Positions 1 to 64,000 of a stretch of DNA of 64,000 nt are shown one piece after another; position 1 is the first letter of the stretch, and every line of letters begins with the position of its first letter. A model generated the notes under the pieces. The model worked only from the letters and a program-made list of their open reading frames with translations. It had not been told where the DNA came from and did no database searches. The stretch spans positions 5,660 to 69,659 of the forward strand of contig JAIORA010000019.1 in NCBI GenBank assembly GCA_021108375.1. Reading direction: 5' to 3'. Origin of the DNA: Anaerohalosphaeraceae bacterium (GTDB taxonomy: Bacteria; Planctomycetota; Phycisphaerae; Sedimentisphaerales; UBA12454). The position numbers and the translations under genes are program-made.

Positions 1-260
1 GTATTGAAGGTACGCAGCCTCATTATCAGATTGTGGTTGACAGAAGGGAACATGGGCTTGACTACGTTGAAGTGATGGTTGAGGTTGATGATAAGATTTT
101 TTCCGATGAGGTTAAAAAGCTGGAACAACTGCAGCAGAGAATAAAGAAGGAAATCGAATCCGTTCTGTCCATAGGGGTTAAGGTTCATCTGGTCGAGCCT
201 AAAACAATCGAGAGAAGTATGGGCAAGTCAAAGAGAGTAATCGATAAAAGATTTTTATAG
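1..260 (+). CDS. paaK: phenylacetate-CoA ligase family protein, C-terminal fragment (gene begins left of the window)
   Basis: The frame is open from nt 3 to the TAG at 258-260. The tail ([21 protein letters not shown]...[23 protein letters not shown]) parallels the C-terminus of the full-length paralogue at 705-2018 (NYQIYIEKDGVLDRLTVKVEL...VELHEPGILPVSEGKAVRVVDSR). Confidence 0.75.
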
Positions 261-269
261 GGGAACCAA

Positions 270-701
270 ATGAAAATCACGCAAATATCTGTTTTTCTGG
301 AAAACCGTAAGGGCAGGCTTTATGACCTTTGCAGGCTGCTTGGCGATAATGGTATCAATATCCGCGCACTCAATGTCGCAGAGACCGAGTCGTTCGGGGT
401 TTTGAGGATAGTGGTTGATAAATCCGAGTTGGCAATTAAAACGCTCAAGGATAATGGCTTTGTTGCCAATCTTACCGATGTTATTGCGGTTGAAATTGCT
501 GATGAGCCTGGCGGGTTGGCCAACGTATTGAAAGTTTTGTCCGAGGAAAATGTTAATGTTGAATATATGTACGGCTTCGTTGAAAAATCGTCAGACAAGG
601 CATTGATGGTTTTCAGATTTGAAGATTCGCAAAAGGGAACAGAGGTTCTGAAAAAGTGCGATATTAAAATTGCAACGGCAGAAGAAATCGAGGGACTCTA
701 A
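270..701 (+). CDS. ACT domain-containing protein (tandem ACT, amino-acid-binding type)
   Basis: 143 aa. The N-terminus ISVFLENRKGRLYDLCRLLGDNGINIRAL is a typical ACT beta-alpha-beta start, and a second ACT-like half follows (VIAVEIADEPGGLANVLKVLSEENVNVEYMY). It is paired with a PaaK gene. Confidence 0.8.
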   Translation: MKITQISVFLENRKGRLYDLCRLLGDNGINIRALNVAETESFGVLRIVVDKSELAIKTLKDNGFVANLTDVIAVEIADEPGGLANVLKVLSEENVNVEYMYGFVEKSSDKALMVFRFEDSQKGTEVLKKCDIKIATAEEIEGL

Positions 702-704
702 AAA

Positions 705-2018
705 GTGAGCGATGTTCGCTATTGGAACAAAGAGATTGAGACTGCCGGTCGAAGCGAAATAGAAACGGTTCAGCTCGACAGGCTGAGAGGGATAGTTACC
801 TCGGCTCTAAATGCCCCGTTCTATAAGAAGCAGCTCTGCAAGGTTGGTATCAATTCAGCAGAGGATATAAAATCGCTCGACGATTTGCGGCGGATTCCAT
901 TTGCGGAAAAGGACGACCTGCGGCAGAATTATCCGAAAGGTTTTTTGGCGGTCGAGCCAGGCGAAGTTGTGAGGATTCATACCTCCAGCGGAACTACGGG
1001 GATACCAACGGTTATCTACCTTACAGCAGCTGACCTCAATGCGGCTACCGATTTGCTGGCTCGCAGCATTGTTGCGACGGGGGCAGGGCGGGAAGATGTT
1101 TTTCAAAATATGATGAGCTATGGTCTTTTTACCGGCGGGCTTGGTTTGCATTACGGTGCGGAGCGGGTCGGGATGATGGTCATTCCGGCTGGCGGAGGTA
1201 ATACCAAAAGGCAGGTTCAGTTGATGAAGGATTTTCAGACGACGGTGCTTCATATAACGCCAAGCTACTTGCTGCACATCGATTCAAAGCTCGCTGATTA
1301 CGGCGTTACGCTTGAGCAGCTTAATCTTAAGAAGGCGTTTATCGGTGCCGAGCCTCATTCGGAAAATGCCCGGTGCAAAATAGAGGATACTTACAGGATT
1401 GACGCTTATAATTCGTATGGGCTTAGCGAGATGAATGGGCCGGGAGTTGCGTTTGAGTGTGTCTATAAGAATGACCTGCACGTTTGGGAAGATGCTTATA
1501 TAGTTGAAATCATCGACTCTGAGACGGGACAGATTCTGCCGGACGGGCAGGAGGGCGAAGTTGTTTTGACGAATCTTATTCGTCACGCGATGCCGTTGAT
1601 GCGGTATAGAACCAGAGACCTGGCGTTTATTCATACCGAACCCTGCAAGTGCGGCAGAAGCCATCGGCGGCTTTCGCGGATTCTTGGCAGGACGGATGAT
1701 ATGCTGATAATCAATGGGGTTAATGTTTTTCCATCGCAGATTGAAGAAGTGATAATGAGGATTCCGGAGGTCGGAACTAATTATCAGATTTATATCGAAA
1801 AAGATGGCGTGCTGGACAGGCTTACGGTTAAGGTTGAGCTTTATTCGAAAATGTTCCTCGGAGAAGCTAAGCAGATAGAAAAGCTCAAAGCGAAAATCAG
1901 GGAAGAACTGAGTGCGTCGATAACAATTAAGCCGGCGGTCGAGCTGCACGAGCCGGGCATACTCCCCGTTTCAGAGGGTAAGGCGGTGCGGGTTGTTGAT
2001 TCAAGAAAACAATTATAA
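705..2018 (+). CDS. paaK: phenylacetate-CoA ligase (PaaK family adenylate-forming enzyme)
   Basis: 437 aa with a GTG start. It carries the SSGTTG AMP-binding motif (IHTSSGTTGIPTV), the N-terminal YWNKEIET...QLDRLR and a typical PaaK C-terminal domain. Confidence 0.9.
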   Translation: MSDVRYWNKEIETAGRSEIETVQLDRLRGIVTSALNAPFYKKQLCKVGINSAEDIKSLDDLRRIPFAEKDDLRQNYPKGFLAVEPGEVVRIHTSSGTTGIPTVIYLTAADLNAATDLLARSIVATGAGREDVFQNMMSYGLFTGGLGLHYGAERVGMMVIPAGGGNTKRQVQLMKDFQTTVLHITPSYLLHIDSKLADYGVTLEQLNLKKAFIGAEPHSENARCKIEDTYRIDAYNSYGLSEMNGPGVAFECVYKNDLHVWEDAYIVEIIDSETGQILPDGQEGEVVLTNLIRHAMPLMRYRTRDLAFIHTEPCKCGRSHRRLSRILGRTDDMLIINGVNVFPSQIEEVIMRIPEVGTNYQIYIEKDGVLDRLTVKVELYSKMFLGEAKQIEKLKAKIREELSASITIKPAVELHEPGILPVSEGKAVRVVDSRKQL

Positions 2019-2029
2019 AGGAACGTCAA

Positions 2030-2464
2030 ATGGCTAAGCAACTTCACATATTTATTGATAATACTCCCGGCAGGCTGGAATCGGTAACGGGTAAACTCGG
2101 TGCTGCCGGCATAGACGTAAGGGCTTTTGCGATTCAGGATATGGCTGATTACGGGCTGATGAAGCTGATTGTAAGCAATCCGCAGCAGGCTTATCTTGCG
2201 CTTGCTGATATGGGCAGTGCCTGTGCGCTGAAAGATGTTTTGGCGATTTCTGTGCCTGATAAATGCGGAAATTTACACAAGCTGATGGCGGTTTTGGCCG
2301 AGAATAATATCAATATCATTGATGCTTATGGGTTTGTGCTGCAACCGAGCAATCAGGGAGTTTGTATTCTGGAAATCGAAAATATGGCAGAGACGAATGC
2401 GGAAAAAATCGTTGCCGATGCCGGCTTTGACATCCTTGACGACCAGCAGTTGCGTGATATTTAA
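2030..2464 (+). CDS. ACT domain-containing protein
   Basis: 144 aa. LHIFIDNTPGRLESVTGKLGAAGIDVRAF plus a second half (LAISVPDKCGNLHKLMAVLAENNINIIDAY). It is a paralogue of 270-701. Confidence 0.8.
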   Translation: MAKQLHIFIDNTPGRLESVTGKLGAAGIDVRAFAIQDMADYGLMKLIVSNPQQAYLALADMGSACALKDVLAISVPDKCGNLHKLMAVLAENNINIIDAYGFVLQPSNQGVCILEIENMAETNAEKIVADAGFDILDDQQLRDI

Positions 2465-2509
2465 GGGTAGCTCTAATAATTACCGCGGCCTTACGGTCTC
2501 GCAATGACA

Positions 2510-2542
2510 GCAACCCCCCCGGTTTTTCAGGGGGCTGGTTGC
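2510..2542. terminator. GC-rich hairpin between convergent genes (possible bidirectional terminator)
   Basis: gcaaccccccc-ggtttttca-gggggctggttgc forms an imperfect stem with a 2-nt bulge. It lies between the ACT gene stop (2464) and the secretin stop (2548). There is no clean U-tail. Confidence 0.3.
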
Positions 2543-2547
2543 CTTGC

Positions 2548-3807
2548 TTAATTTAGTTTCTTCTCTTTTTTGTCGTTGCCGAGTACGTCTTTTCGGGTCA
2601 TTTTCAGCATCGGTCGTTTCGTGATTTCGTTATATTTTTCCATCTGCCTCTCAGTCGGTGCTTCGTCTTTATATATATGCGGCGAAATTAAAACTACCAG
2701 TTCGGAATGGTTTTCAATCGAATCAGTAGTTTTGAAAGCAAAGCCTATACCAGGCAAATCGCCGAGTATTGGTATCTGTTTAGCTTGCTCTTTAAGTTCT
2801 TTTCTGCGAAGCCCGCCGATAGTTACCAGTTGGCCATCCTTAAGCATTAGAGCGGTCTGTACTATTCTGGCATCGACCTGCGGAACTCCACCAGTTGTGC
2901 CTGTGGTAACTTTTTGTTCGGACTCAATGTTCAGTAGTATTGAGCCATCATCTGTAAGTATTGCACCGACTTTCAGCTTTACACCAACATCCTTAAATTC
3001 TGTACTCGTAAGACTTCCGCCTTCACTTGTGTCGGACGTTTCTGTATAAGGTATTTCTTCGATAGCTTCAATGGATGCGGTCTGGCCGCTAACGACCATT
3101 ACGCGTGGGCTGGCAAGTATTTCGACATCCTGTTTTGTTTGCAGCATCTTGATGATATTTCTGATGTCTCCATTTAATATACTAAAAGCTCCGCCTGTAC
3201 CGCTCGTTGCAAGCGCGGTTAGATTTTCGATAGTACCTTCCTCTCCGGTTGTCGGATTGGTTAGGCCTATTCTGTCGGTATATCCGAAGTTTTGCCTGTA
3301 TGTATTAGTTCTTGAATTATTTGAGAGAAAGTCCCAGTTTACGCCTATTTCGGTATCGTCGTTGAGTTTCACGTCAATCAAAACAACTTCAATCATTATT
3401 TGCTCGGGCTTTTTGTCAGCATTTTTAATCTGTTCTATAATCTTGTCTACGTTTTCCTGTGAGTCGCAGATTATTAGCGAGTTGGTTTTTGCATCAGGCT
3501 CAATATTGCCGAACGTGCCGGACATATTTTCCATAGAGTTTTTAAGGCTCATCGCATCAAGGAACTTTAGCGTTATCGTCTCAACGACGAAGTCTGGTTT
3601 TGGCTCAGCTATCACTGCGGTTGGCTGGGGAGTTTGCGAGGCTCCGGCGAACTGCGCGAATGGATTGGACTGATTCAGCTTGCTAAGGTCTATGTCCTGA
3701 GAATCTTCAGCGTAAACGGTGAAGACAACGGATACAATCAATATCGCGGCAAGTGTGCCCTTTAAGGTAATAGAATTTATCAGTTTTTTAATTGTTGGCT
3801 TTAACAT
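2548..3807 (-). CDS. secretin (type II/III secretion system protein, GspD/PilQ family), short form
   Basis: 419 aa with an N-terminal signal-like segment and one N-domain. The secretin core reads ASPRVMVVSGQTASIEAIEEIPY...GGLRRKE...IPILGDLPGIGFAFK...ELVVLISPHI. Confidence 0.85.
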   Translation of the reverse strand: MLKPTIKKLINSITLKGTLAAILIVSVVFTVYAEDSQDIDLSKLNQSNPFAQFAGASQTPQPTAVIAEPKPDFVVETITLKFLDAMSLKNSMENMSGTFGNIEPDAKTNSLIICDSQENVDKIIEQIKNADKKPEQIMIEVVLIDVKLNDDTEIGVNWDFLSNNSRTNTYRQNFGYTDRIGLTNPTTGEEGTIENLTALATSGTGGAFSILNGDIRNIIKMLQTKQDVEILASPRVMVVSGQTASIEAIEEIPYTETSDTSEGGSLTSTEFKDVGVKLKVGAILTDDGSILLNIESEQKVTTGTTGGVPQVDARIVQTALMLKDGQLVTIGGLRRKELKEQAKQIPILGDLPGIGFAFKTTDSIENHSELVVLISPHIYKDEAPTERQMEKYNEITKRPMLKMTRKDVLGNDKKEKKLN

Positions 3808-4399
3808 CTTTGTTCAGCTCCTTAACTTGTATTGTGTGTATAACGATGGACAAATCGCAAGTGAGATTTCCGGTACGGGAATCAGTCAGGTGAAGATTGA
3901 GAGATTCTATCCAGACTTTTTCCTTTCTGTTTTGCAGAGCGGAAATAAGTTTGACGATATTAACGTATCCGCCTACAAAGCTCAGCTCTGTGCGGTATTG
4001 GTCGATATTTATTTCTTCTTCCTGCTGAGTTTGCAGGATTTTTTTGGCGGGCAAAAATCTGAGAGAATCCACACGGCAACCATTTTGCTGTGTTATAGTC
4101 TGGATGCTTTGGAGATATTGCCCGGCATCTTTTGCGCTGAAAAGGTCTTTTAGACTGCTGTTGAATTCCTGCTGCATATCGGCAAGCTGTTTTTCCTGAC
4201 GCAGAAGTTTTGAGCTCAGGATTTTATGGTTTGTTTTCAGCGATTTGGCGGCGATTTCATATTGTTCGGCAGCCATCAGGTATGCCGAATGCGGAGAGGT
4301 CAGCCATCCGTACAAACCGAACATTGCAATAAGCGTCAATGCTCCGGTGAGTACGTTTTTTGGTGTCCAGTTCACGTTTTTTATTTTATCCAGTAACAT
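3788..4399 (-). CDS. PilO/GspM-like assembly protein (bitopic, coiled coil)
   Basis: 203 aa with one N-terminal TM (VLTGALTLIAMFGLYGWL) and then a predicted coiled-coil region. It sits between the PilM/N-like gene and the secretin. The assignment rests on position and architecture only. Confidence 0.4.
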   Translation of the reverse strand: MLLDKIKNVNWTPKNVLTGALTLIAMFGLYGWLTSPHSAYLMAAEQYEIAAKSLKTNHKILSSKLLRQEKQLADMQQEFNSSLKDLFSAKDAGQYLQSIQTITQQNGCRVDSLRFLPAKKILQTQQEEEINIDQYRTELSFVGGYVNIVKLISALQNRKEKVWIESLNLHLTDSRTGNLTCDLSIVIHTIQVKELNKDVKANN

Positions 4400-4415
4400 A
4401 TTCCGTTCCTTGCAG

Positions 4416-5897
4416 TTATTTTGTAATCTCGCAGGTTATTGAGTAATCTACCAGCCCGCTATTATTAATGTCCATATTACTTCCAGTCAATAGTACCGAA
4501 TCAATGCTTTTGCATTCGTTGAGCAGTTTGGCAAAGGCGTTCACCGCTTTGTAAGAAACGGCAATTCCTTCGAGTTCCATAGAGTTCGAGTTTTCTACGG
4601 AGATATTCTGTATCTGCACATTCTTTGGGATATTACTTCCGAGTTCTGCCAGTACCTTGGCCCAGCTTACGAAAACTTCCGGTTTGCCGGAATGTTCCAT
4701 AGCATCCAGACTCAACTGTGTTTTTTCGATTTGTCCCTTAATTGTTTTTTGAGATTCCAGCAATGAACGCATATCATCTTCAATGCTTATCTGTTTTGTT
4801 TGGGCTACGGCTTCGTCAATTTCCAGCGATTTTGAAGTCAGCAATCCGAGCTTCAAAAATATAATCAGCAAAATGACAGCCGCGACGTTTGCGATTAAGA
4901 GTAATTCGCCTTTTGCTTTGTGATAAGCCAGAATTTCTTTGGGCAGAAGGTTCAGGCTGTGTCCGGCAGAATCCGGTTCGAGTATTTTCATCGCGAGACC
5001 TACTGCCACCGGAGATATATATCCGGTGTTATCTTTGATTTCAATTTCACCGCATAAATCCTGCTGCCCGGAAATGTGCAGAACGAGATTTTCAGACGAT
5101 AGCCCATCCTTAAGTTTGTCAGCGGTTTCATCGTCGATTTCATCGCCATTGGTGAACAGCGTTATCTGCCAGGATTGTTCGATGTTCTGAACTTCAAGGT
5201 CGTAATACTGCAAAACCGAATGAATTTCCTGTTCGAGATAGCTGTGCAGATTTTCGAGTTTTCTTGTTCTGAGGAATTCGATATTATTGTTTCTGAAAAC
5301 GCACAATGTTAATATGCTGTCGCGAATCATAACCAGCAGCAGGTTTTTATTTTTCGCAGGGGCAGCTATATTTTTATAGCAAGCTCTTAAATAGCCCAGT
5401 ATTGCCGGCTCAATTCGCCTGACATTCAAATGCTCTTTTTCAAATTTTCTTACCGAGAGTACCATTTCATCGATTTTTGCGGCGCACATCAGGATTTGTT
5501 TCAAGTTTGTAAATTGGTTTGAACCCGATGCGCAATAATCCATTTCTATATTTTTCAATGGAAGCACAGCGTATTGTTTTATTTCATCCTGAACGTATTT
5601 TCTGACGTTTACCGGCGCAGCCTTGGGCAGTTCGAGTATCTGTAGGAGCGAAGGCTCCGCACAGAGCGAAACCGAGCTTGCACGAGTCTTTATCTTGTTC
5701 GTTGATTTGGCAGTTTTTATTGTTTTTGCCAGCGCCAGATGGTCTTCAACTCTGCCATCTACAATGACTCCGGGAGCCAGAGCGATACTAACGGCCTTGA
5801 CGAGTTTTATGCCTGTCTTGCTCTTTTTCAGCAGGGCAAGATTGACCTTGTTTTCAGTAATATCAATGCCTAAGGCTATTTTGGCGTTTATATTCAT
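4416..5897 (-). CDS. PilM-like actin-fold ATPase domain fused to a PilN-like TM/periplasmic segment
   Basis: 493 aa. It starts IALGIDITENKVNLALLKK (PilM/FtsA-like), has an internal TM (LLLIANVAAVILLIIFLKLGLL) and a coiled-coil C-terminal part. Confidence 0.6.
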   Translation of the reverse strand: MNINAKIALGIDITENKVNLALLKKSKTGIKLVKAVSIALAPGVIVDGRVEDHLALAKTIKTAKSTNKIKTRASSVSLCAEPSLLQILELPKAAPVNVRKYVQDEIKQYAVLPLKNIEMDYCASGSNQFTNLKQILMCAAKIDEMVLSVRKFEKEHLNVRRIEPAILGYLRACYKNIAAPAKNKNLLLVMIRDSILTLCVFRNNNIEFLRTRKLENLHSYLEQEIHSVLQYYDLEVQNIEQSWQITLFTNGDEIDDETADKLKDGLSSENLVLHISGQQDLCGEIEIKDNTGYISPVAVGLAMKILEPDSAGHSLNLLPKEILAYHKAKGELLLIANVAAVILLIIFLKLGLLTSKSLEIDEAVAQTKQISIEDDMRSLLESQKTIKGQIEKTQLSLDAMEHSGKPEVFVSWAKVLAELGSNIPKNVQIQNISVENSNSMELEGIAVSYKAVNAFAKLLNECKSIDSVLLTGSNMDINNSGLVDYSITCEITK

Positions 5898-6310
5898 TCG
5901 TTAATCCTCAAACTATTAACTCTTATAACATATGGACTTGTGCTTCCTATTGTAATATCAGCGGCAATTTCAGTAACAAAGCTCTGCGGTGAGGTGCCGG
6001 TCGATGTTATTGTGTTTGTGTTGGAAGTCCACGCCCCGGCTGTTACTGTGTACGAGCCGCCTCCGAAAGATTTGTTTGTAAATCCGGAAGTCCAGGTGTT
6101 GTCGCCTCTTATTTGGGCAAATGCATCGGCAAGGCCGGCCTCGGCGATTGACGTTGCCTGAGTTGAGAACACCTGATTGCGCATAAGCCCTATTCGCTCG
6201 GAATCCATTTGGAGCAAGCCGGCTATGACAGCGGCCATCAATGCTATTACAAAGACGACAACAATCAGTATTGAGCCATTATTTTTTTGTTTTATGTTTT
6301 TATTCATCAC
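5894..6310 (-). CDS. minor pseudopilin-like protein (PilX_N / GspK-like N-terminus)
   Basis: 138 aa. GSILIVVVFVIALMAAVIAGLL...ATSIAEAGLADAFAQI resembles the PilX N-terminal domain. A 4-nt overlap with each neighbouring gene indicates translational coupling. Confidence 0.5.
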   Translation of the reverse strand: MMNKNIKQKNNGSILIVVVFVIALMAAVIAGLLQMDSERIGLMRNQVFSTQATSIAEAGLADAFAQIRGDNTWTSGFTNKSFGGGSYTVTAGAWTSNTNTITSTGTSPQSFVTEIAADITIGSTSPYVIRVNSLRINE

Positions 6311-8508
6311 GGTAATATCTCCCCGCAGCTGATTTCTGTGGTGCTGGCCGGAGTTATAGCTATAGTAATCATTCTGGCTTCGTTGGCTGAGCCGAGCGAG
6401 AAGTTTGCACCTCCGCTGGCCCCTGCGGTTGATTGTTTTACGTATCCTGCTCCGCCAGAGACGCCTCCGACAGAAACCGTTACGTCGTCTATCCAGAGAT
6501 ATTCGCCACCATCAATGCTTGAGCCCTCAAATTTAAGGCGGAAGTTGCTGCGCATATATTGCGAGTTTGTTACAGTGGCCTGATAATTGTGCCATCTCCT
6601 TTCCGGCCAAGTGTTGCCTAACTCGAATATGTTATCGTAACTGCTGCCATCGTAGAACTGCAGATAAACATTGTCACTGTTATCGACACGACTGTCCCTG
6701 TACCAGAAATCGATTGTGAATGAGCTGTAAGAGCTTGTATTGATATTATCAGATATCATATCGTTATCATTTCCGTCGCATCTTGCAGAACGAACTCCGG
6801 TGTGCTTCTGGTCGCTTCTCCAGTCCCAGTCTGTGGTCCACTCTGCAAAGCCGGATGTTTCAAAGTCGTCTTCAAATAATATGTAAGCACTTTTGTCCAT
6901 TGTGATATTTGTGTGGCCCGACAGGCCTGTAACATCTGTAGTAATATCGCTGTCATCGAATGCACCGAGGCGAAGAACTATGGAATTATTGACAGTCGTT
7001 GTTACCGTAGGGCTGGTTGGACTGCTGTCGGAATCATTGCCTGTTGTAAAGTCAGCAATTGGGTCAGTCGTATCATTGCCTGAGAATCTCATTACCCAGC
7101 CGTACGCCTGGCGATTTCCAGACCAACTGAAAGTTGGATTTGTCTCTGAGGTGCCCGCGATTTTGTACCACGCGCCCAGTGTTACATCATTGCTGTAATC
7201 ATCAATGTCAATTTGTGTCCAGCCCGAAGGTGATGTTAAAGCTAAAGAGCTTGAAGTGTCGCCGTCGGTTGCAACTGCTGCGATGAGCAAATCGTCTGCG
7301 CTGCAACCTGAGGGGATAGTAACCCTAAGAGATGTGCCTGATTCCTCTTTGTATTCGTTAAATTCCTCGTATCTGAGGGTATTGGCTAACTGTGCAATCT
7401 CGGCAGCACTAAGAGCAGTGTTGTAAAGCCGAACATCGTCCATTCTGCCGTCGAATGAGGCGATACGGCTGATGGTCAAAACTCCGGTTGTTGTTCCTAT
7501 GGCGGGAGCGTAAGTGCCCGAAACATCTTCCTGTCCATCAATATATATTTTTCGCGTAGTTCCATCTCTTACGGCAGCAATGTGATGCCATTTGCCTATC
7601 GAAAGTTCTGAGCCGGCACCGGAAACTAAATTACTGTTGTTGAGCTCAAATATCACCCTGCCCGTGCGATGAAGCCAGAGCGAATACGAAACGTTTCTTC
7701 CTCCCTTAGTGAAGATGTCGCAAGTGCGATTGAAGCTGTCTGCACGGAGCCAGAGTGCGATGGTGATGTCGCCTGTAATGTCAAGGCTTGAATCTCTTCC
7801 GCAATCGACGTAATCACGCCAGCCATCAAAATAAAGTGCTCCGTCGATTATTCCTGTAACCCAATCTGTGGCAGGGTTTATACCTACAAGTGTTCCGTTG
7901 TTTCCATTGCCTGATGAATCGGCAGCAGTTGACGAGCCGCTTCCGTCATCCATTTTCCAATGGCCTACCAAGTTGCATATGGCAGCAATGTTAGATTCGA
8001 CATAGACATCGGCAAGTACGGTTTTGTCTGAACCCAGAGCCGTTGAGTTTGTGAAGTTTGTTTCAAACTGTATAAAACGTATTTCGTTAACGTCCGTTGT
8101 GGCGGTCAAAGTCGGGTTGATGCTGTAGCAGGTTATCTGGAATTTGTCAACCGGGCCCGCGAGTTGAGCTTCGCTTCCAACTGGGCCGAACTCGACATAA
8201 TTTGCATTGACCTGATAACGGTAGGTTGTTGTGCCTGCATTGTTGGTGAATTCGATGTACCCGTTTGTTACTGAGCTGGCACTGACGAGGCGAATGTTTT
8301 TGGCGGCGCTGAGGTTTCGCTGGATATGTTCGACGAGTACTCTGCCGTTCTGCAGCATTTCAGCAGAAGCTTCGTTGCCAGCCCAACTGTTTCGCATAGC
8401 GGTTATCTGTGGAATCATCACAGCGAAAATAACGCTGATTATCGCCATCGCAATGATGATTTCGACAAGCGTAAAGCCTTTTTCAAATTGTAACGATTTA
8501 TTTCTCAT
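6307..8508 (-). CDS. giant pseudopilin: prepilin-type N-terminal methylation domain + LamG (concanavalin-A-like) domain + two further beta-sandwich-like modules
   Basis: 733 aa. The prepilin motif is KGFTLVEIIIAMAIISVIF. The LamG-like stretch is GNNGTLVG...GALYFDG..DYVDCG...ITIALWLRAD...WHHIAAVRDG..RKIYIDGQ...GRMDDVRLYNTALSAAEIAQL. The C-terminal module (FEDDFETSGFAEW...YLWIDDVTVS) looks like a CBM/MAM-type jelly roll. Confidence 0.8.
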   Translation of the reverse strand: MRNKSLQFEKGFTLVEIIIAMAIISVIFAVMIPQITAMRNSWAGNEASAEMLQNGRVLVEHIQRNLSAAKNIRLVSASSVTNGYIEFTNNAGTTTYRYQVNANYVEFGPVGSEAQLAGPVDKFQITCYSINPTLTATTDVNEIRFIQFETNFTNSTALGSDKTVLADVYVESNIAAICNLVGHWKMDDGSGSSTAADSSGNGNNGTLVGINPATDWVTGIIDGALYFDGWRDYVDCGRDSSLDITGDITIALWLRADSFNRTCDIFTKGGRNVSYSLWLHRTGRVIFELNNSNLVSGAGSELSIGKWHHIAAVRDGTTRKIYIDGQEDVSGTYAPAIGTTTGVLTISRIASFDGRMDDVRLYNTALSAAEIAQLANTLRYEEFNEYKEESGTSLRVTIPSGCSADDLLIAAVATDGDTSSSLALTSPSGWTQIDIDDYSNDVTLGAWYKIAGTSETNPTFSWSGNRQAYGWVMRFSGNDTTDPIADFTTGNDSDSSPTSPTVTTTVNNSIVLRLGAFDDSDITTDVTGLSGHTNITMDKSAYILFEDDFETSGFAEWTTDWDWRSDQKHTGVRSARCDGNDNDMISDNINTSSYSSFTIDFWYRDSRVDNSDNVYLQFYDGSSYDNIFELGNTWPERRWHNYQATVTNSQYMRSNFRLKFEGSSIDGGEYLWIDDVTVSVGGVSGGAGYVKQSTAGASGGANFSLGSANEARMITIAITPASTTEISCGEILP

Positions 8509-8721
8509 TTTATTACTCTAAAGGTACTTGTTGCGGACATAGTCCTTACTTAAAGAGTATCGGCAAAAAGGGCTAAGGCGGTAACTTCTTTGTCAGCAGG
8601 GGGGGGTATATGTTTAATGCCGCTCAATGCGATGTTTTTGTTGTTTTGCCAGCGATATTATAGGATCATACAGGGTTGCTCAGATTTTTTTTGCTCAGGC
8701 TGCGGAACGTCCGATAAATTA

Positions 8722-9129
8722 TTATTCCCATCTCTTTGCGACTTGTGTTTGGAGGGTAACTTCGATTTCGTCAGAGGCCAGCGTTGAATTCCCGTTTTTG
8801 TCGATTCCGACCGATACGGTAATTGCTTTGAGTATCGAATCTCTGTCATCGGTAGTATTGCAAAGGTATGAGCCTTTCAGCACTTCGCCGGTTTGGTTGA
8901 AGTTGTCGGTGAAATTGTATATTGACTGAGCTTTGACTTTGTTGAGTTTGGATTGCGCTAACATTAGGCTTTGTGTTCTGCGGTCAACGATATTGGCGTT
9001 CAAGTTTGCCTGCGTCAGAGCCTTCAGCATCGGGACGACTGCAATCAGCAGCAGCACGGAGGAAACAACCACCTCTGAAAGCGTAAATGCTTTTCTGTGT
9101 TTTCTTGGTTTTCTTAACTTTTTGTGCAT
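8722..9129 (-). CDS. prepilin-type N-terminal cleavage/methylation domain protein (minor pseudopilin, GspI-like size)
   Basis: 135 aa. KAFTLSEVVVSSVLLLIAVVPM, with the conserved Glu at +5. Confidence 0.7.
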   Translation of the reverse strand: MHKKLRKPRKHRKAFTLSEVVVSSVLLLIAVVPMLKALTQANLNANIVDRRTQSLMLAQSKLNKVKAQSIYNFTDNFNQTGEVLKGSYLCNTTDDRDSILKAITVSVGIDKNGNSTLASDEIEVTLQTQVAKRWE

Positions 9130-9157
9130 TTTACTATTCCTGTTGCCGATACTGCGT

Positions 9158-9694
9158 TTACATTATGGGTTTTATTGCTTTCGGTTTCTTCAATGATGTG
9201 ATTGCTTTTTCTGTACATTTTACCATTCCTGTCGCTGAGACTACGCTTATAGCGCACCTCTTACCGCTTGCTGAAACAACAAGGCCGTTGGTTTCAGTAA
9301 GACGGTTGCCCAGTGGGCCGAAAGTAAAGGTTGATGCGCCGGTGCAGCTTACCGCGGAGTTGATCGTTTCGGTCTGTACTATTTCAGATGTGCCGAGGTT
9401 GGTTATCGTATAACCGCTGTAAGACGAGCTGGTTCTTGTAAGACGGATGCTTTTGGAAGCGGACTTTCCGGTCATCGTTAGCCTGAAGCCGCTGGGGTTT
9501 GTCTTGGCATTTGTGATTGCGAGCTGTCGGCATTTTCGCAGGCTGGCTGAAATTTTGCGAGCGGTTGCCTCGGCCTTATACTTAGCGGTCAGCCCAAAGC
9601 TCATTCGCGGTATCGCGACAGCCGCCAGTGCGCCGAGCATCGCTACTACGATGATTAACTCTGCAAGCGTAAATGCTTTTTGTTTAGTTCGCAT
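9158..9694 (-). CDS. prepilin-type N-terminal domain protein (minor pseudopilin, GspH-like)
   Basis: MRTKQKAFTLAELIIVVAMLGALAAVAIP. I prefer the ATG at 9694, which follows AAAGAGG, over the ORF-track start at 9736. Confidence 0.7.
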   Translation of the reverse strand: MRTKQKAFTLAELIIVVAMLGALAAVAIPRMSFGLTAKYKAEATARKISASLRKCRQLAITNAKTNPSGFRLTMTGKSASKSIRLTRTSSSYSGYTITNLGTSEIVQTETINSAVSCTGASTFTFGPLGNRLTETNGLVVSASGKRCAISVVSATGMVKCTEKAITSLKKPKAIKPIM

Positions 9695-9785
9695 AATTGC
9701 CTCTTTACTAAAAAAGGATGGCCGCAATGATTGCAACCATCCTCAGTAGTTTGTCAAAACGGATTCCGTTATTTTTGTTGTCTAC

Positions 9786-10118
9786 TTAGTGTCCCGTGGT
9801 GCTGCAGCTTACTCTCTTGGTTGTAGCGCTCATTGAGTAGCTGGTACTCAGTCCGGTTGTCGGGCAAACTGGTGCGCCGCCAGGGAAATACGATGTGTCG
9901 CCGGTAATGGTTGCCAAGGTTGCCGGATAAGTTCCGTCGTTATTAGCGGCGTAGAGCTCAATCTGTGTGTTCATCAAATCAATGTTAGTGGCGCAGCCGT
10001 TGAGCTTTGCGGTTGCTGCACTTTCAGTAATTCTTGGTACAGCGATTGCAGCCAATGCACCGAGTATCAGTACGACAATCAGCAACTCAACTAATGTAAA
10101 ACCATTTCTTTTTCTCAT
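9786..10118 (-). CDS. major (pseudo)pilin, PulG/GspG-like type IV pilin
   Basis: 110 aa. MRKRNGFTLVELLIVVLILGALAAIAVPR. It is small and contains three Cys, and it is the first pilin gene after the platform gene. Confidence 0.8.
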   Translation of the reverse strand: MRKRNGFTLVELLIVVLILGALAAIAVPRITESAATAKLNGCATNIDLMNTQIELYAANNDGTYPATLATITGDTSYFPGGAPVCPTTGLSTSYSMSATTKRVSCSTTGH

Positions 10119-10222
10119 TTTTGTTCTCCTTTTAGGAATCTTTTAAGGATATTTAGTTCTTTACTTAAAGCATAAGAAGTAATCGGTCTGACAAAGACCG
10201 AACTTTGCTTAAATTTTTATTT

Positions 10223-11419
10223 TTATTTCAAATGTGTCATATAATCGAACATAGGCAGGTACACAGCCATAAGTATTACTCCGATAATAAGGCCTAAACT
10301 CAGCGTAAGAATCGGTTCGAGCTTGACCATAAGGCGAGCAATACTGCGTTCTATGTCTTTTTCGAGAAAATCTACGCCCTTATTCAGCATTGCTCCGAGC
10401 GTGCCGGCCTCTTCGCCGGTATTGGCGAGTTGAATTATTATCGGAGGGAAAAGCGCGTGCTTCTGCATCGATTCCGCTACGGAAGTACCGGCCTGTATGG
10501 ATTGCTGTATGTCGTTGGAAATTTCCGATAGCTGCCAGTTGTGTGCGACCAGGCTCGATATTTGAAGAGCCTTTATAATAGGTACGCCGGTCGATGAGAG
10601 CATCGCAAAGCTGCGAATAAAATTGGAGACCGTTACCATACGGTTCAATTTTCCAAAGACTGGCACTTTGAATTTAAATATGTCCCATTTAGCTCTCACA
10701 TATGCGTTTTTGCGTAACTTGTGAATTGCAAATGGGGCAGCAACGATAATCCCGAGGATGATCGACCAGTAATTTCTCATTATATAGCTGAGAATAATCA
10801 GTACCTGTGTAGGCCCCGGCAGGGCGACGCCGAGCTGGCTGTATATCTTTGAGAAAACCGGCACGATAAATACTATCAGAATCGTTATTATCACAACGCA
10901 AAGCACGCTAACTACTATCGGATAGGTAAAGGCGGCCTTTAGCTTGTTTTTCATATCCGCGCGTTTTTCCAGATATTTTGCACTTATTTCGAGACTTTCA
11001 GCAAGTTTTCCGCCTGATTCGCCGGCTTCGAGCATTCCGAGAAAGAAGTCTGAGAAGATTTTCCTGTATGTGTCGAACGCATCGGTCAGGGACATTCCCA
11101 GTTCGATTTTCCTCTTTATGTCAGTAATTACAGATTTTAAAGCTTCGTTTTCGGTTTGCTTTTCGAGCGTTTCAAGGCATTGAATAATCGACAGCCCGGC
11201 AGAACTCATCCCCGCGAATTTATAGGCGAATTCGACAACTTCAGCCTGCTTTATGTTTGCAAGCGTTGCCTTGATGTTCTTTCTCTTTTTTGCTGAGACG
11301 AGTTTGTATCCGATTTTGCACAGCTCATCTCTAAGCTCGGCCAAATTGCGGACATCTTCATAGACACCGATGAAAAGGTCGCCTTTTTCGTCTCTTGCTT
11401 CGTACTGAAAAGCAGTCAT
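10223..11419 (-). CDS. type II secretion system F family platform protein (GspF/PilC)
   Basis: 398 aa with the duplicated T2SSF domain architecture, three TM segments and the C-terminal VYLPMFD motif. Confidence 0.9.
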   Translation of the reverse strand: MTAFQYEARDEKGDLFIGVYEDVRNLAELRDELCKIGYKLVSAKKRKNIKATLANIKQAEVVEFAYKFAGMSSAGLSIIQCLETLEKQTENEALKSVITDIKRKIELGMSLTDAFDTYRKIFSDFFLGMLEAGESGGKLAESLEISAKYLEKRADMKNKLKAAFTYPIVVSVLCVVIITILIVFIVPVFSKIYSQLGVALPGPTQVLIILSYIMRNYWSIILGIIVAAPFAIHKLRKNAYVRAKWDIFKFKVPVFGKLNRMVTVSNFIRSFAMLSSTGVPIIKALQISSLVAHNWQLSEISNDIQQSIQAGTSVAESMQKHALFPPIIIQLANTGEEAGTLGAMLNKGVDFLEKDIERSIARLMVKLEPILTLSLGLIIGVILMAVYLPMFDYMTHLK

Positions 11420-13179
11420 CAGTAGTCCTCCATATCAACAATCCGCCTTAGCTCATCGATGGTTGTATTGCCGTCGAACACTTCATCAAAACCGCTGGCT
11501 CGCAAAGTTCGCATACCATCACTGATGGCAGTTTCTTTTATTTCGGTATCGCTTAAGCCGTTTATTATCATCTTTTCTATTTTGTTCGTAACCGGCAGGA
11601 TTTCGTAAATACCCTTTCGACCGAGGTAGCCGGTATGGTTGCACATATCGCAGCCTTTGCTCTTGTGCAGAACGAAATTGTCCTTTTCCGGGTTTACATT
11701 TTTGAGCATTTTCAGAGTTTCGTCGTTCGGCTTGAATGACTCTTTGCAGTTTTCGCACGATGTTCTCATAAGCCTTTGAGCTACCGAGCCCAGCAGTGAT
11801 GATGCCAGCAGAAACGGCGGCATACCGATGTTCAGGAATCTCGATATAGCGCCCGCCGCGTCGTTTGTGTGCAATGTGCTGAGAACAAGGTGGCCGGTCA
11901 TCGCTGCGCTTACAGCGATTTCAGCGGTTTCGAGGTCCCTTATTTCGCCGATGAGAATAACGTCAGGGTCCTGACGCAGAATGCTCCGCAGGGCCGAGGC
12001 GAAAGTCAGGCCGGCTCGTGCGTTGACCTGTACCTGTGTTATGCCGTCCAGCCGATACTCGACGGGGTCTTCTACGGTAATGATGTTTTTGTTGCCGGTA
12101 TTGAGAAGCTGCAAAAGCGAATACAGAGTAGTCGTTTTACCGCTGCCGGTCGGGCCGGTCATAAGAATCATCCCATAAGGATTCTCAATCAGTTTTCGGA
12201 GGTTGAAATTGTCCTGCTTAGATGTAACTATTGCATCCAGGTCCCATTTATTGTTGCTTTTGTCGAGGATTCTGAGTACGATTTTTTCGCCGGTAACTGA
12301 TGGCAGTGATGATACACGCAAATCGTATTCGCGGTCGTTGTGCATAGTGCTTATATGGCCGTCCTGCGGGATACGTTTTTCGGATATATCCATATTCGCG
12401 AGAATTTTTATATGGCTAAGCACTTCGGCCTGAGCCGATACTGGTATATCGATTTCCTTGTGCAGTACGCCGTCAACTCTGTATCTGATTTTCATATCAG
12501 ATTCCTGTGGCTCGATGTGAATATCGCTGGCACGGGCATCTATGGCACCGGTGATTATATAGGATACGAGATTGCTTATAGGGTCTTTCTTATCCTGCAT
12601 CTCTTTTAGGAATTCGGTTTTCTCCTGGGCATCTTTTTTGTCGTCCTTTTTCAGACGCATAGAAGCGATGGTCTGCTTTGTTACGCTCTGGACGCTGAAG
12701 TGGTATCGGATAGCTGAACTTATAGCCTCAGGAACCGCCGCCAACGGTACGACTTTGCTGCCGCAGCGAACTTCTATCTGGTCTCTTACAGCAAGGTTCA
12801 TAGGAGAACTCATTGCTACGTAGAAGTTTTTGCCTTCAAGGCGAACACCTATCAAATTATGCTCATTGCAAATATCGGAGGGAATCATTCTCGCTGCCAT
12901 CGGGTCAATGTCATCAGGGGAGAGATTTATGAACTCGATTTTATGGCTGGCCGCGATGATTCGCGTGAGCTTTTCGCCTTTTATATGTTCATACTCTTTA
13001 AGCAGGGCTATGATACTCTTGCCGGTTTTGCTCTGCTTGTCCAGCAGCTCTGTTAATTGCTGAGTTGAGAGTATCCCGTTTTGTCGTATATATGAAATTG
13101 TTTCCTGTTGGTTATTCATAAGTTTTGGATTCCGTACTTTCAGACGCAATAATAACATTTCCATTGCTAAAATCGTCAT
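11419..13179 (-). CDS. GspE/PilB family type IV filament assembly ATPase
   Basis: Walker A GPTGSGKTTT, Asp box ITVEDPVEY, Walker B DPDVILIGEIRD, His box LSTLHTNDA, tetracysteine CENC...CDMC, and an N-terminal T2SSE_N-like domain. The start may instead be the ATG at 13119 (MNNQQ...). Confidence 0.9.
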   Translation of the reverse strand: MTILAMEMLLLRLKVRNPKLMNNQQETISYIRQNGILSTQQLTELLDKQSKTGKSIIALLKEYEHIKGEKLTRIIAASHKIEFINLSPDDIDPMAARMIPSDICNEHNLIGVRLEGKNFYVAMSSPMNLAVRDQIEVRCGSKVVPLAAVPEAISSAIRYHFSVQSVTKQTIASMRLKKDDKKDAQEKTEFLKEMQDKKDPISNLVSYIITGAIDARASDIHIEPQESDMKIRYRVDGVLHKEIDIPVSAQAEVLSHIKILANMDISEKRIPQDGHISTMHNDREYDLRVSSLPSVTGEKIVLRILDKSNNKWDLDAIVTSKQDNFNLRKLIENPYGMILMTGPTGSGKTTTLYSLLQLLNTGNKNIITVEDPVEYRLDGITQVQVNARAGLTFASALRSILRQDPDVILIGEIRDLETAEIAVSAAMTGHLVLSTLHTNDAAGAISRFLNIGMPPFLLASSLLGSVAQRLMRTSCENCKESFKPNDETLKMLKNVNPEKDNFVLHKSKGCDMCNHTGYLGRKGIYEILPVTNKIEKMIINGLSDTEIKETAISDGMRTLRASGFDEVFDGNTTIDELRRIVDMEDY

Positions 13180-13406
13180 TCCTTACAGCAGCCTTAACCT
13201 GATAACTACTGTTAAAAAAATAAAAAGGAATAGCACGTCCTATAAAATCGGTCTTGTCATTCTCATTGTTGGTAGCCGGGCAGCGGAAGCTGCCGGATAA
13301 GGTTATTATTGTTTACGAGGAGACTAAAATTTTGGGTCATTTTTGTTAACGGACTCTGGTTTTAAACCGATGAAAGAGTGGGGAAAACCTGAAAGGAGAA
13401 ATTTAG

Positions 13407-13808
13407 ATGCTTGGTTTATTTAAAAAGAAGGGCAAGGTAGCTAGCGCAAAAATCCTGGTTGTGGATGACGAGCCGGATTTGGTCAGCACAATAAAGAGTC
13501 GTTTGCAGTGGGCTCATTTCAAGGTTGTTACCGCCAGTAACGGCCAGGAGGGGCTTGAGGTGGCCGAAAGTCAAAAGCCCGACCTGATATTGCTGGATAA
13601 CAATATGCCGGTGATGAATGGGTTGGAGATGCTTGACCATCTTCGCCAAACACCATCTATAAGTGATATTCCGGTTATTATGCTGACGGCAGTGTCCGAG
13701 CCGGAAAAAATCACTACTGCCTCTGGTTTTGGAATAGTTGATTACATCACTAAGCCATTTAACTTTTCTGAACTGACTAATAAAATTACAGCTATTCTTG
13801 AGCAATAA
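13407..13808 (+). CDS. response regulator, receiver domain only (CheY-like)
   Basis: 133 aa. ILVVDDEPD...DLILLDNNMPVMNG...MLTA...KPF. An AAAGGAGAA Shine-Dalgarno sequence precedes the ATG. Confidence 0.9.
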   Translation: MLGLFKKKGKVASAKILVVDDEPDLVSTIKSRLQWAHFKVVTASNGQEGLEVAESQKPDLILLDNNMPVMNGLEMLDHLRQTPSISDIPVIMLTAVSEPEKITTASGFGIVDYITKPFNFSELTNKITAILEQ

Positions 13809-15059
13809 ATGAATACCGAAAATATCGTAACGAACTTACCAAACGAAAACGAAAACCTGCGAGTTATCAGAGAACTGATTGAAAGAAAGAGCAAGAACCT
13901 TGAGGCGATATTTGATGCTGTTCCGATTGGTATGCTCTTGCTGGACGAAAATCTGATTGTCAGAAGAGTTAATAACGCAATCAGGAAAATGGTCGGCAAA
14001 AGCTACACTGACATTCTGGACAAGCCAATAGGTGATGCATTGCGTTGCAGGACTATAACGGTTCAAAAAGGTCGGTGTGGTATTTCCAAGCAATGTTCTT
14101 TCTGTCATTTACGAAAAGAGATTGAACTGTCGATTGAGACCTCAATGCCGATACTTGAGTTTGAGTTCAAGAGCAAAATTAAGTTTGCCCACAGGTCGGA
14201 ACTGCCGTGGTTTTCTTTGAGTATCGAGCCGGTAACGATAGATGGCAAAAAAGAAGCCGTTGTCTGCCTCAACGATATTACTGAACGCAAAATCGCTCAG
14301 GAAAAAATGGTCGAGGCGATAGAAATGAAATCTCAGTTTACTTCCACCGTATCACACGAACTGCGAACTCCTCTGACAGCGATAGGCGAAGGGCTTAATA
14401 TCGTATTAGAGGGTGTTACCGGCAAGCTCAAGAAAAAACAGAGATATTTTCTTGAGCTTGCCAAGAGAAATGTCGACAGACTTGGGCTTTTGATAAATGA
14501 TATACTCGATTTTCAGAAAATTGAGTCCGGGAAGATGACCTTTGAGTTCCTTTCAGATAATATGACAGATACGGCAAGAGAAGTTTACGAAATGATGGCC
14601 TTAGCTGCCAAGAAGGGCAATTTAAATTTTGTTCTCGATACTGAAAAAGAGGACATCATTGCTGAATTCGACCGTAACAGAATGATTCAGGTACTGACTA
14701 ATCTGCTGAGCAATGCGATAAAATTTACGCCTGCCAAGGGTACTGTAACGTTTAGAGTATTTCGTAACGATTCGGATTTGGTGATTAAGGTTTCGGATAC
14801 CGGTATGGGTATTCCTGAAGATGACCTCAAAAAGGTTTTCGATAGATTCTACCGTGTCAATCGGCCGGGCAAGGAAATAAATGGTACTGGTCTTGGCTTG
14901 CCGATTGTGGAGCAGGTTGTCTCACGGCATCACGGCAAAGTAATAGCTGAAAGCGAGGTTGGTAAAGGCACAACCTTTACTATTACTATGCCTGTCGCTA
15001 TGCCCAAAAATAGTAGCCGAGCCGATGAGTTGCTCGAAGAGACGGTTTCAAAATCCTGA
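13809..15059 (+). CDS. PAS-domain sensor histidine kinase
   Basis: 416 aa. H-box SHELRTPLTAI and HATPase_c motifs (NLLSNAIKFT, DTGMGIP, GTGLGLPIV). The PAS-like N-terminal region has four Cys. Its ATG directly abuts the stop of the receiver gene. Confidence 0.9.
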   Translation: MNTENIVTNLPNENENLRVIRELIERKSKNLEAIFDAVPIGMLLLDENLIVRRVNNAIRKMVGKSYTDILDKPIGDALRCRTITVQKGRCGISKQCSFCHLRKEIELSIETSMPILEFEFKSKIKFAHRSELPWFSLSIEPVTIDGKKEAVVCLNDITERKIAQEKMVEAIEMKSQFTSTVSHELRTPLTAIGEGLNIVLEGVTGKLKKKQRYFLELAKRNVDRLGLLINDILDFQKIESGKMTFEFLSDNMTDTAREVYEMMALAAKKGNLNFVLDTEKEDIIAEFDRNRMIQVLTNLLSNAIKFTPAKGTVTFRVFRNDSDLVIKVSDTGMGIPEDDLKKVFDRFYRVNRPGKEINGTGLGLPIVEQVVSRHHGKVIAESEVGKGTTFTITMPVAMPKNSSRADELLEETVSKS

Positions 15060-15520
15060 CAGCCGAGTGACCTACGTCGCCGAATAGTTTTTTGCATCAA
15101 CACCGACCTTGTCATTTCGACTGAAGCGCAGCGCAATGGAGAAATCTATCTTTTCATTTTTTTAAAATCTGTGTAATCTGCGTAATCAGTGTTTAAAGAA
15201 TTTATGTTTATTCGTCTTTCCGAATTATTTGCATCTTACATTTCGTCGTTTAGCCTTGCCATCACTATGGTGGGGTTGTTCATCATATGGTTTGTATCTT
15301 CCGCATCGCTGTTTAGCCCCCAAGCAGGCTTGGGGGTTCGTGCTTACATATTTTCTATCCCGTTCGCACAAGACTCTGTCATTCCCACGAAAGTGGGAAT
15401 CCATTTTTTACTTTTTTAAAATCTGTGTTAATCTGTGTCTAATTAAATAAATCGGTCTCGGCCAAAGGCCGATTCCTCAACTCAAAACTAAAGACTAAGA
15501 ACTCAAAACTAACAATCTCT
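15060..15520 (+). repeat. mosaic intergenic repeat zone 1 (forward orientation)
   Basis: Contains ttgtcatttcgactgaagcgcagcgcaatggagaaatct (identical to 17887-17925), AATCNGYG iterations, two TTAGCC hairpins, a tgtcattcccacgaaagtgggaatcc hairpin and the hairpin+ttcctcaactcaaaactaaagactaagaactcaaaacta module. Confidence 0.9.
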
Positions 15521-15586
15521 ATGGCTAAAAATTGAATTGCTCTATCTTTCCCACCGAGTTTTAATGGTTTTATTCCCTTTATTCTA

Positions 15587-15615
15587 TTGACCGGCACAGA
15601 GTCGATGTGTAGAAT
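15587..15615 (+). promoter_or_regulatory. sigma-70-like promoter for the DUF485-actP operon
   Basis: TTGACC, a 17-nt spacer, then TAGAAT, about 80 nt upstream of the DUF485 start. Confidence 0.55.
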
Positions 15616-15693
15616 TGTCAAAATTTTGTTTTTTAGAGAATGCGTTTTTAGCTCAATAATGCGGAAACGGTAGAATTTTAACAGGAGTTGGCG

Positions 15694-15987
15694 ATGTTAC
15701 ACGAACCGGCACAAAGTTGCGGCAAGGATTTTGCGGCAGGCTATAAGAGCAAATTGGGTATCAAATTATTCCTGGTTTACGCGGTTATCTACGCGGGATT
15801 TGTGGCGATAAATGTCATAAAGCCGGTGCTGATGGAAAAGGAAATCATATTCGGCCTTAATCTTGCCGTTGTTTACGGTTTTGGTCTGATTATATTTGCG
15901 CTACTGCTGGCGGTTTTTTATAACCACCTTTGTATCAAGCGTGAAAAAGCGGCAAATGGCAGCAATGCAAAAGGAGGGCAGGAGTAA
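15694..15987 (+). CDS. DUF485 domain membrane protein (YjcH-like)
   Basis: Two TM helices, ~97 aa, immediately upstream of and 1-nt overlapping an ActP-type symporter, as in yjcH-actP. The ATG at 15694 lies 6 nt after GGAG. The track start at 15688 is a TTG. Confidence 0.75.
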   Translation: MLHEPAQSCGKDFAAGYKSKLGIKLFLVYAVIYAGFVAINVIKPVLMEKEIIFGLNLAVVYGFGLIIFALLLAVFYNHLCIKREKAANGSNAKGGQE

Positions 15988-17927
15988 TGGCTATAGCAAT
16001 TTTCGCGGGTTTCGTAGCGTTTGTACTGTTTTTATCCTTTTACCTTTCCAAAAAGTCCAGCTCGGCCAGCGGATATTTCGCAGCGGGCGGACAGATACAC
16101 TGGAGTGTTAACGGCATTTCTTTTGCGGGTGATTATCTTTCAGCGGCCTCTTTTCTCGGCATCTGCGGTTTGATAGCGGTCGCCGGATATGACGGTTTCC
16201 TCTATTCGATTGGATACCTTGCCGGCTGGATTGTCGCGTTGTTTGTGGTTGCTGAGCCGATGAAGAGGCTGGGCAAGTACACCTTCACTGACGCTCTGGA
16301 TTCGACATTTGATTCCAAAGCGATTCAGCTTGTAGCGGGAATAAGTACGCTTGTCGTTTCGATATTCTACCTCATTCCACAGATGGTTGGTGCCGGCGTG
16401 CTGGTTACGCCGCTGCTGGGACTGCCCCACGCTGTTGGTGTAATTATGGTTGGAGCGATAGTTATAACCATCGTTGCCACAGCAGGTATGACCTCGACGA
16501 CTTACGTGCAGTTTTTGAAAGGCGGATTACTGATAATCTTTTCGACGGTGCTGGTTGTTGCGGTTTGCCATCGCGGATTGTCAACCGAGCCTGACCAGGG
16601 CGGGCAGGTAACCTGTTACGATTACAGAAAAATGGCAGTGTCGATAGTTGACGGGGCGGTTATTCCTGCCGATGAAAATTTTAAAGTTGTCGCAAGCAAT
16701 ATCAAGACGAATTCTGATGGCACGGTGGAAATCGATTATGTAAAACTTGATGAAACCGACAAATTTACATGGTGGAAAGTTCAGCATTTAGCTCAAGGCG
16801 GGGCCGAGCTTGTCGAAACCGCATCGGTGGCGATAAGCAGCGATGGCAAAAAAATTATTAACGGAGTCGAATCAGATGGCGGTTTGCAGGTGGGTAACGC
16901 TCAAAAGCTCCTCGGCAAGAGCGGCCCTGAGGCAAAGACGGGGCCGGTCGGGCCATTCAAATTTTTGTCCATTCTTGGCGATAAGGATACTGTAATAAGG
17001 CGATGGAAAAAATCAGCTCAGTTCAGCGATGGCGACGGTACTGTAACACTGTTCGCCCCGACAGAGACACCCGGCAACAAGATTATGCGGCCGGGCCTCA
17101 AGTTTAAGGTCGAAGGCAACAAGCTCGAACGGCTCGATTTCGTATCGCTTATGCTGGCACTTTTCTGCGGGACGGCAGCTTTGCCGCACATCCTGATTAG
17201 ATACTACACCGTGCCGAGTCCTGCCTGTGCGAGGAAGTCAACCATCGTGGCAATCGCGGCCATCGGATTTTTCTATATACTGACGCTCTATATGGGTCTT
17301 GGTGCGATGACCAATGGGGTTGTCAATCCTTTCAGCAATAATATGTCGGCACCGTTGTTGGCCAAGTCGTTCAATCCGATATTGTTTGCGATAATTTCAG
17401 CGATTGCTTTTGCGACAGTCCTTGGCACGGTCAGCGGACTTATCGTTGCCGCATCGGGTGCGGTTGCGCACGATTTGCTCGACAGATTTTACGACCTGAA
17501 ACTCAATGATAAGCAGAAGGTTGTCATCGGCAAGGCTGCGGCATTTACCATTGGGATGATAGCGATAATACTTGGCATAATTTTTCAGGGTATGAACGTT
17601 TCTTACCTTGTCGGATGGGCATTTGCGGTAGCGGCCTCGGCCAATCTGCCGGCAATTATTATGTTGCTGTTCTGGAAGCGTACCACTTCAGCAGGCATTG
17701 CCGCATCGATTACAGTTGGTATCATCGCGGCGGTTGGCCTCATTCTGATTTCGCCTGATATGTTCGAGAGGTACGGAATGTTGCGGTCGCAGGCTCCGAT
17801 ACCGATAAATCAGCCCGGCATCATTTCGATACCGCTGAGCTTTCTAACGCTGATAGTCGTTTCGCTTATGACAAAGAAAAAGGCCGTTGTCATTTCGACT
17901 GAAGCGCAGCGCAATGGAGAAATCTAA
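15987..17927 (+). CDS. actP: cation/acetate symporter ActP family (sodium:solute symporter) with enlarged extramembrane loop
   Basis: 646 aa. The SSS-family TM pattern is present, and GTAALPHILIRYYT matches the ActP GTAGLPHILMRFFT signature. There is a ~190-aa hydrophilic loop (aa ~195-383). The last 13 codons lie inside a repeat element. Confidence 0.85.
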   Translation: MAIAIFAGFVAFVLFLSFYLSKKSSSASGYFAAGGQIHWSVNGISFAGDYLSAASFLGICGLIAVAGYDGFLYSIGYLAGWIVALFVVAEPMKRLGKYTFTDALDSTFDSKAIQLVAGISTLVVSIFYLIPQMVGAGVLVTPLLGLPHAVGVIMVGAIVITIVATAGMTSTTYVQFLKGGLLIIFSTVLVVAVCHRGLSTEPDQGGQVTCYDYRKMAVSIVDGAVIPADENFKVVASNIKTNSDGTVEIDYVKLDETDKFTWWKVQHLAQGGAELVETASVAISSDGKKIINGVESDGGLQVGNAQKLLGKSGPEAKTGPVGPFKFLSILGDKDTVIRRWKKSAQFSDGDGTVTLFAPTETPGNKIMRPGLKFKVEGNKLERLDFVSLMLALFCGTAALPHILIRYYTVPSPACARKSTIVAIAAIGFFYILTLYMGLGAMTNGVVNPFSNNMSAPLLAKSFNPILFAIISAIAFATVLGTVSGLIVAASGAVAHDLLDRFYDLKLNDKQKVVIGKAAAFTIGMIAIILGIIFQGMNVSYLVGWAFAVAASANLPAIIMLLFWKRTTSAGIAASITVGIIAAVGLILISPDMFERYGMLRSQAPIPINQPGIISIPLSFLTLIVVSLMTKKKAVVISTEAQRNGEI

Positions 17928-18470
17928 GTTAGCCCGCCTTGTCGTTTAGCCTCGGCCGGTACGACCGAGTTGTCATTCCCGCTTTTGCGGGAATCAATTA
18001 GTTAGCCCCCTGATCCATCGGGGGGTTCACGCTTATGTATTTTCTATTGCGTTCACACTGTCGATTAGCCCCCTCATCACTATGAGGGGGTTCGTGCTTA
18101 CATATTGTTTCTCCCGCCCACTTCGCCATTTAGCCCTTGGGTCTTGTCCCAGGGGTACCTGCAAATTGTTTATCATTTTCCCATCGTATAGTAGCCGAGC
18201 CGCGGGAGCGACCGGAATACTCTTTGTCATTGCGAGCGCAGCGTGGCAATCTCGTCCCATCCGCACAAGACTTTGTCATTTCGACCAACGTGGAGAAATC
18301 TAAGTTAGCCCCACATTTACAAATGTGGGGTTGCAGTTTACTTTTATCTTTTCACTTTTTTTAAAAATCTGTGTTTATCAGTGTCCATCTGTGGCTAAAT
18401 AAATAAAACGGGTCTCGGCCATAAGGCCGATTCCTCAACTCAAAACTCAAAACTACTCTTCACCGTGGCA
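17887..18470 (+). repeat. mosaic intergenic repeat zone 2 (forward orientation)
   Basis: Tandem ~63-65-nt TTAGCC-hairpin units start at ~18002, 18065 and 18130. The zone also holds tgtcattgcgagcgcagcgtggcaatc, the tgtcatttcgaccaacgtggagaaatctaagttagccccacatttacaaatgtgggg unit, AATCNGYG iterations and a ttcctcaactcaaaac module. Confidence 0.9.
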
Positions 18471-18883
18471 ATCTCAAGTTCGCTCGCTCGACTTTTGGAT
18501 ATGGCAGAGAGTACCAGCTGTGCATTTCGATAGGTTATATCCTTGTCGATTCTCAGCAGAATACTTTTAGAAGTGGAATCGGAGGTGTTTTTCGGCAGGC
18601 TTGCGTTTATCATTTTCGTTAGCCAATTGGAAACATTTCGAGAATCGCCGGAGGTTTTTTTAAATTTTTCAGTTCCCGCCGCGAAAATTACGGCATCATC
18701 TTTTTCATCTTTAAAGATACTTATAGCCAAAGCAGGGGCGTTTTCAGATTTCGTATTAGCGAAATTACAGTTAGTCGGCAGAAGCAATTCGATTCTTTCA
18801 TCGTTGCTACCCTGATAGACTACTATCAGAAAAATTATCAGCAGAAACACTATATCGATAACTGGCGTGAGATTAACTTTCAT
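18440..18883 (-). CDS. exbD: ExbD/TolR family biopolymer transport protein
   Basis: MKVNLTPVIDIVFLLIIFLIVV is the ExbD/TolR signature. The start is ambiguous: ATG at 18883, or ATG at 18913, or TTG at 18934. The last ~7 codons and the stop lie in a repeat module. Confidence 0.85.
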   Translation of the reverse strand: MKVNLTPVIDIVFLLIIFLIVVYQGSNDERIELLLPTNCNFANTKSENAPALAISIFKDEKDDAVIFAAGTEKFKKTSGDSRNVSNWLTKMINASLPKNTSDSTSKSILLRIDKDITYRNAQLVLSAISKSRASELEIATVKSSFEF

Positions 18884-19742
18884 TTTTGCCCTGTCCGATA
18901 TTTGAATTGCCATCGACAGATTTTTTAATTTCAACGATAATCATTTCAGTTTCGACAGCAGCTTCGGCGACGATAGATTCGATATTATTTTTGAAAATGC
19001 TGTGAATACCCAGCGCCGGTATCGCTATCAGCAGTCCCCAGAAAGTAGTTACCAGTGCAACGCTTATGCCGTCAGCCATTTGTTCTGGCCTTGGCGACCC
19101 GCCGGAAATGACGATGCTGTTAAACAATTTTATCATTCCGAACACAGTGCCGAAAAGTCCAATCATTGGCGAGATATTGCCTATTATGCCGACCCATTCG
19201 ATTTTCCGAATCAGTCTTAGCGACTGTTCCTCCAGCGATTCACTCACGACGTTTTGCAGTTGTAGCTGGAGATGAATCTGCTCTGTCGAGCCAGCCATAT
19301 ACATCGCCGCTCTTGATACAGCGGCACTCACCATATCTTTGTTCTGCGATAAGTTCTCTGTGAGGTTGCCGCAGCCGTTATTTCTTATATGTTTTATAAT
19401 ACCCGCGCCGAAATTTTTCGGGAGCAGCTTTTTGCGTCTTATTATAAAGCAATAGCTCAGCGTAAGATGAATCATAACAATCGAGAGCGGCAGGAGAACG
19501 AACCAGACGATGGGCCCGCCGGAAAGGACAAACTGCGTGAAGAAAGTTTTTTCGCTTGCGACCTCGGCCGAACCGGACGATTTTTTCATCAGCATCCCGG
19601 CCAGCGCACAGACAAACGCCAGCGCGACGATTAAAGTTATGATTTTAATTTTGCTGTTTTTACTCAATCTCGATGTACCTTTCAATTTTTGGTTTGGCGA
19701 TAAGCGTAAAGCTGCCTTGCGAATTTTCAGCAATGTCGGCAA
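18873..19742 (-). CDS. exbB: MotA/TolQ/ExbB proton-channel family protein
   Basis: GNISPMIGLFGTVFGMI...ADGISVALVTTFWGLLIAIPA is the conserved TolQ/ExbB core. The ORF-track start at 19742 is a TTG that overlaps the upstream gene by 83 nt. The ATG at 19595 (MLMKKSS...) is an equally plausible start. Confidence 0.85.
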   Translation of the reverse strand: MPTLLKIRKAALRLSPNQKLKGTSRLSKNSKIKIITLIVALAFVCALAGMLMKKSSGSAEVASEKTFFTQFVLSGGPIVWFVLLPLSIVMIHLTLSYCFIIRRKKLLPKNFGAGIIKHIRNNGCGNLTENLSQNKDMVSAAVSRAAMYMAGSTEQIHLQLQLQNVVSESLEEQSLRLIRKIEWVGIIGNISPMIGLFGTVFGMIKLFNSIVISGGSPRPEQMADGISVALVTTFWGLLIAIPALGIHSIFKNNIESIVAEAAVETEMIIVEIKKSVDGNSNIGQGKNES

Positions 19743-20592
19743 GTATGACGCAATCAGAAGGTTTTGTCCAGAACCCGATGGTATTTATTATCGTTTTCGG
19801 GCAATATGTTTTTCTCTGTTTCTCAATCGCCTGCGAAAAATAATAACTCCCGGCCGTCTCCGTTAAATCGAATCCGTCGGTCAGCAGGTAGATGACTTCC
19901 GGGCTGTCCCCGAGAGAATCTTTTACGCTGAACGCCTTTTTCAGAGCATCTGGTGCGTTTGTTTTTCCGCCAGGGTTGACCGAGTCTATGAAGTTAAACG
20001 CCTTGGCTTTGGACACGGGGTAGGCACGCGTCATTTTGGCGGAGCTGAACTCGTAGAGTTGGTCGTTACCGAAAAAAATTATGCTAAAATACTGATTGGG
20101 CATGAGATTGTTTATAGAGCTTTTTAGCCTTTGTTTAACTCTTAAAAAGATGCCCTGCATACTGCCGGATGAGTCAACGACATAGCAGATTTTTTTCTTC
20201 TTGGCCTCTGCTCCAAAAAATTCTGTTGCTGCCATTGCCGTATTTTCCAGCGGTTCGTATGACGGGCTTGATGCGAGTGTTTTGATTGATTCGTTTATTG
20301 GAGTTGTGATTGCGGTTGCGTTGGCTTGTTCGGCGGCCAGAGCGGGGGGGCGATTAGCTGTTTCGGTAGCAGTGCTTTGCCTGCGAACTTTTGGTATTGG
20401 CAGCAGTTTCGGCGATTCTATCAGATTTTTAACCGCCTGTATTTTTGCTGATGGCTTGCTCTCTGTGGTCGGGCTGGGTTGATAATCTGATATCCCGAAA
20501 AGAGTTGCAGCCGCCAGCAGCACAGCGTGAAAACACAGCGAAATCGCGAGTGTCAAAATTGTCAACCGGACTTTTTTTTCTTTACTCGCCAT
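19660..20592 (-). CDS. membrane-anchored von Willebrand factor A (VWA) domain protein
   Basis: 310 aa with an N-terminal TM (LTILTLAISLCFHAVLLAAATLF) and a Pro/Ser/Thr/Ala-rich linker. The VWA domain has an intact MIDAS motif (VVDSSGSM ... GGKTN ... LLTDG). Confidence 0.8.
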   Translation of the reverse strand: MASKEKKVRLTILTLAISLCFHAVLLAAATLFGISDYQPSPTTESKPSAKIQAVKNLIESPKLLPIPKVRRQSTATETANRPPALAAEQANATAITTPINESIKTLASSPSYEPLENTAMAATEFFGAEAKKKKICYVVDSSGSMQGIFLRVKQRLKSSINNLMPNQYFSIIFFGNDQLYEFSSAKMTRAYPVSKAKAFNFIDSVNPGGKTNAPDALKKAFSVKDSLGDSPEVIYLLTDGFDLTETAGSYYFSQAIEKQRKTYCPKTIINTIGFWTKPSDCVILADIAENSQGSFTLIAKPKIERYIEIE

Positions 20593-20769
20593 TGCAATCT
20601 CAATTTTTCAAACCTTTCCCACCGTATAGTAGCCGAGCCGTGTGAGCGGCCGGAATACTTGTTGTCATTGCGAGCGCAGCGTGGCAATCCATTTTTCTGC
20701 ATCTTATTTTTTAATCAGTGCAATCTGCGAAATCAGCGTTTAATAATTTGTCATTGCGTCACAGCCGTA
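20593..20769 (+). repeat. mosaic intergenic repeat zone 3 (forward)
   Basis: ccgtatagtagccgagccgtgtgagcggccggaatacttgttgtcattgcgagcgcagcgtggcaatcc, followed by aatcagtgcaatctgcgaaatcagcg iterations. Confidence 0.85.
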
Positions 20770-21828
20770 CTATTCAACAGTCCTGACTTCGGATTCACCT
20801 GGCTCCATCATATTATAAACCTCTATCAACTCGCCGTTAAAAAGGCGGACGCAGCCTCGTGAGCTTTTTGTGCCTATGCTGGTTTCGTCTTTTGTTCCGT
20901 GCAGAGCTATGCCGGTTATACCCTTGGTTCTCGGGCCTGTTCCTTCAAGACCAATCCACCCTGAGCCGAGCGGATAATCGGGGTCGTTGGAATTATATGT
21001 CTGTCCGGTGTCGGGGTCTGTCCAGGTCGGCGAGATGAGCTTACCGCCAATTTCCGTCCGCCACCTGCCGATGGGTGTGTTCTTACCCTCCTTGCCGAGT
21101 CCGACGCGATACGTTTTGATATACATATTCTGCAAATACAAATCCATCGTAAATGACGAACAGTAAATAATGCAGTGGAAAGGCCCGTTAACGACCTTGA
21201 TATTCTGCCCAACCTGCAGCGCTCGCTCGTTAGTTATATTATTGATTCTCATTATAAATTCGTAAGGAATTTTGTGTCGTTTGGCAATCGCCGAAAGTAT
21301 ATCGCCGCTCTGCACTTTATATGTTGTGCAGAGTCCATCGCCCAAAAGTACCGTTCTGTCAAAGAGCCAGTCGCCTGCCAGCAGGGTCATTTGTTTTTTT
21401 ATATTGTTCCGCAATTCGCCGGTAAGCGGCATATTGAGAACGTCGTTAAGCGTATCCCTTGCCGCTATGATTCTGCCTGTTTTTATATCGTCTGCGGCAT
21501 CTTTAAGCAGAGCCATAACCCGCTCACCGACCTGCCCATTGGCATCAGAAACGATATTGCTGTATTCTGACGGGCTTTGCGTTTCGCTATCTTTTGGCCA
21601 GGCGGTGTTAAGTGGCTGGCTGTATCGTTCTGCCGTTTCAGTATATTCAGCAGGCTGTTTTACGGGTTGGGTTTGCGTTGCAACGGGAGCGGTCTCTGTT
21701 TGTTCTTTATTTTTAAGCGGATTGAAAAAGAAAAACAGTATCGCTGCGATGACCACCACAATAACGCCGTAATAAAAAAGGGCTTTGCGTCTTTGATTTC
21801 TGTAAGAGCTGTAACCTGATATTGCCAT
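20770..21828 (-). CDS. L,D-transpeptidase with LysM domain (YkuD family)
   Basis: N-terminal TM, a LysM domain (YKVQSGDILSAIAKRHKIPYEFIMRINNI...LQVGQNIKV) and the YkuD catalytic motif HGT...SRGCVRL. Confidence 0.85.
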   Translation of the reverse strand: MAISGYSSYRNQRRKALFYYGVIVVVIAAILFFFFNPLKNKEQTETAPVATQTQPVKQPAEYTETAERYSQPLNTAWPKDSETQSPSEYSNIVSDANGQVGERVMALLKDAADDIKTGRIIAARDTLNDVLNMPLTGELRNNIKKQMTLLAGDWLFDRTVLLGDGLCTTYKVQSGDILSAIAKRHKIPYEFIMRINNITNERALQVGQNIKVVNGPFHCIIYCSSFTMDLYLQNMYIKTYRVGLGKEGKNTPIGRWRTEIGGKLISPTWTDPDTGQTYNSNDPDYPLGSGWIGLEGTGPRTKGITGIALHGTKDETSIGTKSSRGCVRLFNGELIEVYNMMEPGESEVRTVE

Positions 21829-21962
21829 TTAGAGATTTCCTCGAAATATAGTTCTTATATTTTTAAAATCCGCGAAATCTGCGGTTAAAACAATTCGTAA
21901 TAATCTGTGTTAATCCGTGTCTAAAGTCTCTGTGAACTCTGTGTTCTCCGTGGCTATTTCCC
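21829..21962 (+). repeat. repeat zone 4: iterated AATCNGYG-type units (forward)
   Basis: aaaatccgcgaaatctgcggttaaaacaattcgtaataatctgtgttaatccgtgtctaaagtctctgtgaactctgtgttctccgtggcta. Confidence 0.8.
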
Positions 21963-22535
21963 TTAATCTTCGTTAAAGCGCAGAACTTCTTTATCCGTAA
22001 CTATCATATCGACCGGCTGGTCGTGTTCAAATGTCGGAACTTTTTCAACTACCTGTTCTGAAAAAGCAAATCCGCATCGGACAGCTCTCAGATTTTTGTT
22101 CTGAAAAAATCTGTCATAATACGACCCGCCTCTGCCGAGCCTGTTGCCTTTGTCATCAAAGGCCAGTCCGGGAGTTATAACCAAATCGATATCGTTCATC
22201 GGAACCGGCACTCCGGTAACAGGGTTTCTCAATCCGCCAGCTTCGGTGGCGAGTCCGGTTTCCAGCGAATTTATTTCGACCGGAATCATATGCCTCTGCT
22301 GCCAGGACACTTTAGGCACAGCAATAGTTTTCGCGTGCTGCCACGAGTAAAGTATAAAAGGGGTAGTATCAGTTTCCTTAGGCAGAGACAAAAATGCCAT
22401 TATGATATTTGCGTTTTGAAATTCCTCGGACTCAATCAGTTTTTTACAGGCCATCTGACTCTTATCGAGAATTTGCTGCGGACTCATATTATAAAGTTTA
22501 GCCCGAATTTGCTGCCTGAGCTGCTGCTTATCCAT
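21963..22535 (-). CDS. 5-formyltetrahydrofolate cyclo-ligase
   Basis: 190 aa. The family motif is NRLGRGGSYYDRF, and the N-terminal segment is KQQLRQQIRAKL. Confidence 0.85.
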   Translation of the reverse strand: MDKQQLRQQIRAKLYNMSPQQILDKSQMACKKLIESEEFQNANIIMAFLSLPKETDTTPFILYSWQHAKTIAVPKVSWQQRHMIPVEINSLETGLATEAGGLRNPVTGVPVPMNDIDLVITPGLAFDDKGNRLGRGGSYYDRFFQNKNLRAVRCGFAFSEQVVEKVPTFEHDQPVDMIVTDKEVLRFNED

Positions 22536-22577
22536 TTATCACCCTTCCGATGGACTCCAAACTACTTTAATCGGTTT

Positions 22578-23939
22578 TTACGTATCCGAATCGCTATCTT
22601 TTATCAGAATTTCAAGCTTTTGTAAATAATCGTTGATAATTTTTTCTCTTCCCCGGTTTACGGGCTTGTAATACTGGCCCGCCTTTTTGCCTGGCAGGTA
22701 TTCCTGGGCTACAAAACCCTCAGGCCAATCGTGGGGATACTTGTATTCTGTCCCAAAACCTTCCTTTTTTGCCCCTGCATAGTGAGAATCTTTCAGATGT
22801 CTGGGTACGCCGATAGTTCTTTTGTTTTTGGTATCTGCCAGTGCCGCCGCTATTGCCTTGGCACTGGCGTTCGATTTGGGAGCGCAGGCTACGTAAATTG
22901 CCGCCTGTGCAAGGGGTAGTTGTGCCTCTGGAAACCCCACAAACTCAGCTATTTGCACCGCTGCCGCTGCCAATATGGTTGCCGCCGGGTCTGCGTTGCC
23001 GACATCCTCCGCCGCACAAATTGCGATTCTGCGTGCGATAAACCTTGGGTCTTCGCCGGAAGCGATAAGCCTTGCCAGCCAGTAAACGGCCGCATCCGGG
23101 TCTGAGCCGCGCATACTCTTTTGGAGTGCGCTCGCAAGGTCGTAATGGCTGTCGCCGGACGGGTCGAAATGTATATGCTTTTGACTGATGGATTCTTTGG
23201 CGATTTCGAGGTCGAATTTTATGGTCTTTTCGCCGGTGTTTTTCTGGCTCATAACGCCCACTTCCAGCGCGGTAAGTGCTTTGCGTCCGTCGCCATCGCT
23301 CATTATCGCGACATAGGCCAGAGCTTCCTGGCTGGTTTGAACGTCAAGACTGCCGAGTCCGCGAACCCTGTCGCTGAGGGCCTTTTTCATAAGCTCGATT
23401 ATATCGTCTTTGCTCAGCGGGCTGAACCGGAAGATGGTACTGCGGGAAATCAATGGCGAGTTGATAGCGAAATATGGATTTTCGGTCGTCGCGCCGACAA
23501 GGGTTATTATCCCCGTTTCGACATCGTTTAAAAGCACATCCTGCTGAGCCTTGTTAAAACGGTGGATTTCGTCAATGAACAATACCGTTTTGGTTTTCGT
23601 GGTGATTAGCAGGTCTTTGGCCTTGGCCGCGATTGAGCGGATGTCGCTGACCGTCGCGGCGGGCGCACTCAAATAACGAAATTTTGCGTTTATCGTATTT
23701 GCGATTACCGCCGCCAGCGAGGTTTTTCCCACTCCGGGCGGGCCGTAGAAAATTACGCTGGAAAGGCTCTGCGCGTCGAGCATTCTCCGCAGGAGTTTGC
23801 CGGGGCCGATGAAATCTCGTTGCCCGAAAAAGTCATCGAGTGTTCTCGGCCTCATCCGTGCCGCCAACGGCCCGTCCGAAGCGAGCCGAGCGTTTTCAGC
23901 TTCGGCAAAAAGGGATTTGTCGTCGTTTTTGTTGAGCAT
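22578..23939 (-). CDS. rarA: replication-associated recombination protein A (RarA/MgsA AAA+ ATPase)
   Basis: GPPGVGKTSLA Walker A, LFIDEIHRFNK, GATTENPYF and the C-terminal MgsA domain (DAAVYWLARL...GEDP). I prefer the ATG at 23939. The ORF-track start at 24005 adds 22 aa. Confidence 0.9.
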   Translation of the reverse strand: MLNKNDDKSLFAEAENARLASDGPLAARMRPRTLDDFFGQRDFIGPGKLLRRMLDAQSLSSVIFYGPPGVGKTSLAAVIANTINAKFRYLSAPAATVSDIRSIAAKAKDLLITTKTKTVLFIDEIHRFNKAQQDVLLNDVETGIITLVGATTENPYFAINSPLISRSTIFRFSPLSKDDIIELMKKALSDRVRGLGSLDVQTSQEALAYVAIMSDGDGRKALTALEVGVMSQKNTGEKTIKFDLEIAKESISQKHIHFDPSGDSHYDLASALQKSMRGSDPDAAVYWLARLIASGEDPRFIARRIAICAAEDVGNADPAATILAAAAVQIAEFVGFPEAQLPLAQAAIYVACAPKSNASAKAIAAALADTKNKRTIGVPRHLKDSHYAGAKKEGFGTEYKYPHDWPEGFVAQEYLPGKKAGQYYKPVNRGREKIINDYLQKLEILIKDSDSDT

Positions 23940-24005
23940 TCCAGCATTATAACGCCTTAGCTGGATATTTGTCGAGATTCTTTTATTGTTGCGGCAATCT
24001 ATCAC

Positions 24006-24304
24006 CGTTCACATCGCCATTAGCCCCTGGGTCTTGTCCCAGGGGTGTCTGCATATTGTCTATCCCGCTCGCACAGGACTTATGTCATTTCGACCAACGC
24101 GGAGAAATCTGTTTAACCCCACATTTGTAAATGTGGGGTTGCAGTTTACTTTATTTTTCATTTTTTAAAATCAGTGCAATCCTTCGGCTGCGCTCAGGAC
24201 AAGCCTGCGAAATCCGCGGTTAAAATAATCTGTGTAAATCTGTGTTCTCTGTAACCTGGCAATTTGTGATAGCCGCCAATGGGTATAGATTTTCTTGAAT
24301 TGCT
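24006..24304 (+). repeat. mosaic intergenic repeat zone 5 (forward)
   Basis: A TTAGCC hairpin (ttagcccctgggtcttgtcccaggggt), the tgtcatttcgaccaacgcggagaaatc...ccccacatttgtaaatgtgggg unit and AATCNGYG iterations. Confidence 0.9.
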
Positions 24305-25387
24305 CTAAGCCAGTTGTTCTTCAGCGGCATCAAAGACTTTGACGATGTTTTTGCCGGCCTCTTTAGCTTTATAAAGTGCGCGGTCGCTGAATTTTGTTAC
24401 TTCTTCGGGACACATATGTCCGTCATATTCCCCAACGCCGACACTTATAGAGAGTTGTATTTTGTGCCTTTCCCATACTATCGGCGAGTTCGAGACCGCC
24501 TCTGCCATACGGTTGGCTACTGACAGGGCATCGCTTACCGAGGTGCTCGGCAGTATTATTGCGAATTCGTCCCCGCCGTAACGGGCTGCCGTATCAATGT
24601 TCCGTATGCAGGACATTATTTTTCTGCTGACGCGCTTAATCACCATATCGCCCGCCCGGTGTCCATAATTGTCGTTTACCGGCTTGAGATTATCGATATC
24701 GACCATTATGATGGACAATTGTCCGCCGTGCCGCTGGTGCCGCAACAGTTCTGTTTCGAGAATCTGATAGAACGTACGGTGATTGACCAGGCCGGTAAGT
24801 CCATCTGTTTTGGCCAAATGCTGTGTTTTTTCGAAAAGTTTTATATTACCTATCGATGAACCGACAAGATACCTGAATAATTCTACTAAAGCAATATCGT
24901 CATCAGAGAATCGCTCGGAACCGATTTTGTCAGCCAGGTTCAAAACTCCGACAACCATCTTCTGGCATATCAGTGGGGCGATTATGCAGCTGTTCGATTC
25001 ATAATTTCTGGAGAACTGGCGGTCACTACTCCTTATGACCGGCTTCTTATGACGGTTTATATTTTCTATTACCATCAAATCTTTGCTCCTGACCGCCTTT
25101 ATCATTGGTGAACGGCTGGCCTGATTGAGCGAAACTATATTGTTAATCAGGAACGGATGATTGTGGTTTTCCAGATGCAGCATATCGCTGACTTCATCGA
25201 GAATGTACAGGGATGCGTACTTGGTACCGACGAGTTGAGGGAGTTCCTCGATGCAGATTTTGCCAATTTGCTTTATGTCGAGACAATTTATCTGTTGCAC
25301 CAGAGGGGTTATTTTCTGCAAATCCTGACGATTCGGAGAATTCTGGCTGTCATTAGAGGCATTGAGATTTAAGCTGCCTTTGTCCAT
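24305..25387 (-). CDS. GAF domain-containing diguanylate cyclase (GGDEF)
   Basis: 360 aa with an N-terminal GAF-like domain. The GGDEF domain has an intact active site (RYGGDEFAIIL) and an RxxD I-site five residues upstream (RNID). Confidence 0.9.
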   Translation of the reverse strand: MDKGSLNLNASNDSQNSPNRQDLQKITPLVQQINCLDIKQIGKICIEELPQLVGTKYASLYILDEVSDMLHLENHNHPFLINNIVSLNQASRSPMIKAVRSKDLMVIENINRHKKPVIRSSDRQFSRNYESNSCIIAPLICQKMVVGVLNLADKIGSERFSDDDIALVELFRYLVGSSIGNIKLFEKTQHLAKTDGLTGLVNHRTFYQILETELLRHQRHGGQLSIIMVDIDNLKPVNDNYGHRAGDMVIKRVSRKIMSCIRNIDTAARYGGDEFAIILPSTSVSDALSVANRMAEAVSNSPIVWERHKIQLSISVGVGEYDGHMCPEEVTKFSDRALYKAKEAGKNIVKVFDAAEEQLA

Positions 25388-25599
25388 TTACTGTAATCCT
25401 TGCTTATACAAGATTATTGCGGGTTTCTATATATACTCTTTTCAACATTTATATCGGGGATTTATGGCAGGGGGTTTTGCAAAAAAGGCCATTTACGAAA
25501 GAATTTTTTCAGGAATTTGCCGAAAACCTTGAAAAGCTGATATTTCTGAAAAACCGGCATTTTTTCCGTTAAATCACCTGTTACAGTGGCAAAATACGC

Positions 25600-26120
25600 G
25601 TTATGTCATTGCGAGGCGGTTTCATCGCCGCGGCAATCTTATTTAGCCCCTGGGTCTTGTCCCAAGGGTATCCACGAATGGTTTGTGTCTTTCCCATTGC
25701 ATAGAAGCCGAGCGACGTAAGTCGCCGGAATAGTTAGCCCTGCCATTACTATGGCAGGGTTGTTTTACGAATAGTTTTTCGCATTCACACCGACTTTGTC
25801 ATTTAGCCCCTTGATTCATCAGGGGGTTTGTATCATTGCGAGGCCTTGTTTTTTATTAAAAAATCCATCCCGATTCATCGGGATTCATCAACTCAAAACT
25901 AAAAACTCAAGACTCATAACTACTCTTTGCCGTGGCAATCTATCTCATTTGTGTTTATTCGTGTGCATTCGTGGTTAATTTCTTTTGTCATACCCGCGCA
26001 AGCGGGTATCCATTTTTTTGTATCTTGTTTTAAAATCAGTGCAATCAGTGTCTAAAAACTCCGTGTCCTCTGTGACTATTCATAAAATCCGTGTCCATTC
26101 GTGTCTAAAATCTTTGTGCA
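25600..26120 (+). repeat. mosaic intergenic repeat zone 6 (forward)
   Basis: tgtcattgcgagg...gcaatc, three TTAGCC hairpins (~25643, 25734, 25804), a catcaactcaaaactaaaaactcaagactcataacta module, the tgtcatacccgcgcaagcgggtatcc hairpin and AATCNGYG iterations. Confidence 0.9.
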
Positions 26121-26174
26121 AGCCTTCAAATCCAAAAAAAATCAAAAAAAATCACTTTTTTCTTAAAAAAATCG

Positions 26175-26203
26175 TTGACTACCAATGAAACAACTTTTAT
26201 ATT
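26175..26203 (+). promoter_or_regulatory. sigma-70-like promoter for the merR-like/flhG/fliA operon
   Basis: TTGACT, a 17-nt spacer, then TATATT. A-tracts precede it (caaaaaaaatcaaaaaaaatcac). Confidence 0.5.
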
Positions 26204-26342
26204 TTATAAAACGTAAAAGCTGTTTTTTAAAGCTCTCTGAAATGATGTTAAAGGACCTTGGCTTTTTGGCTGATTCTTATAGGTCTTTTGAAAGAATTAT
26301 TTTTGGCAGGATTGTTTTAGGAGTTACATTTTTTTTGCTTTG

Positions 26343-26657
26343 ATGGAAGGTATTTTTAAAAAGGTTTTTTTGATGCTCGATTCTCAGTTTGCTGCTTCTA
26401 CCAAAAACGTTCACAAGGGATTTGAAATTCCTGTAAAGCTCTACCGCATTGGCGAGATAGTTCGCTACACGCCTTATTCACGTCAGACGATTCACAATTA
26501 TACGATTATGGGTCTTATCAAAGAGGCCAAATGGACTGAAGGGGGGCATCGTTTGTATGACGAGTCTGTCTTTGAAAGGCTTTCGCAGATAACGGAACTC
26601 AGAAAAAATAATACGCTTGGCGAAATAATGGAAAAGCTCGGCTCACAGAACAACTAA
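26343..26657 (+). CDS. MerR family helix-turn-helix transcriptional regulator (small)
   Basis: YRIGEIVRYTPYSRQTIHNYTIMGLI...GGHRLYDESVFERL matches the MerR HTH pattern. The start is uncertain: TTG at 26340, ATG at 26343 or ATG at 26376. Confidence 0.65.
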   Translation: MEGIFKKVFLMLDSQFAASTKNVHKGFEIPVKLYRIGEIVRYTPYSRQTIHNYTIMGLIKEAKWTEGGHRLYDESVFERLSQITELRKNNTLGEIMEKLGSQNN

Positions 26658-26691
26658 TAGAACAGCCCTTTAATTACAAGGAAAGTAAAGA

Positions 26692-27135
26692 TTGATAGGT
26701 AACGCGGGACAAATGGATTTGTCGTTTCTTGCCAAGGACAACCTTGACGAGATTCTCATCAAGGTTGTTGAATTCACTCGTGCCAGGCACGAAGTCATCT
26801 CCGATAATATCAAAAGCTGTAATCTCCCCGACTTTACGCCGAGACGTCTTGATGCCGAAGAGTTCGCTCTCCTCATATCAGCGGCTCTGGCTGAACACGT
26901 CAAAAACAGCCGTTTGGTTCTCTGTGATGGCCAGAGCGTAAGGTTCGGCATAGGGGGCGAGCTTACCATAGAGCCTAAAATCGATACAGAAGCAGCGTTA
27001 CTGCGAAGAGATGATTGCGACAGTTATATCCATCTCCAGAAAAAAAGACTTAGAGAAAATATCGCCAACAACAAACTGGCTGTCGCTCTGTATGAGCAAA
27101 AAGCTCAAAAGACCGCTCGAGTGGAAAACCACTAA
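26692..27135 (+). CDS. hypothetical protein with weak resemblance to flagellar rod protein FlgB
   Basis: 147 aa. TRARHEVISDNIKSCNLPDFTPRRLD loosely follows the FlgB N-terminal pattern R..VI..NIAN.DTPGYK..D. It sits next to flhG and fliA. The TTG start is 6-7 nt after AAGGAAAG. Confidence 0.3.
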   Translation: MIGNAGQMDLSFLAKDNLDEILIKVVEFTRARHEVISDNIKSCNLPDFTPRRLDAEEFALLISAALAEHVKNSRLVLCDGQSVRFGIGGELTIEPKIDTEAALLRRDDCDSYIHLQKKRLRENIANNKLAVALYEQKAQKTARVENH

Positions 27136-27157
27136 TGACAAAGGAGAGAAGTTAAAT

Positions 27158-28012
27158 ATGGACAGAGTCGAGACCGAAGCTAACATTGAGAAACTCGCTA
27201 AGATGGCGGCCGACAAAAAAAGTTCAGCAACTGTTATTACCATAGCAAGCGGTAAAGGCGGAGTAGGCAAAACCAATATCTCCGCAAATCTTGCCATTTG
27301 TCTTTCAGCTATGGGCAAAAAGGTAGTGGTCTTTGACGCTGACATAGGGCTTGCCAATCTTGATGTCATTATGGGTGTCAATGCCAAATACAATCTCTCG
27401 CATTTTCTTAAAGGCCGTCGCAGTCTCGACGAGGTCTGTACTTCGACAGCTTCGGGAGTTGATGTAATTTGCGGCATCGCCGGAGTTGACGGCATTGCGG
27501 AAATGGACGAATTCAAAAGGCAAAGGCTGATGGGCGAGCTGGATATCCTTGCCGGGAATTATGATGTGATAATAGTTGATACCGCCGCCGGTATTGGAAA
27601 AACGGTTATGGCTTTTTGCCAGGCCGCCGACCACACTCTGCTTGTTACAACGCCGGAGCCGACAGCGATAACCGATGTTTATATCCTTATTAAAGCGATG
27701 ACAGCCAGGGGTTATCAAGGCAGAACCAGCCTGCTTGTCAATATGGCCGATTCCGCCGACGAGGGCAGAAAAGTTTACCGCCAGATAGCCGCTGCTGCTG
27801 AGCAGTTCCTTAATGTTCATTTGAATAATGCCGGAATTTTAACAAGAGACAGCCACGTCGGTGCCGCAGTTCGCAAGAGAGAGCCGCTGGTGCTTGCTTA
27901 TCCGAAATGCTCCGCGACGCAGTCGCTTTTGACGGTAGCGGCCAGACTGAGCAAGACTCCGGTAGCCCGGGACGAAGGCTTTTTCAGAAAAGTTGTTAAC
28001 TGGTTCTTCTGA
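27158..28012 (+). CDS. flhG: MinD/ParA-family ATPase FlhG (YlxH/FleN-like)
   Basis: Deviant Walker A IASGKGGVGKTNISANLA, followed by DADIGLANLDV. The ATG at 27158 is preceded by AAGGAGAG. It lies immediately upstream of fliA. Confidence 0.8.
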   Translation: MDRVETEANIEKLAKMAADKKSSATVITIASGKGGVGKTNISANLAICLSAMGKKVVVFDADIGLANLDVIMGVNAKYNLSHFLKGRRSLDEVCTSTASGVDVICGIAGVDGIAEMDEFKRQRLMGELDILAGNYDVIIVDTAAGIGKTVMAFCQAADHTLLVTTPEPTAITDVYILIKAMTARGYQGRTSLLVNMADSADEGRKVYRQIAAAAEQFLNVHLNNAGILTRDSHVGAAVRKREPLVLAYPKCSATQSLLTVAARLSKTPVARDEGFFRKVVNWFF

Positions 28013-28364
28013 AGCACAAAAAATTAAGGGTAGCTCTAATAATTGCTTTTGAGCGACAAGTAGAAAATTTTTGTTATCCGGCAAGGAAGACAAATCAGCT
28101 TGAGCCGTAGTTCAAGCGGCTTTTGTCTAACGCAGTCCGGTAGCAAAAAGGTTTGCTTGTTTGCCAAAATGAATTTTTAGAGGTTCCCTTAAGGGTTTCC
28201 TTAATTTGCTTAAATCAGTTTGGCAAAAGGGTCGATAATACTTATAAGACGTTAAAGTTGTTACAACCCGTACAGATAGATTTTATTTCACAGCATAGGA
28301 ACAGGGTCTTTGGACTTATCGGACGTAAGTTCGTAAATGACGTAAATCCGGAGGAATTTTAAAG

Positions 28365-29162
28365 ATGGTAGTAATGCAAAAAAAGAATGCGGAAAAGAAT
28401 GCAATTGAGGCGAAGATATGGGGCGAGTTTTTTGCCGACCGCAACGACCATACTCGCAATCAGCTGATGGAGCATTATCTGCAAATCGTTAAATATACCG
28501 CGGAGCGCATTTATTTGAAGTTGCCGGACAAGGTGGAGGTTGATGACCTTATTAGTGCGGGCATTTTTGGTTTGATGGATGCTATAAACGCTTACGACCC
28601 TGAGCGGGGCGTTAAATTTGCCACTTATTGTACGCCGAGAATTCGGGGAGCGATTCTTGATGAGCTTCGGAGTATGGATTGGGTGCCGAGATTGGTGCGG
28701 TCCCGTGCTCATCAGCTTTCCAGAGCGACTCGAACTCTTGAAGCGCATCTCGGCAGATTGCCGAATGATAAGGAAATCGCGAAAGAGTTGAACCTCGAAA
28801 TGGGCGATTTTCAACGACTTCAGCGGGATGCAACTGCCAAGGGTATCGTATCGCTGAATGCTACTCTTGACAGTGATGGCGATAAAGATGTTAGAGAGAT
28901 GGATATTATTCAGGATGTCAAAAGTGCAGACCCGATGATAGAGGCACAAAAGCGCGACCTTAAAGGCTTGCTGACAAAAGGCTTGACTCGTGCGGAGCGA
29001 TTGATATTGGTTTTGTATTATTATGAAGAGATGACGATGAAGGAGATTGGCTTGACTTTGGATTTATCGGAGTCGAGGGTATCGCAGATGCATTCATCGA
29101 TAGTTGCGAGGTTGAAGGCACAGATGGATTCCCGCAAAAAGGAATTTGCTGTACAGGAATAG
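28365..29162 (+). CDS. fliA: FliA/WhiG family RNA polymerase sigma factor (sigma-28)
   Basis: 265 aa. Region 2 is DLISAGIFGLMDAINAYDPERGVKFATYCTPRIRGAILDELR, and region 4 is LTRAERLILVLYYYEEMTMKEIGLTLDLSESRVSQMH. Confidence 0.9.
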   Translation: MVVMQKKNAEKNAIEAKIWGEFFADRNDHTRNQLMEHYLQIVKYTAERIYLKLPDKVEVDDLISAGIFGLMDAINAYDPERGVKFATYCTPRIRGAILDELRSMDWVPRLVRSRAHQLSRATRTLEAHLGRLPNDKEIAKELNLEMGDFQRLQRDATAKGIVSLNATLDSDGDKDVREMDIIQDVKSADPMIEAQKRDLKGLLTKGLTRAERLILVLYYYEEMTMKEIGLTLDLSESRVSQMHSSIVARLKAQMDSRKKEFAVQE

Positions 29163-29735
29163 TAAGTAGTGTATTGTCATTCCCACCGCCATTAGCCCGT
29201 AGAGTCTGCCCTGAGCGAAGCCGAATGGGTCTTGCCCTGCGGGTATCTGTATATTTTTCTATCCCGCTCGCACAGGACTTTGTCATTCCCACCGCCATTA
29301 GCCCGTAGGTCTTGCCCTGCGGGTATCTGCATATTTTTCTATTCCGCTCGCACAGGACTTTGTCATTTCGACCAACGTGGAGAAATCTAAGTTAGCCCCA
29401 CATTTGTAAATGTGGGGTTGCAGTTTGCTTTGCTTTTTTACTTTTTAATCTGCGTCATCAGCGAAATCAGCGTCTAAAAATAAAATAAAAAATCAGTGCA
29501 ATCCGCGGTTAAATAATTTGTATCCATTCGTGGCTATTTTTTTTTGTCATACCCGCGCAGGCGGGTATCCATTTTTTTGTATCTTGTTTTTTAATCTGTG
29601 CTCTCTGTGTTCTCTGTGACTAAAAAAATCTGTGTTTATCAGTGTTCATCTGTGGCTAATCTTTTTAAAAAAGTCATTGCTGAAAGGCGATTCCTCAACT
29701 CAAAACTAAGGACTCAAAACTCAAAACTATTCGCC
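29163..29735 (+). repeat. mosaic intergenic repeat zone 7a (forward)
   Basis: Two tandem tgtcattcccaccgccattagcccgta...ctgcgggtatctg.atatttttctat.ccgctcgcacaggact units, then the tgtcatttcgaccaacgtggagaaatc/ccccacatttgtaaatgtgggg unit, AATCNGYG iterations, the tgtcatacccgcgcaggcgggtatcc hairpin and a ttcctcaactcaaaac module. Confidence 0.9.
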
Positions 29736-29780
29736 TTCGGCGAATTACCCGAATTGTTTAGTCTTGAATTTTTTGGCCAA

Positions 29781-29880
29781 AAAGGCCTCAAAAACGGCAA
29801 AAAACCGACCAAAAACGGTAAAAAAGTGAGCAAAAACGTTCAAAAAATGCAAAAAAGTTCAAAAAAACTCAAATTTTTGC
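29781..29880 (+). other. array of nine helically phased A5-A7 tracts (predicted intrinsically curved DNA)
   Basis: A-tracts begin at 29790, 29799, 29811, 29820, 29832, 29842, 29851, 29861 and 29871. Spacings are 9-12 nt with a mean of about 10. Confidence 0.7.
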
Positions 29881-30069
29881 CGTTTTTCTATGGTTCAACA
29901 ATGTCCTGAATGGGTTTTTAGTCTAAAAACGCAACTGTAATTTCCGGCTCAATAATATACTGAATGGGTTTTAAGCCTAAAAACGCCGTTTTTGTCCCAC
30001 TTCTCTCAACGTAAAATAAGGAGTTATGTATAAAACGCGCAGCGTAAAATAAGGACTTACAAACATTTT

Positions 30070-30230
30070 TTACTTCAAAAAATCGGCGTCATCCGCGAAA
30101 TCCGCGGTTAAAATAATCTGTGTTTATCAGTGTCCATCTGTGGCTAATTTTTTTTTAAAAAGTCATCGCCGAGAGGTGATTCCTCAACTCAAAACTAAAG
30201 ACTCAGAACTCAAAACTATATTGATTTTTG
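30070..30230 (+). repeat. repeat zone 7b (forward): AATCNGYG iterations + ttcctcaactcaaaac module
   Basis: catccgcgaaatccgcggttaaaataatctgtgtttatcagtgtccatctgtggcta ... cgccgagaggtgattcctcaactcaaaactaaagactcagaactcaaaacta. Confidence 0.85.
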
Positions 30231-30259
30231 CTCTATCTTCATTTATACTCCCGTAATTA
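30231..30259 (+). promoter_or_regulatory. sigma-70-like promoter for dapF, abutting the end of a repeat module
   Basis: TTGATT, a 17-nt spacer, then TATACT, about 28 nt upstream of the dapF ATG. A related but degenerate copy of the segment (ttgaattgctctatcttt) follows the same module at ~15530. Confidence 0.5.
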
Positions 30260-30286
30260 GGCAATACTGAATAATTTGAGGTTGTT

Positions 30287-31189
30287 ATGCGATTTACAAA
30301 GATGCACGGACTCGGCAATGACTACGTTTATGTCAATTGCATTGGGGAAAAAGACGAAAAAGGCGAAAACGTTGAAAATCCGGCCCAAATCGCTTGTTTA
30401 GTAAGCGACAGGCATACCGGCATAGGTGCTGATGGACTTATTCTGATTTGCCCGTCCGAGGTGGCAGACGTAAAAATGAGGATGTTCAACGCTGACGGCT
30501 CCGAAGCGCAGATGTGCGGCAACGGGATTCGTTGCGTAGCTAAATATGTCTATGACCACGAGTTAGCGGTAGCTGGTGATGGTTTTGCTGTGCCGGGACA
30601 AGGCTCGTTTGAAGCATCTTTGGAAATTGAGACCGGCAGAGGGGTTCTAAGGCTCGGCCTTGCAATCGGTGATGATGGCAAAGTCGAAAAGGTCTGTGTC
30701 AATATGGGCCAGCCGATACTTGTTCCGGCAGAGATTCCGGTGCGTCTAAATGGCGATAGCGTGGTAGAAATGGCGATTGACGTGCAGAATCAGCGAATGC
30801 TGATGACCTGTGTCTCAATGGGCAACCCGCACGCGGTGTTCTTCTACGAAGATTTGGATTCGCTCGAACTGGAGAAAATCGGCCCGATAGTTGAAAACCA
30901 CGAGCTGTTTTCCGAAAGAATCAATGTTCATTTGGTCAAGGTCGATTCAGCGGGTGAATTTACAATGCAGACCTGGGAACGCGGTAGCGGAATTACATTA
31001 GCCTGCGGAACAGGTGCCTGCGCGTGCTGCGTGGCGGCAGTATTGACAGGCAGATGCCAAAGAATCGTTAAAGCTAATCTGCCCGGCGGAGTTCTTGAGC
31101 TTAACTGGTCAGAAGTCGATAACTGCGTTTATATGACCGGCCCGGCAGTAGAAGTCTTCAGCGGAGTCTGGAACATTTTTAGTTCTTAG
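30287..31189 (+). CDS. dapF: diaminopimelate epimerase
   Basis: MHGLGNDYVYV, NADGSEAQMCGNGIRC, SMGNPH and ERGSGITLACGTGACA, including both catalytic Cys motifs. Confidence 0.95.
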   Translation: MRFTKMHGLGNDYVYVNCIGEKDEKGENVENPAQIACLVSDRHTGIGADGLILICPSEVADVKMRMFNADGSEAQMCGNGIRCVAKYVYDHELAVAGDGFAVPGQGSFEASLEIETGRGVLRLGLAIGDDGKVEKVCVNMGQPILVPAEIPVRLNGDSVVEMAIDVQNQRMLMTCVSMGNPHAVFFYEDLDSLELEKIGPIVENHELFSERINVHLVKVDSAGEFTMQTWERGSGITLACGTGACACCVAAVLTGRCQRIVKANLPGGVLELNWSEVDNCVYMTGPAVEVFSGVWNIFSS

Positions 31190-31482
31190 TTTTGAGTCTT
31201 TAGTTTTGAGTTGAGGAGTCGGCCTAACGGCCGAAGTGATTTTATTTTTTTAGACACTGATTTCACAGACTTGTCCTGAACGCAGTCGAAGGATTGCACT
31301 GATTAAAAAACAAAATACAGAAAAATGGATACCCGCTTTCGCGGGTATGACAAAGATGAGATTGCCGCGCTGCGCTCGCAATGACAAGGTTGGTGTGGAT
31401 GCGAAAAACTATTCGTAAAACAACCCTGCCATAGTGATGCCAGGGCTAAATATTCCGGCGACTTACGTCGCTCGGCTTCTAA
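31185..31482 (-). repeat. mosaic intergenic repeat zone 8 (reverse-complement orientation)
   Basis: tagttcttagttttgagtctttagttttgagttgaggagtcggcctaacggccg, ggatacccgctttcgcgggtatgaca, gattgccgcgctgcgctcgcaatgaca and ccctgccatagtgatgccagggctaaa. All are reverse complements of the modules seen left of 30.2 kb. Confidence 0.9.
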
Positions 31483-31500
31483 ATGGTGGTGTGGGCAGCG

Positions 31501-33489
31501 ATGGCGAAATTCAAAATTGTAAGTCAATTTGCACCGAAAGGCGACCAGCCTAAAGCGATAGCTCAGCTTGTCGGCAATCTCAAAAACAACAAACGCTTTC
31601 AGGTGCTCTACGGGGTTACAGGCAGCGGTAAAACATTCACTATGGCAAATCTTATACAGCAGGCCGGGAAAAAGGCGCTGGTCATAAGTCATAACAAAAC
31701 ATTAGCAGCGCAGCTCTATGAAGAATTCAAAGAGCTTTTTCCAAACAACGCTGTCGAGTACTTTGTAAGCTATTACGATTACTATCAGCCTGAAGCGTAT
31801 ATTCCGCAGCGCGACATATATATCGAAAAAGATGCCAGCAGAAACGATGAACTCGACAGGCTGCGTTTAGCAACTACGGCGAGTTTGATGAGCAGGGACG
31901 ATGTGATTGTGGTTGCATCGGTCTCGTGCATATTCGGCTTAGGCTCGCCTGAAGATTATAAGGCAAGCGTTGTTGAGGTGAAGTGCGGCGACAGCATTGA
32001 ACGCAACGAGCTGTTAGGCAGGTTAGCTGATATTCAGTATTCAAGAAACGATGTGGATTTTCAGCGGGGTACTTTTCGGGTTCGCGGGGACATCGTTGAG
32101 TTGTGGCCCAGCTATGAATCTTTCGCGGTTAGAATCGGATTCTTTGGCGAGACAATCGAGGAGATAAATTATATCAATCCGACCAGTGGTGAGGTGCTTG
32201 CCAGTGAAGAAAGGCTGTTCGTTTACCCGGCGGGTCATTACGTTATGCCGGCAGAGAGAATTGAGTTTGCGATAGGCGGGATAAAGGCTGAGCTTGATGG
32301 CCAGCTTCTGAATTTGCGGCAGCACGGCAAGCTGTTAGAGGCTCAGAGGCTTCAGGCGAGGACGATGTACGATATTGAGATGCTCAAAGAGGTTGGGTTT
32401 TGCAGCGGGATAGAAAATTATTCAAGGCATCTTAGCGGGTTAGGGGCAGGGGCGAGGCCTTATACCCTGATGGATTATTTTGGCGATGATTTTTTGATGT
32501 TTATTGACGAATCGCACGTTACGATTCCGCAAATACGGGCGATGTACGCAGGGGATAAGAGCAGGAAGAGTGTTCTCATTGAGCACGGCTTCAGATTGCC
32601 GAGCGCATTAGATAACCGGCCATTACAGTTTGATGAGTTTGAAGACAGCTTTAAGAACGTTGTGTTCGTCTCGGCTACGCCGGCAGATTTTGAGCTTGAA
32701 AAGAGCGATGGCTGCGTTGTTGAGCAGATTGTTCGGCCAACCGGTTTGCTTGACCCTGAAATTTTTGTTCATCCGGCAAGCAATCAGGTGCCGCATCTGA
32801 TGGAAGAAATTAAGAAACAGGTCAAGGCAAAAGAGAGGGTGCTTGTTACGACTTTGACGAAGAGGCTGGCAGAAGATCTTTCAGCGTATATAGCTAAGAA
32901 GGGGTACAAATGTAAATATCTGCACAGCGAGATTAAGACCCTTGAGAGAATCGACATTCTCAGGGATTTGCGGCTGGGTGAATTTGATGTGCTTGTCGGA
33001 ATAAATCTGCTCAGGGAAGGGCTTGACCTGCCAGAAGTTTCGCTGGTTGCGATTCTTGATGCCGACAAGGAAGGGTTCCTGCGCAGCGAGACGGCGCTGA
33101 TTCAAACGATAGGCAGGACTGCCAGGAATGTTAACGCCAAAGTGTTTATGTATGGCGATAAGGTTACGAAGTCAATGCAAAAAGCGATTGACGAAACTCT
33201 CAGACGGCGTAAAATACAGGCACAGTATAATCAAGAGCATAATATAACGCCTGAAACGATTAAGAAAGAGGTTTACAGGACACTGCAGGAAAAGGTTAAG
33301 GCGAAACAGGTTGCGCGCGAGGCGATAAAGCTGAGCCAGAGCGAGTACGACAGGACAGAAATCGCATCGGAAATCGAAAAGGATATGCTGGCAGCGGCAG
33401 AGAATCTTGATTTTGAAAGGGCGGCGTTCCTGCGGGATAAACTGAAAGAACTTCGGGAACTGCCAGAAATACGAGAGGCTGAAATTTAG
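31501..33489 (+). CDS. uvrB: excinuclease ABC subunit B
   Basis: FKIVSQFAPKGDQPKAI, Walker A GVTGSGKTFT, DESHVTIPQ, helicase motifs and the C-terminal UVR domain (FERAAFLRDKLKEL). The ATG at 31501 is preferred over the track start at 31483. Confidence 0.95.
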   Translation: MAKFKIVSQFAPKGDQPKAIAQLVGNLKNNKRFQVLYGVTGSGKTFTMANLIQQAGKKALVISHNKTLAAQLYEEFKELFPNNAVEYFVSYYDYYQPEAYIPQRDIYIEKDASRNDELDRLRLATTASLMSRDDVIVVASVSCIFGLGSPEDYKASVVEVKCGDSIERNELLGRLADIQYSRNDVDFQRGTFRVRGDIVELWPSYESFAVRIGFFGETIEEINYINPTSGEVLASEERLFVYPAGHYVMPAERIEFAIGGIKAELDGQLLNLRQHGKLLEAQRLQARTMYDIEMLKEVGFCSGIENYSRHLSGLGAGARPYTLMDYFGDDFLMFIDESHVTIPQIRAMYAGDKSRKSVLIEHGFRLPSALDNRPLQFDEFEDSFKNVVFVSATPADFELEKSDGCVVEQIVRPTGLLDPEIFVHPASNQVPHLMEEIKKQVKAKERVLVTTLTKRLAEDLSAYIAKKGYKCKYLHSEIKTLERIDILRDLRLGEFDVLVGINLLREGLDLPEVSLVAILDADKEGFLRSETALIQTIGRTARNVNAKVFMYGDKVTKSMQKAIDETLRRRKIQAQYNQEHNITPETIKKEVYRTLQEKVKAKQVAREAIKLSQSEYDRTEIASEIEKDMLAAAENLDFERAAFLRDKLKELRELPEIREAEI

Positions 33490-33975
33490 CCACAAAGGCA
33501 CAAAAATTTTAGCCACAGATGGACACTGATTAACACGGATTTTTACGAATTATTTTAACCGCGGATTTCGCTGATTACGCGGATTTTAAAAAAGTAAAAA
33601 GATAAAAAATGGATACCCGCTTTCGCGGGTATGACAAAGATGAGATTGCCGCGCTGCGCTCGCAATGACAAGGTCGGTGTGGATGCGAAAAACTATTCGT
33701 AAAACAACCCCGTCATAGTAATGGCAGGGCTAAATGTTCCGGCGACTTACGTCGCTCGGCTTCTATGCAATGGGAAAAGGGTAAAAAATACGAAAGCACG
33801 AACCCTGCCATAGTGATGGCAGGGCTAATCAGCGATGGGAATGGGATAGATAGTATGCAGCAACCCCCAGGACAAGACCTGGGGGCTAAATGGTGATGCG
33901 GACGGGATAATCAATATATAGATACCCGCAGGGCAAGACCCATTCGGCTTCGCTCAGGGCAGGCTCTGCGGGCTA
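33490..33975 (-). repeat. mosaic intergenic repeat zone 9 (reverse orientation)
   Basis: agccacagatggacactgattaacacggat..., ggatacccgctttcgcgggtatgaca, gattgccgcgctgcgctcgcaatgaca and four GGCTAA-terminated hairpins (…ggcagggctaa, …cctgggggctaa, …ctctgcgggctaa). Confidence 0.9.
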
Positions 33976-34004
33976 AAAACAAAAAATATAAAAGAAAGAT
34001 TGCT

Positions 34005-34877
34005 ATGAAAAAATTGGATATGAAAAAAGTCAGTACTCTGATAGGTCTTGCGATCGAAGAAGATTACGGCAAAGGAGACCCGACCTCCGATATAATGGTG
34101 CCGGCAGAGGCGAAGGGCAAAGCTTATATTATCTCTCGTGAAGAAATTGTCGTTTCAGGTATGGAACTAATCGCTGAAGTTCTCGAACGCTATGACCAGC
34201 GGTTAAAACTTCGTGTTTATAAGCAGGATGGGCAGAGGGCAAATGTGGCTGATAAGCTCGCAACAATCGAAGGGCCTATCAGGCAAATGCTCGGTGCTGA
34301 AAGAGTTGTGCTGAACTTTTTGCAGAGGCTCTGCGGAATTGCAACAGTCACAAATAAATATGTTCACGCGATACGCGGGACGAAATCGAAAATATATGAT
34401 ACGAGAAAGACTCTGCCGGGCTGGCGAGAGCTTGAGAAATATGCTGTCAGGTGCGGTAAGGGATATAACCATCGTTATAATCTCAGTGATGCGGTTATGT
34501 TTAAGGATAATCATATAGCTCAGCTCGGCAAAAGGCTCGATACGAAACTCGCTAAGTTGATAGAAAAGGCCAGGAACACAAAGGGCGTTAAATTTGTGTG
34601 TGTGGAAATTGACCACGTCGATAACCAGCTCAATCACGTTTTGAAAGTGCCCGGCGTAGATGTTGTGCTGTTAGATAATATGGGCCAATGGCAGTGCAGG
34701 CACGCGGTGGAAATGCGGAACGAGATGTGTGGTAAAAAGCCGTTGCTGGAAGCCAGCGGTGGGATAACCCTTAATAATGTCAGGCAGATAGCCCTTTGCG
34801 GGGTTGATAGGATATCGATAGGAGCGATTACGCACAGCGCGGTCGCTGTCGATATCGGGCTGGATAGAGGTTTTTAG
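34005..34877 (+). CDS. nadC: nicotinate-nucleotide pyrophosphorylase (carboxylating)
   Basis: 290 aa. GDPTSD, AERVVLNFLQRLCGIAT, TRKTLPG.R.LEKYAV.CGG..NHR and SGGI. Confidence 0.9.
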   Translation: MKKLDMKKVSTLIGLAIEEDYGKGDPTSDIMVPAEAKGKAYIISREEIVVSGMELIAEVLERYDQRLKLRVYKQDGQRANVADKLATIEGPIRQMLGAERVVLNFLQRLCGIATVTNKYVHAIRGTKSKIYDTRKTLPGWRELEKYAVRCGKGYNHRYNLSDAVMFKDNHIAQLGKRLDTKLAKLIEKARNTKGVKFVCVEIDHVDNQLNHVLKVPGVDVVLLDNMGQWQCRHAVEMRNEMCGKKPLLEASGGITLNNVRQIALCGVDRISIGAITHSAVAVDIGLDRGF

Positions 34878-35035
34878 ATAAAAGTAAAAAAACAGACACG
34901 GATTTACACGGATTATTTAAACACTGATTACGCAGATTGCACTGATTAAAAAAGTGAAAAGATAAAAGCAAACTGCAACCCCACATTTGTAAATGTGGGG
35001 CTAACTTAACTACAACCCCCTGCAGTGCAGGGGGC
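34878..35035 (-). repeat. repeat zone 10 (reverse orientation)
   Basis: cacggatttacacggatt...cactgattacgcagattgcactgatt iterations, then caaccccacatttgtaaatgtggggctaa and caaccccctgcagtgcagggggctaa hairpins. Confidence 0.9.
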
Positions 35036-35864
35036 TAAAGGCGATTCGGATTGGAACAGGAATTTGTGTAAATTTCTTGATGTAGATATTATAAAGGCCA
35101 ACCTCGATGCGAAACTGCCCGGCAGAAAAATCCTCGTCTATAAATCCACCTCAAGCACAAATGATGTCGCGGTTGAGTATGCTAAGGCCGGTAAGATAAA
35201 TAACGGGCTGGCGGTTTTTGCGGAGCGGCAGAGCAGCGGCAGGGGGCGAAGAGGTAATAAATGGCTCGGCGGAGATGGTAAGAGCTTGCTGTTTTCGGTA
35301 TTGCTGTTTGATATTGCTCTGGCTCTGGAGATGGTGACGCTTGTCTCGGCGGTGGCAGTTGCTCAGGCGATAGGAGAATTTAGCCCGGTGCGGTGCGGTA
35401 TTAAATGGCCTAACGATATAATTGTCGGCACAAAGAAATTAGGGGGTATATTGTTGGAGTCCTTCAGTCAAAATGGGAAGGGCAATAATTATATTATAGG
35501 AGTAGGGATTAACTGTTGTCAGAGCCAGGCCGATTTTGATGAGGAAATTGCAGAAATCGCAACGAGTATAAAAATTGAGAGCGGGCAAAATTGCGACAGG
35601 AACTTTCTCGCAGCGAAACTGATAAATAATCTTGAAAAATGGCTGGAAGCCGCAAAGGCTGACCCGCAGCAAGTGCTTGTGAGGTGGCAGCAGATGAGCA
35701 GACTTCTCGGCAGGAGGGTTCGGCTTGAGTGCGACCGTAAAGAGTTTGTCGGAATCTGCACGGGAATTGACCCTGTTGAGGGACTTGTTTTGCAGCTTGA
35801 AAGGGGCGGGGTGAGACTGTTTAACGCATCGCATACGACAGTTATTGCTTATGGGAACCTCTAA
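35025..35864 (+). CDS. birA: biotin--[acetyl-CoA-carboxylase] ligase
   Basis: The GRGRRGNKW signature, KWPNDI and a C-terminal BPL_C-like segment. The GTG start at 35025 lies inside a repeat hairpin, so the true start is uncertain. An in-frame TTG near 35064 is possible. Confidence 0.85.
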   Translation: MQGAKGDSDWNRNLCKFLDVDIIKANLDAKLPGRKILVYKSTSSTNDVAVEYAKAGKINNGLAVFAERQSSGRGRRGNKWLGGDGKSLLFSVLLFDIALALEMVTLVSAVAVAQAIGEFSPVRCGIKWPNDIIVGTKKLGGILLESFSQNGKGNNYIIGVGINCCQSQADFDEEIAEIATSIKIESGQNCDRNFLAAKLINNLEKWLEAAKADPQQVLVRWQQMSRLLGRRVRLECDRKEFVGICTGIDPVEGLVLQLERGGVRLFNASHTTVIAYGNL

Positions 35865-36455
35865 AAATTCAGCCACAGAGTTTTTAGACACAGATTAACA
35901 CAGATTTTCACAGATTATTTTAACCGCGGATTTCGCGGATTACACTGATTTTAAAAAAGTAAAAAGATGGATTCCCGCTCTCGCGGGAATGACAAAAAAA
36001 TAGTTATGAGTTTTGAGTCCTTAGTTTTGAGTTGAGGAATCCCGATAAATCGGGATGGACTTTTAAACACTGATTTCGCAGATTGTACTGATTTAAAAAA
36101 ACAAATAGCCACAGAGAACACAGAGAGTTACAGAGGGAAAAATATAAAGGATTGAGATTGCCACGGCGATTTTCAATCGTCTCGCAATGACAAAAAGTAT
36201 TCCGGCGACTTACGTCGCTCGGCTTCTATACGATGGGAAAATGATAAACAATTTGCAGGTACCCATAGGGCAAGACCCATTCGGCTTCGCTCAGGGCAGG
36301 CTCTACGGGCTAATGGCAAATGTAAGATGCAAACCATTCGCAAAACAAAACCCCCTCATAGTGATGAGGGGGCTAAACGGTTCGGTCGTGCCGACTGAGG
36401 CTAAACACAATGACAACGACCTTATCCGGCAGCTTCCGCTGCTCGGCTGCTAACG
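35865..36455 (-). repeat. mosaic intergenic repeat zone 11 (reverse orientation)
   Basis: CRCNGATT iterations, ggattcccgctctcgcgggaatgaca, agttttgagtccttagttttgagttgaggaatcccgataaatcggga, gattgccacgg...ctcgcaatgaca, several GGCTAA hairpins and ccggcagcttccgctgctcggctgcta. Confidence 0.9.
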
Positions 36456-36521
36456 GTGGGTAATGCCTAAACAAACCGGCTATATCGGCATATTCATATC
36501 GAGAACCGATTTCAGTTTTTT

Positions 36522-36550
36522 ATTGACTGTCATCAAGGTTTAACTTAGAT
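36522..36550 (+). promoter_or_regulatory. sigma-70-like promoter for the DUF502-hpf-ptsN-ptsH-ptsI cluster
   Basis: TTGACT, a 17-nt spacer, then TAGATT, ~120 nt upstream of the ATG at 36669. Confidence 0.5.
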
Positions 36551-36668
36551 TAAACTCAATGAGACGTCCTATTTTGGGCGTTGTATCTGTGTTTAGTCTT
36601 GATAATGAAACGGGTTGGTCTGTCCGGCTCGGATAAAAAATAATTAAACGGATTGTAAGTCAGGGGTA

Positions 36669-37490
36669 ATGAAGCCTTTACGAAATTTTAAAAACTATTT
36701 TCTGCGTGGTTTGGCCGCGCTGTTGCCGACCATTCTAACGGTTTGGCTGTTCGTTCAACTTTACCTATTCCTCCACACTCACGTAAGTTCGCATATAAAT
36801 CGTGGTGTGGTAAGGGCTTTGGTCTATTCGTCCAGTTATTACCCCCATATCAGCCACGAGGAAGTGGTTGCCTACGCTAAAAGTGCAAATCCCGGACTGA
36901 TTGGCCAGGAAATCCAGATAATTAACGAGGCTGCTTCTGATAGTGATATGATTCGTCAGGCGCGCATAGCAAAGGCTGGAAAATTCTGGGTGCGTGGCAA
37001 GGGGCAAATCGCGGGTTTTCTGATAGCGTTTGTTGCGGTGATATTTGTTGGTGCTTTTCTGGCGAGCTTTTTGGGCCGAGCGATGTGGAAGATGTTTGAA
37101 CGCGCGGTTACGGGTTTGCCCATAATAAAAAGGATATATCCCAACATAAAACAGGTTACCGATTTTTTCTTTGCCCGTAAACAAATGTCGTTCAGCAAGG
37201 TTGTCGCGGTCGAGTATCCGAGGAAAGGCTGCTGGTCAATCGCGATGGTAACCGGGGCGGGGTTGAAGAAAATTACGGAAGGAAGCAAGAAAGAATATCT
37301 AACCGTTTTTGTGCCGACATCGCCGACACCTTTTACTGGGTATGTAATCGTTTTGCCCAAGAAAGAGACTGTTGAACTTGGGATGACGATAGAAGAGGCG
37401 TTGCGTTTTACGATAAGCGGCGGAGTTATTATGCCGGAAGAATTTAAAAATTATGAAGCTCAAAAGCAGGAAAGTTTACCTGATAATTAA
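36669..37490 (+). CDS. DUF502 domain-containing membrane protein
   Basis: 273 aa with N-terminal TM helices (LRGLAALLPTILTVWL). The conserved motif is FVPTSPTPFTGYVIVLPK, which follows the P..PnPtsG pattern. Confidence 0.75.
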   Translation: MKPLRNFKNYFLRGLAALLPTILTVWLFVQLYLFLHTHVSSHINRGVVRALVYSSSYYPHISHEEVVAYAKSANPGLIGQEIQIINEAASDSDMIRQARIAKAGKFWVRGKGQIAGFLIAFVAVIFVGAFLASFLGRAMWKMFERAVTGLPIIKRIYPNIKQVTDFFFARKQMSFSKVVAVEYPRKGCWSIAMVTGAGLKKITEGSKKEYLTVFVPTSPTPFTGYVIVLPKKETVELGMTIEEALRFTISGGVIMPEEFKNYEAQKQESLPDN

Positions 37491-37519
37491 TTGATAAAGC
37501 TGAAAAAGGAGTGTGTAAA

Positions 37520-37855
37520 TTGGAAATAACGTTTAGCGCTAAACATATTGAACTTACCGACGCAATCAGGATACTGATAGAGGATAAGGTTGCAAGGCTG
37601 CCTAAGTTTTACAACAGTCTCAATGGAATTGAAGTTGTTCTTGATGGCTCAGAAGGCGGCGGCAGCAGTGTTGAGATAATAGCCCGTGCAGAACACAGCA
37701 GGGTGTTTGTGGCAAAGGAAGTCGGGGCTGATATGTACGCCTGCGTGGATGAGGCTGTCAGAAAAGTTGAAAGGCAACTGTCCAGGCACAAAGAAAAGGA
37801 ACGCGATAATAAACATTCGGGCAGTCCGAATAAAATACCGATGTCCGATGAGTAA
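37520..37855 (+). CDS. hpf: ribosome hibernation-promoting factor / RaiA family (short HPF)
   Basis: (M)EITFSAKHIELTDAIRILIEDKVARLPKFY is the sigma-54 modulation protein/S30EA fold pattern. The TTG at 37520 lies 8 nt after AAAAGGAG. The track uses the GTG at 37511. Confidence 0.8.
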   Translation: MEITFSAKHIELTDAIRILIEDKVARLPKFYNSLNGIEVVLDGSEGGGSSVEIIARAEHSRVFVAKEVGADMYACVDEAVRKVERQLSRHKEKERDNKHSGSPNKIPMSDE

Positions 37856-37931
37856 TAAAAACGGGATTTACGAGCTGGATTAAACGTCCGTAAAAAGTCA
37901 TACGAGAAGTTTTGAAGAATTTGGAGCTGAT

Positions 37932-38402
37932 ATGAATATTGCTGAAGTTGTTTGTTCTAAGGCTATCGTTGCTAAACTTGAATCTGTCGAGCGTGATGAT
38001 GTTATAACCCAGCTTGCCGGTGCTCTTGTCGAGGCAGGGGCGATACCGAAGACTAAACGGACAGAGATAGTCGGGGCGGTAATCGAGCGTGAAAATGAGG
38101 CCAGTACCGGCATAGGCAAAGGTGTTGCTGTGCCGCATATAAAACACAAGTCAATTAAAAATGCAGTTGCGGCAATTGGCATCAGTCAGGGAGGGATAGA
38201 TTTTTCTTCGCTCGACAAACAGCCGGTTTATACGGTTATTTTGTTAGTGAGTCCGACAGAGAGCCAGCAGCATTTAGAGGCGATGGAAACTATTTTTGAA
38301 CGGCTTCAGAATGATAATTTCAGGAAATTTCTGGCCCAGTCGAAATCTGTTGAGCAGATAGAAGAATTGCTTAAAGAGATAGACGAAAATCCTTCGCTGT
38401 AA
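37932..38402 (+). CDS. ptsN: PTS IIA-Ntr type protein (PtsN, fructose/mannitol-family EIIA)
   Basis: 156 aa. The phosphorylation-site context is GIGKGVAVPHIKH. It follows hpf, as in rpoN-region operons. Confidence 0.85.
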   Translation: MNIAEVVCSKAIVAKLESVERDDVITQLAGALVEAGAIPKTKRTEIVGAVIERENEASTGIGKGVAVPHIKHKSIKNAVAAIGISQGGIDFSSLDKQPVYTVILLVSPTESQQHLEAMETIFERLQNDNFRKFLAQSKSVEQIEELLKEIDENPSL

Positions 38403-38465
38403 CAAAACTTGAGAGGTTTTAAATAGTTTAATCTATTGCTGTAATAAAGTTTGAGAGGTTTTAGA

Positions 38466-38756
38466 TTGCCCCGAACCATTTTTGAAGATGAAATTGAAAT
38501 AAAGAATTCCAACGGACTTCATATGCGTCCGGCAATGCAGTTTGTGGATTTGGCCAGCCAGTATGAAAGCGATATTCAGGTGAGTAACGGCTCAACCAAA
38601 GTTGATGGCAAGAGCATAATGCAGATGGCGATGCTGGCGGCAACGGTTGGGACGAAACTTCAGATAAAAGCGTCCGGCTCTGATGGCGGTGAAGCAATAA
38701 AGGCTCTTAAGGAACTGGTTGAGGTACAGTTGTTTGATGAGTCTCATACCATTTAG
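38466..38756 (+). CDS. ptsH: HPr family phosphocarrier protein (HPr/NPr)
   Basis: GLHMRPA (the His-15 site) and GKSIMQMAMLAA (the Ser-46 region). There is no in-frame ATG. The TTG at 38466 follows GAGAGG by 7 nt, and the TTG at 38451 is an alternative start. Confidence 0.85.
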   Translation: MPRTIFEDEIEIKNSNGLHMRPAMQFVDLASQYESDIQVSNGSTKVDGKSIMQMAMLAATVGTKLQIKASGSDGGEAIKALKELVEVQLFDESHTI

Positions 38757-38900
38757 GGTAATGTGCGTTGCGGACGGGATAGGACATATGTAAACGCGAA
38801 CCCCCCTAAAGCGTGAGAGGAGGCTAATCGGCGATGTGGACGGGATAGAAAATTTGCAAGTACCCGCAGGGCAAGACCTACGGGCTAAACAAACTCGCAG
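38757..38900 (-). repeat. repeat zone 12 (reverse orientation) inside the ptsH-ptsI spacer
   Basis: gaacccccctaaagcgtgagaggaggctaa and gtacccgcagggcaagacctacgggctaa hairpins, with gggatag.a.a..tg linkers. Confidence 0.85.
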
Positions 38901-38924
38901 GGAAGTTAAAACGAGAAAGATGTA

Positions 38925-40658
38925 ATGGAGATTAAAAAAGGGATAGCTGTTTCGCCGGGCATTGCGATAGCAAAGGCCCTTGTGATTGACGCAGAAGACT
39001 ACCGAATACCGAGACGGTCTATTCTGGCTTCGGCCAAGGTTGGCGAAGTTAAAAAAGTGCGAGAAGCCTTTCGCAAAGCAGTGGCTGAATTGGAAAAGAC
39101 CGATTCCCAAAGTCTTGCGGAAAGTAAAATAAAGGACATCTTTGCAGTTCATCTGCGTTTTTTGCGCGACAGAAGTCTACGAAAGAAAATTACCGACCTT
39201 GTATATAACGACCTCCTGACCGCTGAGTATGCAGTCTCAACAACACTTCGTGATATCGCTAATCACTTCGCGTCGGTTCAGGATGCCTACATAAGTGAAC
39301 GTGCCGCTGATATTTATGATATTGAAAAGCGTTTGCTTAAACATCTTCTCGGCAAAAAGAGAGAGGATGCTGAGCATATCAGTTATGAGGTTGTGGTAAT
39401 TGCTCACGAGCTTAGTCCTACGCAGACAGCCAGCTTTGACCGTTCTTTTATTAAAGGTTTTGCCACCGATGCTGGTGGCAGAACGAGTCATACCGCTATC
39501 GTTGCCAGGTCGTTGGGCATACCGGCAGTTGTCGGCCTTGAAAATGTTACGAGTAACGTCAACCCGGCGGCAATGGTTATTATCGATGGCAATCGCGGCG
39601 TTGTAGTTATAGACCCTGACGCGGCTACGCTTAAACAGTACGAAGAATATGCTATCGAATTTGTCAGGCTTGAGCACGAGCTGGATTCTCTGCGAGATTT
39701 GGACGCAATTACCAGAGACGGTGTTGAGATTAAACTGCTGGGTAATATCGAATTTCCTTCCGAAGCTGAAATGATTATCGATAAAGGCGGACACGGGATA
39801 GGTCTTTATCGAACGGAATTTTTGTATCTTAACAGTGAAACCGAGCCGACCGAAAAAGACCACTATGACGCTTACAGTCAGGTAGTTAAGACTCTCGGAA
39901 ATATGCCTGTAATAATAAGGACGATGGACTTAGGGGCTGATAAATATACTCAAAGCAGAAGATTTGTCAGGGAGCCGAACCCGTTTCTCGGATTGCGTTC
40001 AATAAGGTTCTGTTTGCAGAATCTTATGATGTTTAAGACGCAGCTGCGTGCGATTTTGCGGGCATCGGTACTGGGTGATTTGAGAATAATGTTTCCGCTT
40101 GTCAGTAGTCTGCACGAATTGCGTCAGGCGAAGATGATTTTGCGGGATGTAATGGAAGACCTCGACGAAGATAGCATAGCTTATAATGCTGATGTTCCAA
40201 TCGGTATTATGATAGAGACACCATCCGCTGCGCTTACGGCAAATATACTTGCAACTGAAAGTGATTTTTTCAGTATCGGAACGAACGACCTGATTCAATA
40301 TACACTTGCGGTTGACCGTGGAAACGAGAGAGTGTCAACCTTGTATTCCGGGGCTGACCCGGCTGTATTGCAATTGCTGCGGAGTGTTATTCACGATGCC
40401 AGCAAGGCTCGTATAAGTGTAAGTCTATGCGGAGAAATGGCATCGGAGCCTGAATATGTGATGATGCTGCTTGGGCTGGGCTTTAGAACCTTTTCGCTTG
40501 CTACGCCTATGATACCGGAAATTAAGAAGCTCGTAAGGTCGGTAACGATTGAATCGTGTAATGCCCTTGCTCGCAAAGTACTCGGTATGAATTCCGAGCG
40601 GGAAGTAACTAACTATATCAGGAATGCGGCGATTAAAGTTCTGCCGGAAGTTTTCTAA
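38925..40658 (+). CDS. ptsI: phosphoenolpyruvate-protein phosphotransferase (PTS enzyme I)
   Basis: 577 aa. The active-site region is GGRTSHTAIVARSLGIPAVVG. The PEP-utilising TIM-barrel motifs are GIGLYRTEFL and SIGTNDLIQY. There is no N-terminal GAF domain. Confidence 0.95.
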   Translation: MEIKKGIAVSPGIAIAKALVIDAEDYRIPRRSILASAKVGEVKKVREAFRKAVAELEKTDSQSLAESKIKDIFAVHLRFLRDRSLRKKITDLVYNDLLTAEYAVSTTLRDIANHFASVQDAYISERAADIYDIEKRLLKHLLGKKREDAEHISYEVVVIAHELSPTQTASFDRSFIKGFATDAGGRTSHTAIVARSLGIPAVVGLENVTSNVNPAAMVIIDGNRGVVVIDPDAATLKQYEEYAIEFVRLEHELDSLRDLDAITRDGVEIKLLGNIEFPSEAEMIIDKGGHGIGLYRTEFLYLNSETEPTEKDHYDAYSQVVKTLGNMPVIIRTMDLGADKYTQSRRFVREPNPFLGLRSIRFCLQNLMMFKTQLRAILRASVLGDLRIMFPLVSSLHELRQAKMILRDVMEDLDEDSIAYNADVPIGIMIETPSAALTANILATESDFFSIGTNDLIQYTLAVDRGNERVSTLYSGADPAVLQLLRSVIHDASKARISVSLCGEMASEPEYVMMLLGLGFRTFSLATPMIPEIKKLVRSVTIESCNALARKVLGMNSEREVTNYIRNAAIKVLPEVF

Positions 40659-41045
40659 GAAACTGATTAACTAAAAGATAGTCACAGAGATACATAAATA
40701 GTTTTGAGTTTAGGTCTCGGCCTAACGGGCGAAATGATTTTATTTTTTTGGACACGAATTAACACGGATTGCACAGATTAAAAAACAAGATACAAAAAAA
40801 TGGATTCCCGCTTTCGCGGGAATGACAAAAAAAATTAGACACGGATTAACACGGATTGTTTTAACCGCGGATTTCGCGGATTTAAAAAAAAGTGAGAAAG
40901 CAAAGTAAACTGTAACCCCCTGATGAATCAGGGGGCTAACTAACTCGGTCGTGCCGGCCGAGGCTAAACAAATCCGCAGGGCAAGACCCGTTCGGCCTTG
41001 CTCAGGGCGGGCTCTACGGGCTAATTAGTGATGGGAAAGGGATGG
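40659..41045 (-). repeat. mosaic intergenic repeat zone 13 (reverse orientation)
   Basis: agttttgagtttaggtctcggcctaacgggcg, cacgaattaacacggattgcacagatt, ggattcccgctttcgcgggaatgaca, taaccccctgatgaatcagggggctaa, cggtcgtgccggccgaggctaa and ccgcagggcaagacccgttcgg...ctctacgggctaa. Confidence 0.9.
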
Positions 41046-41141
41046 ACAATATGCAGGTACAAATCCCGATGAATCAGGAAGATTTGTGAAGGAGTTTTTC
41101 AAATAAGTCAAATACGCCAAACTCTGGTTGGCAGATTTCAA

Positions 41142-41783
41142 ATGTCAGGCAATTTAAAATTTTTGTCTCATCAGGAAACTGTTAAAGTCATTGGAACCGC
41201 TTTGCTTCGTGCCGGGATAAACCAGGTTTACAGCGAAGGCTTTAACCCGCGTCCGAGACTTTCTTTGCCTTTGCCAAGAACGGTTGGTATCGAATCTCAG
41301 GATGATATATTTAGTGTTCAGATTTTTGCTGAGCCTAATAAACTCGATAAAAGAAAACAGAGCAGCGATTTTACGGAGTCGATTGGCAGGCAGTTGCCAG
41401 ATGGGTGTCGATTGTCTTCGGTTGAAATTTATGACGGCAAGGCCGGTTTTGCTGCCACCGGCGTTTCGTATGAATTTAGTGTTAAGGGTGAGTTTAAGGA
41501 TTTGTTGAAGTCGAAGGTTGCTGAGCTTTGCGACAGGCTTGGTTCAGGAGAGGATATTGTTCTTGAGCGCATAACAGATGCCAAGGGCAGGACGAAAAAA
41601 GTAAACGTGGGCAATTATATCGAATCGGTAAATTGTAGCGGATGTGTTGTTTTATCGCAGTGCAGAATAACGCCCGGCGGGACTGTTCGGCCAGACGAAA
41701 TAATTTGGCTTTTGGGAATAGAGCCAGAAATGATGGATTCTGCAATAGTAAGAAAAAATGTTCAATGGCAAATTAAAAACTAA
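41142..41783 (+). CDS. DUF2344 (TIGR03936-like, radical-SAM-linked) protein
   Basis: LKFLSHQETVKVIGTALLRAGINQVYSEGFNPRPRLSLPLPRTVGIES matches the family N-terminal pattern (rflSHld....RA.lp...S.GFnP.P). The frame is open upstream, so the true start may lie earlier. Confidence 0.7.
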   Translation: MSGNLKFLSHQETVKVIGTALLRAGINQVYSEGFNPRPRLSLPLPRTVGIESQDDIFSVQIFAEPNKLDKRKQSSDFTESIGRQLPDGCRLSSVEIYDGKAGFAATGVSYEFSVKGEFKDLLKSKVAELCDRLGSGEDIVLERITDAKGRTKKVNVGNYIESVNCSGCVVLSQCRITPGGTVRPDEIIWLLGIEPEMMDSAIVRKNVQWQIKN

Positions 41784-41837
41784 TTGCCATTGCAATCAAT
41801 ATAAGAAGAGGTTTTAGCAGTGTAAGGGATAGAAAAT

Positions 41838-43370
41838 ATGTCAATAGAAATGGTAGTAAATTATTCAGAGGGGCAGGAGTGTCGAGTCGCAATTGTTGAT
41901 TCCGGCTCGTTAGAGGAGTTGTATATTGAAAGACCTTCCTCTTCCGGACACGTTGGCAGTATTTATAAGGGCAAGGTCGTCAATGTTGAGCCTGGGATAC
42001 AGGCGGCGTTTGTGGATTTTGGGTCGGGCAAAAACGGTTTTTTGCATATAAGCGATTTGCATCCGAAATACTTTACTCGCAAAGGCGCAAAGTGTACCGA
42101 AAATATAGGCAAAAGAAAATCGCTGAAAGACCGCCCGCCGATACAGCAGTGCCTTAAAAAAGGGCAGGAACTTATAGTGCAGGTTACCAAAGAGGGTATC
42201 AACACCAAAGGGCCCACGATGACGACTTATCTGGCTTTGCCGGGCAAGTATATCGTTATGATGCCCTGGATGCACAAACTTGGAGTTTCGCAAAAGATTG
42301 AAGACGAAGAGGAGAGGGCTCGGCTTAAAGATATTCTTGAGAGCATAGATATTCCTGAGAAAGCGGGCTTTATTCTCAGGACGGCTGCTTCGGGTTGTTC
42401 AAAGCGGGAAATTCAAAGGGATATATCTTATATATCGAGGCTTTGGAAAGCGATAAGCAAACGGATTGATAAGGTCAGTACTCCTGCGGAATTGTACAAG
42501 GAATCGGACTTGATTATTCGTGTGATGCGGGATATTTTCAGCAGCAATATAAGCAAAATTGTCTGCGACAACGAATCGGTCGCTAAGAAAATTCGAGATT
42601 TTCTTGGTATCGTTCAGCCCCGTATGAAAAAACGCGTCAGCTTTTATGAAAGCAAGGTGCCGTTATTTCATAAGTACAAAGTAGAAGGAGAAATAAGTAA
42701 GATACAGATGCGTCAGGTGAAACTCAAAAGCGGCGGTTCTATTGTTATTGAGCAGACAGAGGCTCTGGTTGCTATCGATGTTAACAGCGGCAAATATCGC
42801 AAGCATTCAAACGCTGAGCAGACAGCCCTGAAGATTAATGTCGAAGCTGCCAACGAGATAGCACGTCAGCTCAAACTCAGAGATTTGGGCGGGTTGATAA
42901 TATGCGACTTTATCGATATGCGGGACAACAAAAATCGCAGAGAGGTTGAAAAAGTTTTCCGCGCAGCTCTGAAAAACGACAAGGCTCGCAGCAGAATTCT
43001 GAAGATAAGCAGTTTCGGCATAATAGAAATGACAAGGCAGAGGATGCGGCCTTCGCTTCAGTACAGCACGTTTCTCAGGTGCCCGCATTGCAGCGGTACG
43101 GGTATGATTAAGAGCTATGAATCGATAGCGATAGAAGTTCTCAGGGCGATGAATACGGCCTCGGCAGTGAAAGAAATAAAACTGATAGAGGTTTCGGTGA
43201 ATCCGGAAGTTGCCGAGTTTTTGCAGAACAGCAGAAGGGCGGCGATATTCAAAATAGAGGCCGATGAGCAAAAACAGATTGTTATTAAATCTGATGGGGC
43301 TTGTACCGCCGAGCAAAGTAATATAGTATGCTATGATGAACGTCAGGGTGTTGTTAAGTTTACCCATTAG
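41838..43370 (+). CDS. rng: ribonuclease E/G family (Rng-like)
   Basis: 510 aa. The S1 domain is GSIYKGKVVNVEPGIQAAFVDFGSGKNGFLHISD. The catalytic core is ALVAIDVNSG...LRDLGGLIICDFIDM, and the Zn-link is CPHCSGTG. Confidence 0.9.
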   Translation: MSIEMVVNYSEGQECRVAIVDSGSLEELYIERPSSSGHVGSIYKGKVVNVEPGIQAAFVDFGSGKNGFLHISDLHPKYFTRKGAKCTENIGKRKSLKDRPPIQQCLKKGQELIVQVTKEGINTKGPTMTTYLALPGKYIVMMPWMHKLGVSQKIEDEEERARLKDILESIDIPEKAGFILRTAASGCSKREIQRDISYISRLWKAISKRIDKVSTPAELYKESDLIIRVMRDIFSSNISKIVCDNESVAKKIRDFLGIVQPRMKKRVSFYESKVPLFHKYKVEGEISKIQMRQVKLKSGGSIVIEQTEALVAIDVNSGKYRKHSNAEQTALKINVEAANEIARQLKLRDLGGLIICDFIDMRDNKNRREVEKVFRAALKNDKARSRILKISSFGIIEMTRQRMRPSLQYSTFLRCPHCSGTGMIKSYESIAIEVLRAMNTASAVKEIKLIEVSVNPEVAEFLQNSRRAAIFKIEADEQKQIVIKSDGACTAEQSNIVCYDERQGVVKFTH

Positions 43371-43414
43371 AGTAATGTGCGTTGCGAGTGTGTTTGAAAT
43401 CGTGAGGTTTACAA

Positions 43415-44392
43415 ATGAAATTTGATATAGATTACGCGAAAAAAGTTATCGCCTCTGAGGGCAAAGCGGTTAGCAGTATGGCTGGACTTGTCGGGCCGCA
43501 ATTTGTCGCTGCCGCGGAGATGATATACAACTGCCAAGGTTCGGTTATAGTCTCAGGCATAGGCAAAGCAGGAATTATCGGCCAGAAAATCAGCGCAACA
43601 ATGGCATCAACTGGTACGCCGAGCCATTTTCTGCATCCGGCTGAAGCTATTCACGGCGACCTCGGCAAGCTGAGAAAAAAAGATATTTTGCTGATTCTCA
43701 GTTATGGCGGTGAAACCGACGAGGTAATTCGGCTGATTAATATGGTAAAACAGCTCGAAGTGAAAATGATAGCGATTACTGGCGATGATGAATCTCGTCT
43801 GGCTGAGCATAGTGATGTGGTTTTGTGTATGGGCAAACTCGATGAGGCGTGTCCGCTGGGAGTTGCTCCAAGTGTTTCCACGACCTGTATGCTGGCTGTT
43901 GGAGATGCGCTGGCGCTGATGGTTATGAAGGCTCGCAAGTTTAGCGTTGAAGATTATGCCAGATTCCATCCGGGCGGTTCGCTGGGTGCAAGGCTGATTA
44001 CAGTCGAGCAGTCGATGATGTTCAAGTCGAATGAAAAACTGCCGCTTGCCAATGTCGATGACACCATTGGAGAGATGATAGAAAAGAGCAAGTTGGTTAA
44101 AAGGCACGGTGCGGTTATGACGGTCGATGCTCAGGGCAGGCTTGCCGGGATATTGACCGATGCGGATTTGAGGAGGCTGTTTTCAGAAAAACTCGGCGAT
44201 GCTTTTTCGTGTAAGGTTGCTGACGTTATGACAAGCGGCTGCAAACGAATAAATAAAAGCGCTCTCGCTTCTGAAGCGATGGCGATTTTTCATAAGCACA
44301 GAATCGATGATTTGCCGGTAGTCGATGATGATGACAGGCCGATTGGAATGATAGATGTTCAGGATATTGTGGCTATTAAGATTGTCGGGTGA
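43415..44392 (+). CDS. kdsD: arabinose-5-phosphate isomerase (KpsF/GutQ/KdsD; SIS + tandem CBS)
   Basis: SIS motif VSGIGKAGIIGQKISATMASTGTPS and FHPGGSLG, followed by two CBS domains. Confidence 0.9.
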   Translation: MKFDIDYAKKVIASEGKAVSSMAGLVGPQFVAAAEMIYNCQGSVIVSGIGKAGIIGQKISATMASTGTPSHFLHPAEAIHGDLGKLRKKDILLILSYGGETDEVIRLINMVKQLEVKMIAITGDDESRLAEHSDVVLCMGKLDEACPLGVAPSVSTTCMLAVGDALALMVMKARKFSVEDYARFHPGGSLGARLITVEQSMMFKSNEKLPLANVDDTIGEMIEKSKLVKRHGAVMTVDAQGRLAGILTDADLRRLFSEKLGDAFSCKVADVMTSGCKRINKSALASEAMAIFHKHRIDDLPVVDDDDRPIGMIDVQDIVAIKIVG

Positions 44393-44922
44393 AAATGACG
44401 GATAGAAAAAAACCAGATTTGGCGGCAATAAAGCTGCTGGCGATGGATGTTGACGGCGTTCTTACGGATGGCTCGGTGATTATTGGTGATGACGGAAGCG
44501 AGTCCAAAAAATTTAACCTGCTTGACGGCCACGGTATAAAATTGTGGCACAGGGCGGGGTTGCAGACCGCGCTCATAAGTGGAAGGATGAGTAACGCAAC
44601 GCAGGTAAGGGCTAAGCAGCTCGGAATTAACTTTGTTTATCAGCCTTGTCCGGCAAAGCTGGAAGGGCTTGAAAAACTTTTGAGCCAGTCGGGTTTCGCC
44701 CCGAAGGATATTGCGTATATCGGGGATGATGTTCTGGATATTCCGGTAGCGAAGCGGGTAGGCTTTAGTGTGGCGGTTGATAATGCTGTCGATGAGCTGA
44801 AAAAAGAGGTTCATTATATCACCTCCAGGCCAGGCGGAGCCGGGGCCGTTAGAGAGGTTGTAGAATACATCCTGAAGAATACGGGAAGATGGCAAGAGCT
44901 TATGGAGCGGTATCTTGTTTAG
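44389..44922 (+). CDS. kdsC: 3-deoxy-D-manno-octulosonate 8-phosphate phosphatase (HAD-IIIA, KdsC)
   Basis: LLAMDVDGVLTDG...DGHGIK...SGR...YIGDDVLDIP. It overlaps the kdsD stop. The start is the GTG at 44389 or the ATG at 44395. Confidence 0.85.
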   Translation: MKMTDRKKPDLAAIKLLAMDVDGVLTDGSVIIGDDGSESKKFNLLDGHGIKLWHRAGLQTALISGRMSNATQVRAKQLGINFVYQPCPAKLEGLEKLLSQSGFAPKDIAYIGDDVLDIPVAKRVGFSVAVDNAVDELKKEVHYITSRPGGAGAVREVVEYILKNTGRWQELMERYLV

Positions 44923-44952
44923 CACCGGTTTCAATATGTTAATGGCGAATTT

Positions 44953-47055
44953 ATGATTTTAGGACGAAAATTTAAAATCTGGTTGTTTACCTTCAGTTTG
45001 GTTCTGGTGGCTTTTCTGCTGTATCTGTCGTTGGGCAATACCGGTTCGATTAAGATTTCAAAATCAGATATCAAAATAAATATCGCTGATGCCAACATAG
45101 TATCCGACGCTAATAGCGGGCGTATCGGCGATGCAAGGCTCGGCTATCTTGAAGAGGCCAGGTTTGAGACTATAGACCCGCAGACAAGAAAACTCGAAAG
45201 GGTGATAGGCTTTGAAAAGGTTCTGCACAAAAGCGGAGACCAGTGGGAGCTGGATAAGCCCTTTATGAATATATTTCAAAAAGATTTGCGGTGCGAGTTA
45301 ACCGCGGATACGGGTACGATAGAGCTTGAAAACATTAAAGGTACGCAGCCATCGCCGAAGAATGCGGTGCTGACCGGTAATGTTGTGATTCACATTATGC
45401 CGAGCGGGAAAAGCTCAAAAGATGATAGCTTTATATATCTCAATGAGGTTGAGTTTGATGGCGACCGTTCGATGTTTCTTTCCGACAGCAAAATTGTTGT
45501 GGATTCCAAATTCGCACACCTCGAAGGCAAAGGGTTAGAAATAGTTTATAATGGCCTTACCAGACGGCTTGAGTACCTGGAAATTAAGCAGGTAGATTTT
45601 TTGAACATTTTAGAGACTTCGAAAAAGGAACAAGCCTCGTCTAATCCCGTTTCCGATGAACCTGCTGCTTCTGTCGAAATTTCTAAGCCGCAACCAGAAG
45701 TGAAAGCAATTGCCGCTGAAAATTCACAGAACGATTATCAGTGTATTTTCAGGGACAATGTTACGATAGAGTATGAAAGCAATGAAGTGATTCTTGCTGA
45801 CGAGATTTCGATAAACAAACTTTTGTGGTCTTCTGAAGAGGATACGAAAACGGTATCTGCCGGCAGTGATGAAAAGGTTGTTTCATCAGGTCAGGTCGCA
45901 GGGCGGGAAGTTTCTGCTCCGGCACCGATAGCTACGACAAAGGTGTCTATGGTTCAGGAAATGAGGGTTGTTGCTGTTGTGAAATGTAACGGGCCGATGA
46001 TTGTCAAGCCGGAACATATGCAGGCCGATTCGTTTAGCATAGATGCATTCAAGAGTTATTCAGAGCTTGACAAGAATGTGATAAAATGGCTCGGCGAGAG
46101 AAATGTGCTTTTGTCGCAGCGTATTGATTATGATTATCGCAAGCAGATTGCCAGGGCCAGCGGTCAGGTCGAATTGGTTTTTTATCCGAAGAGCGCAGAT
46201 GGCAGTACCAAATTGCCGGCTGTTATAGATGCCGAAAAAAGTGCTGTGTTTGTCGTCGCGAAAAAACAGGCGCAGTTTCACGGCAATGTAGTTGGGAAAA
46301 TGCCACAGGAGAGTCAGGGCTGTCGTCGGGAAAATGTTTTCTATGGAGACAGCCTTGTTGTTGACATTGCAGGGACACAGAAATCTGAGGATATGATGGC
46401 CAGCGGCAAGGTGAGCCATATTGAGATAACTGGGCCGGGCGTTCGGCTTGAATCTATAAAAACCATTGGCAGCGAAAAGCTTAGCCACGTAAGGCTTGCG
46501 TCTAAACGGATAGATTATTTTGCAGAGACGCAGGAGATAATCGCGTTCGGAAATGGCAGAATAGAATACAGCAAGGCCGTTGCCAAAAGCAGTGATTCTG
46601 CCAAGGATAACAAACCCGGCTATGGGCTTGTCGAAGGCTTTGATGAGCTTGTCTGGAATACGGACAAAATGCATATTATGGCGAAGAGCGAAAGGGCAGG
46701 CGGTATTCATATGGGCTATTTGCCGATTGAACCTGACGGCACATACGGCAAAAAAATTACGGTTGATACGCGACGGGTTGATATTGATTATATTGAGCCT
46801 GCCGATAGTAAGGCCGAATTGACGAGGCTTACCGCAAAAGGCGGAATCGTGTATTACGAACAGGACAGATACGAATTTGTCGGCGAAAATCTGCTCTATA
46901 ACGCTTTAGAAAATTATATGACTGTTGCCGGTTCGCAGGAGACGGCCTGTATGCTTAATGGCGTTTTCGTTGACGGAATAGAATATAATGTTAAAACCGG
47001 CCAGGCTCAGGCTGTTCTTGGGCAGGGGGTCGGGGTTATTTCAGTACAGGAATAA
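44953..47055 (+). CDS. large membrane-anchored protein with LptC/LptA (OstA-like)-type repeats, function unproven
   Basis: 700 aa with an N-terminal TM (IWLFTFSLVLVAFLLYLSL). Segments such as LTADTGTIELEN...AVLTGNVVIHI and LTAKGGIVYYEQDRYEFVGENLLYN follow the LptC/LptA beta-jellyroll pattern. It occupies the lptC/lptA position after kdsD-kdsC. Confidence 0.4.
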   Translation: MILGRKFKIWLFTFSLVLVAFLLYLSLGNTGSIKISKSDIKINIADANIVSDANSGRIGDARLGYLEEARFETIDPQTRKLERVIGFEKVLHKSGDQWELDKPFMNIFQKDLRCELTADTGTIELENIKGTQPSPKNAVLTGNVVIHIMPSGKSSKDDSFIYLNEVEFDGDRSMFLSDSKIVVDSKFAHLEGKGLEIVYNGLTRRLEYLEIKQVDFLNILETSKKEQASSNPVSDEPAASVEISKPQPEVKAIAAENSQNDYQCIFRDNVTIEYESNEVILADEISINKLLWSSEEDTKTVSAGSDEKVVSSGQVAGREVSAPAPIATTKVSMVQEMRVVAVVKCNGPMIVKPEHMQADSFSIDAFKSYSELDKNVIKWLGERNVLLSQRIDYDYRKQIARASGQVELVFYPKSADGSTKLPAVIDAEKSAVFVVAKKQAQFHGNVVGKMPQESQGCRRENVFYGDSLVVDIAGTQKSEDMMASGKVSHIEITGPGVRLESIKTIGSEKLSHVRLASKRIDYFAETQEIIAFGNGRIEYSKAVAKSSDSAKDNKPGYGLVEGFDELVWNTDKMHIMAKSERAGGIHMGYLPIEPDGTYGKKITVDTRRVDIDYIEPADSKAELTRLTAKGGIVYYEQDRYEFVGENLLYNALENYMTVAGSQETACMLNGVFVDGIEYNVKTGQAQAVLGQGVGVISVQE

Positions 47056-47084
47056 CGTATGGGGCTTCTGAAAAACTAAGACTT

Positions 47085-47185
47085 ATAGAGTTTGAGATTG
47101 CCGCGGCCTGACAACAAGGCCTCGCAACGACATAAAAACGCACAATCCGTCATTGCGAGAAGCAACGCGACGAAGCAATCTCCAG
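47085..47185. repeat. repeat zone 14: one reverse and one forward TGTCATTGCGAG...GCAATC-type unit
   Basis: gagattgccgcggcctgacaacaaggcctcgcaacgaca ... gtcattgcgagaagcaacgcgacgaagcaatctcc. Confidence 0.8.
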
Positions 47186-47248
47186 TTTTTCAGAGACCCT
47201 ATATCTAATTTATCTGGTTAAGACGAGCGAAGAATGCTGTTTTTGGGG

Positions 47249-47276
47249 TTGACTTTAGAGTGAATTTGGCTAAACT
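47249..47276 (+). promoter_or_regulatory. sigma-70-like promoter for etfBA
   Basis: TTGACT, a 16-nt spacer, then TAAACT, ~95 nt upstream of the TTG start at 47373. Confidence 0.45.
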
Positions 47277-47372
47277 TGCGCGTCTTTAATGACCCCGAAA
47301 ACAGGGAATTTACAGAATAAAACAGCAAACCCTAACGGTTTGGTATTAAAACCTTTAAACAAGGAGGTAAAG

Positions 47373-48284
47373 TTGGCTTACAATTGTGTGGTGTTAATTA
47401 AGCAGGTGCCAGACACCAAGAAAATTACAGGCGAGGCGATGAACGATGACGGAACAGTCAATCGTGGTGCGCTGCCAGCAATTTTCAATCCGGAAGATTT
47501 GAACGCACTCGAACTGGCTCTCGATATAAAAGACCAGTACGGCGGGGCGGTAACTGTTATTACGATGGGGCTTCCCTCGGCCAGTGATATTCTGAGGCAG
47601 TCTCTGTATCGCGGTGCGGATGAGGCGATACTCGTAACCGACCGTCGATGTGCCGCCAGCGATACTCTTGCAACCAGTTATATTCTCAGTGCCGCGGTTA
47701 AAAAACTCGACTATGACATAGTTCTTTGTGGTCGTCAGGCTATCGATGGTGATACCGCTCAGGTTGGCCCTCAGCTTGCTGAAAAACTTGGTATTCCGCA
47801 GGTAACATACGTGGAAGAGCTTTTGAGTCTTGACGGCGAATCGATGACAGCACGTCGCAATATCGGTAACGGATGGCAGGAAGTAAGATGCGAAATGCCG
47901 CTGCTGGTTACCGTTATCGATGAGGCAAATGAGCCCAGAGTTGCCTCGGCAAGAAAGCTGATGAAAAACAAAAATGCGTTGACTCCGGTTGAGGTGGAAG
48001 TGTCTGCCAGGCAGGGAAATCCTGATGCAAGCGCTGAGAAAATCGCTGAATTGGTCAAGAGGAAAACTCAGGAGCTTCAGGAAAATGGTCTGCTTATCAA
48101 ACAGTGGGACTTAGACGATATTGAAGCTGATTTGACCTGGTGCGGCAGGGATGGTTCGCCGACAAAGGTACACAGAATTCAAAGCGTTGTTCTCTCAGCT
48201 AAGGACAGTAAGTTCGTTGAGCCTACAGAGCAGGGTGTTGCTGATATGATACACGAACTTATAAGCGATAAGACAATAAGTTAG
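47373..48284 (+). CDS. etfB: electron transfer flavoprotein subunit beta (EtfB/FixA)
   Basis: VVLIKQVPDT, ...NPEDLNALELAL... and CGRQAIDGDTAQVGP. The TTG at 47373 follows AAGGAGG by 6 nt. The track ATG at 47289 would add 28 non-homologous residues. Confidence 0.9.
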   Translation: MAYNCVVLIKQVPDTKKITGEAMNDDGTVNRGALPAIFNPEDLNALELALDIKDQYGGAVTVITMGLPSASDILRQSLYRGADEAILVTDRRCAASDTLATSYILSAAVKKLDYDIVLCGRQAIDGDTAQVGPQLAEKLGIPQVTYVEELLSLDGESMTARRNIGNGWQEVRCEMPLLVTVIDEANEPRVASARKLMKNKNALTPVEVEVSARQGNPDASAEKIAELVKRKTQELQENGLLIKQWDLDDIEADLTWCGRDGSPTKVHRIQSVVLSAKDSKFVEPTEQGVADMIHELISDKTIS

Positions 48285-48379
48285 ACATTTTAATTGTCCG
48301 TCTTAGCGGCGGGGTCGTTGCGGAAAACATAAAATATATTTTTGGTTCAGGCAGAACCTGATAAGGACAGGAATAAAGG

Positions 48380-49408
48380 ATGATAAAGGTCAACAGAAAA
48401 GGAGAGGTTTGGGTCTTCATAGAGCAGCACGAAGGCAAACTTGAGGATATCGGGCTTGAGCTTTTGGGCAGGGCAAGGACGCTTGGCAATGAACTTGGCG
48501 TAGAAGTCGGGGCGGTACTTGTCGGCGATAATGTTAAGTCGATGGCTGAAAAAATCTGCCATTATGGTGCCGACAAGGTTTATGTTCTTGAGAACCCTCT
48601 GCTTGGGCACTACCAGACGAACAGCTACAGCAAAGCCATTTATGATTTGATTCATAAATATGAGCCGCAAATAATGATATTTGGAGCCTCGGCCTGCGGA
48701 AGAGATTTGGCACCTCGCGTAGCAAGCGCAGCAAAAGCAGGACTAACCGCCGATTGTACCGACTTGTGCATTGGCGACCACGAGGTTAAAAAAACCAACA
48801 CCGTTCATAAAAAACTTTTGCTGCAGATAAGGCCGGCCTTTGGCGGGAACATTATCGCAACGATTATCAATTATGACAGATGGCCCCAAATGGCTACCGT
48901 TCGCGAGGGTGTTATGCCTATGCCTGAATTACAGGCAGATAGAAAAGGCAAAATAATTGTCGAGCAGGTGCATATCGGTAACGATGAGCTGCCGCTGGAA
49001 ATTCTCAACGAGCATAAACGTGAGAAGAAGGTTAACCTCAAGGCTTCGAGAATTATTGTAGCTGGCGGTGCGGGCGTTGGGAGTAAGGAAAATTTCAGAT
49101 TTATCTGGGACCTTGCAAACGCTCTCGGAGCTTCTCCCGGAGCTACCAGAGCAGCGGTTGACCTTGGCTTTATCGACAGGGACCATCAGGTTGGACAAAC
49201 CGGAACGACGGTTCGGCCGAGTCTTTATATAGCGGTGGGAATCAGCGGAGCTATTCAGCATCAGGCGGGTATGTGCGAGAGCCAGAAGATTATAGCTATT
49301 AACAATGACCCTGACGCACCGATATTCAACGTAGCTCATTATAAGATTGTGGGCGATTTGAATACTGTTGTGCCGACGATGATAAAATCGATAAAAGCGA
49401 GAGTTTAA
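48380..49408 (+). CDS. etfA: electron transfer flavoprotein subunit alpha (EtfA/FixB)
   Basis: 342 aa with the FAD-binding C-terminal motifs VGQTGTTVRPSLYIAVGISGAIQHQAGM. Confidence 0.9.
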   Translation: MIKVNRKGEVWVFIEQHEGKLEDIGLELLGRARTLGNELGVEVGAVLVGDNVKSMAEKICHYGADKVYVLENPLLGHYQTNSYSKAIYDLIHKYEPQIMIFGASACGRDLAPRVASAAKAGLTADCTDLCIGDHEVKKTNTVHKKLLLQIRPAFGGNIIATIINYDRWPQMATVREGVMPMPELQADRKGKIIVEQVHIGNDELPLEILNEHKREKKVNLKASRIIVAGGAGVGSKENFRFIWDLANALGASPGATRAAVDLGFIDRDHQVGQTGTTVRPSLYIAVGISGAIQHQAGMCESQKIIAINNDPDAPIFNVAHYKIVGDLNTVVPTMIKSIKARV

Positions 49409-49410
49409 AA

Positions 49411-49500
49411 ATTGTCCCAAAATACCTGAGAAGAACTTTAGTGGTATCGGAAGCATTAAAGATGATGGTTTTGGGATGGATAACAGAAATACAATTGAAA
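49411..49500 (+). ncRNA. candidate structured leader (copy 1 of a conserved hairpin motif) upstream of the acyl-CoA dehydrogenase gene
   Basis: ttgtcccaaaat..ctgaga...gcattaa......tggttttgggatggataa.ag...attgaaa. An 8-bp stem pairs tcccaaaa (49414-49421) with ttttggga (49468-49475). A second copy lies at 55615-55700. Confidence 0.4.
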
Positions 49501-49512
49501 CGGATTTAAAAA

Positions 49513-51309
49513 ATGGCTAATTTTTATAAAGATAATAATGATATACAGTTTATGTTCAGGCATATGGAGGTTGCCTCTGTAGCGGACGCGATAGAAGAGG
49601 GATATAAATTTGCGGGCGAGTTTGATTACGCTCCCAAAGATGCCGACGAGGCTATAACCAATTATGACCTTGTTCTGGATTCTCTTGGACAGCTTAGCGG
49701 TGATTTTATCGCTCCGCGTTCTGAGGACATCGACCGGCAGGGCAGTACGCACAATGAAGACGGTACCGTTAGTTATGCCGACGGAATTGCGGAATCTATC
49801 GACAAGCTCGCTAAGGCCTCTGTGATGGGTTTTACTTTGCCTCACAGATTCGGCGGTTTGAATTTTCCTAATGTTGTTTACTCGATAGCTATCGAAATGG
49901 TTTCGCGTGCCGATGCTTCTCTGATGAATATTTTTGGTTTGCAGGGAATTGCCGAAACGATAAACGGTTTTGCTTCAGAAGAAATTAAACAGCAGTATCT
50001 GCACGATTTTGCTGTTGGCAAAGTTACCGGCGCTATGGTTCTTACCGAGCCGGACGCTGGAAGTGATTTGCAGGCCTGCAAACTCAAAGCGTTTCAGGAC
50101 GATGACGGCAACTGGTTTATGCACGGCGTGAAAAGATTTATCACCAATGGCTGCGGAGAGGTTTTGCTGGTGTTGGCCAGAAGCGAGCCGGACAGAGCAG
50201 GCGGTCTTGGTCTTAGCCTGTTTGTTTGCGATAGCGGCCCGACTGTTCACGTCAGGCGAATAGAGGATAAACTTGGTATTCACGGCTCCCCGACGTGTGA
50301 GCTTTATTTTGACAATACCCCGTGCAAACTTGTTGGCGAACGCAGAAGAGGTTTGGCTCCTTATGTTATGAGCCTTATGAACGGTGCCAGACTCGGTATA
50401 TCAGCCCAGTCTTTGGGTATTGCCGAGGCCGCTTACAGAGTTGCCAGAGATTATGCTGCCAGCCGTGAGCAGTTTGGTGTGGCGATTGAAAAACTGCCCG
50501 CTGTCCGCGATATGGTTATAGATATGAAAATTGACATCGAGGCCAGCAGAACTCTGCTTTACGAAACCAGCAGAGTTGTTGATATGGAACTTGCCTATGC
50601 CAAGATGCTTGAGAATGACCCTCCGGCTGACAAGGTAGAGCTTAAGAAGGTTAAGGACGCTGCCAGAAAATATAAACGCTGTGCTGGTATGCTGACCCCG
50701 ATGACAAAATATCTCAGCTCGGAGATGAGCAATAAAGTTGCTTACGATTCGATTCAGGTACTTGGCGGAAGCGGTTTTATGAGGGATTATCCATCTGAAA
50801 GGTACGCGCGTGATGCCAGGATTACGACGATTTACGAAGGTACGAGTCAGTTGCAGGTTGTAGCTGCGGTTCGCGGGGTCTGCAACGGAACGGCTGCCAA
50901 ATATATCGAAGAGCTTCAACAGAAGCAGTATGCTCCAGAACTCAAGGACCTGCTCAAGGTGCTCGAAGAGGGTTTTGAGACAATGCTCAAGACGGTTGTG
51001 TTCGTTAAGGAAAAAGGCGTTAATTATATGGACCTGCACGGCAGAGCTATAACTGATATTGCAATCAGTCTGATTAACGGCTATCTTTTCTGCGGCCAGG
51101 TATCGAGCCAGTGCGATATGGAGGTTGCTGTCGCGGACGAGGCCGATAAGAAAATCAGTATGAAAAAACGCAAAGCGTTGCTCACACAAAGGTATATAAC
51201 CAGGAATGCTTTGAAGATAAAATCGATGGGCGAGTTGGTGCTTAGCGAAGACAAATCAAGCTTCAATGATTACGAGGCATTGATTGGTCCTGTGCCTGAG
51301 GAGATTTAA
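49513..51309 (+). CDS. acyl-CoA dehydrogenase, long (~600 aa) form with C-terminal extension
   Basis: The ACAD N/M/C domains are present (TEPDAGSD, RFITNG, ARITTIYEGTSQLQ), plus an extra ~150-aa C-terminal domain. Confidence 0.9.
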   Translation: MANFYKDNNDIQFMFRHMEVASVADAIEEGYKFAGEFDYAPKDADEAITNYDLVLDSLGQLSGDFIAPRSEDIDRQGSTHNEDGTVSYADGIAESIDKLAKASVMGFTLPHRFGGLNFPNVVYSIAIEMVSRADASLMNIFGLQGIAETINGFASEEIKQQYLHDFAVGKVTGAMVLTEPDAGSDLQACKLKAFQDDDGNWFMHGVKRFITNGCGEVLLVLARSEPDRAGGLGLSLFVCDSGPTVHVRRIEDKLGIHGSPTCELYFDNTPCKLVGERRRGLAPYVMSLMNGARLGISAQSLGIAEAAYRVARDYAASREQFGVAIEKLPAVRDMVIDMKIDIEASRTLLYETSRVVDMELAYAKMLENDPPADKVELKKVKDAARKYKRCAGMLTPMTKYLSSEMSNKVAYDSIQVLGGSGFMRDYPSERYARDARITTIYEGTSQLQVVAAVRGVCNGTAAKYIEELQQKQYAPELKDLLKVLEEGFETMLKTVVFVKEKGVNYMDLHGRAITDIAISLINGYLFCGQVSSQCDMEVAVADEADKKISMKKRKALLTQRYITRNALKIKSMGELVLSEDKSSFNDYEALIGPVPEEI

Positions 51310-51314
51310 AACCA

Positions 51315-51995
51315 GTGCTCAAGGCGGTTATATTTGATTTTGATGGTGTTATATCCGATTCGGAACTGTTGCACTGGCAGGGGTTCAATGAGATATTGGC
51401 CCGGTTTGATATAAAACTGTCGAAACAGGATTACTATGATAATTATCTGGGTTTTACCGACAGCGAGTTGCTGGAAAAGGTGATGGCTCGCGGCGGTGTT
51501 GATTTCGACAAGGCGATGATAGAGGAGCTTGTCGATGAAAAGGCAGATGTTTTTTCCGCATTAGTCAAAAACTCCAACCATATCATAAACGGGGTACGCG
51601 AATTTCTGGCAGAGTTGAGCGGCAGTAACATTCCGATGGCAATCTGTTCCGGTGCCTCCAGTGCCGATATTGATGTTATGCTTTCCGGAAGTGAACTCGG
51701 CGATTATTTCAGATTCATTGTCAGTGCTGATGATGTCATTAAGGGCAAGCCTGAGCCGGATGGTTATTTATTGGCTTTGCAAAAGCTCAACGAATTACAG
51801 CAGGGGTCTGTTTCTGCCGGGCAGTGTGTTGTAATTGAGGATTCGCATTGGGGCATAGAGGCAGGCAAAAAAGCAGGTATGCGCGTTTTGGCTGTTACCA
51901 ATAGCTATGTCACTTCTGAACTTAAAGCTGCTGACAAAACAGTTGAAAGTCTTGGCGATTTAAAAGCCTCTGATTTGTACCAGATGTGTGATTAG
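51315..51995 (+). CDS. HAD family hydrolase (beta-phosphoglucomutase-like subfamily IA)
   Basis: VIFDFDGVISDSE (DxDG motif I), CSGAS (motif II) and KGKPEPD...EDSHWGIEAGKKAGM (motifs III/IV). GTG start. Confidence 0.85.
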   Translation: MLKAVIFDFDGVISDSELLHWQGFNEILARFDIKLSKQDYYDNYLGFTDSELLEKVMARGGVDFDKAMIEELVDEKADVFSALVKNSNHIINGVREFLAELSGSNIPMAICSGASSADIDVMLSGSELGDYFRFIVSADDVIKGKPEPDGYLLALQKLNELQQGSVSAGQCVVIEDSHWGIEAGKKAGMRVLAVTNSYVTSELKAADKTVESLGDLKASDLYQMCD

Positions 51996-52019
51996 AGCTT
52001 ACGTACCAGTTTAGGGCAG

Positions 52020-53072
52020 TTATTTGTCCAAATCCTGTGATATGTGCTCGATAGCATCTGTGAGCTTTTCGTGATTGTTCTGTATCCAAAGGCATTTGCG
52101 TAAAATCATCTTGAGAAAATCACTGCCGGAAAGATGGATAAAGGAACCGGTAGCCGCTATCGGCAGAACGGCCTCTGCGATAAGTGTTTCTATCATCAAG
52201 TCGGCCAGAGCCTGCGTTTTTTCTTTTTTTATTTTTCTAAACTGAAGATAGCCATAAATAAAATGTGCCAGCTTGGCCTGGTCGAGATAGTCCGGCCAGT
52301 CTATCGGGTTTGGTCTGCCGGCAACTATTGAATACTGCAGCATTCCGTTAGCTAAATCTATAAGGGGCGGCGAGACTTTCAAAGAATCAAAATCCAGTAC
52401 AGCGGTTACTTTGCCATTCATAAAAAGCATATTGCCGGGATGCCAGTCGCCGTGTACAATCTGCTGGGGCCATACGTCAAAACCGAGCTGGTTTACATTA
52501 ACGCTCGAATGGTTGTAGATTGTCATCAATTTTTCGACAATTTTTTGAAAATCCTTGTCCGAGCCGTTCGAGTTATTTTCAGTGCTTATTTTTTTTAGAT
52601 ACCGTCTGACTGGACTTGCATCGTGAAAAGTTGTTTTCAATGGCAGTGATTGGCTGGAGAAATCTTCCAGGCAGGTATGGAATTTTGCCAGTGTTTTTCC
52701 GGCATCCTGCACGGCCTTGTCCTTACTATCGAACCTAACCCCTGGCGTAAATTCAAACAATTCGTATATGTGCTTGTCGAGTTCAAGAAATGAATTGCCT
52801 TCATCTCGTGTTGTAATAAGATTTGGCAGTGGAAATTTTTTTTTCTGTAGATGCTGCTGCACAGCGTGCGAAAATGTTACTCTGTAGCGGTCGTTTTTGT
52901 CTCCAGCCCTTCTCTTCAGCAGATATTTCCCGGTGTCGGAAACGACAATCTGCTTTGGAGCTTTTCTATTGCCTGCGGTTAGTGATTTTATACTTTGAAT
53001 GATGCCAATGTCATAATGGCTCAGTACCAAAGCCAGTTCCTGTGATATAAAATGTGCTCCACCTTTTGGCAT
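52020..53072 (-). CDS. phosphotransferase family protein (APH / CotS / type-II homoserine-kinase-like fold)
   Basis: 350 aa with the Brenner-type motif HGDWHPGNMLF and the downstream AVLDFDSL. Confidence 0.75.
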   Translation of the reverse strand: MPKGGAHFISQELALVLSHYDIGIIQSIKSLTAGNRKAPKQIVVSDTGKYLLKRRAGDKNDRYRVTFSHAVQQHLQKKKFPLPNLITTRDEGNSFLELDKHIYELFEFTPGVRFDSKDKAVQDAGKTLAKFHTCLEDFSSQSLPLKTTFHDASPVRRYLKKISTENNSNGSDKDFQKIVEKLMTIYNHSSVNVNQLGFDVWPQQIVHGDWHPGNMLFMNGKVTAVLDFDSLKVSPPLIDLANGMLQYSIVAGRPNPIDWPDYLDQAKLAHFIYGYLQFRKIKKEKTQALADLMIETLIAEAVLPIAATGSFIHLSGSDFLKMILRKCLWIQNNHEKLTDAIEHISQDLDK

Positions 53073-53108
53073 ATCTTCACTTGAAGTACTCTAAAATACG
53101 GTTATTCG

Positions 53109-54338
53109 TTATTTGCCTGCAGATAGAAACATTACGATTAGAACGAGAATAGCTATAGCCGAACTTAAGACAATGATAGCAGTCCTGTATTTGGCTATTG
53201 TCTCCTGGTCGTAGGTTTTTTCCTGAGGCTCTAAGTCAATATCTTCTCCCATTTGAAGCTGCTCGAGTTCAGCGATATTAAATTTTTTGTGTGCTCTCAA
53301 CGGCGGTTCGCCCTTGCCTATCGCTTCGAGGTCTATCAGCAACTCTTCCGCTGAATTGTATCTGTCCTTTTTGTTCTTGGCCATCATAACTTCGATGACT
53401 TCTGATATTCCGGCCGACAGCGATGTATTGATATGGTCAGGCGGTATGAGCGGTTCTTTGAGATGCTTTTTCATAACATCAGAAGGTGTTTTTGCCTCGA
53501 ACGGTACTCGTCCTGTTACCATATGGTAGAATGTTACACCCAGCGAATAAATGTCCGCACGCGCATCAATATCTATTTCTCCCCTTATCTGTTCCGGGGA
53601 GATGTAGTAAGGCGTGCCGAATGCTTTGCCCGCTTCACTTTTTGCCATCGCAATGTCAGAGGCATCACGGGCCAGACCTAAATCTGCCAGTTTTATTATG
53701 CCAGTGCTGTTGACCATTATATTTTTCGGTTTTACGTCTCGGTGTATCAGCCCTCTGGCGTGAGCGTGAGCCAATGCTCTGGCTACCTGCATCACGACTT
53801 CAATGGCCTCGGCTTCAGAGAATATTTTGCCTTTGGCAAGGTCTTCGTAAAGAGTCTTGCCCTCGACATATTCCATTACGAAATAATGATAGCCGCCCGC
53901 TTCACCAACGTCAAAGGCTGCGACGATGTTGTTGTGATTAAGTTTAGCTGCGGCCTTGCCTTCCTTATAAAAACGCTGTACATAATCCGGGTTTTCGCTG
54001 AAACGTTTGGGCAGGATTTTAATTGCGACGGTTCTGTCGAGACTTAGCTGCTTTCCTTTATAAACGATTGCCATCGCTCCCGCGCCGAGTTTGCCGAACA
54101 CTTTGTATCCCGGTATATGACTTGCCGCTTCTTTGGTTTCTCTGGCAGCGTCTTTGGCACGTTTGGCCTGGCTTGTGGTTATGAACCTATTGTTAACCAG
54201 AAGATTTTCGAGTGTGGTTGGATTGTTGGGGTCGTGTTCTTCAAGAAGTTTTTTACACTTAAGCAGTTCTTCTTCTGTACACAACCCCTGGTCCACAACT
54301 ATCTTGCCGAACATCGTATCGTAGTTTGTTTCACTCAT
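53109..54338 (-). CDS. serine/threonine protein kinase (Hanks type) with C-terminal TM anchor
   Basis: GAGAMAIVYKG...VAIKIL, HRDVKPKNIM, DLGLA and GTPYYISPEQ. The C-terminal TM is AIIVLSSAIAILVLIVMFL. A ~75-aa helical N-terminal domain is also present. Confidence 0.9.
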   Translation of the reverse strand: MSETNYDTMFGKIVVDQGLCTEEELLKCKKLLEEHDPNNPTTLENLLVNNRFITTSQAKRAKDAARETKEAASHIPGYKVFGKLGAGAMAIVYKGKQLSLDRTVAIKILPKRFSENPDYVQRFYKEGKAAAKLNHNNIVAAFDVGEAGGYHYFVMEYVEGKTLYEDLAKGKIFSEAEAIEVVMQVARALAHAHARGLIHRDVKPKNIMVNSTGIIKLADLGLARDASDIAMAKSEAGKAFGTPYYISPEQIRGEIDIDARADIYSLGVTFYHMVTGRVPFEAKTPSDVMKKHLKEPLIPPDHINTSLSAGISEVIEVMMAKNKKDRYNSAEELLIDLEAIGKGEPPLRAHKKFNIAELEQLQMGEDIDLEPQEKTYDQETIAKYRTAIIVLSSAIAILVLIVMFLSAGK

Positions 54339-54362
54339 TTTTAGCCAAAATCCCCAGATTTT

Positions 54363-55379
54363 CTATGTATAGTACTGTACTGGGCCAATTATCGGTCTTA
54401 AAAGCCCATTGTCAAAGAAAAATTGTGTTAAATCAGTACACATATGGCACTTATCTACATATAATCGGCGTTTTCTGTATCCAGATTTAACAGCTTTTTG
54501 CAATAATCCAACAGGTCCGCTGTTAAATAGTACGCAAAAGAAGTCCATTTTGGTCGGATTAAAATCTTGCCATATTTGCGCAAGGCTTTTCTGATTGATG
54601 TTTCCGACAATAATTCCGCTGCATACCCCGCTAAAGACGTTGCCGAAAGGGTCTATGTGTACGCCTTTTGCGGAGAGGAAGTTTTTTTTGCAATTCTGGT
54701 CTTCGAGTTGTTCAGGTCGTTTATCAGCAAATTGCTGCGCTAAATCGCTGCCGGCTCTGCCTGTGAACCTGCACGGATATTTTTTTAGCGTAGCGATGTA
54801 TTGAGCCTGTTTTTCTTTTTCTGACAGGTTTTGCATATCGATAGGGTTATCGAGATATTCCTGCCATCTCACCTGGCAGCGGTCAGGGCCGAGAATTTCC
54901 ATTGCAATATCGGCCAGACGTTTTACTTTTTCATAGTCGATAAACTCTGCGTGGAATGGGTCGTAGCTTATTTTCAGACGTTTGACATTATGTTCAGCCA
55001 GAAAATTGAGTCTTTCGCGTATTTGAGTTTGGCCTTGCGCCCAATAAGCGTTTGTCTCGACGACATCAATTTTGCCGAGCTGCATTTTGTTAGCTTTTTT
55101 GAGCAGTTCCTGAAGATGTTCCCAATATACAAAAGGTTCACCTCCAGTTAAGTGTATCTTTGCTGAGTCCCCGGCGAGGTCTTTTAATGATTGCCATGCA
55201 GAAATCGCGGTCTCGATGTTCATCAACCCTTTTTTTTGAGGATTGCAATTGTAGTAACAAAATTTACAAGCCGCAGGGCAGTTATAAGTCAGCATAAGTC
55301 CTGCCGAGGTCCAGAGTTTGAGCTTGGGTTCATCTTGCCTGACATTGACGTTATAGTTGTTGTCTTTGAGATTGTACAT
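54363..55379 (-). CDS. radical SAM protein (unknown subfamily, Cys-rich C-terminus)
   Basis: CPAACKFCYY (CxxxCxxC) and LTGGEPF. The C-terminal cysteines are GVCSG...CHMC. The ATG at 55379 (MYNLK...) is preferred. The track start at 55415 is a GTG followed by a poly-Phe run encoded by a T16 tract. Confidence 0.8.
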   Translation of the reverse strand: MYNLKDNNYNVNVRQDEPKLKLWTSAGLMLTYNCPAACKFCYYNCNPQKKGLMNIETAISAWQSLKDLAGDSAKIHLTGGEPFVYWEHLQELLKKANKMQLGKIDVVETNAYWAQGQTQIRERLNFLAEHNVKRLKISYDPFHAEFIDYEKVKRLADIAMEILGPDRCQVRWQEYLDNPIDMQNLSEKEKQAQYIATLKKYPCRFTGRAGSDLAQQFADKRPEQLEDQNCKKNFLSAKGVHIDPFGNVFSGVCSGIIVGNINQKSLAQIWQDFNPTKMDFFCVLFNSGPVGLLQKAVKSGYRKRRLYVDKCHMCTDLTQFFFDNGLLRPIIGPVQYYT

Positions 55380-55614
55380 TTTTTGAGAAAAAGCGAAAAA
55401 AAAAAAAAAAATCACAGCCGATGTAAACTACTAACAACCGTTATTATGGGACAAAGCAGTATGATACTTACAGAGCGAAAAGATACAACAATATAATGTG
55501 CCGAAGGTGTTGGAAAAACTTGTATATAGTGTTGAAGTGTTATAGGTCTTTGTTTTTTAGCGAGTTATGAGTTTAAAGAAAAAAAGCATTTCGTTCCGAT
55601 ACTCGTAGTAGAAG

Positions 55615-55700
55615 TTGTCCCAAAATGTCTGAGAAATGACGCTGATAATATTCAGGGCATTAAGAGCGGTGGTTTTGGGATGGATAATAGTCGATTGAAA
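55615..55700 (+). ncRNA. candidate structured leader (copy 2 of the conserved hairpin motif) upstream of a 49-codon ORF
   Basis: ttgtcccaaaatgtctgagaa...gcattaagagcggtggttttgggatggataatag..attgaaa. It has the same stem, tcccaaaa/ttttggga, as copy 1 at 49411-49500. Confidence 0.4.
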
Positions 55701-55729
55701 TCAAACAGGATATTTGGAGAGCACTAAGA

Positions 55730-55879
55730 ATGAGCAAGCGAGAGATTATAGATTTTATATGTCAGATAAACAGGAGTGCAAAACCTGAATTTCTGGCGAG
55801 CTTTCCGGTTACAGATCTCAACGAGTATCTCAACAACTTAATGGAACTTGATTTGGAAAAATTAACAGTCGAAGTTTAG
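55730..55879 (+). CDS. small hypothetical protein (49 aa), absent from the ORF track because it falls below the track's length cutoff
   Basis: The ATG at 55730 lies 8 nt after GGAGAG. It encodes MSKREIIDFICQINRSAKPEFLASFPVTDLNEYLNNLMELDLEKLTVEV and ends at the TAG at 55877-55879. A hairpin/T-run follows at 55931-55975. Confidence 0.45.
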   Translation: MSKREIIDFICQINRSAKPEFLASFPVTDLNEYLNNLMELDLEKLTVEV

Positions 55880-55930
55880 GCACAGGTTTGAAAGAGGTTT
55901 GCCTGCCGACAATCGGGATATTTTTATCGA

Positions 55931-55975
55931 AAAAAAGAGAGCGACTTAATCTACACGATGAGCCGCTCTTTTTTT
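55931..55975. terminator. putative bidirectional intrinsic terminator
   Basis: aaaaaagagagcg-(20-nt loop)-cgctcttttttt lies between the convergent small ORF (+) and the CvpA-domain gene (-). The loop is long, which weakens the call. Confidence 0.4.
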
Positions 55976-56005
55976 CGTGATTTCTAATTTGTATAGTTTC
56001 TATAT

Positions 56006-57766
56006 TTACTCTACAAGAAAACCGCTGGTATTTTTGAAACGAGCTCCTTTTAAAGCAGCAGCAGATGGCAAAACATCGGTTATTATCGTCTGTTTTGTGG
56101 TGTTGATTAGATACAGAAAATACATCTCCGATATCTCGCTTGCCTGCTTGGTTAGCCAGATTTTTTTAGGAAAAGCCTTTGTGTAATTTCCATTCGGCCC
56201 AACCGTTAACCCGTTTTCAGATTTGTCCGTTAAGCTGCAGTAATCAACTTCAAAAACTATTTTATCCCCGACCATACCCTTTGCGACAACGCCCACTGGT
56301 TTGTGGATATTGCCATCCAAGTCTTTTAGGCAGGGGAAATTAGTCGAGTTAATACTACTGCCGACTTTGGGATTGTTGCATTTAAGCCCGATTATTTTTT
56401 GTTTTTTCCCTGCGTTTAAAATACGGATAAAAGCGTGACTTCGGTTGGATACCTGATAACTGTCGTAAATCATCTTCGATTGCGTATATGAAATTTTGCC
56501 ATTGCTGAGTTTCATTTTAAACTTCGTCGTGTTCTGTGCGACAGTTTGAAAAATGGCTGCAGTTCTCATAGCTAAAGGAAAAGTTTTAATCAAATCTTCG
56601 CCGGCGGCTAATTTTGTTCCGTACAAAATTGCGGATTTCTCAGGTTCAACAGTTGCTGATGTTCTCTCGCAATCTGAGGCCTGGATGAATCTTATCGCAT
56701 CTGGTGCTTTATCCGAACCGGTTAATTTCGGTACGGCGGCAATAGCACCCTGTTTAAACTGCATCAGAACCGGTGTTGCAGCTTTTGGGATATAAAAAAC
56801 AAAATCGAGCCATTTAACTCCGCCAGTAAAATCGCCTCTGTTGATGGCGACAGAATCTGAATGTTTTTTGACTTCCACTGTATTGGCCGAACTGATAAAT
56901 CCTATGGGATAAACGGCTGTTCCTTTGCCGTAGAGGTCGCCGGACTGGTCCTTGTTTTTGCAGATAAGTTTTAATTGAGAAATTACAAATTTGACTTTGC
57001 CGTTTTCGTCGAGTCCTCCGCCTTCTTTGATTTTCTTGTTGCTGAATTCAATACGGACAATTACAGGATTGTCGGCAGTTTGCGGCAGGGGCCTTTCCGA
57101 TGAAGAACTCGTTAGCTCAATATCCGGTGTCCATACCGCTTTTACTTTTATTGCGTTTGAGCCGGATATTATTGTGATGTCTTCATCTTGATTTTGACGG
57201 TTGAGATGCAGCTCGTCTATAAAATCCGAGTGAACGACGGCAAAGCTGGTCTTTGAACGCATTGCGCCGGCACTGATAGTTGAAAATACTCTCGACACGA
57301 AACCGTCGGCATTTAAAATTAATGTTTTCTCCCGCTTCAGGTTGCCCGGTTCACTATCGGCTGCGAATCTTTCGTAGGGCCATTGCGATGGAATAGGCAG
57401 CATTGCCACCGCTGTTACCAATACGCCCGCCATAACAAAGCCCGTAAGAATTCCGAATACTGTTCGCCCGATTCGGTCTATGAAATCCTTGAAATATATC
57501 TCAGCAAAGAGCAGTTTGTCAAAAGCCGTATTGACTATTATGAACGCAATTGCAAAAATCAGCAGGAATACTGTCGCATAAACCCATTGGCCTAAAAAAC
57601 CGTAGCCCGTAATAAGCCCGGCGGCAGTTTCGTAATATCCAAAGGCTGTGGTAACAGCTATCACTGAAGCCATAAACGTAAGAACAGACGTTATGAATTT
57701 GCCCTTTAGATAGGCAAGAACGGCTACTCCAAAAACTATTATTATAATTGCCAGTTCGGCGTACAT
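56006..57766 (-). CDS. CvpA-family membrane domain fused to a ~450-aa extracytoplasmic domain of unknown function
   Basis: 586 aa with four N-terminal TM helices in the CvpA (colicin V production) pattern (LAIIIIVFGVAVLAYLKG...GILTGFVMAGVLVTAVAML). I recognise no motif in the remainder. Confidence 0.55.
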   Translation of the reverse strand: MYAELAIIIIVFGVAVLAYLKGKFITSVLTFMASVIAVTTAFGYYETAAGLITGYGFLGQWVYATVFLLIFAIAFIIVNTAFDKLLFAEIYFKDFIDRIGRTVFGILTGFVMAGVLVTAVAMLPIPSQWPYERFAADSEPGNLKREKTLILNADGFVSRVFSTISAGAMRSKTSFAVVHSDFIDELHLNRQNQDEDITIISGSNAIKVKAVWTPDIELTSSSSERPLPQTADNPVIVRIEFSNKKIKEGGGLDENGKVKFVISQLKLICKNKDQSGDLYGKGTAVYPIGFISSANTVEVKKHSDSVAINRGDFTGGVKWLDFVFYIPKAATPVLMQFKQGAIAAVPKLTGSDKAPDAIRFIQASDCERTSATVEPEKSAILYGTKLAAGEDLIKTFPLAMRTAAIFQTVAQNTTKFKMKLSNGKISYTQSKMIYDSYQVSNRSHAFIRILNAGKKQKIIGLKCNNPKVGSSINSTNFPCLKDLDGNIHKPVGVVAKGMVGDKIVFEVDYCSLTDKSENGLTVGPNGNYTKAFPKKIWLTKQASEISEMYFLYLINTTKQTIITDVLPSAAALKGARFKNTSGFLVE

Positions 57767-57787
57767 TTTTTCTCCGGCTAAATTAGA

Positions 57788-59455
57788 CTATTCTTTCTTT
57801 TTCACTGGTTTTTTTACGTTGCTTTTCGGCACAGAAAGAACTCGCACAACTTCGTTTATTGATGTTATGCCCTCCGCAATTTTTCTGATGGCCTGTTCCT
57901 GAATGTAAAGCATTTTTGCTTTTCTGAAGATATTGACGATTTCGTTCATCGTTTTGGCTTTTGCCAGTGCCTCCCGAACAGCATCGTCTATGACGATTGT
58001 TTCAAAGACTCCGGTTCTGCCGTAAAAGCCCGTGCCCTGGCAGTGTTCGCATACAACTGGTTTGCCATGTTTGTCATACTGCACTTGTCCGGGCCGATAG
58101 AAAAGTTTAATTTTCTCGGCGGGTATATTGAATTTCCTCAGGAGTTCTTTGTTGGGTTCGTATGCTTCTTTGCACTCCTGGCAGAGCATTCTTACGAGCC
58201 TTTGATTGCTGATGCCCGACATAGTTTCAAATGCGGTATTTTTGTCGCCGACGAGTTTAATCCATTTGCTTACCGTCTCCATTACGCTTTGAGATTCAAA
58301 TGTAACGTAGGTTATTTTATTATCTTTTGCTGCCTGACAGGCAAGGCGAGCGAGGTCGGCCTCCTGACAGTGCTCAACGCCTATTATGTCCGGGCCGGTT
58401 CGCAGCATTGTCTGAAATCTTTTGGAGTATGTTGTTGTGCCGGTATCACTGAGACTGAAGACGTTCTGGGTTATGTTCGGGAGTTCGCCGGCAGGCTGTT
58501 TTTCCAGGGTGTTTATATTGTTCATAAATGGGTCGTGATGCCTGAGCATTGCATATAAAGTACTGGTCAAGCCGCTTTTCTGTGGGCCGGATACTATGAA
58601 AACACCTTTCTTTTGGGCTTCTTTTATTCCACTTATAGCCTGCTGTTGCTCATTCATCAGGCCTATGTCGCTTATTTTCATAACGCTGTACTCAGCGGTG
58701 AGTTTGAGTCGAACCTGTTCGCCGGCAGTCGTTCCGGCGGTCATTACTTCCCATTTGAATGGCTTTCCGTCTCTTTGAACTGTGAATCTGCCGATTTGCG
58801 GCTTGCGTCTTTCTTTAATGCTGAGGTCGGAAAGATTTTTTAGATAGCGGATAAAGTAATCCACATCTTCTTTTTCCATCGGGTCCTGTTTTTCCACAAC
58901 TCCGTCAATGACATACTGGACATTGTATTCCTGGCCGGAAGGGGTCAACGCGATGGTGCTTACCCTTTTCCATATAGCATCGTCGAAAAATTCCTGCGCA
59001 GTTTTATAGCCGAAAAATTCCGGTGTTTTGGGCAGCGGCGCGGGAACCTGATTTTTGTTTGCGGTTATGAATACCAGTCCCTTTGAAATTTTTTGTGCCT
59101 GCTTTTCTTCGTTGGTAAACAGGCTCTTTATGTGGTCGGCGGTCAGTACCTTTTCGTATTCGTCAACCAGGCCGTTGCGGTGCATAACGTACAATAAGGC
59201 AATAGTCCCAATTGTAATTATGTAAAATGACATACCTATAAGGAACAGCGGAATTAAAATCCAGATGAAAAAAGCCACTAATCCAGCCAGAAACGTTGCG
59301 GCAGTCCATTCTCTCGTTTTAGTTCTAAGCCTTTTGGAATCAAGATTAATCCAACTGACCAGCGGCGGCCAGGCCAGAAGAAGGAGGAAAAACGTAATCA
59401 GCTTTACGGCAGAGGCATAACTGCCTGGTTCTATAACGGCTGTAACAGCGGGCAT
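57788..59455 (-). CDS. membrane-anchored PilB/GspE-like protein with degenerate ATPase motifs (probable pseudo-ATPase)
   Basis: 555 aa with ~3 N-terminal TM helices and a GspE-type N2 + ATPase fold. The motifs read Walker A GPQKSGLTST (Lys replaced), Asp box INTLEKQP, Walker B region DIIGVEHCQ and His box VTFESQS. The tetracysteine CQEC...CEHCQGTG is retained. Confidence 0.7.
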   Translation of the reverse strand: MPAVTAVIEPGSYASAVKLITFFLLLLAWPPLVSWINLDSKRLRTKTREWTAATFLAGLVAFFIWILIPLFLIGMSFYIITIGTIALLYVMHRNGLVDEYEKVLTADHIKSLFTNEEKQAQKISKGLVFITANKNQVPAPLPKTPEFFGYKTAQEFFDDAIWKRVSTIALTPSGQEYNVQYVIDGVVEKQDPMEKEDVDYFIRYLKNLSDLSIKERRKPQIGRFTVQRDGKPFKWEVMTAGTTAGEQVRLKLTAEYSVMKISDIGLMNEQQQAISGIKEAQKKGVFIVSGPQKSGLTSTLYAMLRHHDPFMNNINTLEKQPAGELPNITQNVFSLSDTGTTTYSKRFQTMLRTGPDIIGVEHCQEADLARLACQAAKDNKITYVTFESQSVMETVSKWIKLVGDKNTAFETMSGISNQRLVRMLCQECKEAYEPNKELLRKFNIPAEKIKLFYRPGQVQYDKHGKPVVCEHCQGTGFYGRTGVFETIVIDDAVREALAKAKTMNEIVNIFRKAKMLYIQEQAIRKIAEGITSINEVVRVLSVPKSNVKKPVKKKE

Positions 59456-59478
59456 TTGGTCTCCAATACCTTAAAATT

Positions 59479-60618
59479 CTATAAAATCGCGCCTGAACTG
59501 GCTCTAATTCCCTTGAGTGCCATCTTAAGCTCTTCAACATTCGAAGCGTGTTCAAGGCCGACTTTCAGGTCTATCCATTCATCGTCTATAAGTTTTCTGA
59601 GGCTCTCGGTAAAGTCCTGCATACCCTCGTTTTGACACGCTCTTATAATGGTTTCGAGGTCTGACTCGCGTCCTTCAGAAATAAGTTTCTGAACTATCGG
59701 GTTCGCTATCAGTATTTCGACGGCAGGGACTCTTGAAGCCTCTTTTCTCAGGCCGGGCAGAATTACCTGGCTGATTATAGCTCGTATCGTCAGCGCAAAA
59801 GTTTGTCTGGCAAGTTCCCTTTCTTCCTGTGGGAAGAGGTCGAGAATACGTTGTATCGTTTGCGAGGCACTAACTGAGTGCAGCGTGCCGAAAACCAGGT
59901 GGCCGGTTTCAGCGGCCCTCATCGCAGCGGTAAGTGTCTCGTTATCGCGCATCTCGCCAACAAGCACAACGTCAGGGTCCTGTCTCATAAGCGACCTCAG
60001 AGCGTCTTCAAAGTCGGGAACGTCAATCCCTATTTCCCTTTGGGATACGAGAGCTTTTTTGTCTGTGTGGAGAAATTCCAACGGGTCCTCAATTGTTACG
60101 ATATGGCAGGAGCGTGTTGCGTTGATATGGTCTATCATAGAGGCAATCGTAGTACTTTTGCCGCAACCGGTCGGGCCGGTAACAAGGACAAGGCCATCCC
60201 GGACATTATCGGCAAGGGTTTCGACAACGGGGGGCAGATTAAGACTCGCAAAAGGAGGAATCTCGGAAGTAATTCTTCTGGCGGCCATACTTATCATTGT
60301 TCTCTGCCGGAAAATGTTAATCCTGAATCTATCCGTTGCTGATGGTTGGTAGGCGAAGTCCAAGGCTCCATTTTCGAGGAAGAACTTCTTTTGCTGCTCG
60401 CTGAGTATTTCAAAGACGAGCTTTTCAATCTTTTCCTCAGTTAGAACCGGTGCATTCGTGCTTCTTATGCCGTCGTGAATTCGCAATTTTGGGGGCTGGC
60501 CCACTTTGAGGTGCAAATCACTGGCCTGTGATTTTATGGCAGCACTGAAAAGCTTGTTTATTTCAGGCTCTTTTTCAAAGTGTACGTGGCTGTCTATGGG
60601 CTGTTTGTGTTCTGTCAT
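59479..60618 (-). CDS. pilT: type IV pilus retraction ATPase PilT family
   Basis: 379 aa. ASDLHLKVGQPPKLRIHDG, Walker A GPTGCGKSTT, ITIEDPLEF, DPDVVLVGEMRD and GTLHS. It lacks the N-terminal T2SSE_N domain and the Zn finger, as PilT does. Confidence 0.9.
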   Translation of the reverse strand: MTEHKQPIDSHVHFEKEPEINKLFSAAIKSQASDLHLKVGQPPKLRIHDGIRSTNAPVLTEEKIEKLVFEILSEQQKKFFLENGALDFAYQPSATDRFRINIFRQRTMISMAARRITSEIPPFASLNLPPVVETLADNVRDGLVLVTGPTGCGKSTTIASMIDHINATRSCHIVTIEDPLEFLHTDKKALVSQREIGIDVPDFEDALRSLMRQDPDVVLVGEMRDNETLTAAMRAAETGHLVFGTLHSVSASQTIQRILDLFPQEERELARQTFALTIRAIISQVILPGLRKEASRVPAVEILIANPIVQKLISEGRESDLETIIRACQNEGMQDFTESLRKLIDDEWIDLKVGLEHASNVEELKMALKGIRASSGAIL

Positions 60619-60739
60619 TTTTATACTCCAAGACGTAACTCTCTATTTATTAAGAAGTTACAGATTTGTCTATTTTTTGGCATCGACTGATATTTCCAAG
60701 TTTGGCCGAGGCAGTTCAAAAATAATTACCCAAACCCTC

Positions 60740-60767
60740 ATTCTACGCTAATATGCGATATTGTCAA
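60740..60767 (-). promoter_or_regulatory. sigma-70-like promoter for the pilT operon
   Basis: The minus strand reads TTGACA, a 16-nt spacer, then TAGAAT, ~120 nt upstream of the pilT ATG at 60618. Confidence 0.55.
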
Positions 60768-60863
60768 TAGCGATGTGAGGATTAAACCAGTGTTTAGTTC
60801 ATCATATATCTTAGTATATTTAGCGTATCTTCATAGCAAAGACGGATAATGCCTCTGTATTTA

Positions 60864-60892
60864 TTGACTGCTGTAAAAAGTTGTTCTATAAT
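60864..60892 (+). promoter_or_regulatory. sigma-70 consensus promoter for ykgJ-like/hisS
   Basis: TTGACT, a 17-nt spacer, then TATAAT. Confidence 0.6.
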
Positions 60893-60934
60893 CAATAGTT
60901 TATAATTTTTTGACCAATGAAAGGATTCGAGTTA

Positions 60935-61354
60935 ATGGCTGCTAAGAAAAATTTATGTGATAAATGTACAGGCCTGTGTTGCCGCTATATGGCTTTGCCG
61001 ATAGAGACTCCCGAAGACAGGGATGATTTTGACGATATTCGCTGGTATCTTTGCCACAAGAACATTGCCGTTTTTGTCGAGGATGGCGACTGGTATATCA
61101 ATGTTAAAAACGTATGCAAGCACCTTGACAGCAAAACATACAGGTGCAAAATTTATGACACAAGGCCTAATATATGCCGGAAATATCACAAAGATTGTGA
61201 GCTTACAGGCGAGGAATATGATTACGATTTGCACTTTACCAACGACAAACAAATGCAGGAATATATTAATATAAAGTTCGACAACAACAAAAACGACCAT
61301 CCTGCCAGTAAAGCTGCCGGCAAAAAAGCCAAGGCATCCAAAAAGAAGAAATAG
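60935..61354 (+). CDS. YkgJ family cysteine-cluster protein (UPF0153)
   Basis: CDKCTGLCCRY (CxxCxxCC) plus downstream C...C..Y..RP..CR. It has a Lys-rich tail. The ATG at 60935 follows AAAGGA by 8 nt. The track start is at 60917. Confidence 0.75.
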   Translation: MAAKKNLCDKCTGLCCRYMALPIETPEDRDDFDDIRWYLCHKNIAVFVEDGDWYINVKNVCKHLDSKTYRCKIYDTRPNICRKYHKDCELTGEEYDYDLHFTNDKQMQEYINIKFDNNKNDHPASKAAGKKAKASKKKK

Positions 61355-61358
61355 ACTT

Positions 61359-62651
61359 ATGAAGATACCCTCTGTAAAAGGAACAAGGGATTTTTATCCT
61401 GATGTAATGTCAGTTCGCAATTTTATAATTGACGGCTGGAAAGGGGCTTCTGTGCGCAGTAATTTCGTCGAATATGACGGGCCTATATTCGAATATCTCA
61501 CAATGTATCAGCAGAAGAGCGGCGACGAAATTGCTTCCCAGCTTTTCGCTTTCACCGACCGTGGCGGCAGAGATTTAGCCATCCGCCCCGAAATAACCCC
61601 CACACTTGCCCGTATGGTCAATCAGCGAATAAACGCGTTGCCTAAGCCTATAAAGTGGTTTTCAGTGCCTCGCCTTTGTCGTGCGGAGCGTCCGCAAAAA
61701 GGCAGGCTCAGAGAATTTTTCCAGTGGAATGTCGATATAATTGGTGTTGATGATGTATTGGCTGATGCTGAGACGATATTTTGCGCAGTCGATTACCTGC
61801 GTCAAGTTGGCTTGACCAGTTCGGATGTTGCCGTGCGTATATCCAGCAGAAAAATGCTGGCGGTAATGCTGAAAACTTTGGGTATAGCTGATGAGCAATT
61901 AAACGCGGTTTATGCTGTACTGGACAAAAGGAGCAAAATTCCTGCCGAGGCCTTCGAGAAAATACTTGCTGAAGCAATTGCCGATGAGGTTGTTCGCAGC
62001 AAAGTCGCAGAGCTTATGGCGGTTGAGTCGGTAGAGCAGTTGGATTTGTTTGCGGCCGGCAATCAAAAATGTATTGACGCGTTGGACGAGCTTAAGCAAT
62101 TATTCAGTTGCCTTGAGTCTATGGGTATTGCTGATTATTGTAAGTTTGACATAGGCATTGTTCGCGGGCTTGCTTATTATACCGGCGTAGTTTTTGAGAT
62201 TTACGATACATCCAGCAGTCTCAGGGCAATTTGCGGCGGCGGACGATATGATAATTTACTGGCTGATTTCGGCGGACCGAAAATTTCGGCTACCGGTTTC
62301 GGTATGGGCGATTGTGTTTTGGCGATACTGCTCGAAGAAAAAGGACTGCTGCCGAAAGCCTCCGGCTTAGGGACAGTGGATTGTTACGTTGCGTGTCTTG
62401 ACGAGGAATTAAGGCAGAAAAGCGTGAAAATAGCCGCTAAACTTCGTGCTTCTGGTATTTGCGCTGAGTTCAGTTATAAAAGCGGTAATCTCGGCAAGCA
62501 GCTTAAACAAGCCTCTGCGCTCAATGCCAAAAGCTGTATCATACTGGGGCAGGAATTTAAGCAGGATGGCAAGGTGGTTCTGAAAGATATGGCTGAGGGA
62601 AGCCAACAGATTATTGCCATTGAAGAATTGTTTAAGCAGATGCAGTCTTAG
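61359..62651 (+). CDS. hisS: histidine--tRNA ligase
   Basis: 430 aa with class II motifs (GTRDFYP, LAIRPEITP, FQWNVDIIG, GGGRYDNL) and a C-terminal anticodon-binding domain. Confidence 0.95.
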   Translation: MKIPSVKGTRDFYPDVMSVRNFIIDGWKGASVRSNFVEYDGPIFEYLTMYQQKSGDEIASQLFAFTDRGGRDLAIRPEITPTLARMVNQRINALPKPIKWFSVPRLCRAERPQKGRLREFFQWNVDIIGVDDVLADAETIFCAVDYLRQVGLTSSDVAVRISSRKMLAVMLKTLGIADEQLNAVYAVLDKRSKIPAEAFEKILAEAIADEVVRSKVAELMAVESVEQLDLFAAGNQKCIDALDELKQLFSCLESMGIADYCKFDIGIVRGLAYYTGVVFEIYDTSSSLRAICGGGRYDNLLADFGGPKISATGFGMGDCVLAILLEEKGLLPKASGLGTVDCYVACLDEELRQKSVKIAAKLRASGICAEFSYKSGNLGKQLKQASALNAKSCIILGQEFKQDGKVVLKDMAEGSQQIIAIEELFKQMQS

Positions 62652-62654
62652 CCT

Positions 62655-63167
62655 ATGCGCAGTCCTGCCTCAAATCATTACGCCAGGGCTTTTGCAAGTT
62701 TTCTCAAAGATAACTTTCTAAAATATATTCCGGTTGACCAGCAGAAGAGGGCGGTCTTTGCTCAGAGCAGTATAAAAAGTTTTGACTATATTTTTTATTC
62801 TTTTTCGGGCCAGCCCTGGCTCGCTGAAGTAAAGGGTCGAAAGTTCAAGGGCAAAACCTTTGCTAATCTGGCCAATCTGCAAAATTGGGTTACTGCTGGC
62901 GATATCCAGGGCCTTGGGAAATGGTCCAAAGTTTTCGGGCCGACCCAAAAGGCGGTTATTGTTTTTGTTTATTGTCTTGAAAATATAGATGTTGACCCGG
63001 ACGGTAGGGAGATTTATGAGTTCGGCAACAAGAGGTATATTTTTATAGCAGCGAAATTGGAAGATTATTGTAAATTTATGACACCACGCAGCCGAAAATG
63101 GGATACGGTTAGTATGCCCGCAGAGGCGTTTCGGCAATGTGCGGTTTCGCTTGAAAAATTATTTTGA
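62655..63167 (+). CDS. small hypothetical protein with PD-(D/E)xK-like motif (possibly HYExAFE-type family)
   Basis: 170 aa. The N-terminal NHYARAFASFL and the FDYIFY...WLAEVKGRKF stretch (D ... E-x-K) suggest a restriction-endonuclease-like fold. The family name is from memory only. Confidence 0.35.
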   Translation: MRSPASNHYARAFASFLKDNFLKYIPVDQQKRAVFAQSSIKSFDYIFYSFSGQPWLAEVKGRKFKGKTFANLANLQNWVTAGDIQGLGKWSKVFGPTQKAVIVFVYCLENIDVDPDGREIYEFGNKRYIFIAAKLEDYCKFMTPRSRKWDTVSMPAEAFRQCAVSLEKLF

Positions 63168-63182
63168 TATTGATAATACAAA

Positions 63183-64000
63183 ATGAATTCAGAAATAAAA
63201 AAACTTGCAGAAGAGGTTCTAAGCGGTTCTGACCTTGAAAGAGACAGTATAGACAATTTGGCATCACTCAGCAAGGATTGTCATTATGACTTGCTTTACT
63301 GGGCAAACAGGATTAGAGAAAAGTATTTTGGCAATAAGGTCAGGCTTTGCTCAATAGTTCCCGGCAGGCTCGGCGGATGTAACCAGGACTGCAAGTTCTG
63401 TTCGCAATCGGCCAGCTACAAAACTGCCATTGATAAAACGATTATGCTTAGCGATGAAGAAATTATGCTTGCTGCCGAGAAGGCGTATCGTAGTGGTGTT
63501 CCCAATTTTGGTATTGTTTACAGCGGCAGGACGGTTACTGAAAAGGAACTGTGCAGGCTGGAAAAACTTATTCCTGAAATAAAATCTAAATATAGCCTCG
63601 GAATTTGCGCATCGCTTGGAATAATAAACAATTCGCAGGCAAAGCGTCTGGCCGCCGCTGGCGCAGGCCGTTACAACCATAACCTCGAAACATCCAGAAG
63701 ACATTTCGCAGATGTCGTAACGACCCACGATTATCAGGCTCGCGTCGAAACCATAAAAGTAGCTATGCGTGCGGGGATGGGAGTTTGTGCAGGCGGAATT
63801 TTTGGAATCGGCGAAACCGACGACGACAGAATCGATATGGCTCTTGATTTGAGAGAACTTGGTGTTGATGTTATCCCGATGAATTTTCTTCATCCGATAG
63901 AGGGAACGCCTTTGGAGAATACGCCAAAATTGCCGCCGAAAGAAATTCTCAGAATCATTGCTATGTATCGATTTATACTGCCAAAGGCTCATTTAAAAAT
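63183..64000 (+). CDS. bioB: biotin synthase, N-terminal ~272 codons (continues past the window end)
   Basis: The frame is open from the ATG at 63183 to the window end. It is not in the ORF track because it has no stop. Radical SAM motif CNQDCKFCSQS, then YNHNLETS and the GGIFGIGET pattern. The listed antisense ORF 63351-63992 is its shadow. Confidence 0.9.
   Translation, partial: MNSEIKKLAEEVLSGSDLERDSIDNLASLSKDCHYDLLYWANRIREKYFGNKVRLCSIVPGRLGGCNQDCKFCSQSASYKTAIDKTIMLSDEEIMLAAEKAYRSGVPNFGIVYSGRTVTEKELCRLEKLIPEIKSKYSLGICASLGIINNSQAKRLAAAGAGRYNHNLETSRRHFADVVTTHDYQARVETIKVAMRAGMGVCAGGIFGIGETDDDRIDMALDLRELGVDVIPMNFLHPIEGTPLENTPKLPPKEILRIIAMYRFILPKAHLK

Follow-up and report, generated by a model that had tools for sequence, protein, structure and literature searches.

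The intergenic mosaics in the window, a stretch of 64,000 nucleotides, are an unusually rich variant of the known REP-type class of repeat DNA, and not a new system. Sixteen intergenic gaps are filled by approximately 70 tagged hairpins, together with linker, decamer and heptamer modules, in agreement with an earlier note on this DNA, which had described such modules as filling the gaps. Self-BLAST of the window yielded 4,364 bases (~4.4 kb) of within-window repeats, confined, save for a few bases at gene ends, to the intergenic gaps of the 13.2-41.1 kb interval. The modules are extragenic, next to none lying in coding sequence, and the genes flanking the mosaics are ordinary housekeeping genes. 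As the earlier note had stated, no transposase is present in the window, and no HUH gene was found there. The host is an uncultured Phycisphaerae (Sedimentisphaerales-like) planctomycete from marine sediment.

The tagged palindromes are short and their stems covary. Perfect hairpins (stem of at least 7, loop of 3-8, starting directly after the tag) follow TTAG 12 times and TGTC 8 times, as compared to means of 0.2 and 0.22, respectively, in 100 dinucleotide-preserving shuffles, in which the maximum was 2. Moreover, the stems are 95% paired versus 69% after shuffling, and six of nine stem pairs are changed on both sides; the stems therefore do differ and stay complementary, as proposed earlier, and the compensatory changes whose lack the earlier note would have held against its REP/RAYT reading are seen. 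We counted 31 TTAG-type hairpins, where about 30 had been claimed, and exactly the 8 claimed hairpins of the second type (TGTCATWCCCRC-N4-GYGGGWATC). Every copy quoted earlier is present, at most a few bases away from where it had been placed. Copies of ttagccccacattt..aaatgtggggtt lie at 18305 (+), 29392 (+) and 34977-35004 (-), with a TTAA-tag variant at 24113 (+); those of ttagcccctgggtcttgtccca.gggt at 18130, 24020 and 25643 (all +); those of ttagccccctga.. at 18002 (+), 25803 (+) and 40914-40939 (-); those of ttagccccctcatcactatgagggggtt at 18065 (+) and 36349-36376 (-); and those of ttagccctgccat.actatggcagggtt at 25734 (+) and, on the minus strand, at 31422-31449, 33706-33733 and 33801-33828. 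Alignment showed that a ~36-nt linker downstream of the hairpins is conserved, which accounts for the tandem 63-65-nt units at 18002, 18065 and 18130 that had been noted before; Tandem Repeats Finder did not call these units, because their hairpins differ.

The modules are labelled here as A hairpins (TTAG tag), B hairpins (B1, of the CGTC-1/dRS3 type, B2 and B3), C decamer arrays, D modules (in which a variable hairpin leads into TTCCTCAAC and, after that, heptamers of the AACTCAA type) and E hairpins (an xAG tag, then CCGAG...CGG). The forward mosaic at 15060-15530, from a histidine kinase gene (+) to DUF485/SSF genes (+), runs E (15060-15086), long B3 (15110-15147, tgtcatttcgac[tgaagcgcagcgcaa]tggagaaatct), T-run, C, A (15250-15277, ttagccttgccatcactatggtggggtt, with three G.T wobbles on the plus strand), A (15313-15338, ttagcccccaagcaggcttgggggtt), linker, B1 (15377-15402, tgtcattcccacgaaagtgggaatcc, then ATTTTTT), T-run, C and D (15451-15512). 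The next one (17888-18474, forward), between convergent SSF (+) and ExbD (-) genes, opens with a long B3 (17888-17925) that shares 40 nt, at 100% identity, with the copy at 15109-15148 and that supplies the C-terminal end of the SSF ORF, with its last codons and stop. It continues with a truncated A (17929-17947) adjoining A (17946-17971, ttagcctcggccggtacgaccgagtt), B1 (17971-17996, tgtcattcccgcttttgcgggaatca), three A hairpins each followed by a linker (18002-18027, ttagccccctgatccatcggggggtt; 18065-18092, ttagccccctcatcactatgagggggtt; 18130-18157, ttagcccttgggtcttgtcccaggggta), E (18192-18219), B2 (18225-18251, tgtcattgcgagcgcagcgtggcaatc), B3 (18274-18301, tgtcatttcgaccaacgtggagaaatct), A (18305-18332, ttagccccacatttacaaatgtggggtt) with a T-rich run, terminator-like on the plus strand, C, and D (18409-18457), which overlaps the ExbD stop codon.

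Three forward mosaics are flanked by minus-strand genes: 20615-20750, with E (20630-20657), B2 (20663-20689), T-run and C; 21850-21960, made up of C decamer arrays only; and 24006-24250, with A (24020-24047, ttagcccctgggtcttgtcccaggggtg), linker, B3 (24083-24110), the TTAA-tag A variant (24113-24140, ttaaccccacatttgtaaatgtggggtt), a T-rich run and C with a 27-nt nested insert. In the divergent gap between GGDEF (-) and MerR (+) genes, the forward mosaic at 25604-26110 comprises B2 with a longer apical stem (25604-25638, tgtcattgcgaggcggtttcatcgccgcggcaatc), A (25643-25670, ttagcccctgggtcttgtcccaagggta), linker, E (25705-25732), A (25734-25761, ttagccctgccattactatggcagggtt), spacer, A (25803-25828, ttagccccttgattcatcagggggtt), truncated B2, D (25862-25925), C, B1 (25986-26011, tgtcatacccgcgcaagcgggtatcc), T-run and C. 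That at 29175-29731, 3' of a sigma-factor gene (+), is also forward and consists of long A (29192-29245, a ttagcccgtag..ctgcggg hairpin with a 26-nt internal segment, agtctgccctgagcgaagccgaatgg), linker, A (29298-29325, ttagcccgtaggtcttgccctgcgggta), linker, B3 (29361-29388), A (29392-29419, ttagccccacatttgtaaatgtggggtt), T-rich run, C, B1 (29545-29570, tgtcatacccgcgcaggcgggtatcc), T-run, C and D (29669-29731). The forward C and D (30158-30219) at 30079-30219, upstream of dapF (+), are 90% identical to 29621-29730.

From dapF to 41045 the mosaics are reversed, with all hairpins and D modules on the minus strand; their modules are given in plus-strand order, so that each T-run precedes the B1 or A hairpin that it follows on the minus strand. 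The dapF-uvrB gap (31175-31482) holds D (31178-31240), C with a nested insert, T-run, B1 (31327-31352), B2 (31360-31386), spacer, A (31422-31449, ttagccctggcatcactatggcagggtt) and E (31451-31478); its D module overlaps the dapF stop and was flagged as terminator-like on the plus strand, immediately 3' of that gene. In the uvrB-nadC gap (33502-33990) follow C, T-run, B1 (33611-33636), B2 (33644-33670), spacer, A (33706-33733, ttagccctgccattactatgacggggtt), E (33735-33762), linker, A (33801-33828, ttagccctgccatcactatggcagggtt), linker, A (33862-33889, ttagcccccaggtcttgtcctgggggtt), linker and long A (33923-33976, with a 26-nt internal segment), and in the nadC-birA gap (34886-35040) C, T-rich run, A (34977-35004, ttagccccacatttacaaatgtggggtt) and A (35014-35038, ttagccccctgcactgcagggggtt), the latter overlapping the predicted birA start. 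The mosaic 3' of birA (35848-36452) is built of C, T-run, B1 (35969-35994), D (35999-36061), C, B2 with a longer apical stem (36156-36192), E (36198-36225), linker, long A (36260-36313, with a 26-nt internal segment), linker, A (36349-36376, ttagccccctcatcactatgagggggtt), a degenerate A (36379-36404, ttagcctcagtcggcacgaccgaacc) and E (36422-36449). Between ptsH (HPr) and ptsI (38757-38895) are found linker, A (38799-38827, ttagcctcctctcacgctttaggggggtt), linker and A (38861-38888, ttagcccgtaggtcttgccctgcgggta), with neither a T-run nor a D module. Finally, 40690-41045, 3' of ptsI, contains a shortened D (40699-40738) immediately 3' of that gene, C, T-run, B1 (40802-40827), C, T-rich run, A (40914-40939, ttagccccctgattcatcagggggtt), A (40942-40967, ttagcctcggccggcacgaccgagtt), long A (40972-41024, with an internal segment) and linker.

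Further copies lie outside 15060-41045. At 2461-2547, in reverse orientation between convergent genes, a solo end of the 28-kb MITE (2461-2481) is combined with hairpins of the B2 (2478-2509) and an A-like (cagccccctgaaaaaccgggggggttg) type, and the divergent gap at 13255-13303 carries, in forward orientation, an E hairpin with a true GTAG tag (ggtagccgggcagcggaagctgccggataa) as well as a TGTCAT remnant. The third, at 47096-47180, pairs B2 (47096-47132, -) with a B2 bearing a true CGTC tag (47148-47180, +).

Mosaic orientation tracks transcription. T-run-bearing hairpins are antisense within gene strings, and terminator-like modules point sense where transcription units appear to end. The alternative raised earlier, that the modules are terminator-like, has partial support: three module types show a hairpin plus T-run signature with defined polarity, and a D module read from the opposite strand takes the form of a hairpin with a T-rich run after it.

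In the source metagenome, module depth is 40-470 times unique depth and every alternative junction is at unique depth; the family is therefore dispersed genome-wide, in tens to hundreds of copies, and does not show the confinement to this region that the earlier note would have held against its reading. The uvrB-nadC-birA order is kept in relatives, with short spacers, and the modules are absent from these orthologous spacers in 8 related genomes.

The mosaics are REP-like in kind, as had been suggested, being tagged compensated palindromes that are extragenic and dispersed; the mobilisation by a RAYT that was proposed along with this is a hypothesis. In design the arrays are like those known as NIME and BIME, except that they are strictly head-to-tail; BIME or REPIN geometry was thus rejected, the hairpins being neither alternating nor inverted within arrays, and the only inverted pair (head-to-head, REPIN-like) is that at 47096-47180. 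The hairpins with TTAG and xAG tags resemble REPs of the GTAG type. The TGTC hairpin is, base for base, the CGTC-1 REP, a described family called dRS3 in Neisseria (PMC3733652). This hairpin is pan-bacterial, and the literature is split on the involvement of RAYTs in CGTC-type hairpins.

The window is a piece of the chromosome of an uncultured bacterium. Pfam scans of all large ORFs returned ordinary genes only, the nearest UvrB proteins, at 72-81% identity, belong to metagenome-assembled genomes (MAGs) of Phycisphaerae and Sedimentisphaerales, and 94% of the window's sampled words are present in X1, the marine-sediment metagenome run used here for depth. The genes comprise type II secretion and pilus genes, a two-component pair, DUF485/SSF, ExbBD, RarA, GGDEF, sigma-70, DapF, UvrB, NadC, BirA, HPF, EIIA, HPr, PtsI, RNase G, ETF, acyl-CoA dehydrogenase and HisRS, with housekeeping genes standing in conserved synteny (uvrB-nadC-birA, ptsH-ptsI, dapF and exbBD). 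No tRNAs were found in the window, and Rfam 15 gave zero matches at gathering score anywhere in it; at E values up to 1, the sole match between 13 and 42 kb was an S15 leader inside the histidine kinase gene, at a chance-level E of 0.55. The literature likewise held no relevant match to peptide-like readings of the repeats (FRGND, AFAGMT).

Repeats within the window amount to 4,364 bases by self-BLAST, and are intergenic throughout except for a few bases overlapping gene ends. All hairpin copies cited in an earlier note on this DNA were found, and its count of about 30 hairpins compares well with the 31 TTAG-tagged hairpins (module A) counted here. In addition, there are 22 TGTC/CGTC-tagged hairpins (eight B1, nine B2 and five B3), nine xAG-tagged hairpins (E), eight hairpin-plus-heptamer modules (D), and about 18 arrays of 9-10-nt units of the form AATCNGYGNN (C). 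Perfect hairpins directly anchored by a tag number 12 for TTAG and eight for TGTC, as compared to 0.2 in dinucleotide shuffles. The family reaches beyond the range first proposed for the mosaic, 15060-41045, to 2461-2547, 13255-13303 and 47096-47180.

The mosaics are built of tagged hairpins of at least three tag classes, joined head-to-tail by a linker of about 36 nt, and interleaved with modules C and D. A typical unit is composed of a tag and its hairpin (24-28 nt), followed by the conserved linker (t.c.tgc.ta.a-tt.t.tatcccg.tc.ca......), which immediately precedes the next tag, either TTAG (A), TGTC (B) or TAGNAG (E); this direct succession accounts for the 63-65-nt periodicity that had been noticed earlier. 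The usual order is A, E or B hairpins, then a hairpin with a T-run, then C arrays and, lastly, D. All A and E copies keep the bases AG directly before the stem, which starts with CC. Moreover, some hairpins have pieces nested in them: a 26-nt piece (gccctgagcgaagccgaatggg...) is found inside four A copies, its reverse complement resembling a 27-nt piece (ccttcgRctgcgYtcaggacaagYctg) in two C arrays, and a 14-nt piece (gaagcgcagcgcaa) is found inside two B3 copies.

Some gene ends lie within the repeats, which thereby redefine them. The SSF (sodium:solute symporter) ORF ends inside a B3 repeat (17888-17927), which contains its last 13 codons and its stop and matches an intergenic copy (15109-15148) with 100% identity over 40 nt. 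The stop codons of ExbD and dapF are likewise in D heptamers, and an A hairpin overlaps the predicted start of birA. The mosaic that separates ptsI from ptsH (HPr, 38451-38756) occupies 38757-38924 and consists of A hairpins and linkers only, in a location comparable to that of the intercistronic REPs of malE-malF in E. coli; this mosaic may affect the relative expression of ptsH and ptsI.

We then focused our attention on the hairpin stems. When 22 A hairpins are aligned, 95.4% of the cells are paired, as compared to 69.1% in shuffled and 40-57% in slid partners. Two-sided changes are seen in six of the nine pairs (54 cells), the outer three C-G pairs being the only fixed ones, and the covariation score was reached by none of 500 shuffles. 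B1 hairpins have perfect 8-bp stems with two compensated positions (ATT/AAT vs ATA/TAT, and CCGC/GCGG vs CCAC/GTGG). Hence, the compensatory changes that the earlier note had proposed to look for are present in both A and B1. On the TTAG strand of the A stems, the non-Watson-Crick cells, in copies that are not independent of each other, number nine of U.G type and three other non-pairs, an excess that gives a weak hint that the tag strand may be the folding strand. Mosaic folding z-scores are -3.5 and -5.2 for the two strands, both better than shuffles, so that folding energy does not single out the active strand.

To place these modules at the genome scale, their depth in X1 was compared to that of unique DNA (51-62x). 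Summed module depths are 15,000-27,000 for B1 (a ceiling, since B1 may also be present in other members of the community), 11,700 for A of the ccccacattt type, 11,000 for E, 6,000-11,000 for C, 7,800 for D, 5,500 for B3, 3,700 for B2 and 2,100 for A of the ccctgccat type, that is, 40-470 times the unique depth. Dozens of alternative module junctions were also recovered at 44-88x each, meaning that each represents one locus of the same genome; further stem variants are seen at such junctions (e.g., ttagccctctgatttatcagggggttg), and Logan contigs are broken at every mosaic. Overall, the repeat family is genome-wide, each module being present tens to hundreds of times and combined with others in many ways, and the confinement to a single region that the earlier note had regarded as fatal to a REP interpretation does not apply. 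One practical consequence is that the short-read assemblies of this lineage are broken by repeats at nearly every operon boundary, and that the repeats also yield spurious ORFs and altered gene ends, as in the SSF C-terminus. With regard to the features by which tagged REPs are recognized, A and B1 are 20-40 bp stem-loops with compensated stem variants, and the copies are numerous, dispersed and extragenic. As to the tag itself, expected to be GTAG, CGTC or a listed variant of these, B1, B2 and B3 bear TGTC, a listed CGTC variant, while A bears TTAG and E bears xAG, with GTAG only in the copy at 13270.

Other repeats accompany the mosaics. A separate MITE of about 170 nt lies at 28020-28190, between a ParA-like and a sigma-factor gene; it is bounded by TTAA and has terminal inverted repeats of about 37 nt (TTAAGGGTAGCTCTAATAATTGCTTTTGAGCGACAAG ... 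CTTGTTTGCCAAAATGAATTTTTAGAGGTTCCCTTAA) that are about 80% alike. Its ends have a depth of 10,000-11,000 in X1, against 60 for unique DNA (about 180 copies), and its interior about 2,000; X1 also contains forms shortened by deletion and a tandem junction, and a solo end is present at 2461-2481. The non-coding stretch 29750-30078, between two mosaic blocks, holds A-rich tandem repeats, with a 21-nt unit (CAAAAACGGCAAAAAACCGAC) 2.8 times and a 19-nt unit 2.8 times; in addition, it has a 38-nt unit twice (29895-29932 and 29949-29986), and cgtaaaataaggaSttaY twice. Its depth of 300-900 in X1 makes it a moderately repeated element, and a 103-aa ORF at 29598-29909 has no Pfam match. Lastly, a perfect 16-bp inverted repeat with a 10-nt loop (GGCAAGCTCAAGAAAA..TTTTCTTGAGCTTGCC) is found at 14421-14462 inside the histidine-kinase gene, in frame (GKLKKKQRYFLELAK) and within the stretch matched by the HisKA domain model; being single-copy in X1 (depth 51), it does not belong to the repeat families.

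The same gene neighborhoods were compared among relatives. Eight related MAGs retain the uvrB-nadC pair, followed by birA in seven. The uvrB-nadC spacers of these relatives measure 0-204 nt, except in the MAG sequence L003, with about 1.4 kb of other sequence, as compared to a mosaic of 515 nt in the window; the nadC-birA spacers of seven relatives measure 15-177 nt, and the mosaic in the window 147 nt. No modules were seen in either spacer of the relatives, a difference that amounts to insertion polymorphism. The relatives do carry modules at other places. Just upstream of uvrB, comparison sequence L002 has B1 and B2 in the order and orientation of the window; L004 has B1, B2 and a TTAG hairpin, with B1 and B2 upstream of uvrB; and L007 (15270-16230) has a mosaic of its own, with four TTAGCCCC hairpins in addition to TGTC and GTAG hairpins. 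Arrays at syntenic positions differ strongly between the window and the relatives, and module density in the window organism is far above that of all relatives compared.

REPs have been divided into two super-families, GTAG-tagged and CGTC-tagged, and among the latter CGTC-1 is defined by a CGTC or TGTC tag, an 8-bp stem starting with AT, a 4-nt loop and a CCA tail, and corresponds to dRS3 (Di Nocera et al. 2013, PMC3733652). B1 has the TGTC tag, the 8-bp stem starting with AT, the 4-nt loop and, in seven of eight copies, the CCA tail; the pattern ATTCCC-N8-GGGAAT is exact in four of the eight, and the other four have the compensated form ATACCC..GGGTAT. Moreover, the core GTCATWCCCRC-N4-GYGGGWATC is identical to N. 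gonorrhoeae copies, and the 26-nt B1 core is invariant among the window, two Phycisphaerae MAGs and N. gonorrhoeae. B1 is, therefore, the CGTC-1/dRS3 hairpin. In PLSDB, it has matches in Neisseria gonorrhoeae (at least 40 places per record), where the copies are the dRS3 hairpins of NIME arrays, and in Legionella, Azospirillum, sphingomonads and Photobacterium. When metagenomes were scanned with the B1 pattern, at least 120 contigs of 28-70% GC were returned, and none of those listed holds the lineage-specific modules, which indicates that B1 is pan-bacterial. B2 matches CGTC-type hairpins in Novosphingobium and Psychrobacter in PLSDB, and B1, B2 and B3 all belong to the CGTC super-family. The A, E and linker parts of the B2 query had no significant PLSDB match, and TTAG-CCC hairpins recur in a few of the B1-bearing metagenome contigs (L100, L114, L163 and L198).

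Based on these results, we propose that the mosaics are arrays of REP-type palindromes that are copied by an enzyme acting in trans, recombined, and filtered by selection, an explanation to which we assign a probability of roughly 0.6. The hairpins would be non-autonomous single-strand elements that depend for copying and recombination on a trans-acting enzyme whose gene lies elsewhere in the genome, with a RAYT-like HUH Y1 enzyme as the leading candidate for the TTAG and xAG classes. Growth and shuffling of the arrays would result from recombination or slippage between the many copies, and selection would filter the survival of modules by site and orientation. B1 and one A subtype with a downstream T-run would work as terminators on the tag strand, and D as a terminator on the other strand; in co-directional gaps lacking a sense-facing terminator, the T-run hairpins would lie antisense to the genes, and at apparent transcription-unit ends a terminator-like module would face the sense transcript.

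As regards the enzyme, Pfam scans of all large ORFs identified no transposase, integrase, HUH protein, recombinase, phage or IS in the 64-kb window, and tblastn with E. coli RayT returned nothing from it even at E = 10, in line with the first reading of the sequence, in which no transposase had been seen either. Neither RAYT nor transposase was found near other B1 copies in 699 kb from 120 metagenome loci, a search of low power given that a genome can hold hundreds of copies per RAYT. RAYT genes (PF01797, HUH motif) are present in three planctomycete comparison loci, L019 (Fuerstiella, 5200-6300), L205 (1-960) and L206 (100-1200), flanked on both sides by inverted GTAGCC hairpins (AGTAGCCRTCAC...GTGATGA), and these loci are classical REPtrons. 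The L019 RAYT has 789 homologues at E <= 1e-10; among the best 120 of the 789, the few that are named belong to Planctomycetaceae, Pirellulaceae or Planctomycetota. For the E. coli RAYT, it has been demonstrated that the cleavage site is chosen by A3 and G4 of GTAG, and that any change in the four GTAG bases abolished cleavage (PMC3479197). The TTAG and xAG tags of the window keep A3 and G4 and, like the tags of planctomycete GTAGCC REPs, stand right in front of a CC stem, which makes RAYT mobilisation plausible; the T at the first position of the A tag, in view of the E. coli result, speaks against it. With respect to B1, published views are divided: CGTC repeats were reported to lack an associated transposase, and Bertels and Rainey treated the dRS3 21-mer as a REPIN of a Group 2 RAYT. 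In N. gonorrhoeae (NZ_CP119142.1; comparison locus L204, 560-1220), the RAYT is immediately flanked by GTAG-type hairpins (GTAGGTCGGATAC.., GTAGGCCGGATTC.., GTAGGTCGGATTC..), and dRS3/CGTC-1 copies lie 150-270 nt upstream of it; these immediate GTAG-type flanks leave the link between dRS3 and RAYT ambiguous.

Modules between 13.2 and 30.2 kb have one orientation and those between 31.2 and 41.1 kb the opposite one, with 127 of 131 inter-gap HSPs fitting this arrangement. The two blocks coincide with gene direction, the tag strand being antisense in nine of 11 co-directional gaps. A replication origin or terminus at the switch (30.2-31.2 kb) was not supported, as GC skew on the plus strand after gene-strand correction is non-negative on both sides, with no sign change. 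Local copy-and-paste as the sole cause was rejected, as copies from different blocks are as similar as those within a block (for instance, 25690-25803 vs 33664-33777, 94.7%, inverted). Thus, neither replication nor local copying explains the orientation blocks.

Consensus scans of the tag strand found terminator-like sites in seven of eight B1, all four A of the ccccacattt type and two others, the terminator-like A types being ccccacattt, ccccctga and ccccctcat. In these terminator-like arrangements, B1 is followed by CCATTTTTT and several A by a T-rich run. On the opposite strand, D looks like a hairpin followed by TTTTATTT; one of the eight D passes the strict rule, and the remaining ones have a 4-6-nt spacer before TTTTATTT. 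Modules could have terminator or RNA-stability activity. The terminator-like alternative mentioned in the earlier note is in this way partly supported, for B1, some A and D, with their polar combination of hairpin and T-run, but not for most A, E and B2, which have no T-run and, therefore, cannot be terminators. Co-directional mosaics without D (M4, 20615-20750; M5, 21850-21960; M6, 24006-24250; M10, 33502-33990; M11, 34886-35040; M13, 38757-38895), which include those inside uvrB-nadC-birA and ptsH-ptsI, have zero terminator-like sites on the sense strand and five on the antisense strand. D faces the sense transcript directly after dapF, birA, ptsI and ExbD, and none is found inside gene strings. 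Two exceptions in the sense direction, mosaics M2 (15060-15530, after the RR-HK pair) and M8 (29175-29731 and 30079-30219, after the sigma gene), have B1 or A with a T-run at an apparent transcription-unit end. This distribution suggests that insertions survive only where their orientation avoids premature operon termination, and that at operon ends the mosaics might represent bidirectional terminators.

The same distribution can be read in another way, namely that the modules are mainly functional transcription elements (polar terminators, insulators against antisense read-through and stabilisers of mRNA 3' ends) that are selected as such, and spread only by homologous recombination, gene conversion or slippage, without a dedicated transposition enzyme. 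The consistent polarity of the hairpin and T-run signatures, the placement of D after the last gene of a string and the agreement between orientation and gene direction are all in accordance with it, as are the near-identical blocks that neighboring gaps have in common (e.g., 31321-31481 vs 33605-33765, 161 nt, 96%) and the fact that CGTC repeats are reported without any associated transposase (PMC3733652). Nevertheless, we hold it to be unlikely, as the copies number in the hundreds in many different junction contexts, conserved unpaired tags are a hallmark of HUH-processed hairpins, and most A, E and B2, having no T-run, could not act as terminators. Moreover, the same 26-nt B1 occurs from 28 to 70% GC, unlike what host-specific evolution of terminators would produce, and the same loci of relatives have no modules.

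A rather doubtful possibility is that the head-to-tail arrays arise from a direction-controlled process that adds units of a hairpin plus a 36-nt linker serially, with several tag classes being interchangeable, and that acts on the pan-bacterial CGTC/dRS3 hairpin; orientation blocks would then come from the mechanism (replication or transcription strand), and not from selection alone. If so, this genome would be the richest natural substrate for finding the CGTC/dRS3 enzyme and for working out array growth of the NIME type.

Repeated recombination with incoming DNA could also build such arrays, considering that B1 is dRS3, into which neisserial filamentous phages integrate and which has been proposed as the recombinase site by which NIME arrays are built (Bentley et al. 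2007, PMC1797815). The strong difference between syntenic arrays of the window and of its relatives fits this idea as well. However, the window has no recombinase, phage or IS, B1 accounts for only eight of some 70 hairpins and, unlike dRS3 in NIMEs, is not found at the borders of every unit, and the neighbors are conserved housekeeping genes instead of variable surface-protein genes, which together render it improbable. That the modules are fragments of ordinary MITEs moved by a DDE transposase appears very improbable: even though a real MITE with 37-nt terminal inverted repeats exists in the same region (28020-28190), and C-like decamers form the inverted ends of a MITE-like element in Thiodictyon, modules A-E have neither terminal inverted repeats nor target-site duplications, copies within each gap are co-oriented, and the units are hairpins of 25-65 nt with single-strand tags. 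Finally, an integron-like cassette array, to which the GTTAGCC-like hairpin starts between genes give a superficial attC-like aspect, is ruled out by the housekeeping genes in conserved synteny, the lack of an integrase in the window and hairpins of 24-28 nt, attC sites being longer than that, and an assembly artefact is equally contradicted, as the modules recur in independent MAGs and, with consistent depth, in independent contigs.

Few non-coding elements of bacteria are as abundant as REP-type hairpins and, to our knowledge, the multiplication and role of these hairpins are settled only for a few proteobacterial GTAG families. The present findings widen the host range of the CGTC-1/dRS3 hairpin and of the NIME-like array design to an uncultured Phycisphaerae lineage. 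NIME arrays had been thought to be Neisseria-specific, not having been seen outside that genus (PMC1797815), and CGTC repeats, reported in five phyla that do not include the Planctomycetes (PMC3733652), were previously unreported there. The content of the arrays is also unusual, as CGTC-1 coexists with a TTAG-tagged class, in hundreds of copies and strictly in one direction. The system may represent a comparative model for the enzyme of CGTC hairpins, for the growth of mosaic arrays, and for whether or not orientation is set by termination polarity.

When compared to the known CGTC repeats, mostly published as head-to-head dimers, those of the window are singlets with one orientation per array, and a minority component among other hairpin classes. 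NIMEs resemble the window arrays in being long and intergenic, in alternating GC-rich hairpins of 20-26 nt with spacer repeats of lower GC in many families, in varying in content between related genomes, and in containing the dRS3 hairpin. However, the RS units of NIMEs are flanked by dRS3 on both sides, whereas the units of the window are mostly bounded by TTAG or xAG hairpins, with zero to two dRS3-type hairpins per array; NIMEs are, in addition, linked to variable surface-protein genes, while the mosaics here have housekeeping neighbors. As their units are not bounded by dRS3, the window arrays fall outside the strict definition of NIMEs.

Like the hairpins of the window, the GTAG REPs, with their REPINs and RAYTs (Nunvar 2010; Bertels & Rainey 2011; Messing 2012), are imperfect 8-9-bp hairpins with four unpaired tag bases at the 5' foot. 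In both, stem subfamilies are numerous and differ by compensated changes, the tag strand shows G.T pairs, and the many copies are extragenic; the tag bases A3 and G4 are also shared. The difference is in the tag, TTAG or xAG (E) in the window, which is neither GTAG nor one of its listed variants, first-base changes being absent from that list (PMC3733652); A and E have the aspect of GTAG super-family variants. The mobile unit is proposed to be the REPIN, an inverted pair of REPs less than about 130 bp apart, and head-to-tail dimers are rare in published REP families. The window, in contrast, lacks inverted pairs except for one of CGTC type at 47096-47180, the 127 of 131 HSPs fitting a single orientation per array, and this geometry speaks against the explanation that we propose. 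The BIMEs of enterobacteria also combine REP hairpins with a few other short, conserved motifs, in intergenic positions that include intercistronic ones in operons, but their REPs alternate in orientation and their sequences are unrelated, whereas all hairpins of a window array point the same way. Being head-to-tail, the window arrays have the geometry of neither BIMEs nor REPINs; the original REP/BIME-like description holds as to the kind of repeat.

BOX elements of Streptococcus pneumoniae and the cyanobacterial STRR heptamers are similarly modular, with boxes in variable copy number, but BOX has no sequence relation to the window modules, and heptamer and decamer arrays are accessory modules only in the window. 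The heptamer part of D matches a heptamer-repeat region of the cyanobacterium Kovacikia, and the C decamers match Anabaena and Thiodictyon. In a plasmid of Candidatus Thiodictyon syntrophicum (comparison locus L208, 290-440), C-like decamer arrays (AAAATCTGTGTTCATCTGTGTTCATCTGTGG) form an inverted pair about 90 nt apart, with a GTAG REPIN adjoining; being inverted, they look like MITE ends, and they show that module C has cross-phylum relatives in a different arrangement. Altogether, the window harbors a genuine and very dense REP-type repeat system of a known kind, to which it adds a TTAG-tagged class, the presence of CGTC-1/dRS3 in Planctomycetota, and strictly head-to-tail, NIME-like arrays whose orientation follows transcription.

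What the first reader, a model, noticed from the sequence alone, without database searches (positions are those of the whole stretch)
56006..60767. pilT operon encoding a transmembrane, catalytically degenerate PilB/GspE paralogue and a CvpA-domain giant membrane protein
Three minus-strand genes are separated by only 23 and 21 nt, and a near-consensus promoter (TTGACA-16-TAGAAT) lies at 60740-60767.
- The first gene is a normal PilT with all ATPase motifs intact.
- The second (57788-59455) has the GspE/PilB N2 + ATPase + Zn-finger layout, but it is preceded by about three hydrophobic helices. Its catalytic motifs can be compared directly with the bona fide assembly ATPase at 11419-13179 in this window. 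Walker A is GPQKSGLTST versus GPTGSGKTTT. The Asp box is INTLEKQP versus ITVEDPVE. Walker B is DIIGVEHCQ versus DVILIGEIRD. The His box is VTFESQS versus LSTLHTND. The CxxC...CxxC tetracysteine is kept.
- The third gene fuses a CvpA-type 4-TM domain to ~450 aa of unrecognisable extracytoplasmic sequence.
Secretion ATPases of this family are soluble hexamers. I do not know of a characterised membrane-tethered pseudo-ATPase co-transcribed with a retraction ATPase. It could be a membrane docking or regulatory partner for PilT, or part of a distinct envelope machine.
Basis: partly seen in the sequence, partly recalled or inferred. Interest (0 to 1): 0.7.

Follow-up and report, generated by a model that had tools for sequence, protein, structure and literature searches.

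The report
Membrane-anchored pseudo-PilB cassette with PilT
A three-gene cassette in planctomycete bacteria pairs a normal pilus-retraction motor (PilT) with a membrane-embedded PilB/GspE-like protein that lacks the key ATP-binding lysine and a CvpA-type membrane protein; the set is conserved in hundreds of species, I found no description of it, and it may be an unrecognised envelope machine.

Summary
Three minus-strand genes, 23 and 21 nt apart, encode:
- a canonical PilT;
- a 555-aa PilB/GspE-fold protein with three N-terminal TM helices and remodelled catalytic motifs;
- a 586-aa protein with a four-TM CvpA domain and β-rich periplasmic domains that match nothing known.

The trio is a self-contained cassette. 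In 80 Phycisphaerae/Sedimentisphaerales genomes, PilT lies upstream in 79 and the CvpA gene downstream in 79. Flanking genes are shared in at most 18.

None of 120 family members has the Walker A lysine. The remodelled pocket is nevertheless more conserved than the rest of the protein, and an acidic residue always sits at or next to the catalytic-Glu position. The site is therefore repurposed, not decaying.

The 3-TM module defines a large clade whose named members are all Planctomycetota. A few members keep intact motifs, so membrane anchoring preceded catalytic loss. The pair of anchored ATPase-like protein plus CvpA protein is the deep core. PilT accompanies it in about half of the distant lineages sampled.

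No curated family or paper describes it. My best reading, held with moderate confidence, is an inner-membrane complex in which the non-hydrolysing ring docks PilT onto the CvpA protein. I rate it a new variant of a known kind. Function is untested.

The parts
60740..60767 (-). Sigma-70-like promoter match TTGACA-16-TAGAAT, about 120 nt upstream of the pilT ATG
   Evidence: 11 of 12 matches. The count of such sites in the region (12) is not above shuffled expectation (10.0 +/- 3.6), so this is suggestive only.
59479..60618 (-). Gene 1: canonical PilT-type retraction ATPase (379 aa)
   Evidence: TIGR01420 scores 413 bits against a cutoff of 319. The best solved relatives are PilT (2ewv, 305 bits), ahead of PilU (245 bits). 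Motifs are intact: Walker A GPTGCGKST, Asp box TIEDPLE, Walker B VLVGEMRD, His box HLVFGTLHS.
57788..59455 (-). Gene 2: membrane-anchored PilB/GspE-fold protein without a Walker A lysine (555 aa)
   Evidence: PF00437 at 1.3e-49. GspE/PilB equivalog scores of 175-192 bits are far below the 630-675 cutoffs. Foldseek best matches are PilF/PilB/GspE, E about 1e-29, TM 0.72-0.78. There are 1559 relatives with E<=1e-5; the 120 listed have 52-80% identity over the full length.
59168..59416 (-). Gene 2, aa 14-96: family-defining 3-TM module
   Evidence: Hydropathy and AF2 helices 16-42, 47-67, 71-96. Residues K18, W29, D39, W50, G74, Y89, H92, R93 and N94 are invariant within the family. A profile of aa 1-150 hits all TM-bearing subfamilies and none of the soluble PilB controls. 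No Pfam match.
58991..59167 (-). Gene 2, aa 97-155: conserved cytoplasmic linker between the TM module and the N2 domain
   Evidence: Mean majority-residue frequency 0.71, with 11 of 59 columns invariant, including T131, A132, N133, N135, P138 and P140.
58562..58591 (-). Gene 2, aa 289-298: remodelled P-loop SGPQKSGLTS (family consensus GP[KR]KSG[VIL]T[ST])
   Evidence: Position 296, the canonical Lys, is V80/I25/L8/T5/A2 in 120 members. Position 293 is Lys in 110 of 120. G290 and G295 are invariant, and T297 is Thr in 118 of 120.
58040..58183 (-). Gene 2, aa 425-472: tetracysteine (CxxC...CxxC) zinc module
   Evidence: All four Cys are present in 120 of 120 family members and in 110 of 114 distant representatives.
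56006..57766 (-). Gene 3: CvpA-domain membrane protein with periplasmic beta-rich domains (586 aa)
   Evidence: PF02674 at 34.8 bits against a cutoff of 29.3. AF2 model pLDDT 83, pTM 0.78. No solved-structure match with E below 1e-3. Nineteen homologues in long (~590 aa) and short (~365 aa) forms.
57383..57766 (-). Gene 3, aa 1-128: four-TM CvpA (Colicin_V) domain
   Evidence: Pfam aa 5-128. AF2 helices 2-21, 24-54, 59-85, 94-122. E46 in TM2 is nearly invariant.
57197..57397 (-). Gene 3, aa 124-190: invariant juxtamembrane motif WPYxRF...LLNADGF...SxGS...H...LNR
   Evidence: Invariant columns P124, P130, Y131, R133, F134, L151, N152, A153, D154, G155, S165, G167, S174, H179, L188 and N189.
56732..57169 (-). 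Gene 3, aa 200-345: conserved periplasmic beta domain 1
   Evidence: tblastn finds aa ~136-370 in 75 of 80 genome loci. AF2 predicts beta strands across 206-344.
56009..56659 (-). Gene 3, aa 370-586: optional C-terminal beta domain 2
   Evidence: Present in full only in L024, L034 and L083, and partly in L073, of 80 loci. Absent from the ~365-aa forms.
55930..55969 (-). Intrinsic-terminator-like hairpin plus T7 run, 37 nt after the gene 3 stop
   Evidence: Stem AGAGCGGCT...AGTCGCTCT, dG -21.5 kcal/mol. The consensus scan missed it, probably because the loop exceeds its 8-nt limit.
2548..13179 (-). Context, not part of the cassette: complete T4P/T2SS-type operon (secretin, PilO, PilMN, pilins, GspF/PilC, MshEN-PilB) that has no PilT

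Best explanation
**What is shown.** The three genes form one conserved cassette, probably an operon. It is specific to Planctomycetota, mainly Phycisphaerae/Sedimentisphaerales. It encodes an active PilT, a PilB/GspE-fold protein anchored in the inner membrane by its own 3-TM module, and a CvpA-family four-TM protein with periplasmic beta domains.

**What is inferred.**
- The three proteins form one inner-membrane complex that works apart from the pilin/PilC/secretin machinery.
- The anchored PilB-like protein descends from an active membrane-tethered motor. In this lineage it has become a non-hydrolysing ring or adaptor. It possibly still binds a nucleotide in its conserved, remodelled pocket.
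- It contacts the CvpA-type protein through its TM module. Its conserved cytoplasmic linker and ATPase-like body dock the PilT hexamer.
- PilT supplies the ATP-driven work, which is passed to the periplasmic domains of the CvpA protein. Their substrate in the envelope is unknown.
For: **Cassette.**
- Gaps of 23 and 21 nt, an SD-like GGAG before each ATG, a promoter-like site upstream and a strong terminator hairpin downstream.
- In 80 species genomes PilT is upstream in 79 and CvpA downstream in 79, while each flanking gene is shared in only 4-18. A second probe, overlapping in genomes, gave 68 of 69 and 70 of 74.

**Independence from T4P.**
- Secretin, PilMN, PilO and pilin give 0 hits in 89 loci.
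- The GspL/PilM-binding N1/MshEN region is replaced by the TM module.

**Deep pairing with CvpA.** A CvpA-domain gene follows the anchored ATPase-like gene in 7 of 8 informative distant loci (L085, L086, L088, L089, L090, L092, L093).

**Anchoring before decay.** The 3-TM module profile hits five members with intact motifs, and L090 carries the whole trio with an intact ATPase.

**Non-hydrolysing but functional.**
- Walker A Lys is absent in all 120 members, the His-box histidines are absent, and the Asp-box Asp is replaced by K/R in all 120.
- The protein is nearly as conserved as PilT (median 53% against 62% identity).
- Its pocket regions (0.75-0.83) are more conserved than most other regions of the protein (0.53-0.76).

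**PilT is active-type** in 85 loci.
Against: - No physical interaction, expression or phenotype data exist. Multimer modelling was not available.
- PilT homologues are known only to act on pilin filaments through PilC, and the window's own T4P operon lacks a PilT. The cassette PilT may therefore simply be that system's retraction motor.
- PilT is absent next to the pair in 4 of 8 distant loci. It is present next to an intact anchored ATPase in L090. PilT is therefore neither obligatory nor merely a substitute for lost activity.
- The conserved Lys 292/293, Thr 297, Asp 356 and an acidic residue at 361/362 could still support catalysis.
- AF2 confidence is lowest exactly over the pocket, residues 293-339.
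- CvpA function is itself unknown.
Confidence: 0.4

Rival explanations
1. T4P accessory module. The cassette PilT is the retraction motor of the ordinary type IV pilus encoded elsewhere (here at 2548-13179). The anchored pseudo-PilB and the CvpA protein tether, time or gate PilT at the pilus base, for example by occupying the PilB site on the platform so that PilT can engage.
For: - The window's T4P operon has PilB and PilC but no PilT.
- The cassette PilT is fully canonical and keeps an AIRNLIRE-like A-V-R-K-L-I-S-E motif.
- pilT genes commonly lie away from pilBCD and next to a paralogous ATPase. The pilT-pilU example is from my own knowledge; PilT-dependent secondary ATPases are discussed in PMC11656802.
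- Gene 2 keeps the PilB fold, zinc module and N2 arginine motif.
Against: - The cassette is never next to T4P genes in 89 loci.
- The pair of anchored ATPase plus CvpA exists without PilT and with an intact ATPase (L088, L086, L093).
- The N1/MshEN region that links PilB/GspE to PilM/GspL is missing.
- A permanently tethered ring is hard to reconcile with the exchange of PilB and PilT at one platform. This last point is inference.
Confidence: 0.25
2. Gene 2 is still an ATPase with a non-canonical active site. Lys 292/293 would replace the Walker A lysine, and Glu 361/Asp 362 would replace the Walker B glutamate. The cassette would then be a two-motor (extension-like plus retraction-like) machine.
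For: - The pocket is more conserved than most other regions of the protein.
- Position 292 is K/R in 109 of 120 members and position 293 is Lys in 110 of 120.
- G290 and G295 are invariant, and T297 is Thr in 118 of 120.
- D356 is present in 115 of 120, and an acidic residue sits at 361 or 362 in all 120.
- The arginines R217, R352, R419 and R422 are essentially invariant.
- Relatives with the same TM module and fully intact motifs exist, one of them (L090) with PilT upstream.
Against: - The Walker A lysine is absent in all 120 members.
- Lys 293 is not conserved in the other TM-bearing subfamilies.
- Both His-box histidines are gone. The Asp-box Asp is replaced by K/R, and the second Asp-box Glu is replaced by A/S/I in most members (Glu in 6 of 120).
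- Equivalog scores are less than a third of the cutoffs.
Confidence: 0.15
3. Gene 2 is a decaying, functionless relic of a duplicated pilB, and the gene order is an accident of descent.
For: Canonical catalytic residues are lost.
Against: - Full-length conservation at 49-62% identity across 80 species.
- Numerous invariant residues outside the old motifs.
- No frameshifts or truncations in the complete sequences examined.
- The pocket is more conserved than most other regions of the protein.
- Synteny is kept while the flanks are scrambled.
Confidence: 0.02

Closest known systems
[quoted passage not shown]
   Same: N2 plus C-terminal ATPase-domain fold (Foldseek E about 1e-29, TM 0.72-0.78), the N2 'ExRxPQxG' motif, conserved arginines and the tetracysteine zinc module.
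   Different: - It has a 3-TM N-terminal module instead of the soluble N1/MshEN domains.
- The Walker A lysine is absent, the Asp box and His box are replaced, and the Walker B acid is shifted.
- It scores less than a third of the equivalog cutoffs.
- It is not encoded with PilC, pilins or a secretin.
PilT with a dependent paralogous ATPase (pilT-pilU type arrangement)
   Same: A bona fide pilT is immediately followed by a gene of the same ATPase superfamily. Secondary ATPases that need PilT are known (PMC11656802).
   Different: PilU is a soluble, catalytically competent PilT-class protein. Here the partner is PilB-class, membrane-integral and lacks the Walker A lysine.
GspE-GspL (and PilB-PilM) membrane tethering
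   Same: The extension ATPase is held at the inner membrane. The GspE-GspL complex 4pht is among the structural matches.
   Different: In those systems tethering uses a separate bitopic protein that binds the N1 domain. Here the anchor is fused, polytopic and itself conserved.
CvpA (colicin V production protein) family
   Same: The four-TM PF02674 domain is at the N-terminus of gene 3.
   Different: CvpA proteins are described as inner-membrane proteins of largely unknown function, linked to envelope stress (bioRxiv 10.1101/2020.09.25.314492). Gene 3 adds about 450 aa of periplasmic beta domains with no known relatives and is coupled to ATPase-family genes. From memory, and not tested here, the mycobacterial protease MarP also fuses a CvpA-like TM domain to a periplasmic domain.
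Non-catalytic ATPase-like partners in related machines (archaellum FlaH with FlaI; TadZ/CpaE in Tad pili)
   Same: The concept is the same: a nucleotide-binding but poorly hydrolysing or non-hydrolysing partner organises an active secretion-type ATPase. FlaH/FlaI is covered in PMC6011876 (listed, not read). TadZ is from my own knowledge.
   Different: Those partners belong to other folds (RecA/KaiC-like, ParA/MinD-like) and are not membrane-integral.

Membership tests
PilT/PilU retraction ATPases (TIGR01420), gene 1 | Score above the curated family cutoff | tested here: met
   413.1 bits against a cutoff of 319.1. Upstream PilTs in distant loci score 380-397 bits.
PilT/PilU retraction ATPases (TIGR01420), gene 1 | Intact Walker A, Asp box, Walker B and His box | tested here: met
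   GPTGCGKST, TIEDPLE, VLVGEMRD, HLVFGTLHS. Canonical forms predominate among the 85 loci; a few variants occur.
PilT/PilU retraction ATPases (TIGR01420), gene 1 | PilT-specific AIRNLIRE motif | tested here: inconclusive
   The window has P-I-V-Q-K-L-I-S-E. Orthologues mostly have A-V-R-K-L-I-S-E, which is similar but not identical.
GspE/PilB extension ATPases, gene 2 | N2 plus C-terminal ATPase-domain fold | tested here: met
   PF00437 covers aa 154-538. phmmer to PilF/GspE/PilB structures gives 1e-31 to 5e-42. Foldseek TM 0.72-0.78.
GspE/PilB extension ATPases, gene 2 | C-terminal tetracysteine zinc module | tested here: met
   C425, C428, C469 and C472 are present in 120 of 120 members.
GspE/PilB extension ATPases, gene 2 | Walker A GxxGxGK[ST] with the catalytic lysine | tested here: not met
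   The window has GPQKSGLT. Position 296 is V/I/L/T/A in 120 of 120 members.
GspE/PilB extension ATPases, gene 2 | Asp box (ExDPxE) and His box (two His) | tested here: not met
   The Asp-box Asp is K/R in 120 of 120. The second Glu is A/S/I in most members (Glu in 6 of 120). The second His-box histidine is E96/K12/N6/D5/Q1. In the window protein the first histidine is Lys.
GspE/PilB extension ATPases, gene 2 | Walker B with catalytic Glu (hhhhGE) | tested here: inconclusive
   D356 is kept in 115 of 120. Glu sits at the canonical column in only 6 of 120, but an acidic residue is at 361 or 362 in all 120.
GspE/PilB extension ATPases, gene 2 | Curated equivalog score (TIGR02533 GspE, TIGR02538 PilB) | tested here: not met
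   192.5 against 630.25, and 175.6 against 675.65.
GspE/PilB extension ATPases, gene 2 | Soluble protein with an N1/MshEN-type N-terminal region | tested here: not met
   There is no MshEN/N1 match. The N-terminus is a 3-TM module with no Pfam family.
GspE/PilB extension ATPases, gene 2 | ATP hydrolysis and hexamer formation | not testable with these tools
   Needs purified protein.
CvpA / Colicin_V (PF02674), gene 3 | Four-TM domain scoring above the Pfam gathering threshold | tested here: met
   34.8 bits against 29.3, aa 5-128. AF2 gives four TM helices. Downstream genes in distant loci hit the same model or the family profile.
CvpA / Colicin_V (PF02674), gene 3 | Small stand-alone membrane protein architecture | tested here: not met
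   Gene 3 is 586 aa with two periplasmic beta domains. Relatives range from 201 to 609 aa.
Known anti-phage defence systems (PADLOC) | Match of the components to a defence-system model | tested here: not met
   Genes 2 and 3 give no hits. PilT gives only weak generic P-loop hits. The context is chromosomal housekeeping genes.

The most novel reading that the evidence does not exclude
The membrane-anchored PilB/GspE-like protein and its CvpA-type partner, with or without PilT, form the core of a previously unrecognised envelope nanomachine specific to Planctomycetota. It would derive from the type IV pilus/type II secretion motor but work without pilins, PilC or a secretin. In most lineages the anchored ring would have become a nucleotide-sensing stator or adaptor, and PilT would provide the force applied to a periplasmic beta-domain effector.
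Probability: 0.3. Interest if true: 0.85.

Novelty: new variant of a known kind. Interest (0 to 1): 0.66.

Why it matters
- **A break in a general assumption.** PilB/GspE/PilT ATPases are treated as soluble hexamers that visit a membrane platform. Here a large, conserved clade is itself membrane-integral and has mostly lost the Walker A lysine, yet it stays under strong selection and is locked to a PilT gene and a CvpA gene.
- **A new role for PilT.** If the three proteins form a complex, PilT would have a role outside classical pilus retraction.
- **A handle on CvpA.** The CvpA family is widespread and its mechanism is unknown. This would give it its first mechanistic partner.
- **A natural series for pseudoenzyme evolution.** The clade runs from intact through partly degenerate to degenerate forms, so it can show how a motor ATPase becomes a pseudoenzyme.
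- **Planctomycete envelope biology.** The cassette is a conserved, lineage-specific candidate in an envelope that is unusual and poorly understood.
- **A testable host.** One carrier, Anaerohalosphaeraceae bacterium U12dextr (L116), is not labelled as a MAG, so it may be culturable and open to experiments.

Tried and rejected
- **PilT as a replacement for a dead ATPase.** I proposed that PilT was recruited only where the anchored ATPase is dead. L090 rejects this: it has the full trio with an intact anchored ATPase. L086 and L093 are degenerate and have no adjacent PilT.
- **The CxxCxxCC neighbour as a fourth component.** It recurs in L088 but in only 4 of 80 close loci. Rejected.
- **Defence system.** No PADLOC match, and the neighbours are housekeeping genes. 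Rejected.
- **Fold identification of gene 3's periplasmic domains.** Foldseek against the PDB gave only noise (E above 1e-3, TM below 0.15), and Pfam gave nothing at E up to 1.
- **Genome scans with distant-subfamily alignments.** A4, A5 and A6 failed for lack of a conserved stretch. The single protein P0180 found nothing. The taxonomy of distant subfamilies therefore rests on source names.
- **Literature.** Seven searches and one review found no description. The MarP-CvpA link I recalled could not be confirmed in the corpus.
- **Promoter significance.** Not above chance.

Full report
**1. Observation**

The gaps are 23 and 21 nt. Each ATG is preceded by GGAG at 5-7 nt.

TTGACA-16-TAGAAT lies at 60767->60740. 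Such matches are no more frequent here than in shuffled sequence (12 found, 10.0 +/- 3.6 expected), and an equally good one lies inside gene 3. The promoter is therefore only suggestive.

A strong hairpin followed by T7 (dG -21.5 kcal/mol, about 55969-55930) lies 37 nt after the gene 3 stop. The next gene is 590 nt further on.

**2. Gene 1 is an ordinary PilT**

- It exceeds the TIGR01420 cutoff (413 against 319 bits).
- It matches solved PilT structures better than PilU (305 against 245 bits).
- It has intact Walker A, Asp box, Walker B and His box.
- Across 85 related loci, canonical motif forms predominate. The AIRNLIRE region reads A/P-V-R/K-K-L-I-S/A-E.

**3. Gene 2 has the PilB/GspE fold but is membrane-integral and remodelled**

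*Fold.* PF00437 covers aa 154-538. phmmer finds PilF, GspE and PilB structures at 1e-31 to 5e-42. The AlphaFold2 model (pLDDT 72.7) matches PilF/PilB/GspE cores at E about 1e-29 and TM 0.72-0.78, well ahead of PilT or DotB. GspE and PilB equivalog scores (192 and 176 bits) are far below their cutoffs (630 and 676).

*Membrane anchor.* The first ~100 residues form three TM helices by hydropathy and by AF2 (16-42, 47-67, 71-96). Five K/R residues in the 36-50 loop place the ATPase-like body in the cytoplasm. There is no N1/MshEN domain and no Pfam match for the N-terminal module.

| Motif | Gene 2 | Window PilB |
|---|---|---|
| Walker A | GPQKSGLTST | GPTGSGKTTT |
| Asp box | TLEKQPAGE | TVEDPVEYR |
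| Walker B | DIIGVEHCQ | DVILIGEIRD |
| His box | KITYVTFESQS | HLVLSTLHTND |

**4. The substitutions are a family trait under selection, not decay**

The large protein search gave 1559 relatives with E<=1e-5. The top 120 are all 545-572 aa, 52-80% identical, with 96-100% coverage. Among those 120:

- The Walker A lysine column is V80/I25/L8/T5/A2.
- The canonical fourth glycine is Lys in 110, and the position before it is K/R in 109.
- The Asp-box Asp is K/R in all 120.
- The second His-box histidine is E96/K12/N6/D5/Q1.
- The four cysteines, R217, P219, Q220, R419 and R422 are invariant.
- Glu sits at the canonical Walker B column in only 6, but an acidic residue is at 361 or 362 in all 120.

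Region-by-region conservation shows the pocket is more conserved than most other regions, which range 0.53-0.76. The values are P-loop 0.78, the following helix 0.83, Asp box 0.77 and Walker B 0.75. Median identity to the window across 80 species is 62% for PilT, 53% for gene 2 and 35% for gene 3.

My reading is that the site has been repurposed, plausibly for nucleotide or ligand binding without hydrolysis. Residual or non-canonical catalysis is not excluded.

**5. Gene 3**

- PF02674 (CvpA/Colicin_V) covers aa 5-128.
- The AF2 model is good (pLDDT 83, pTM 0.78). It shows four TM helices, a helical juxtamembrane segment and two beta-rich domains.
- Foldseek finds nothing meaningful in the PDB, and Pfam finds nothing in aa 136-586.
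- The alignment of 19 homologues shows an invariant motif after TM4, WPYxRF...LLNADGF...SxGS...H...LNR, and a nearly invariant Glu in TM2.
- Long (~590 aa) and short (~365 aa) forms exist. Beta domain 1 is found in 75 of 80 loci, and beta domain 2 in about four.
- With four TM helices and positively charged cytoplasmic loops, the C-terminal domains are periplasmic. This is inference.

**6. The trio is a cassette**

A scan of species-representative genomes found 193 genomes with a relative of gene 2. The best 80 (49-62% identity) are all Phycisphaerae, Sedimentisphaerales or Anaerohalosphaeraceae-type assemblies.

- PilT is directly upstream in 79 of 80. The exception starts at a contig end.
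- A CvpA-domain gene is directly downstream in 79 of 80. The exception, L053, has a masked run there.
- Flanking genes of the window are shared in only 4-18 of 80.
- T4P genes are never adjacent: secretin, PilMN, PilO and pilin give 0 hits in 89 loci.
- A second probe, whose genomes overlap the first set, gave 68 of 69 and 70 of 74. It includes a record not labelled as a MAG, Anaerohalosphaeraceae bacterium U12dextr (L116), which has the full trio.
- The window's neighbours are housekeeping genes: UvrB, PtsI, RNase G and HisRS.

**7. A much larger clade, and the order of events**

The exhaustive representative search listed about 114 full-length representatives (one per 50%-identity cluster) at 26-40% identity that align from residue ~10 to ~540.

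A profile of aa 1-150, built only from the window's family, hits every TM-bearing subfamily and none of the soluble PilB controls. The 3-TM module is therefore a homologous, family-defining domain.

Among the 114 representatives:

| Feature kept | Count of 114 |
|---|---|
| Walker A Lys | 12 |
| Arg at that position | 13 |
| Canonical Walker B Glu | 20 |
| Second His-box histidine | 10 |
| All four Cys | 110 |

Five module-bearing members have intact or near-intact motifs (P0145, P0186, P0205, P0260, P0263). Anchoring therefore preceded catalytic loss, and there is a gradient of decay.

Neighbourhoods of distant members:

- A CvpA-domain gene follows in 7 of 8 informative loci.
- A true PilT (380-397 bits on TIGR01420) precedes in 4 of 8 (L085, L089, L090, L092).
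- L090 has the trio with an intact anchored ATPase.
- L088 (labelled Schlesneria) has an intact anchored ATPase plus CvpA without PilT.

All named members are Planctomycetota. Profile scores drop sharply, from 505 to 365 bits, to ordinary soluble MshEN-PilB/GspE proteins.

**8. Mechanism**

*Shown:* a conserved cassette, a membrane-integral PilB-fold protein without a Walker A lysine, an active-type PilT, a CvpA-type partner, and independence from T4P gene clusters.

*Inferred (confidence about 0.4):* the three proteins form one inner-membrane complex. The anchored ring contacts the CvpA protein through its TM module and docks PilT through its conserved linker and ATPase-like body. PilT provides the work, and the periplasmic beta domains are the output.

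*Rivals:*
- A T4P retraction accessory (0.25). This is supported by the PilT-less T4P operon at 2548-13179.
- A still-active non-canonical ATPase (0.15).
- A relic (0.02).

**9. Comparison with what is known**

- NCBIfam has no specific model. Source annotations are generic: 'ATPase, T2SS/T4P/T4SS family', 'TadA' or 'hypothetical'.
- Seven full-text searches found no description of a membrane-anchored or lysine-less PilB/GspE or of a PilT-CvpA link.
- A 2024 review of PilB and its cofactors contains neither 'transmembrane' nor 'Planctomycet'.
- CvpA function is still called largely unknown.
- The corpus excludes most subscription journals, so absence of a description is not proof.

**10. Verdict**

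Gene 2 fails the membership tests for a functional GspE/PilB (Walker A, Asp box, His box, cutoffs, N-terminal architecture) while keeping the fold. I therefore file it as a new variant of the secretion-ATPase superfamily, set in a conserved, apparently undescribed three-gene cassette whose function is unknown.

Noticed in passing
window 2548-13179 (-): A complete T4P/T2SS-type operon with no PilT gene in it: secretin, PilO/GspM-like, a PilM-PilN fusion, a 733-aa N-methyl pilin carrying a LamG domain, a second pilin, GspF/PilC and an MshEN-PilB.
   Followed up: partly
proteins P0202, P0212, P0215, P0226, P0229, P0249, P0267, P0269, P0369: Soluble proteins of about 1000 aa with fully canonical motifs. 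Those in the representative search show two T2SSE matches. One source name is 'Minisyncoccia'. They look like tandem or double PilB-like ATPases.
   Followed up: no
window 60917-61354 (+); L088 7774-8121: A YkgJ-type CxxCxxCC protein (PF03692) is the divergent neighbour of pilT here. It also lies directly after the CvpA gene in the Schlesneria-type locus (28.6% identity). Only 4 of 80 close loci have it, so it is probably coincidence.
   Followed up: yes
L085 4015-4815; L092 1357-2124: A HisF/His_biosynth-like gene lies directly upstream of the cassette PilT in two different distant subfamilies.
   Followed up: no
L086 8248-10900: Within 5 kb downstream of a PilT-less pair lie an EAL/HDOD protein and a 446-aa soluble, N1-less GspE/PilB-like ATPase (377 bits on TIGR02533). 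This is a possible alternative partner and a possible link to c-di-GMP.
   Followed up: partly
window 52020-55415 (-): A trio of radical-SAM protein, Ser/Thr kinase with a C-terminal TM helix, and APH-type kinase lies downstream of the cassette. It is co-conserved in 16-18 of 80 loci and in L001/L002, as a separate transcription unit after a terminator.
   Followed up: partly
window 57493-57522 (-): A second 11-of-12 promoter-like match (TTGACA-18-TATATT) lies inside gene 3.
   Followed up: no
L096 and L166 (same MAG, AUK267): One genome carries two copies of the anchored pseudo-ATPase (75% and 48% identity to the probe). A CvpA-domain gene follows each copy.
   Followed up: partly
L053 7666-8900 (CP070830.1): This is the only long locus in the first 80-genome set (L005-L084) without a CvpA gene after the pseudo-ATPase. 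An opposite-strand radical-SAM/B12-type gene containing a masked N-run lies there instead.
   Followed up: partly
window ~26000-52000 (+): A long plus-strand block has strong positive GC skew (+0.16 to +0.23). It encodes housekeeping genes (UvrB, PtsI, RNase G, acyl-CoA dehydrogenase). The skew collapses at about 52 kb, where the minus-strand genes begin.
   Followed up: no
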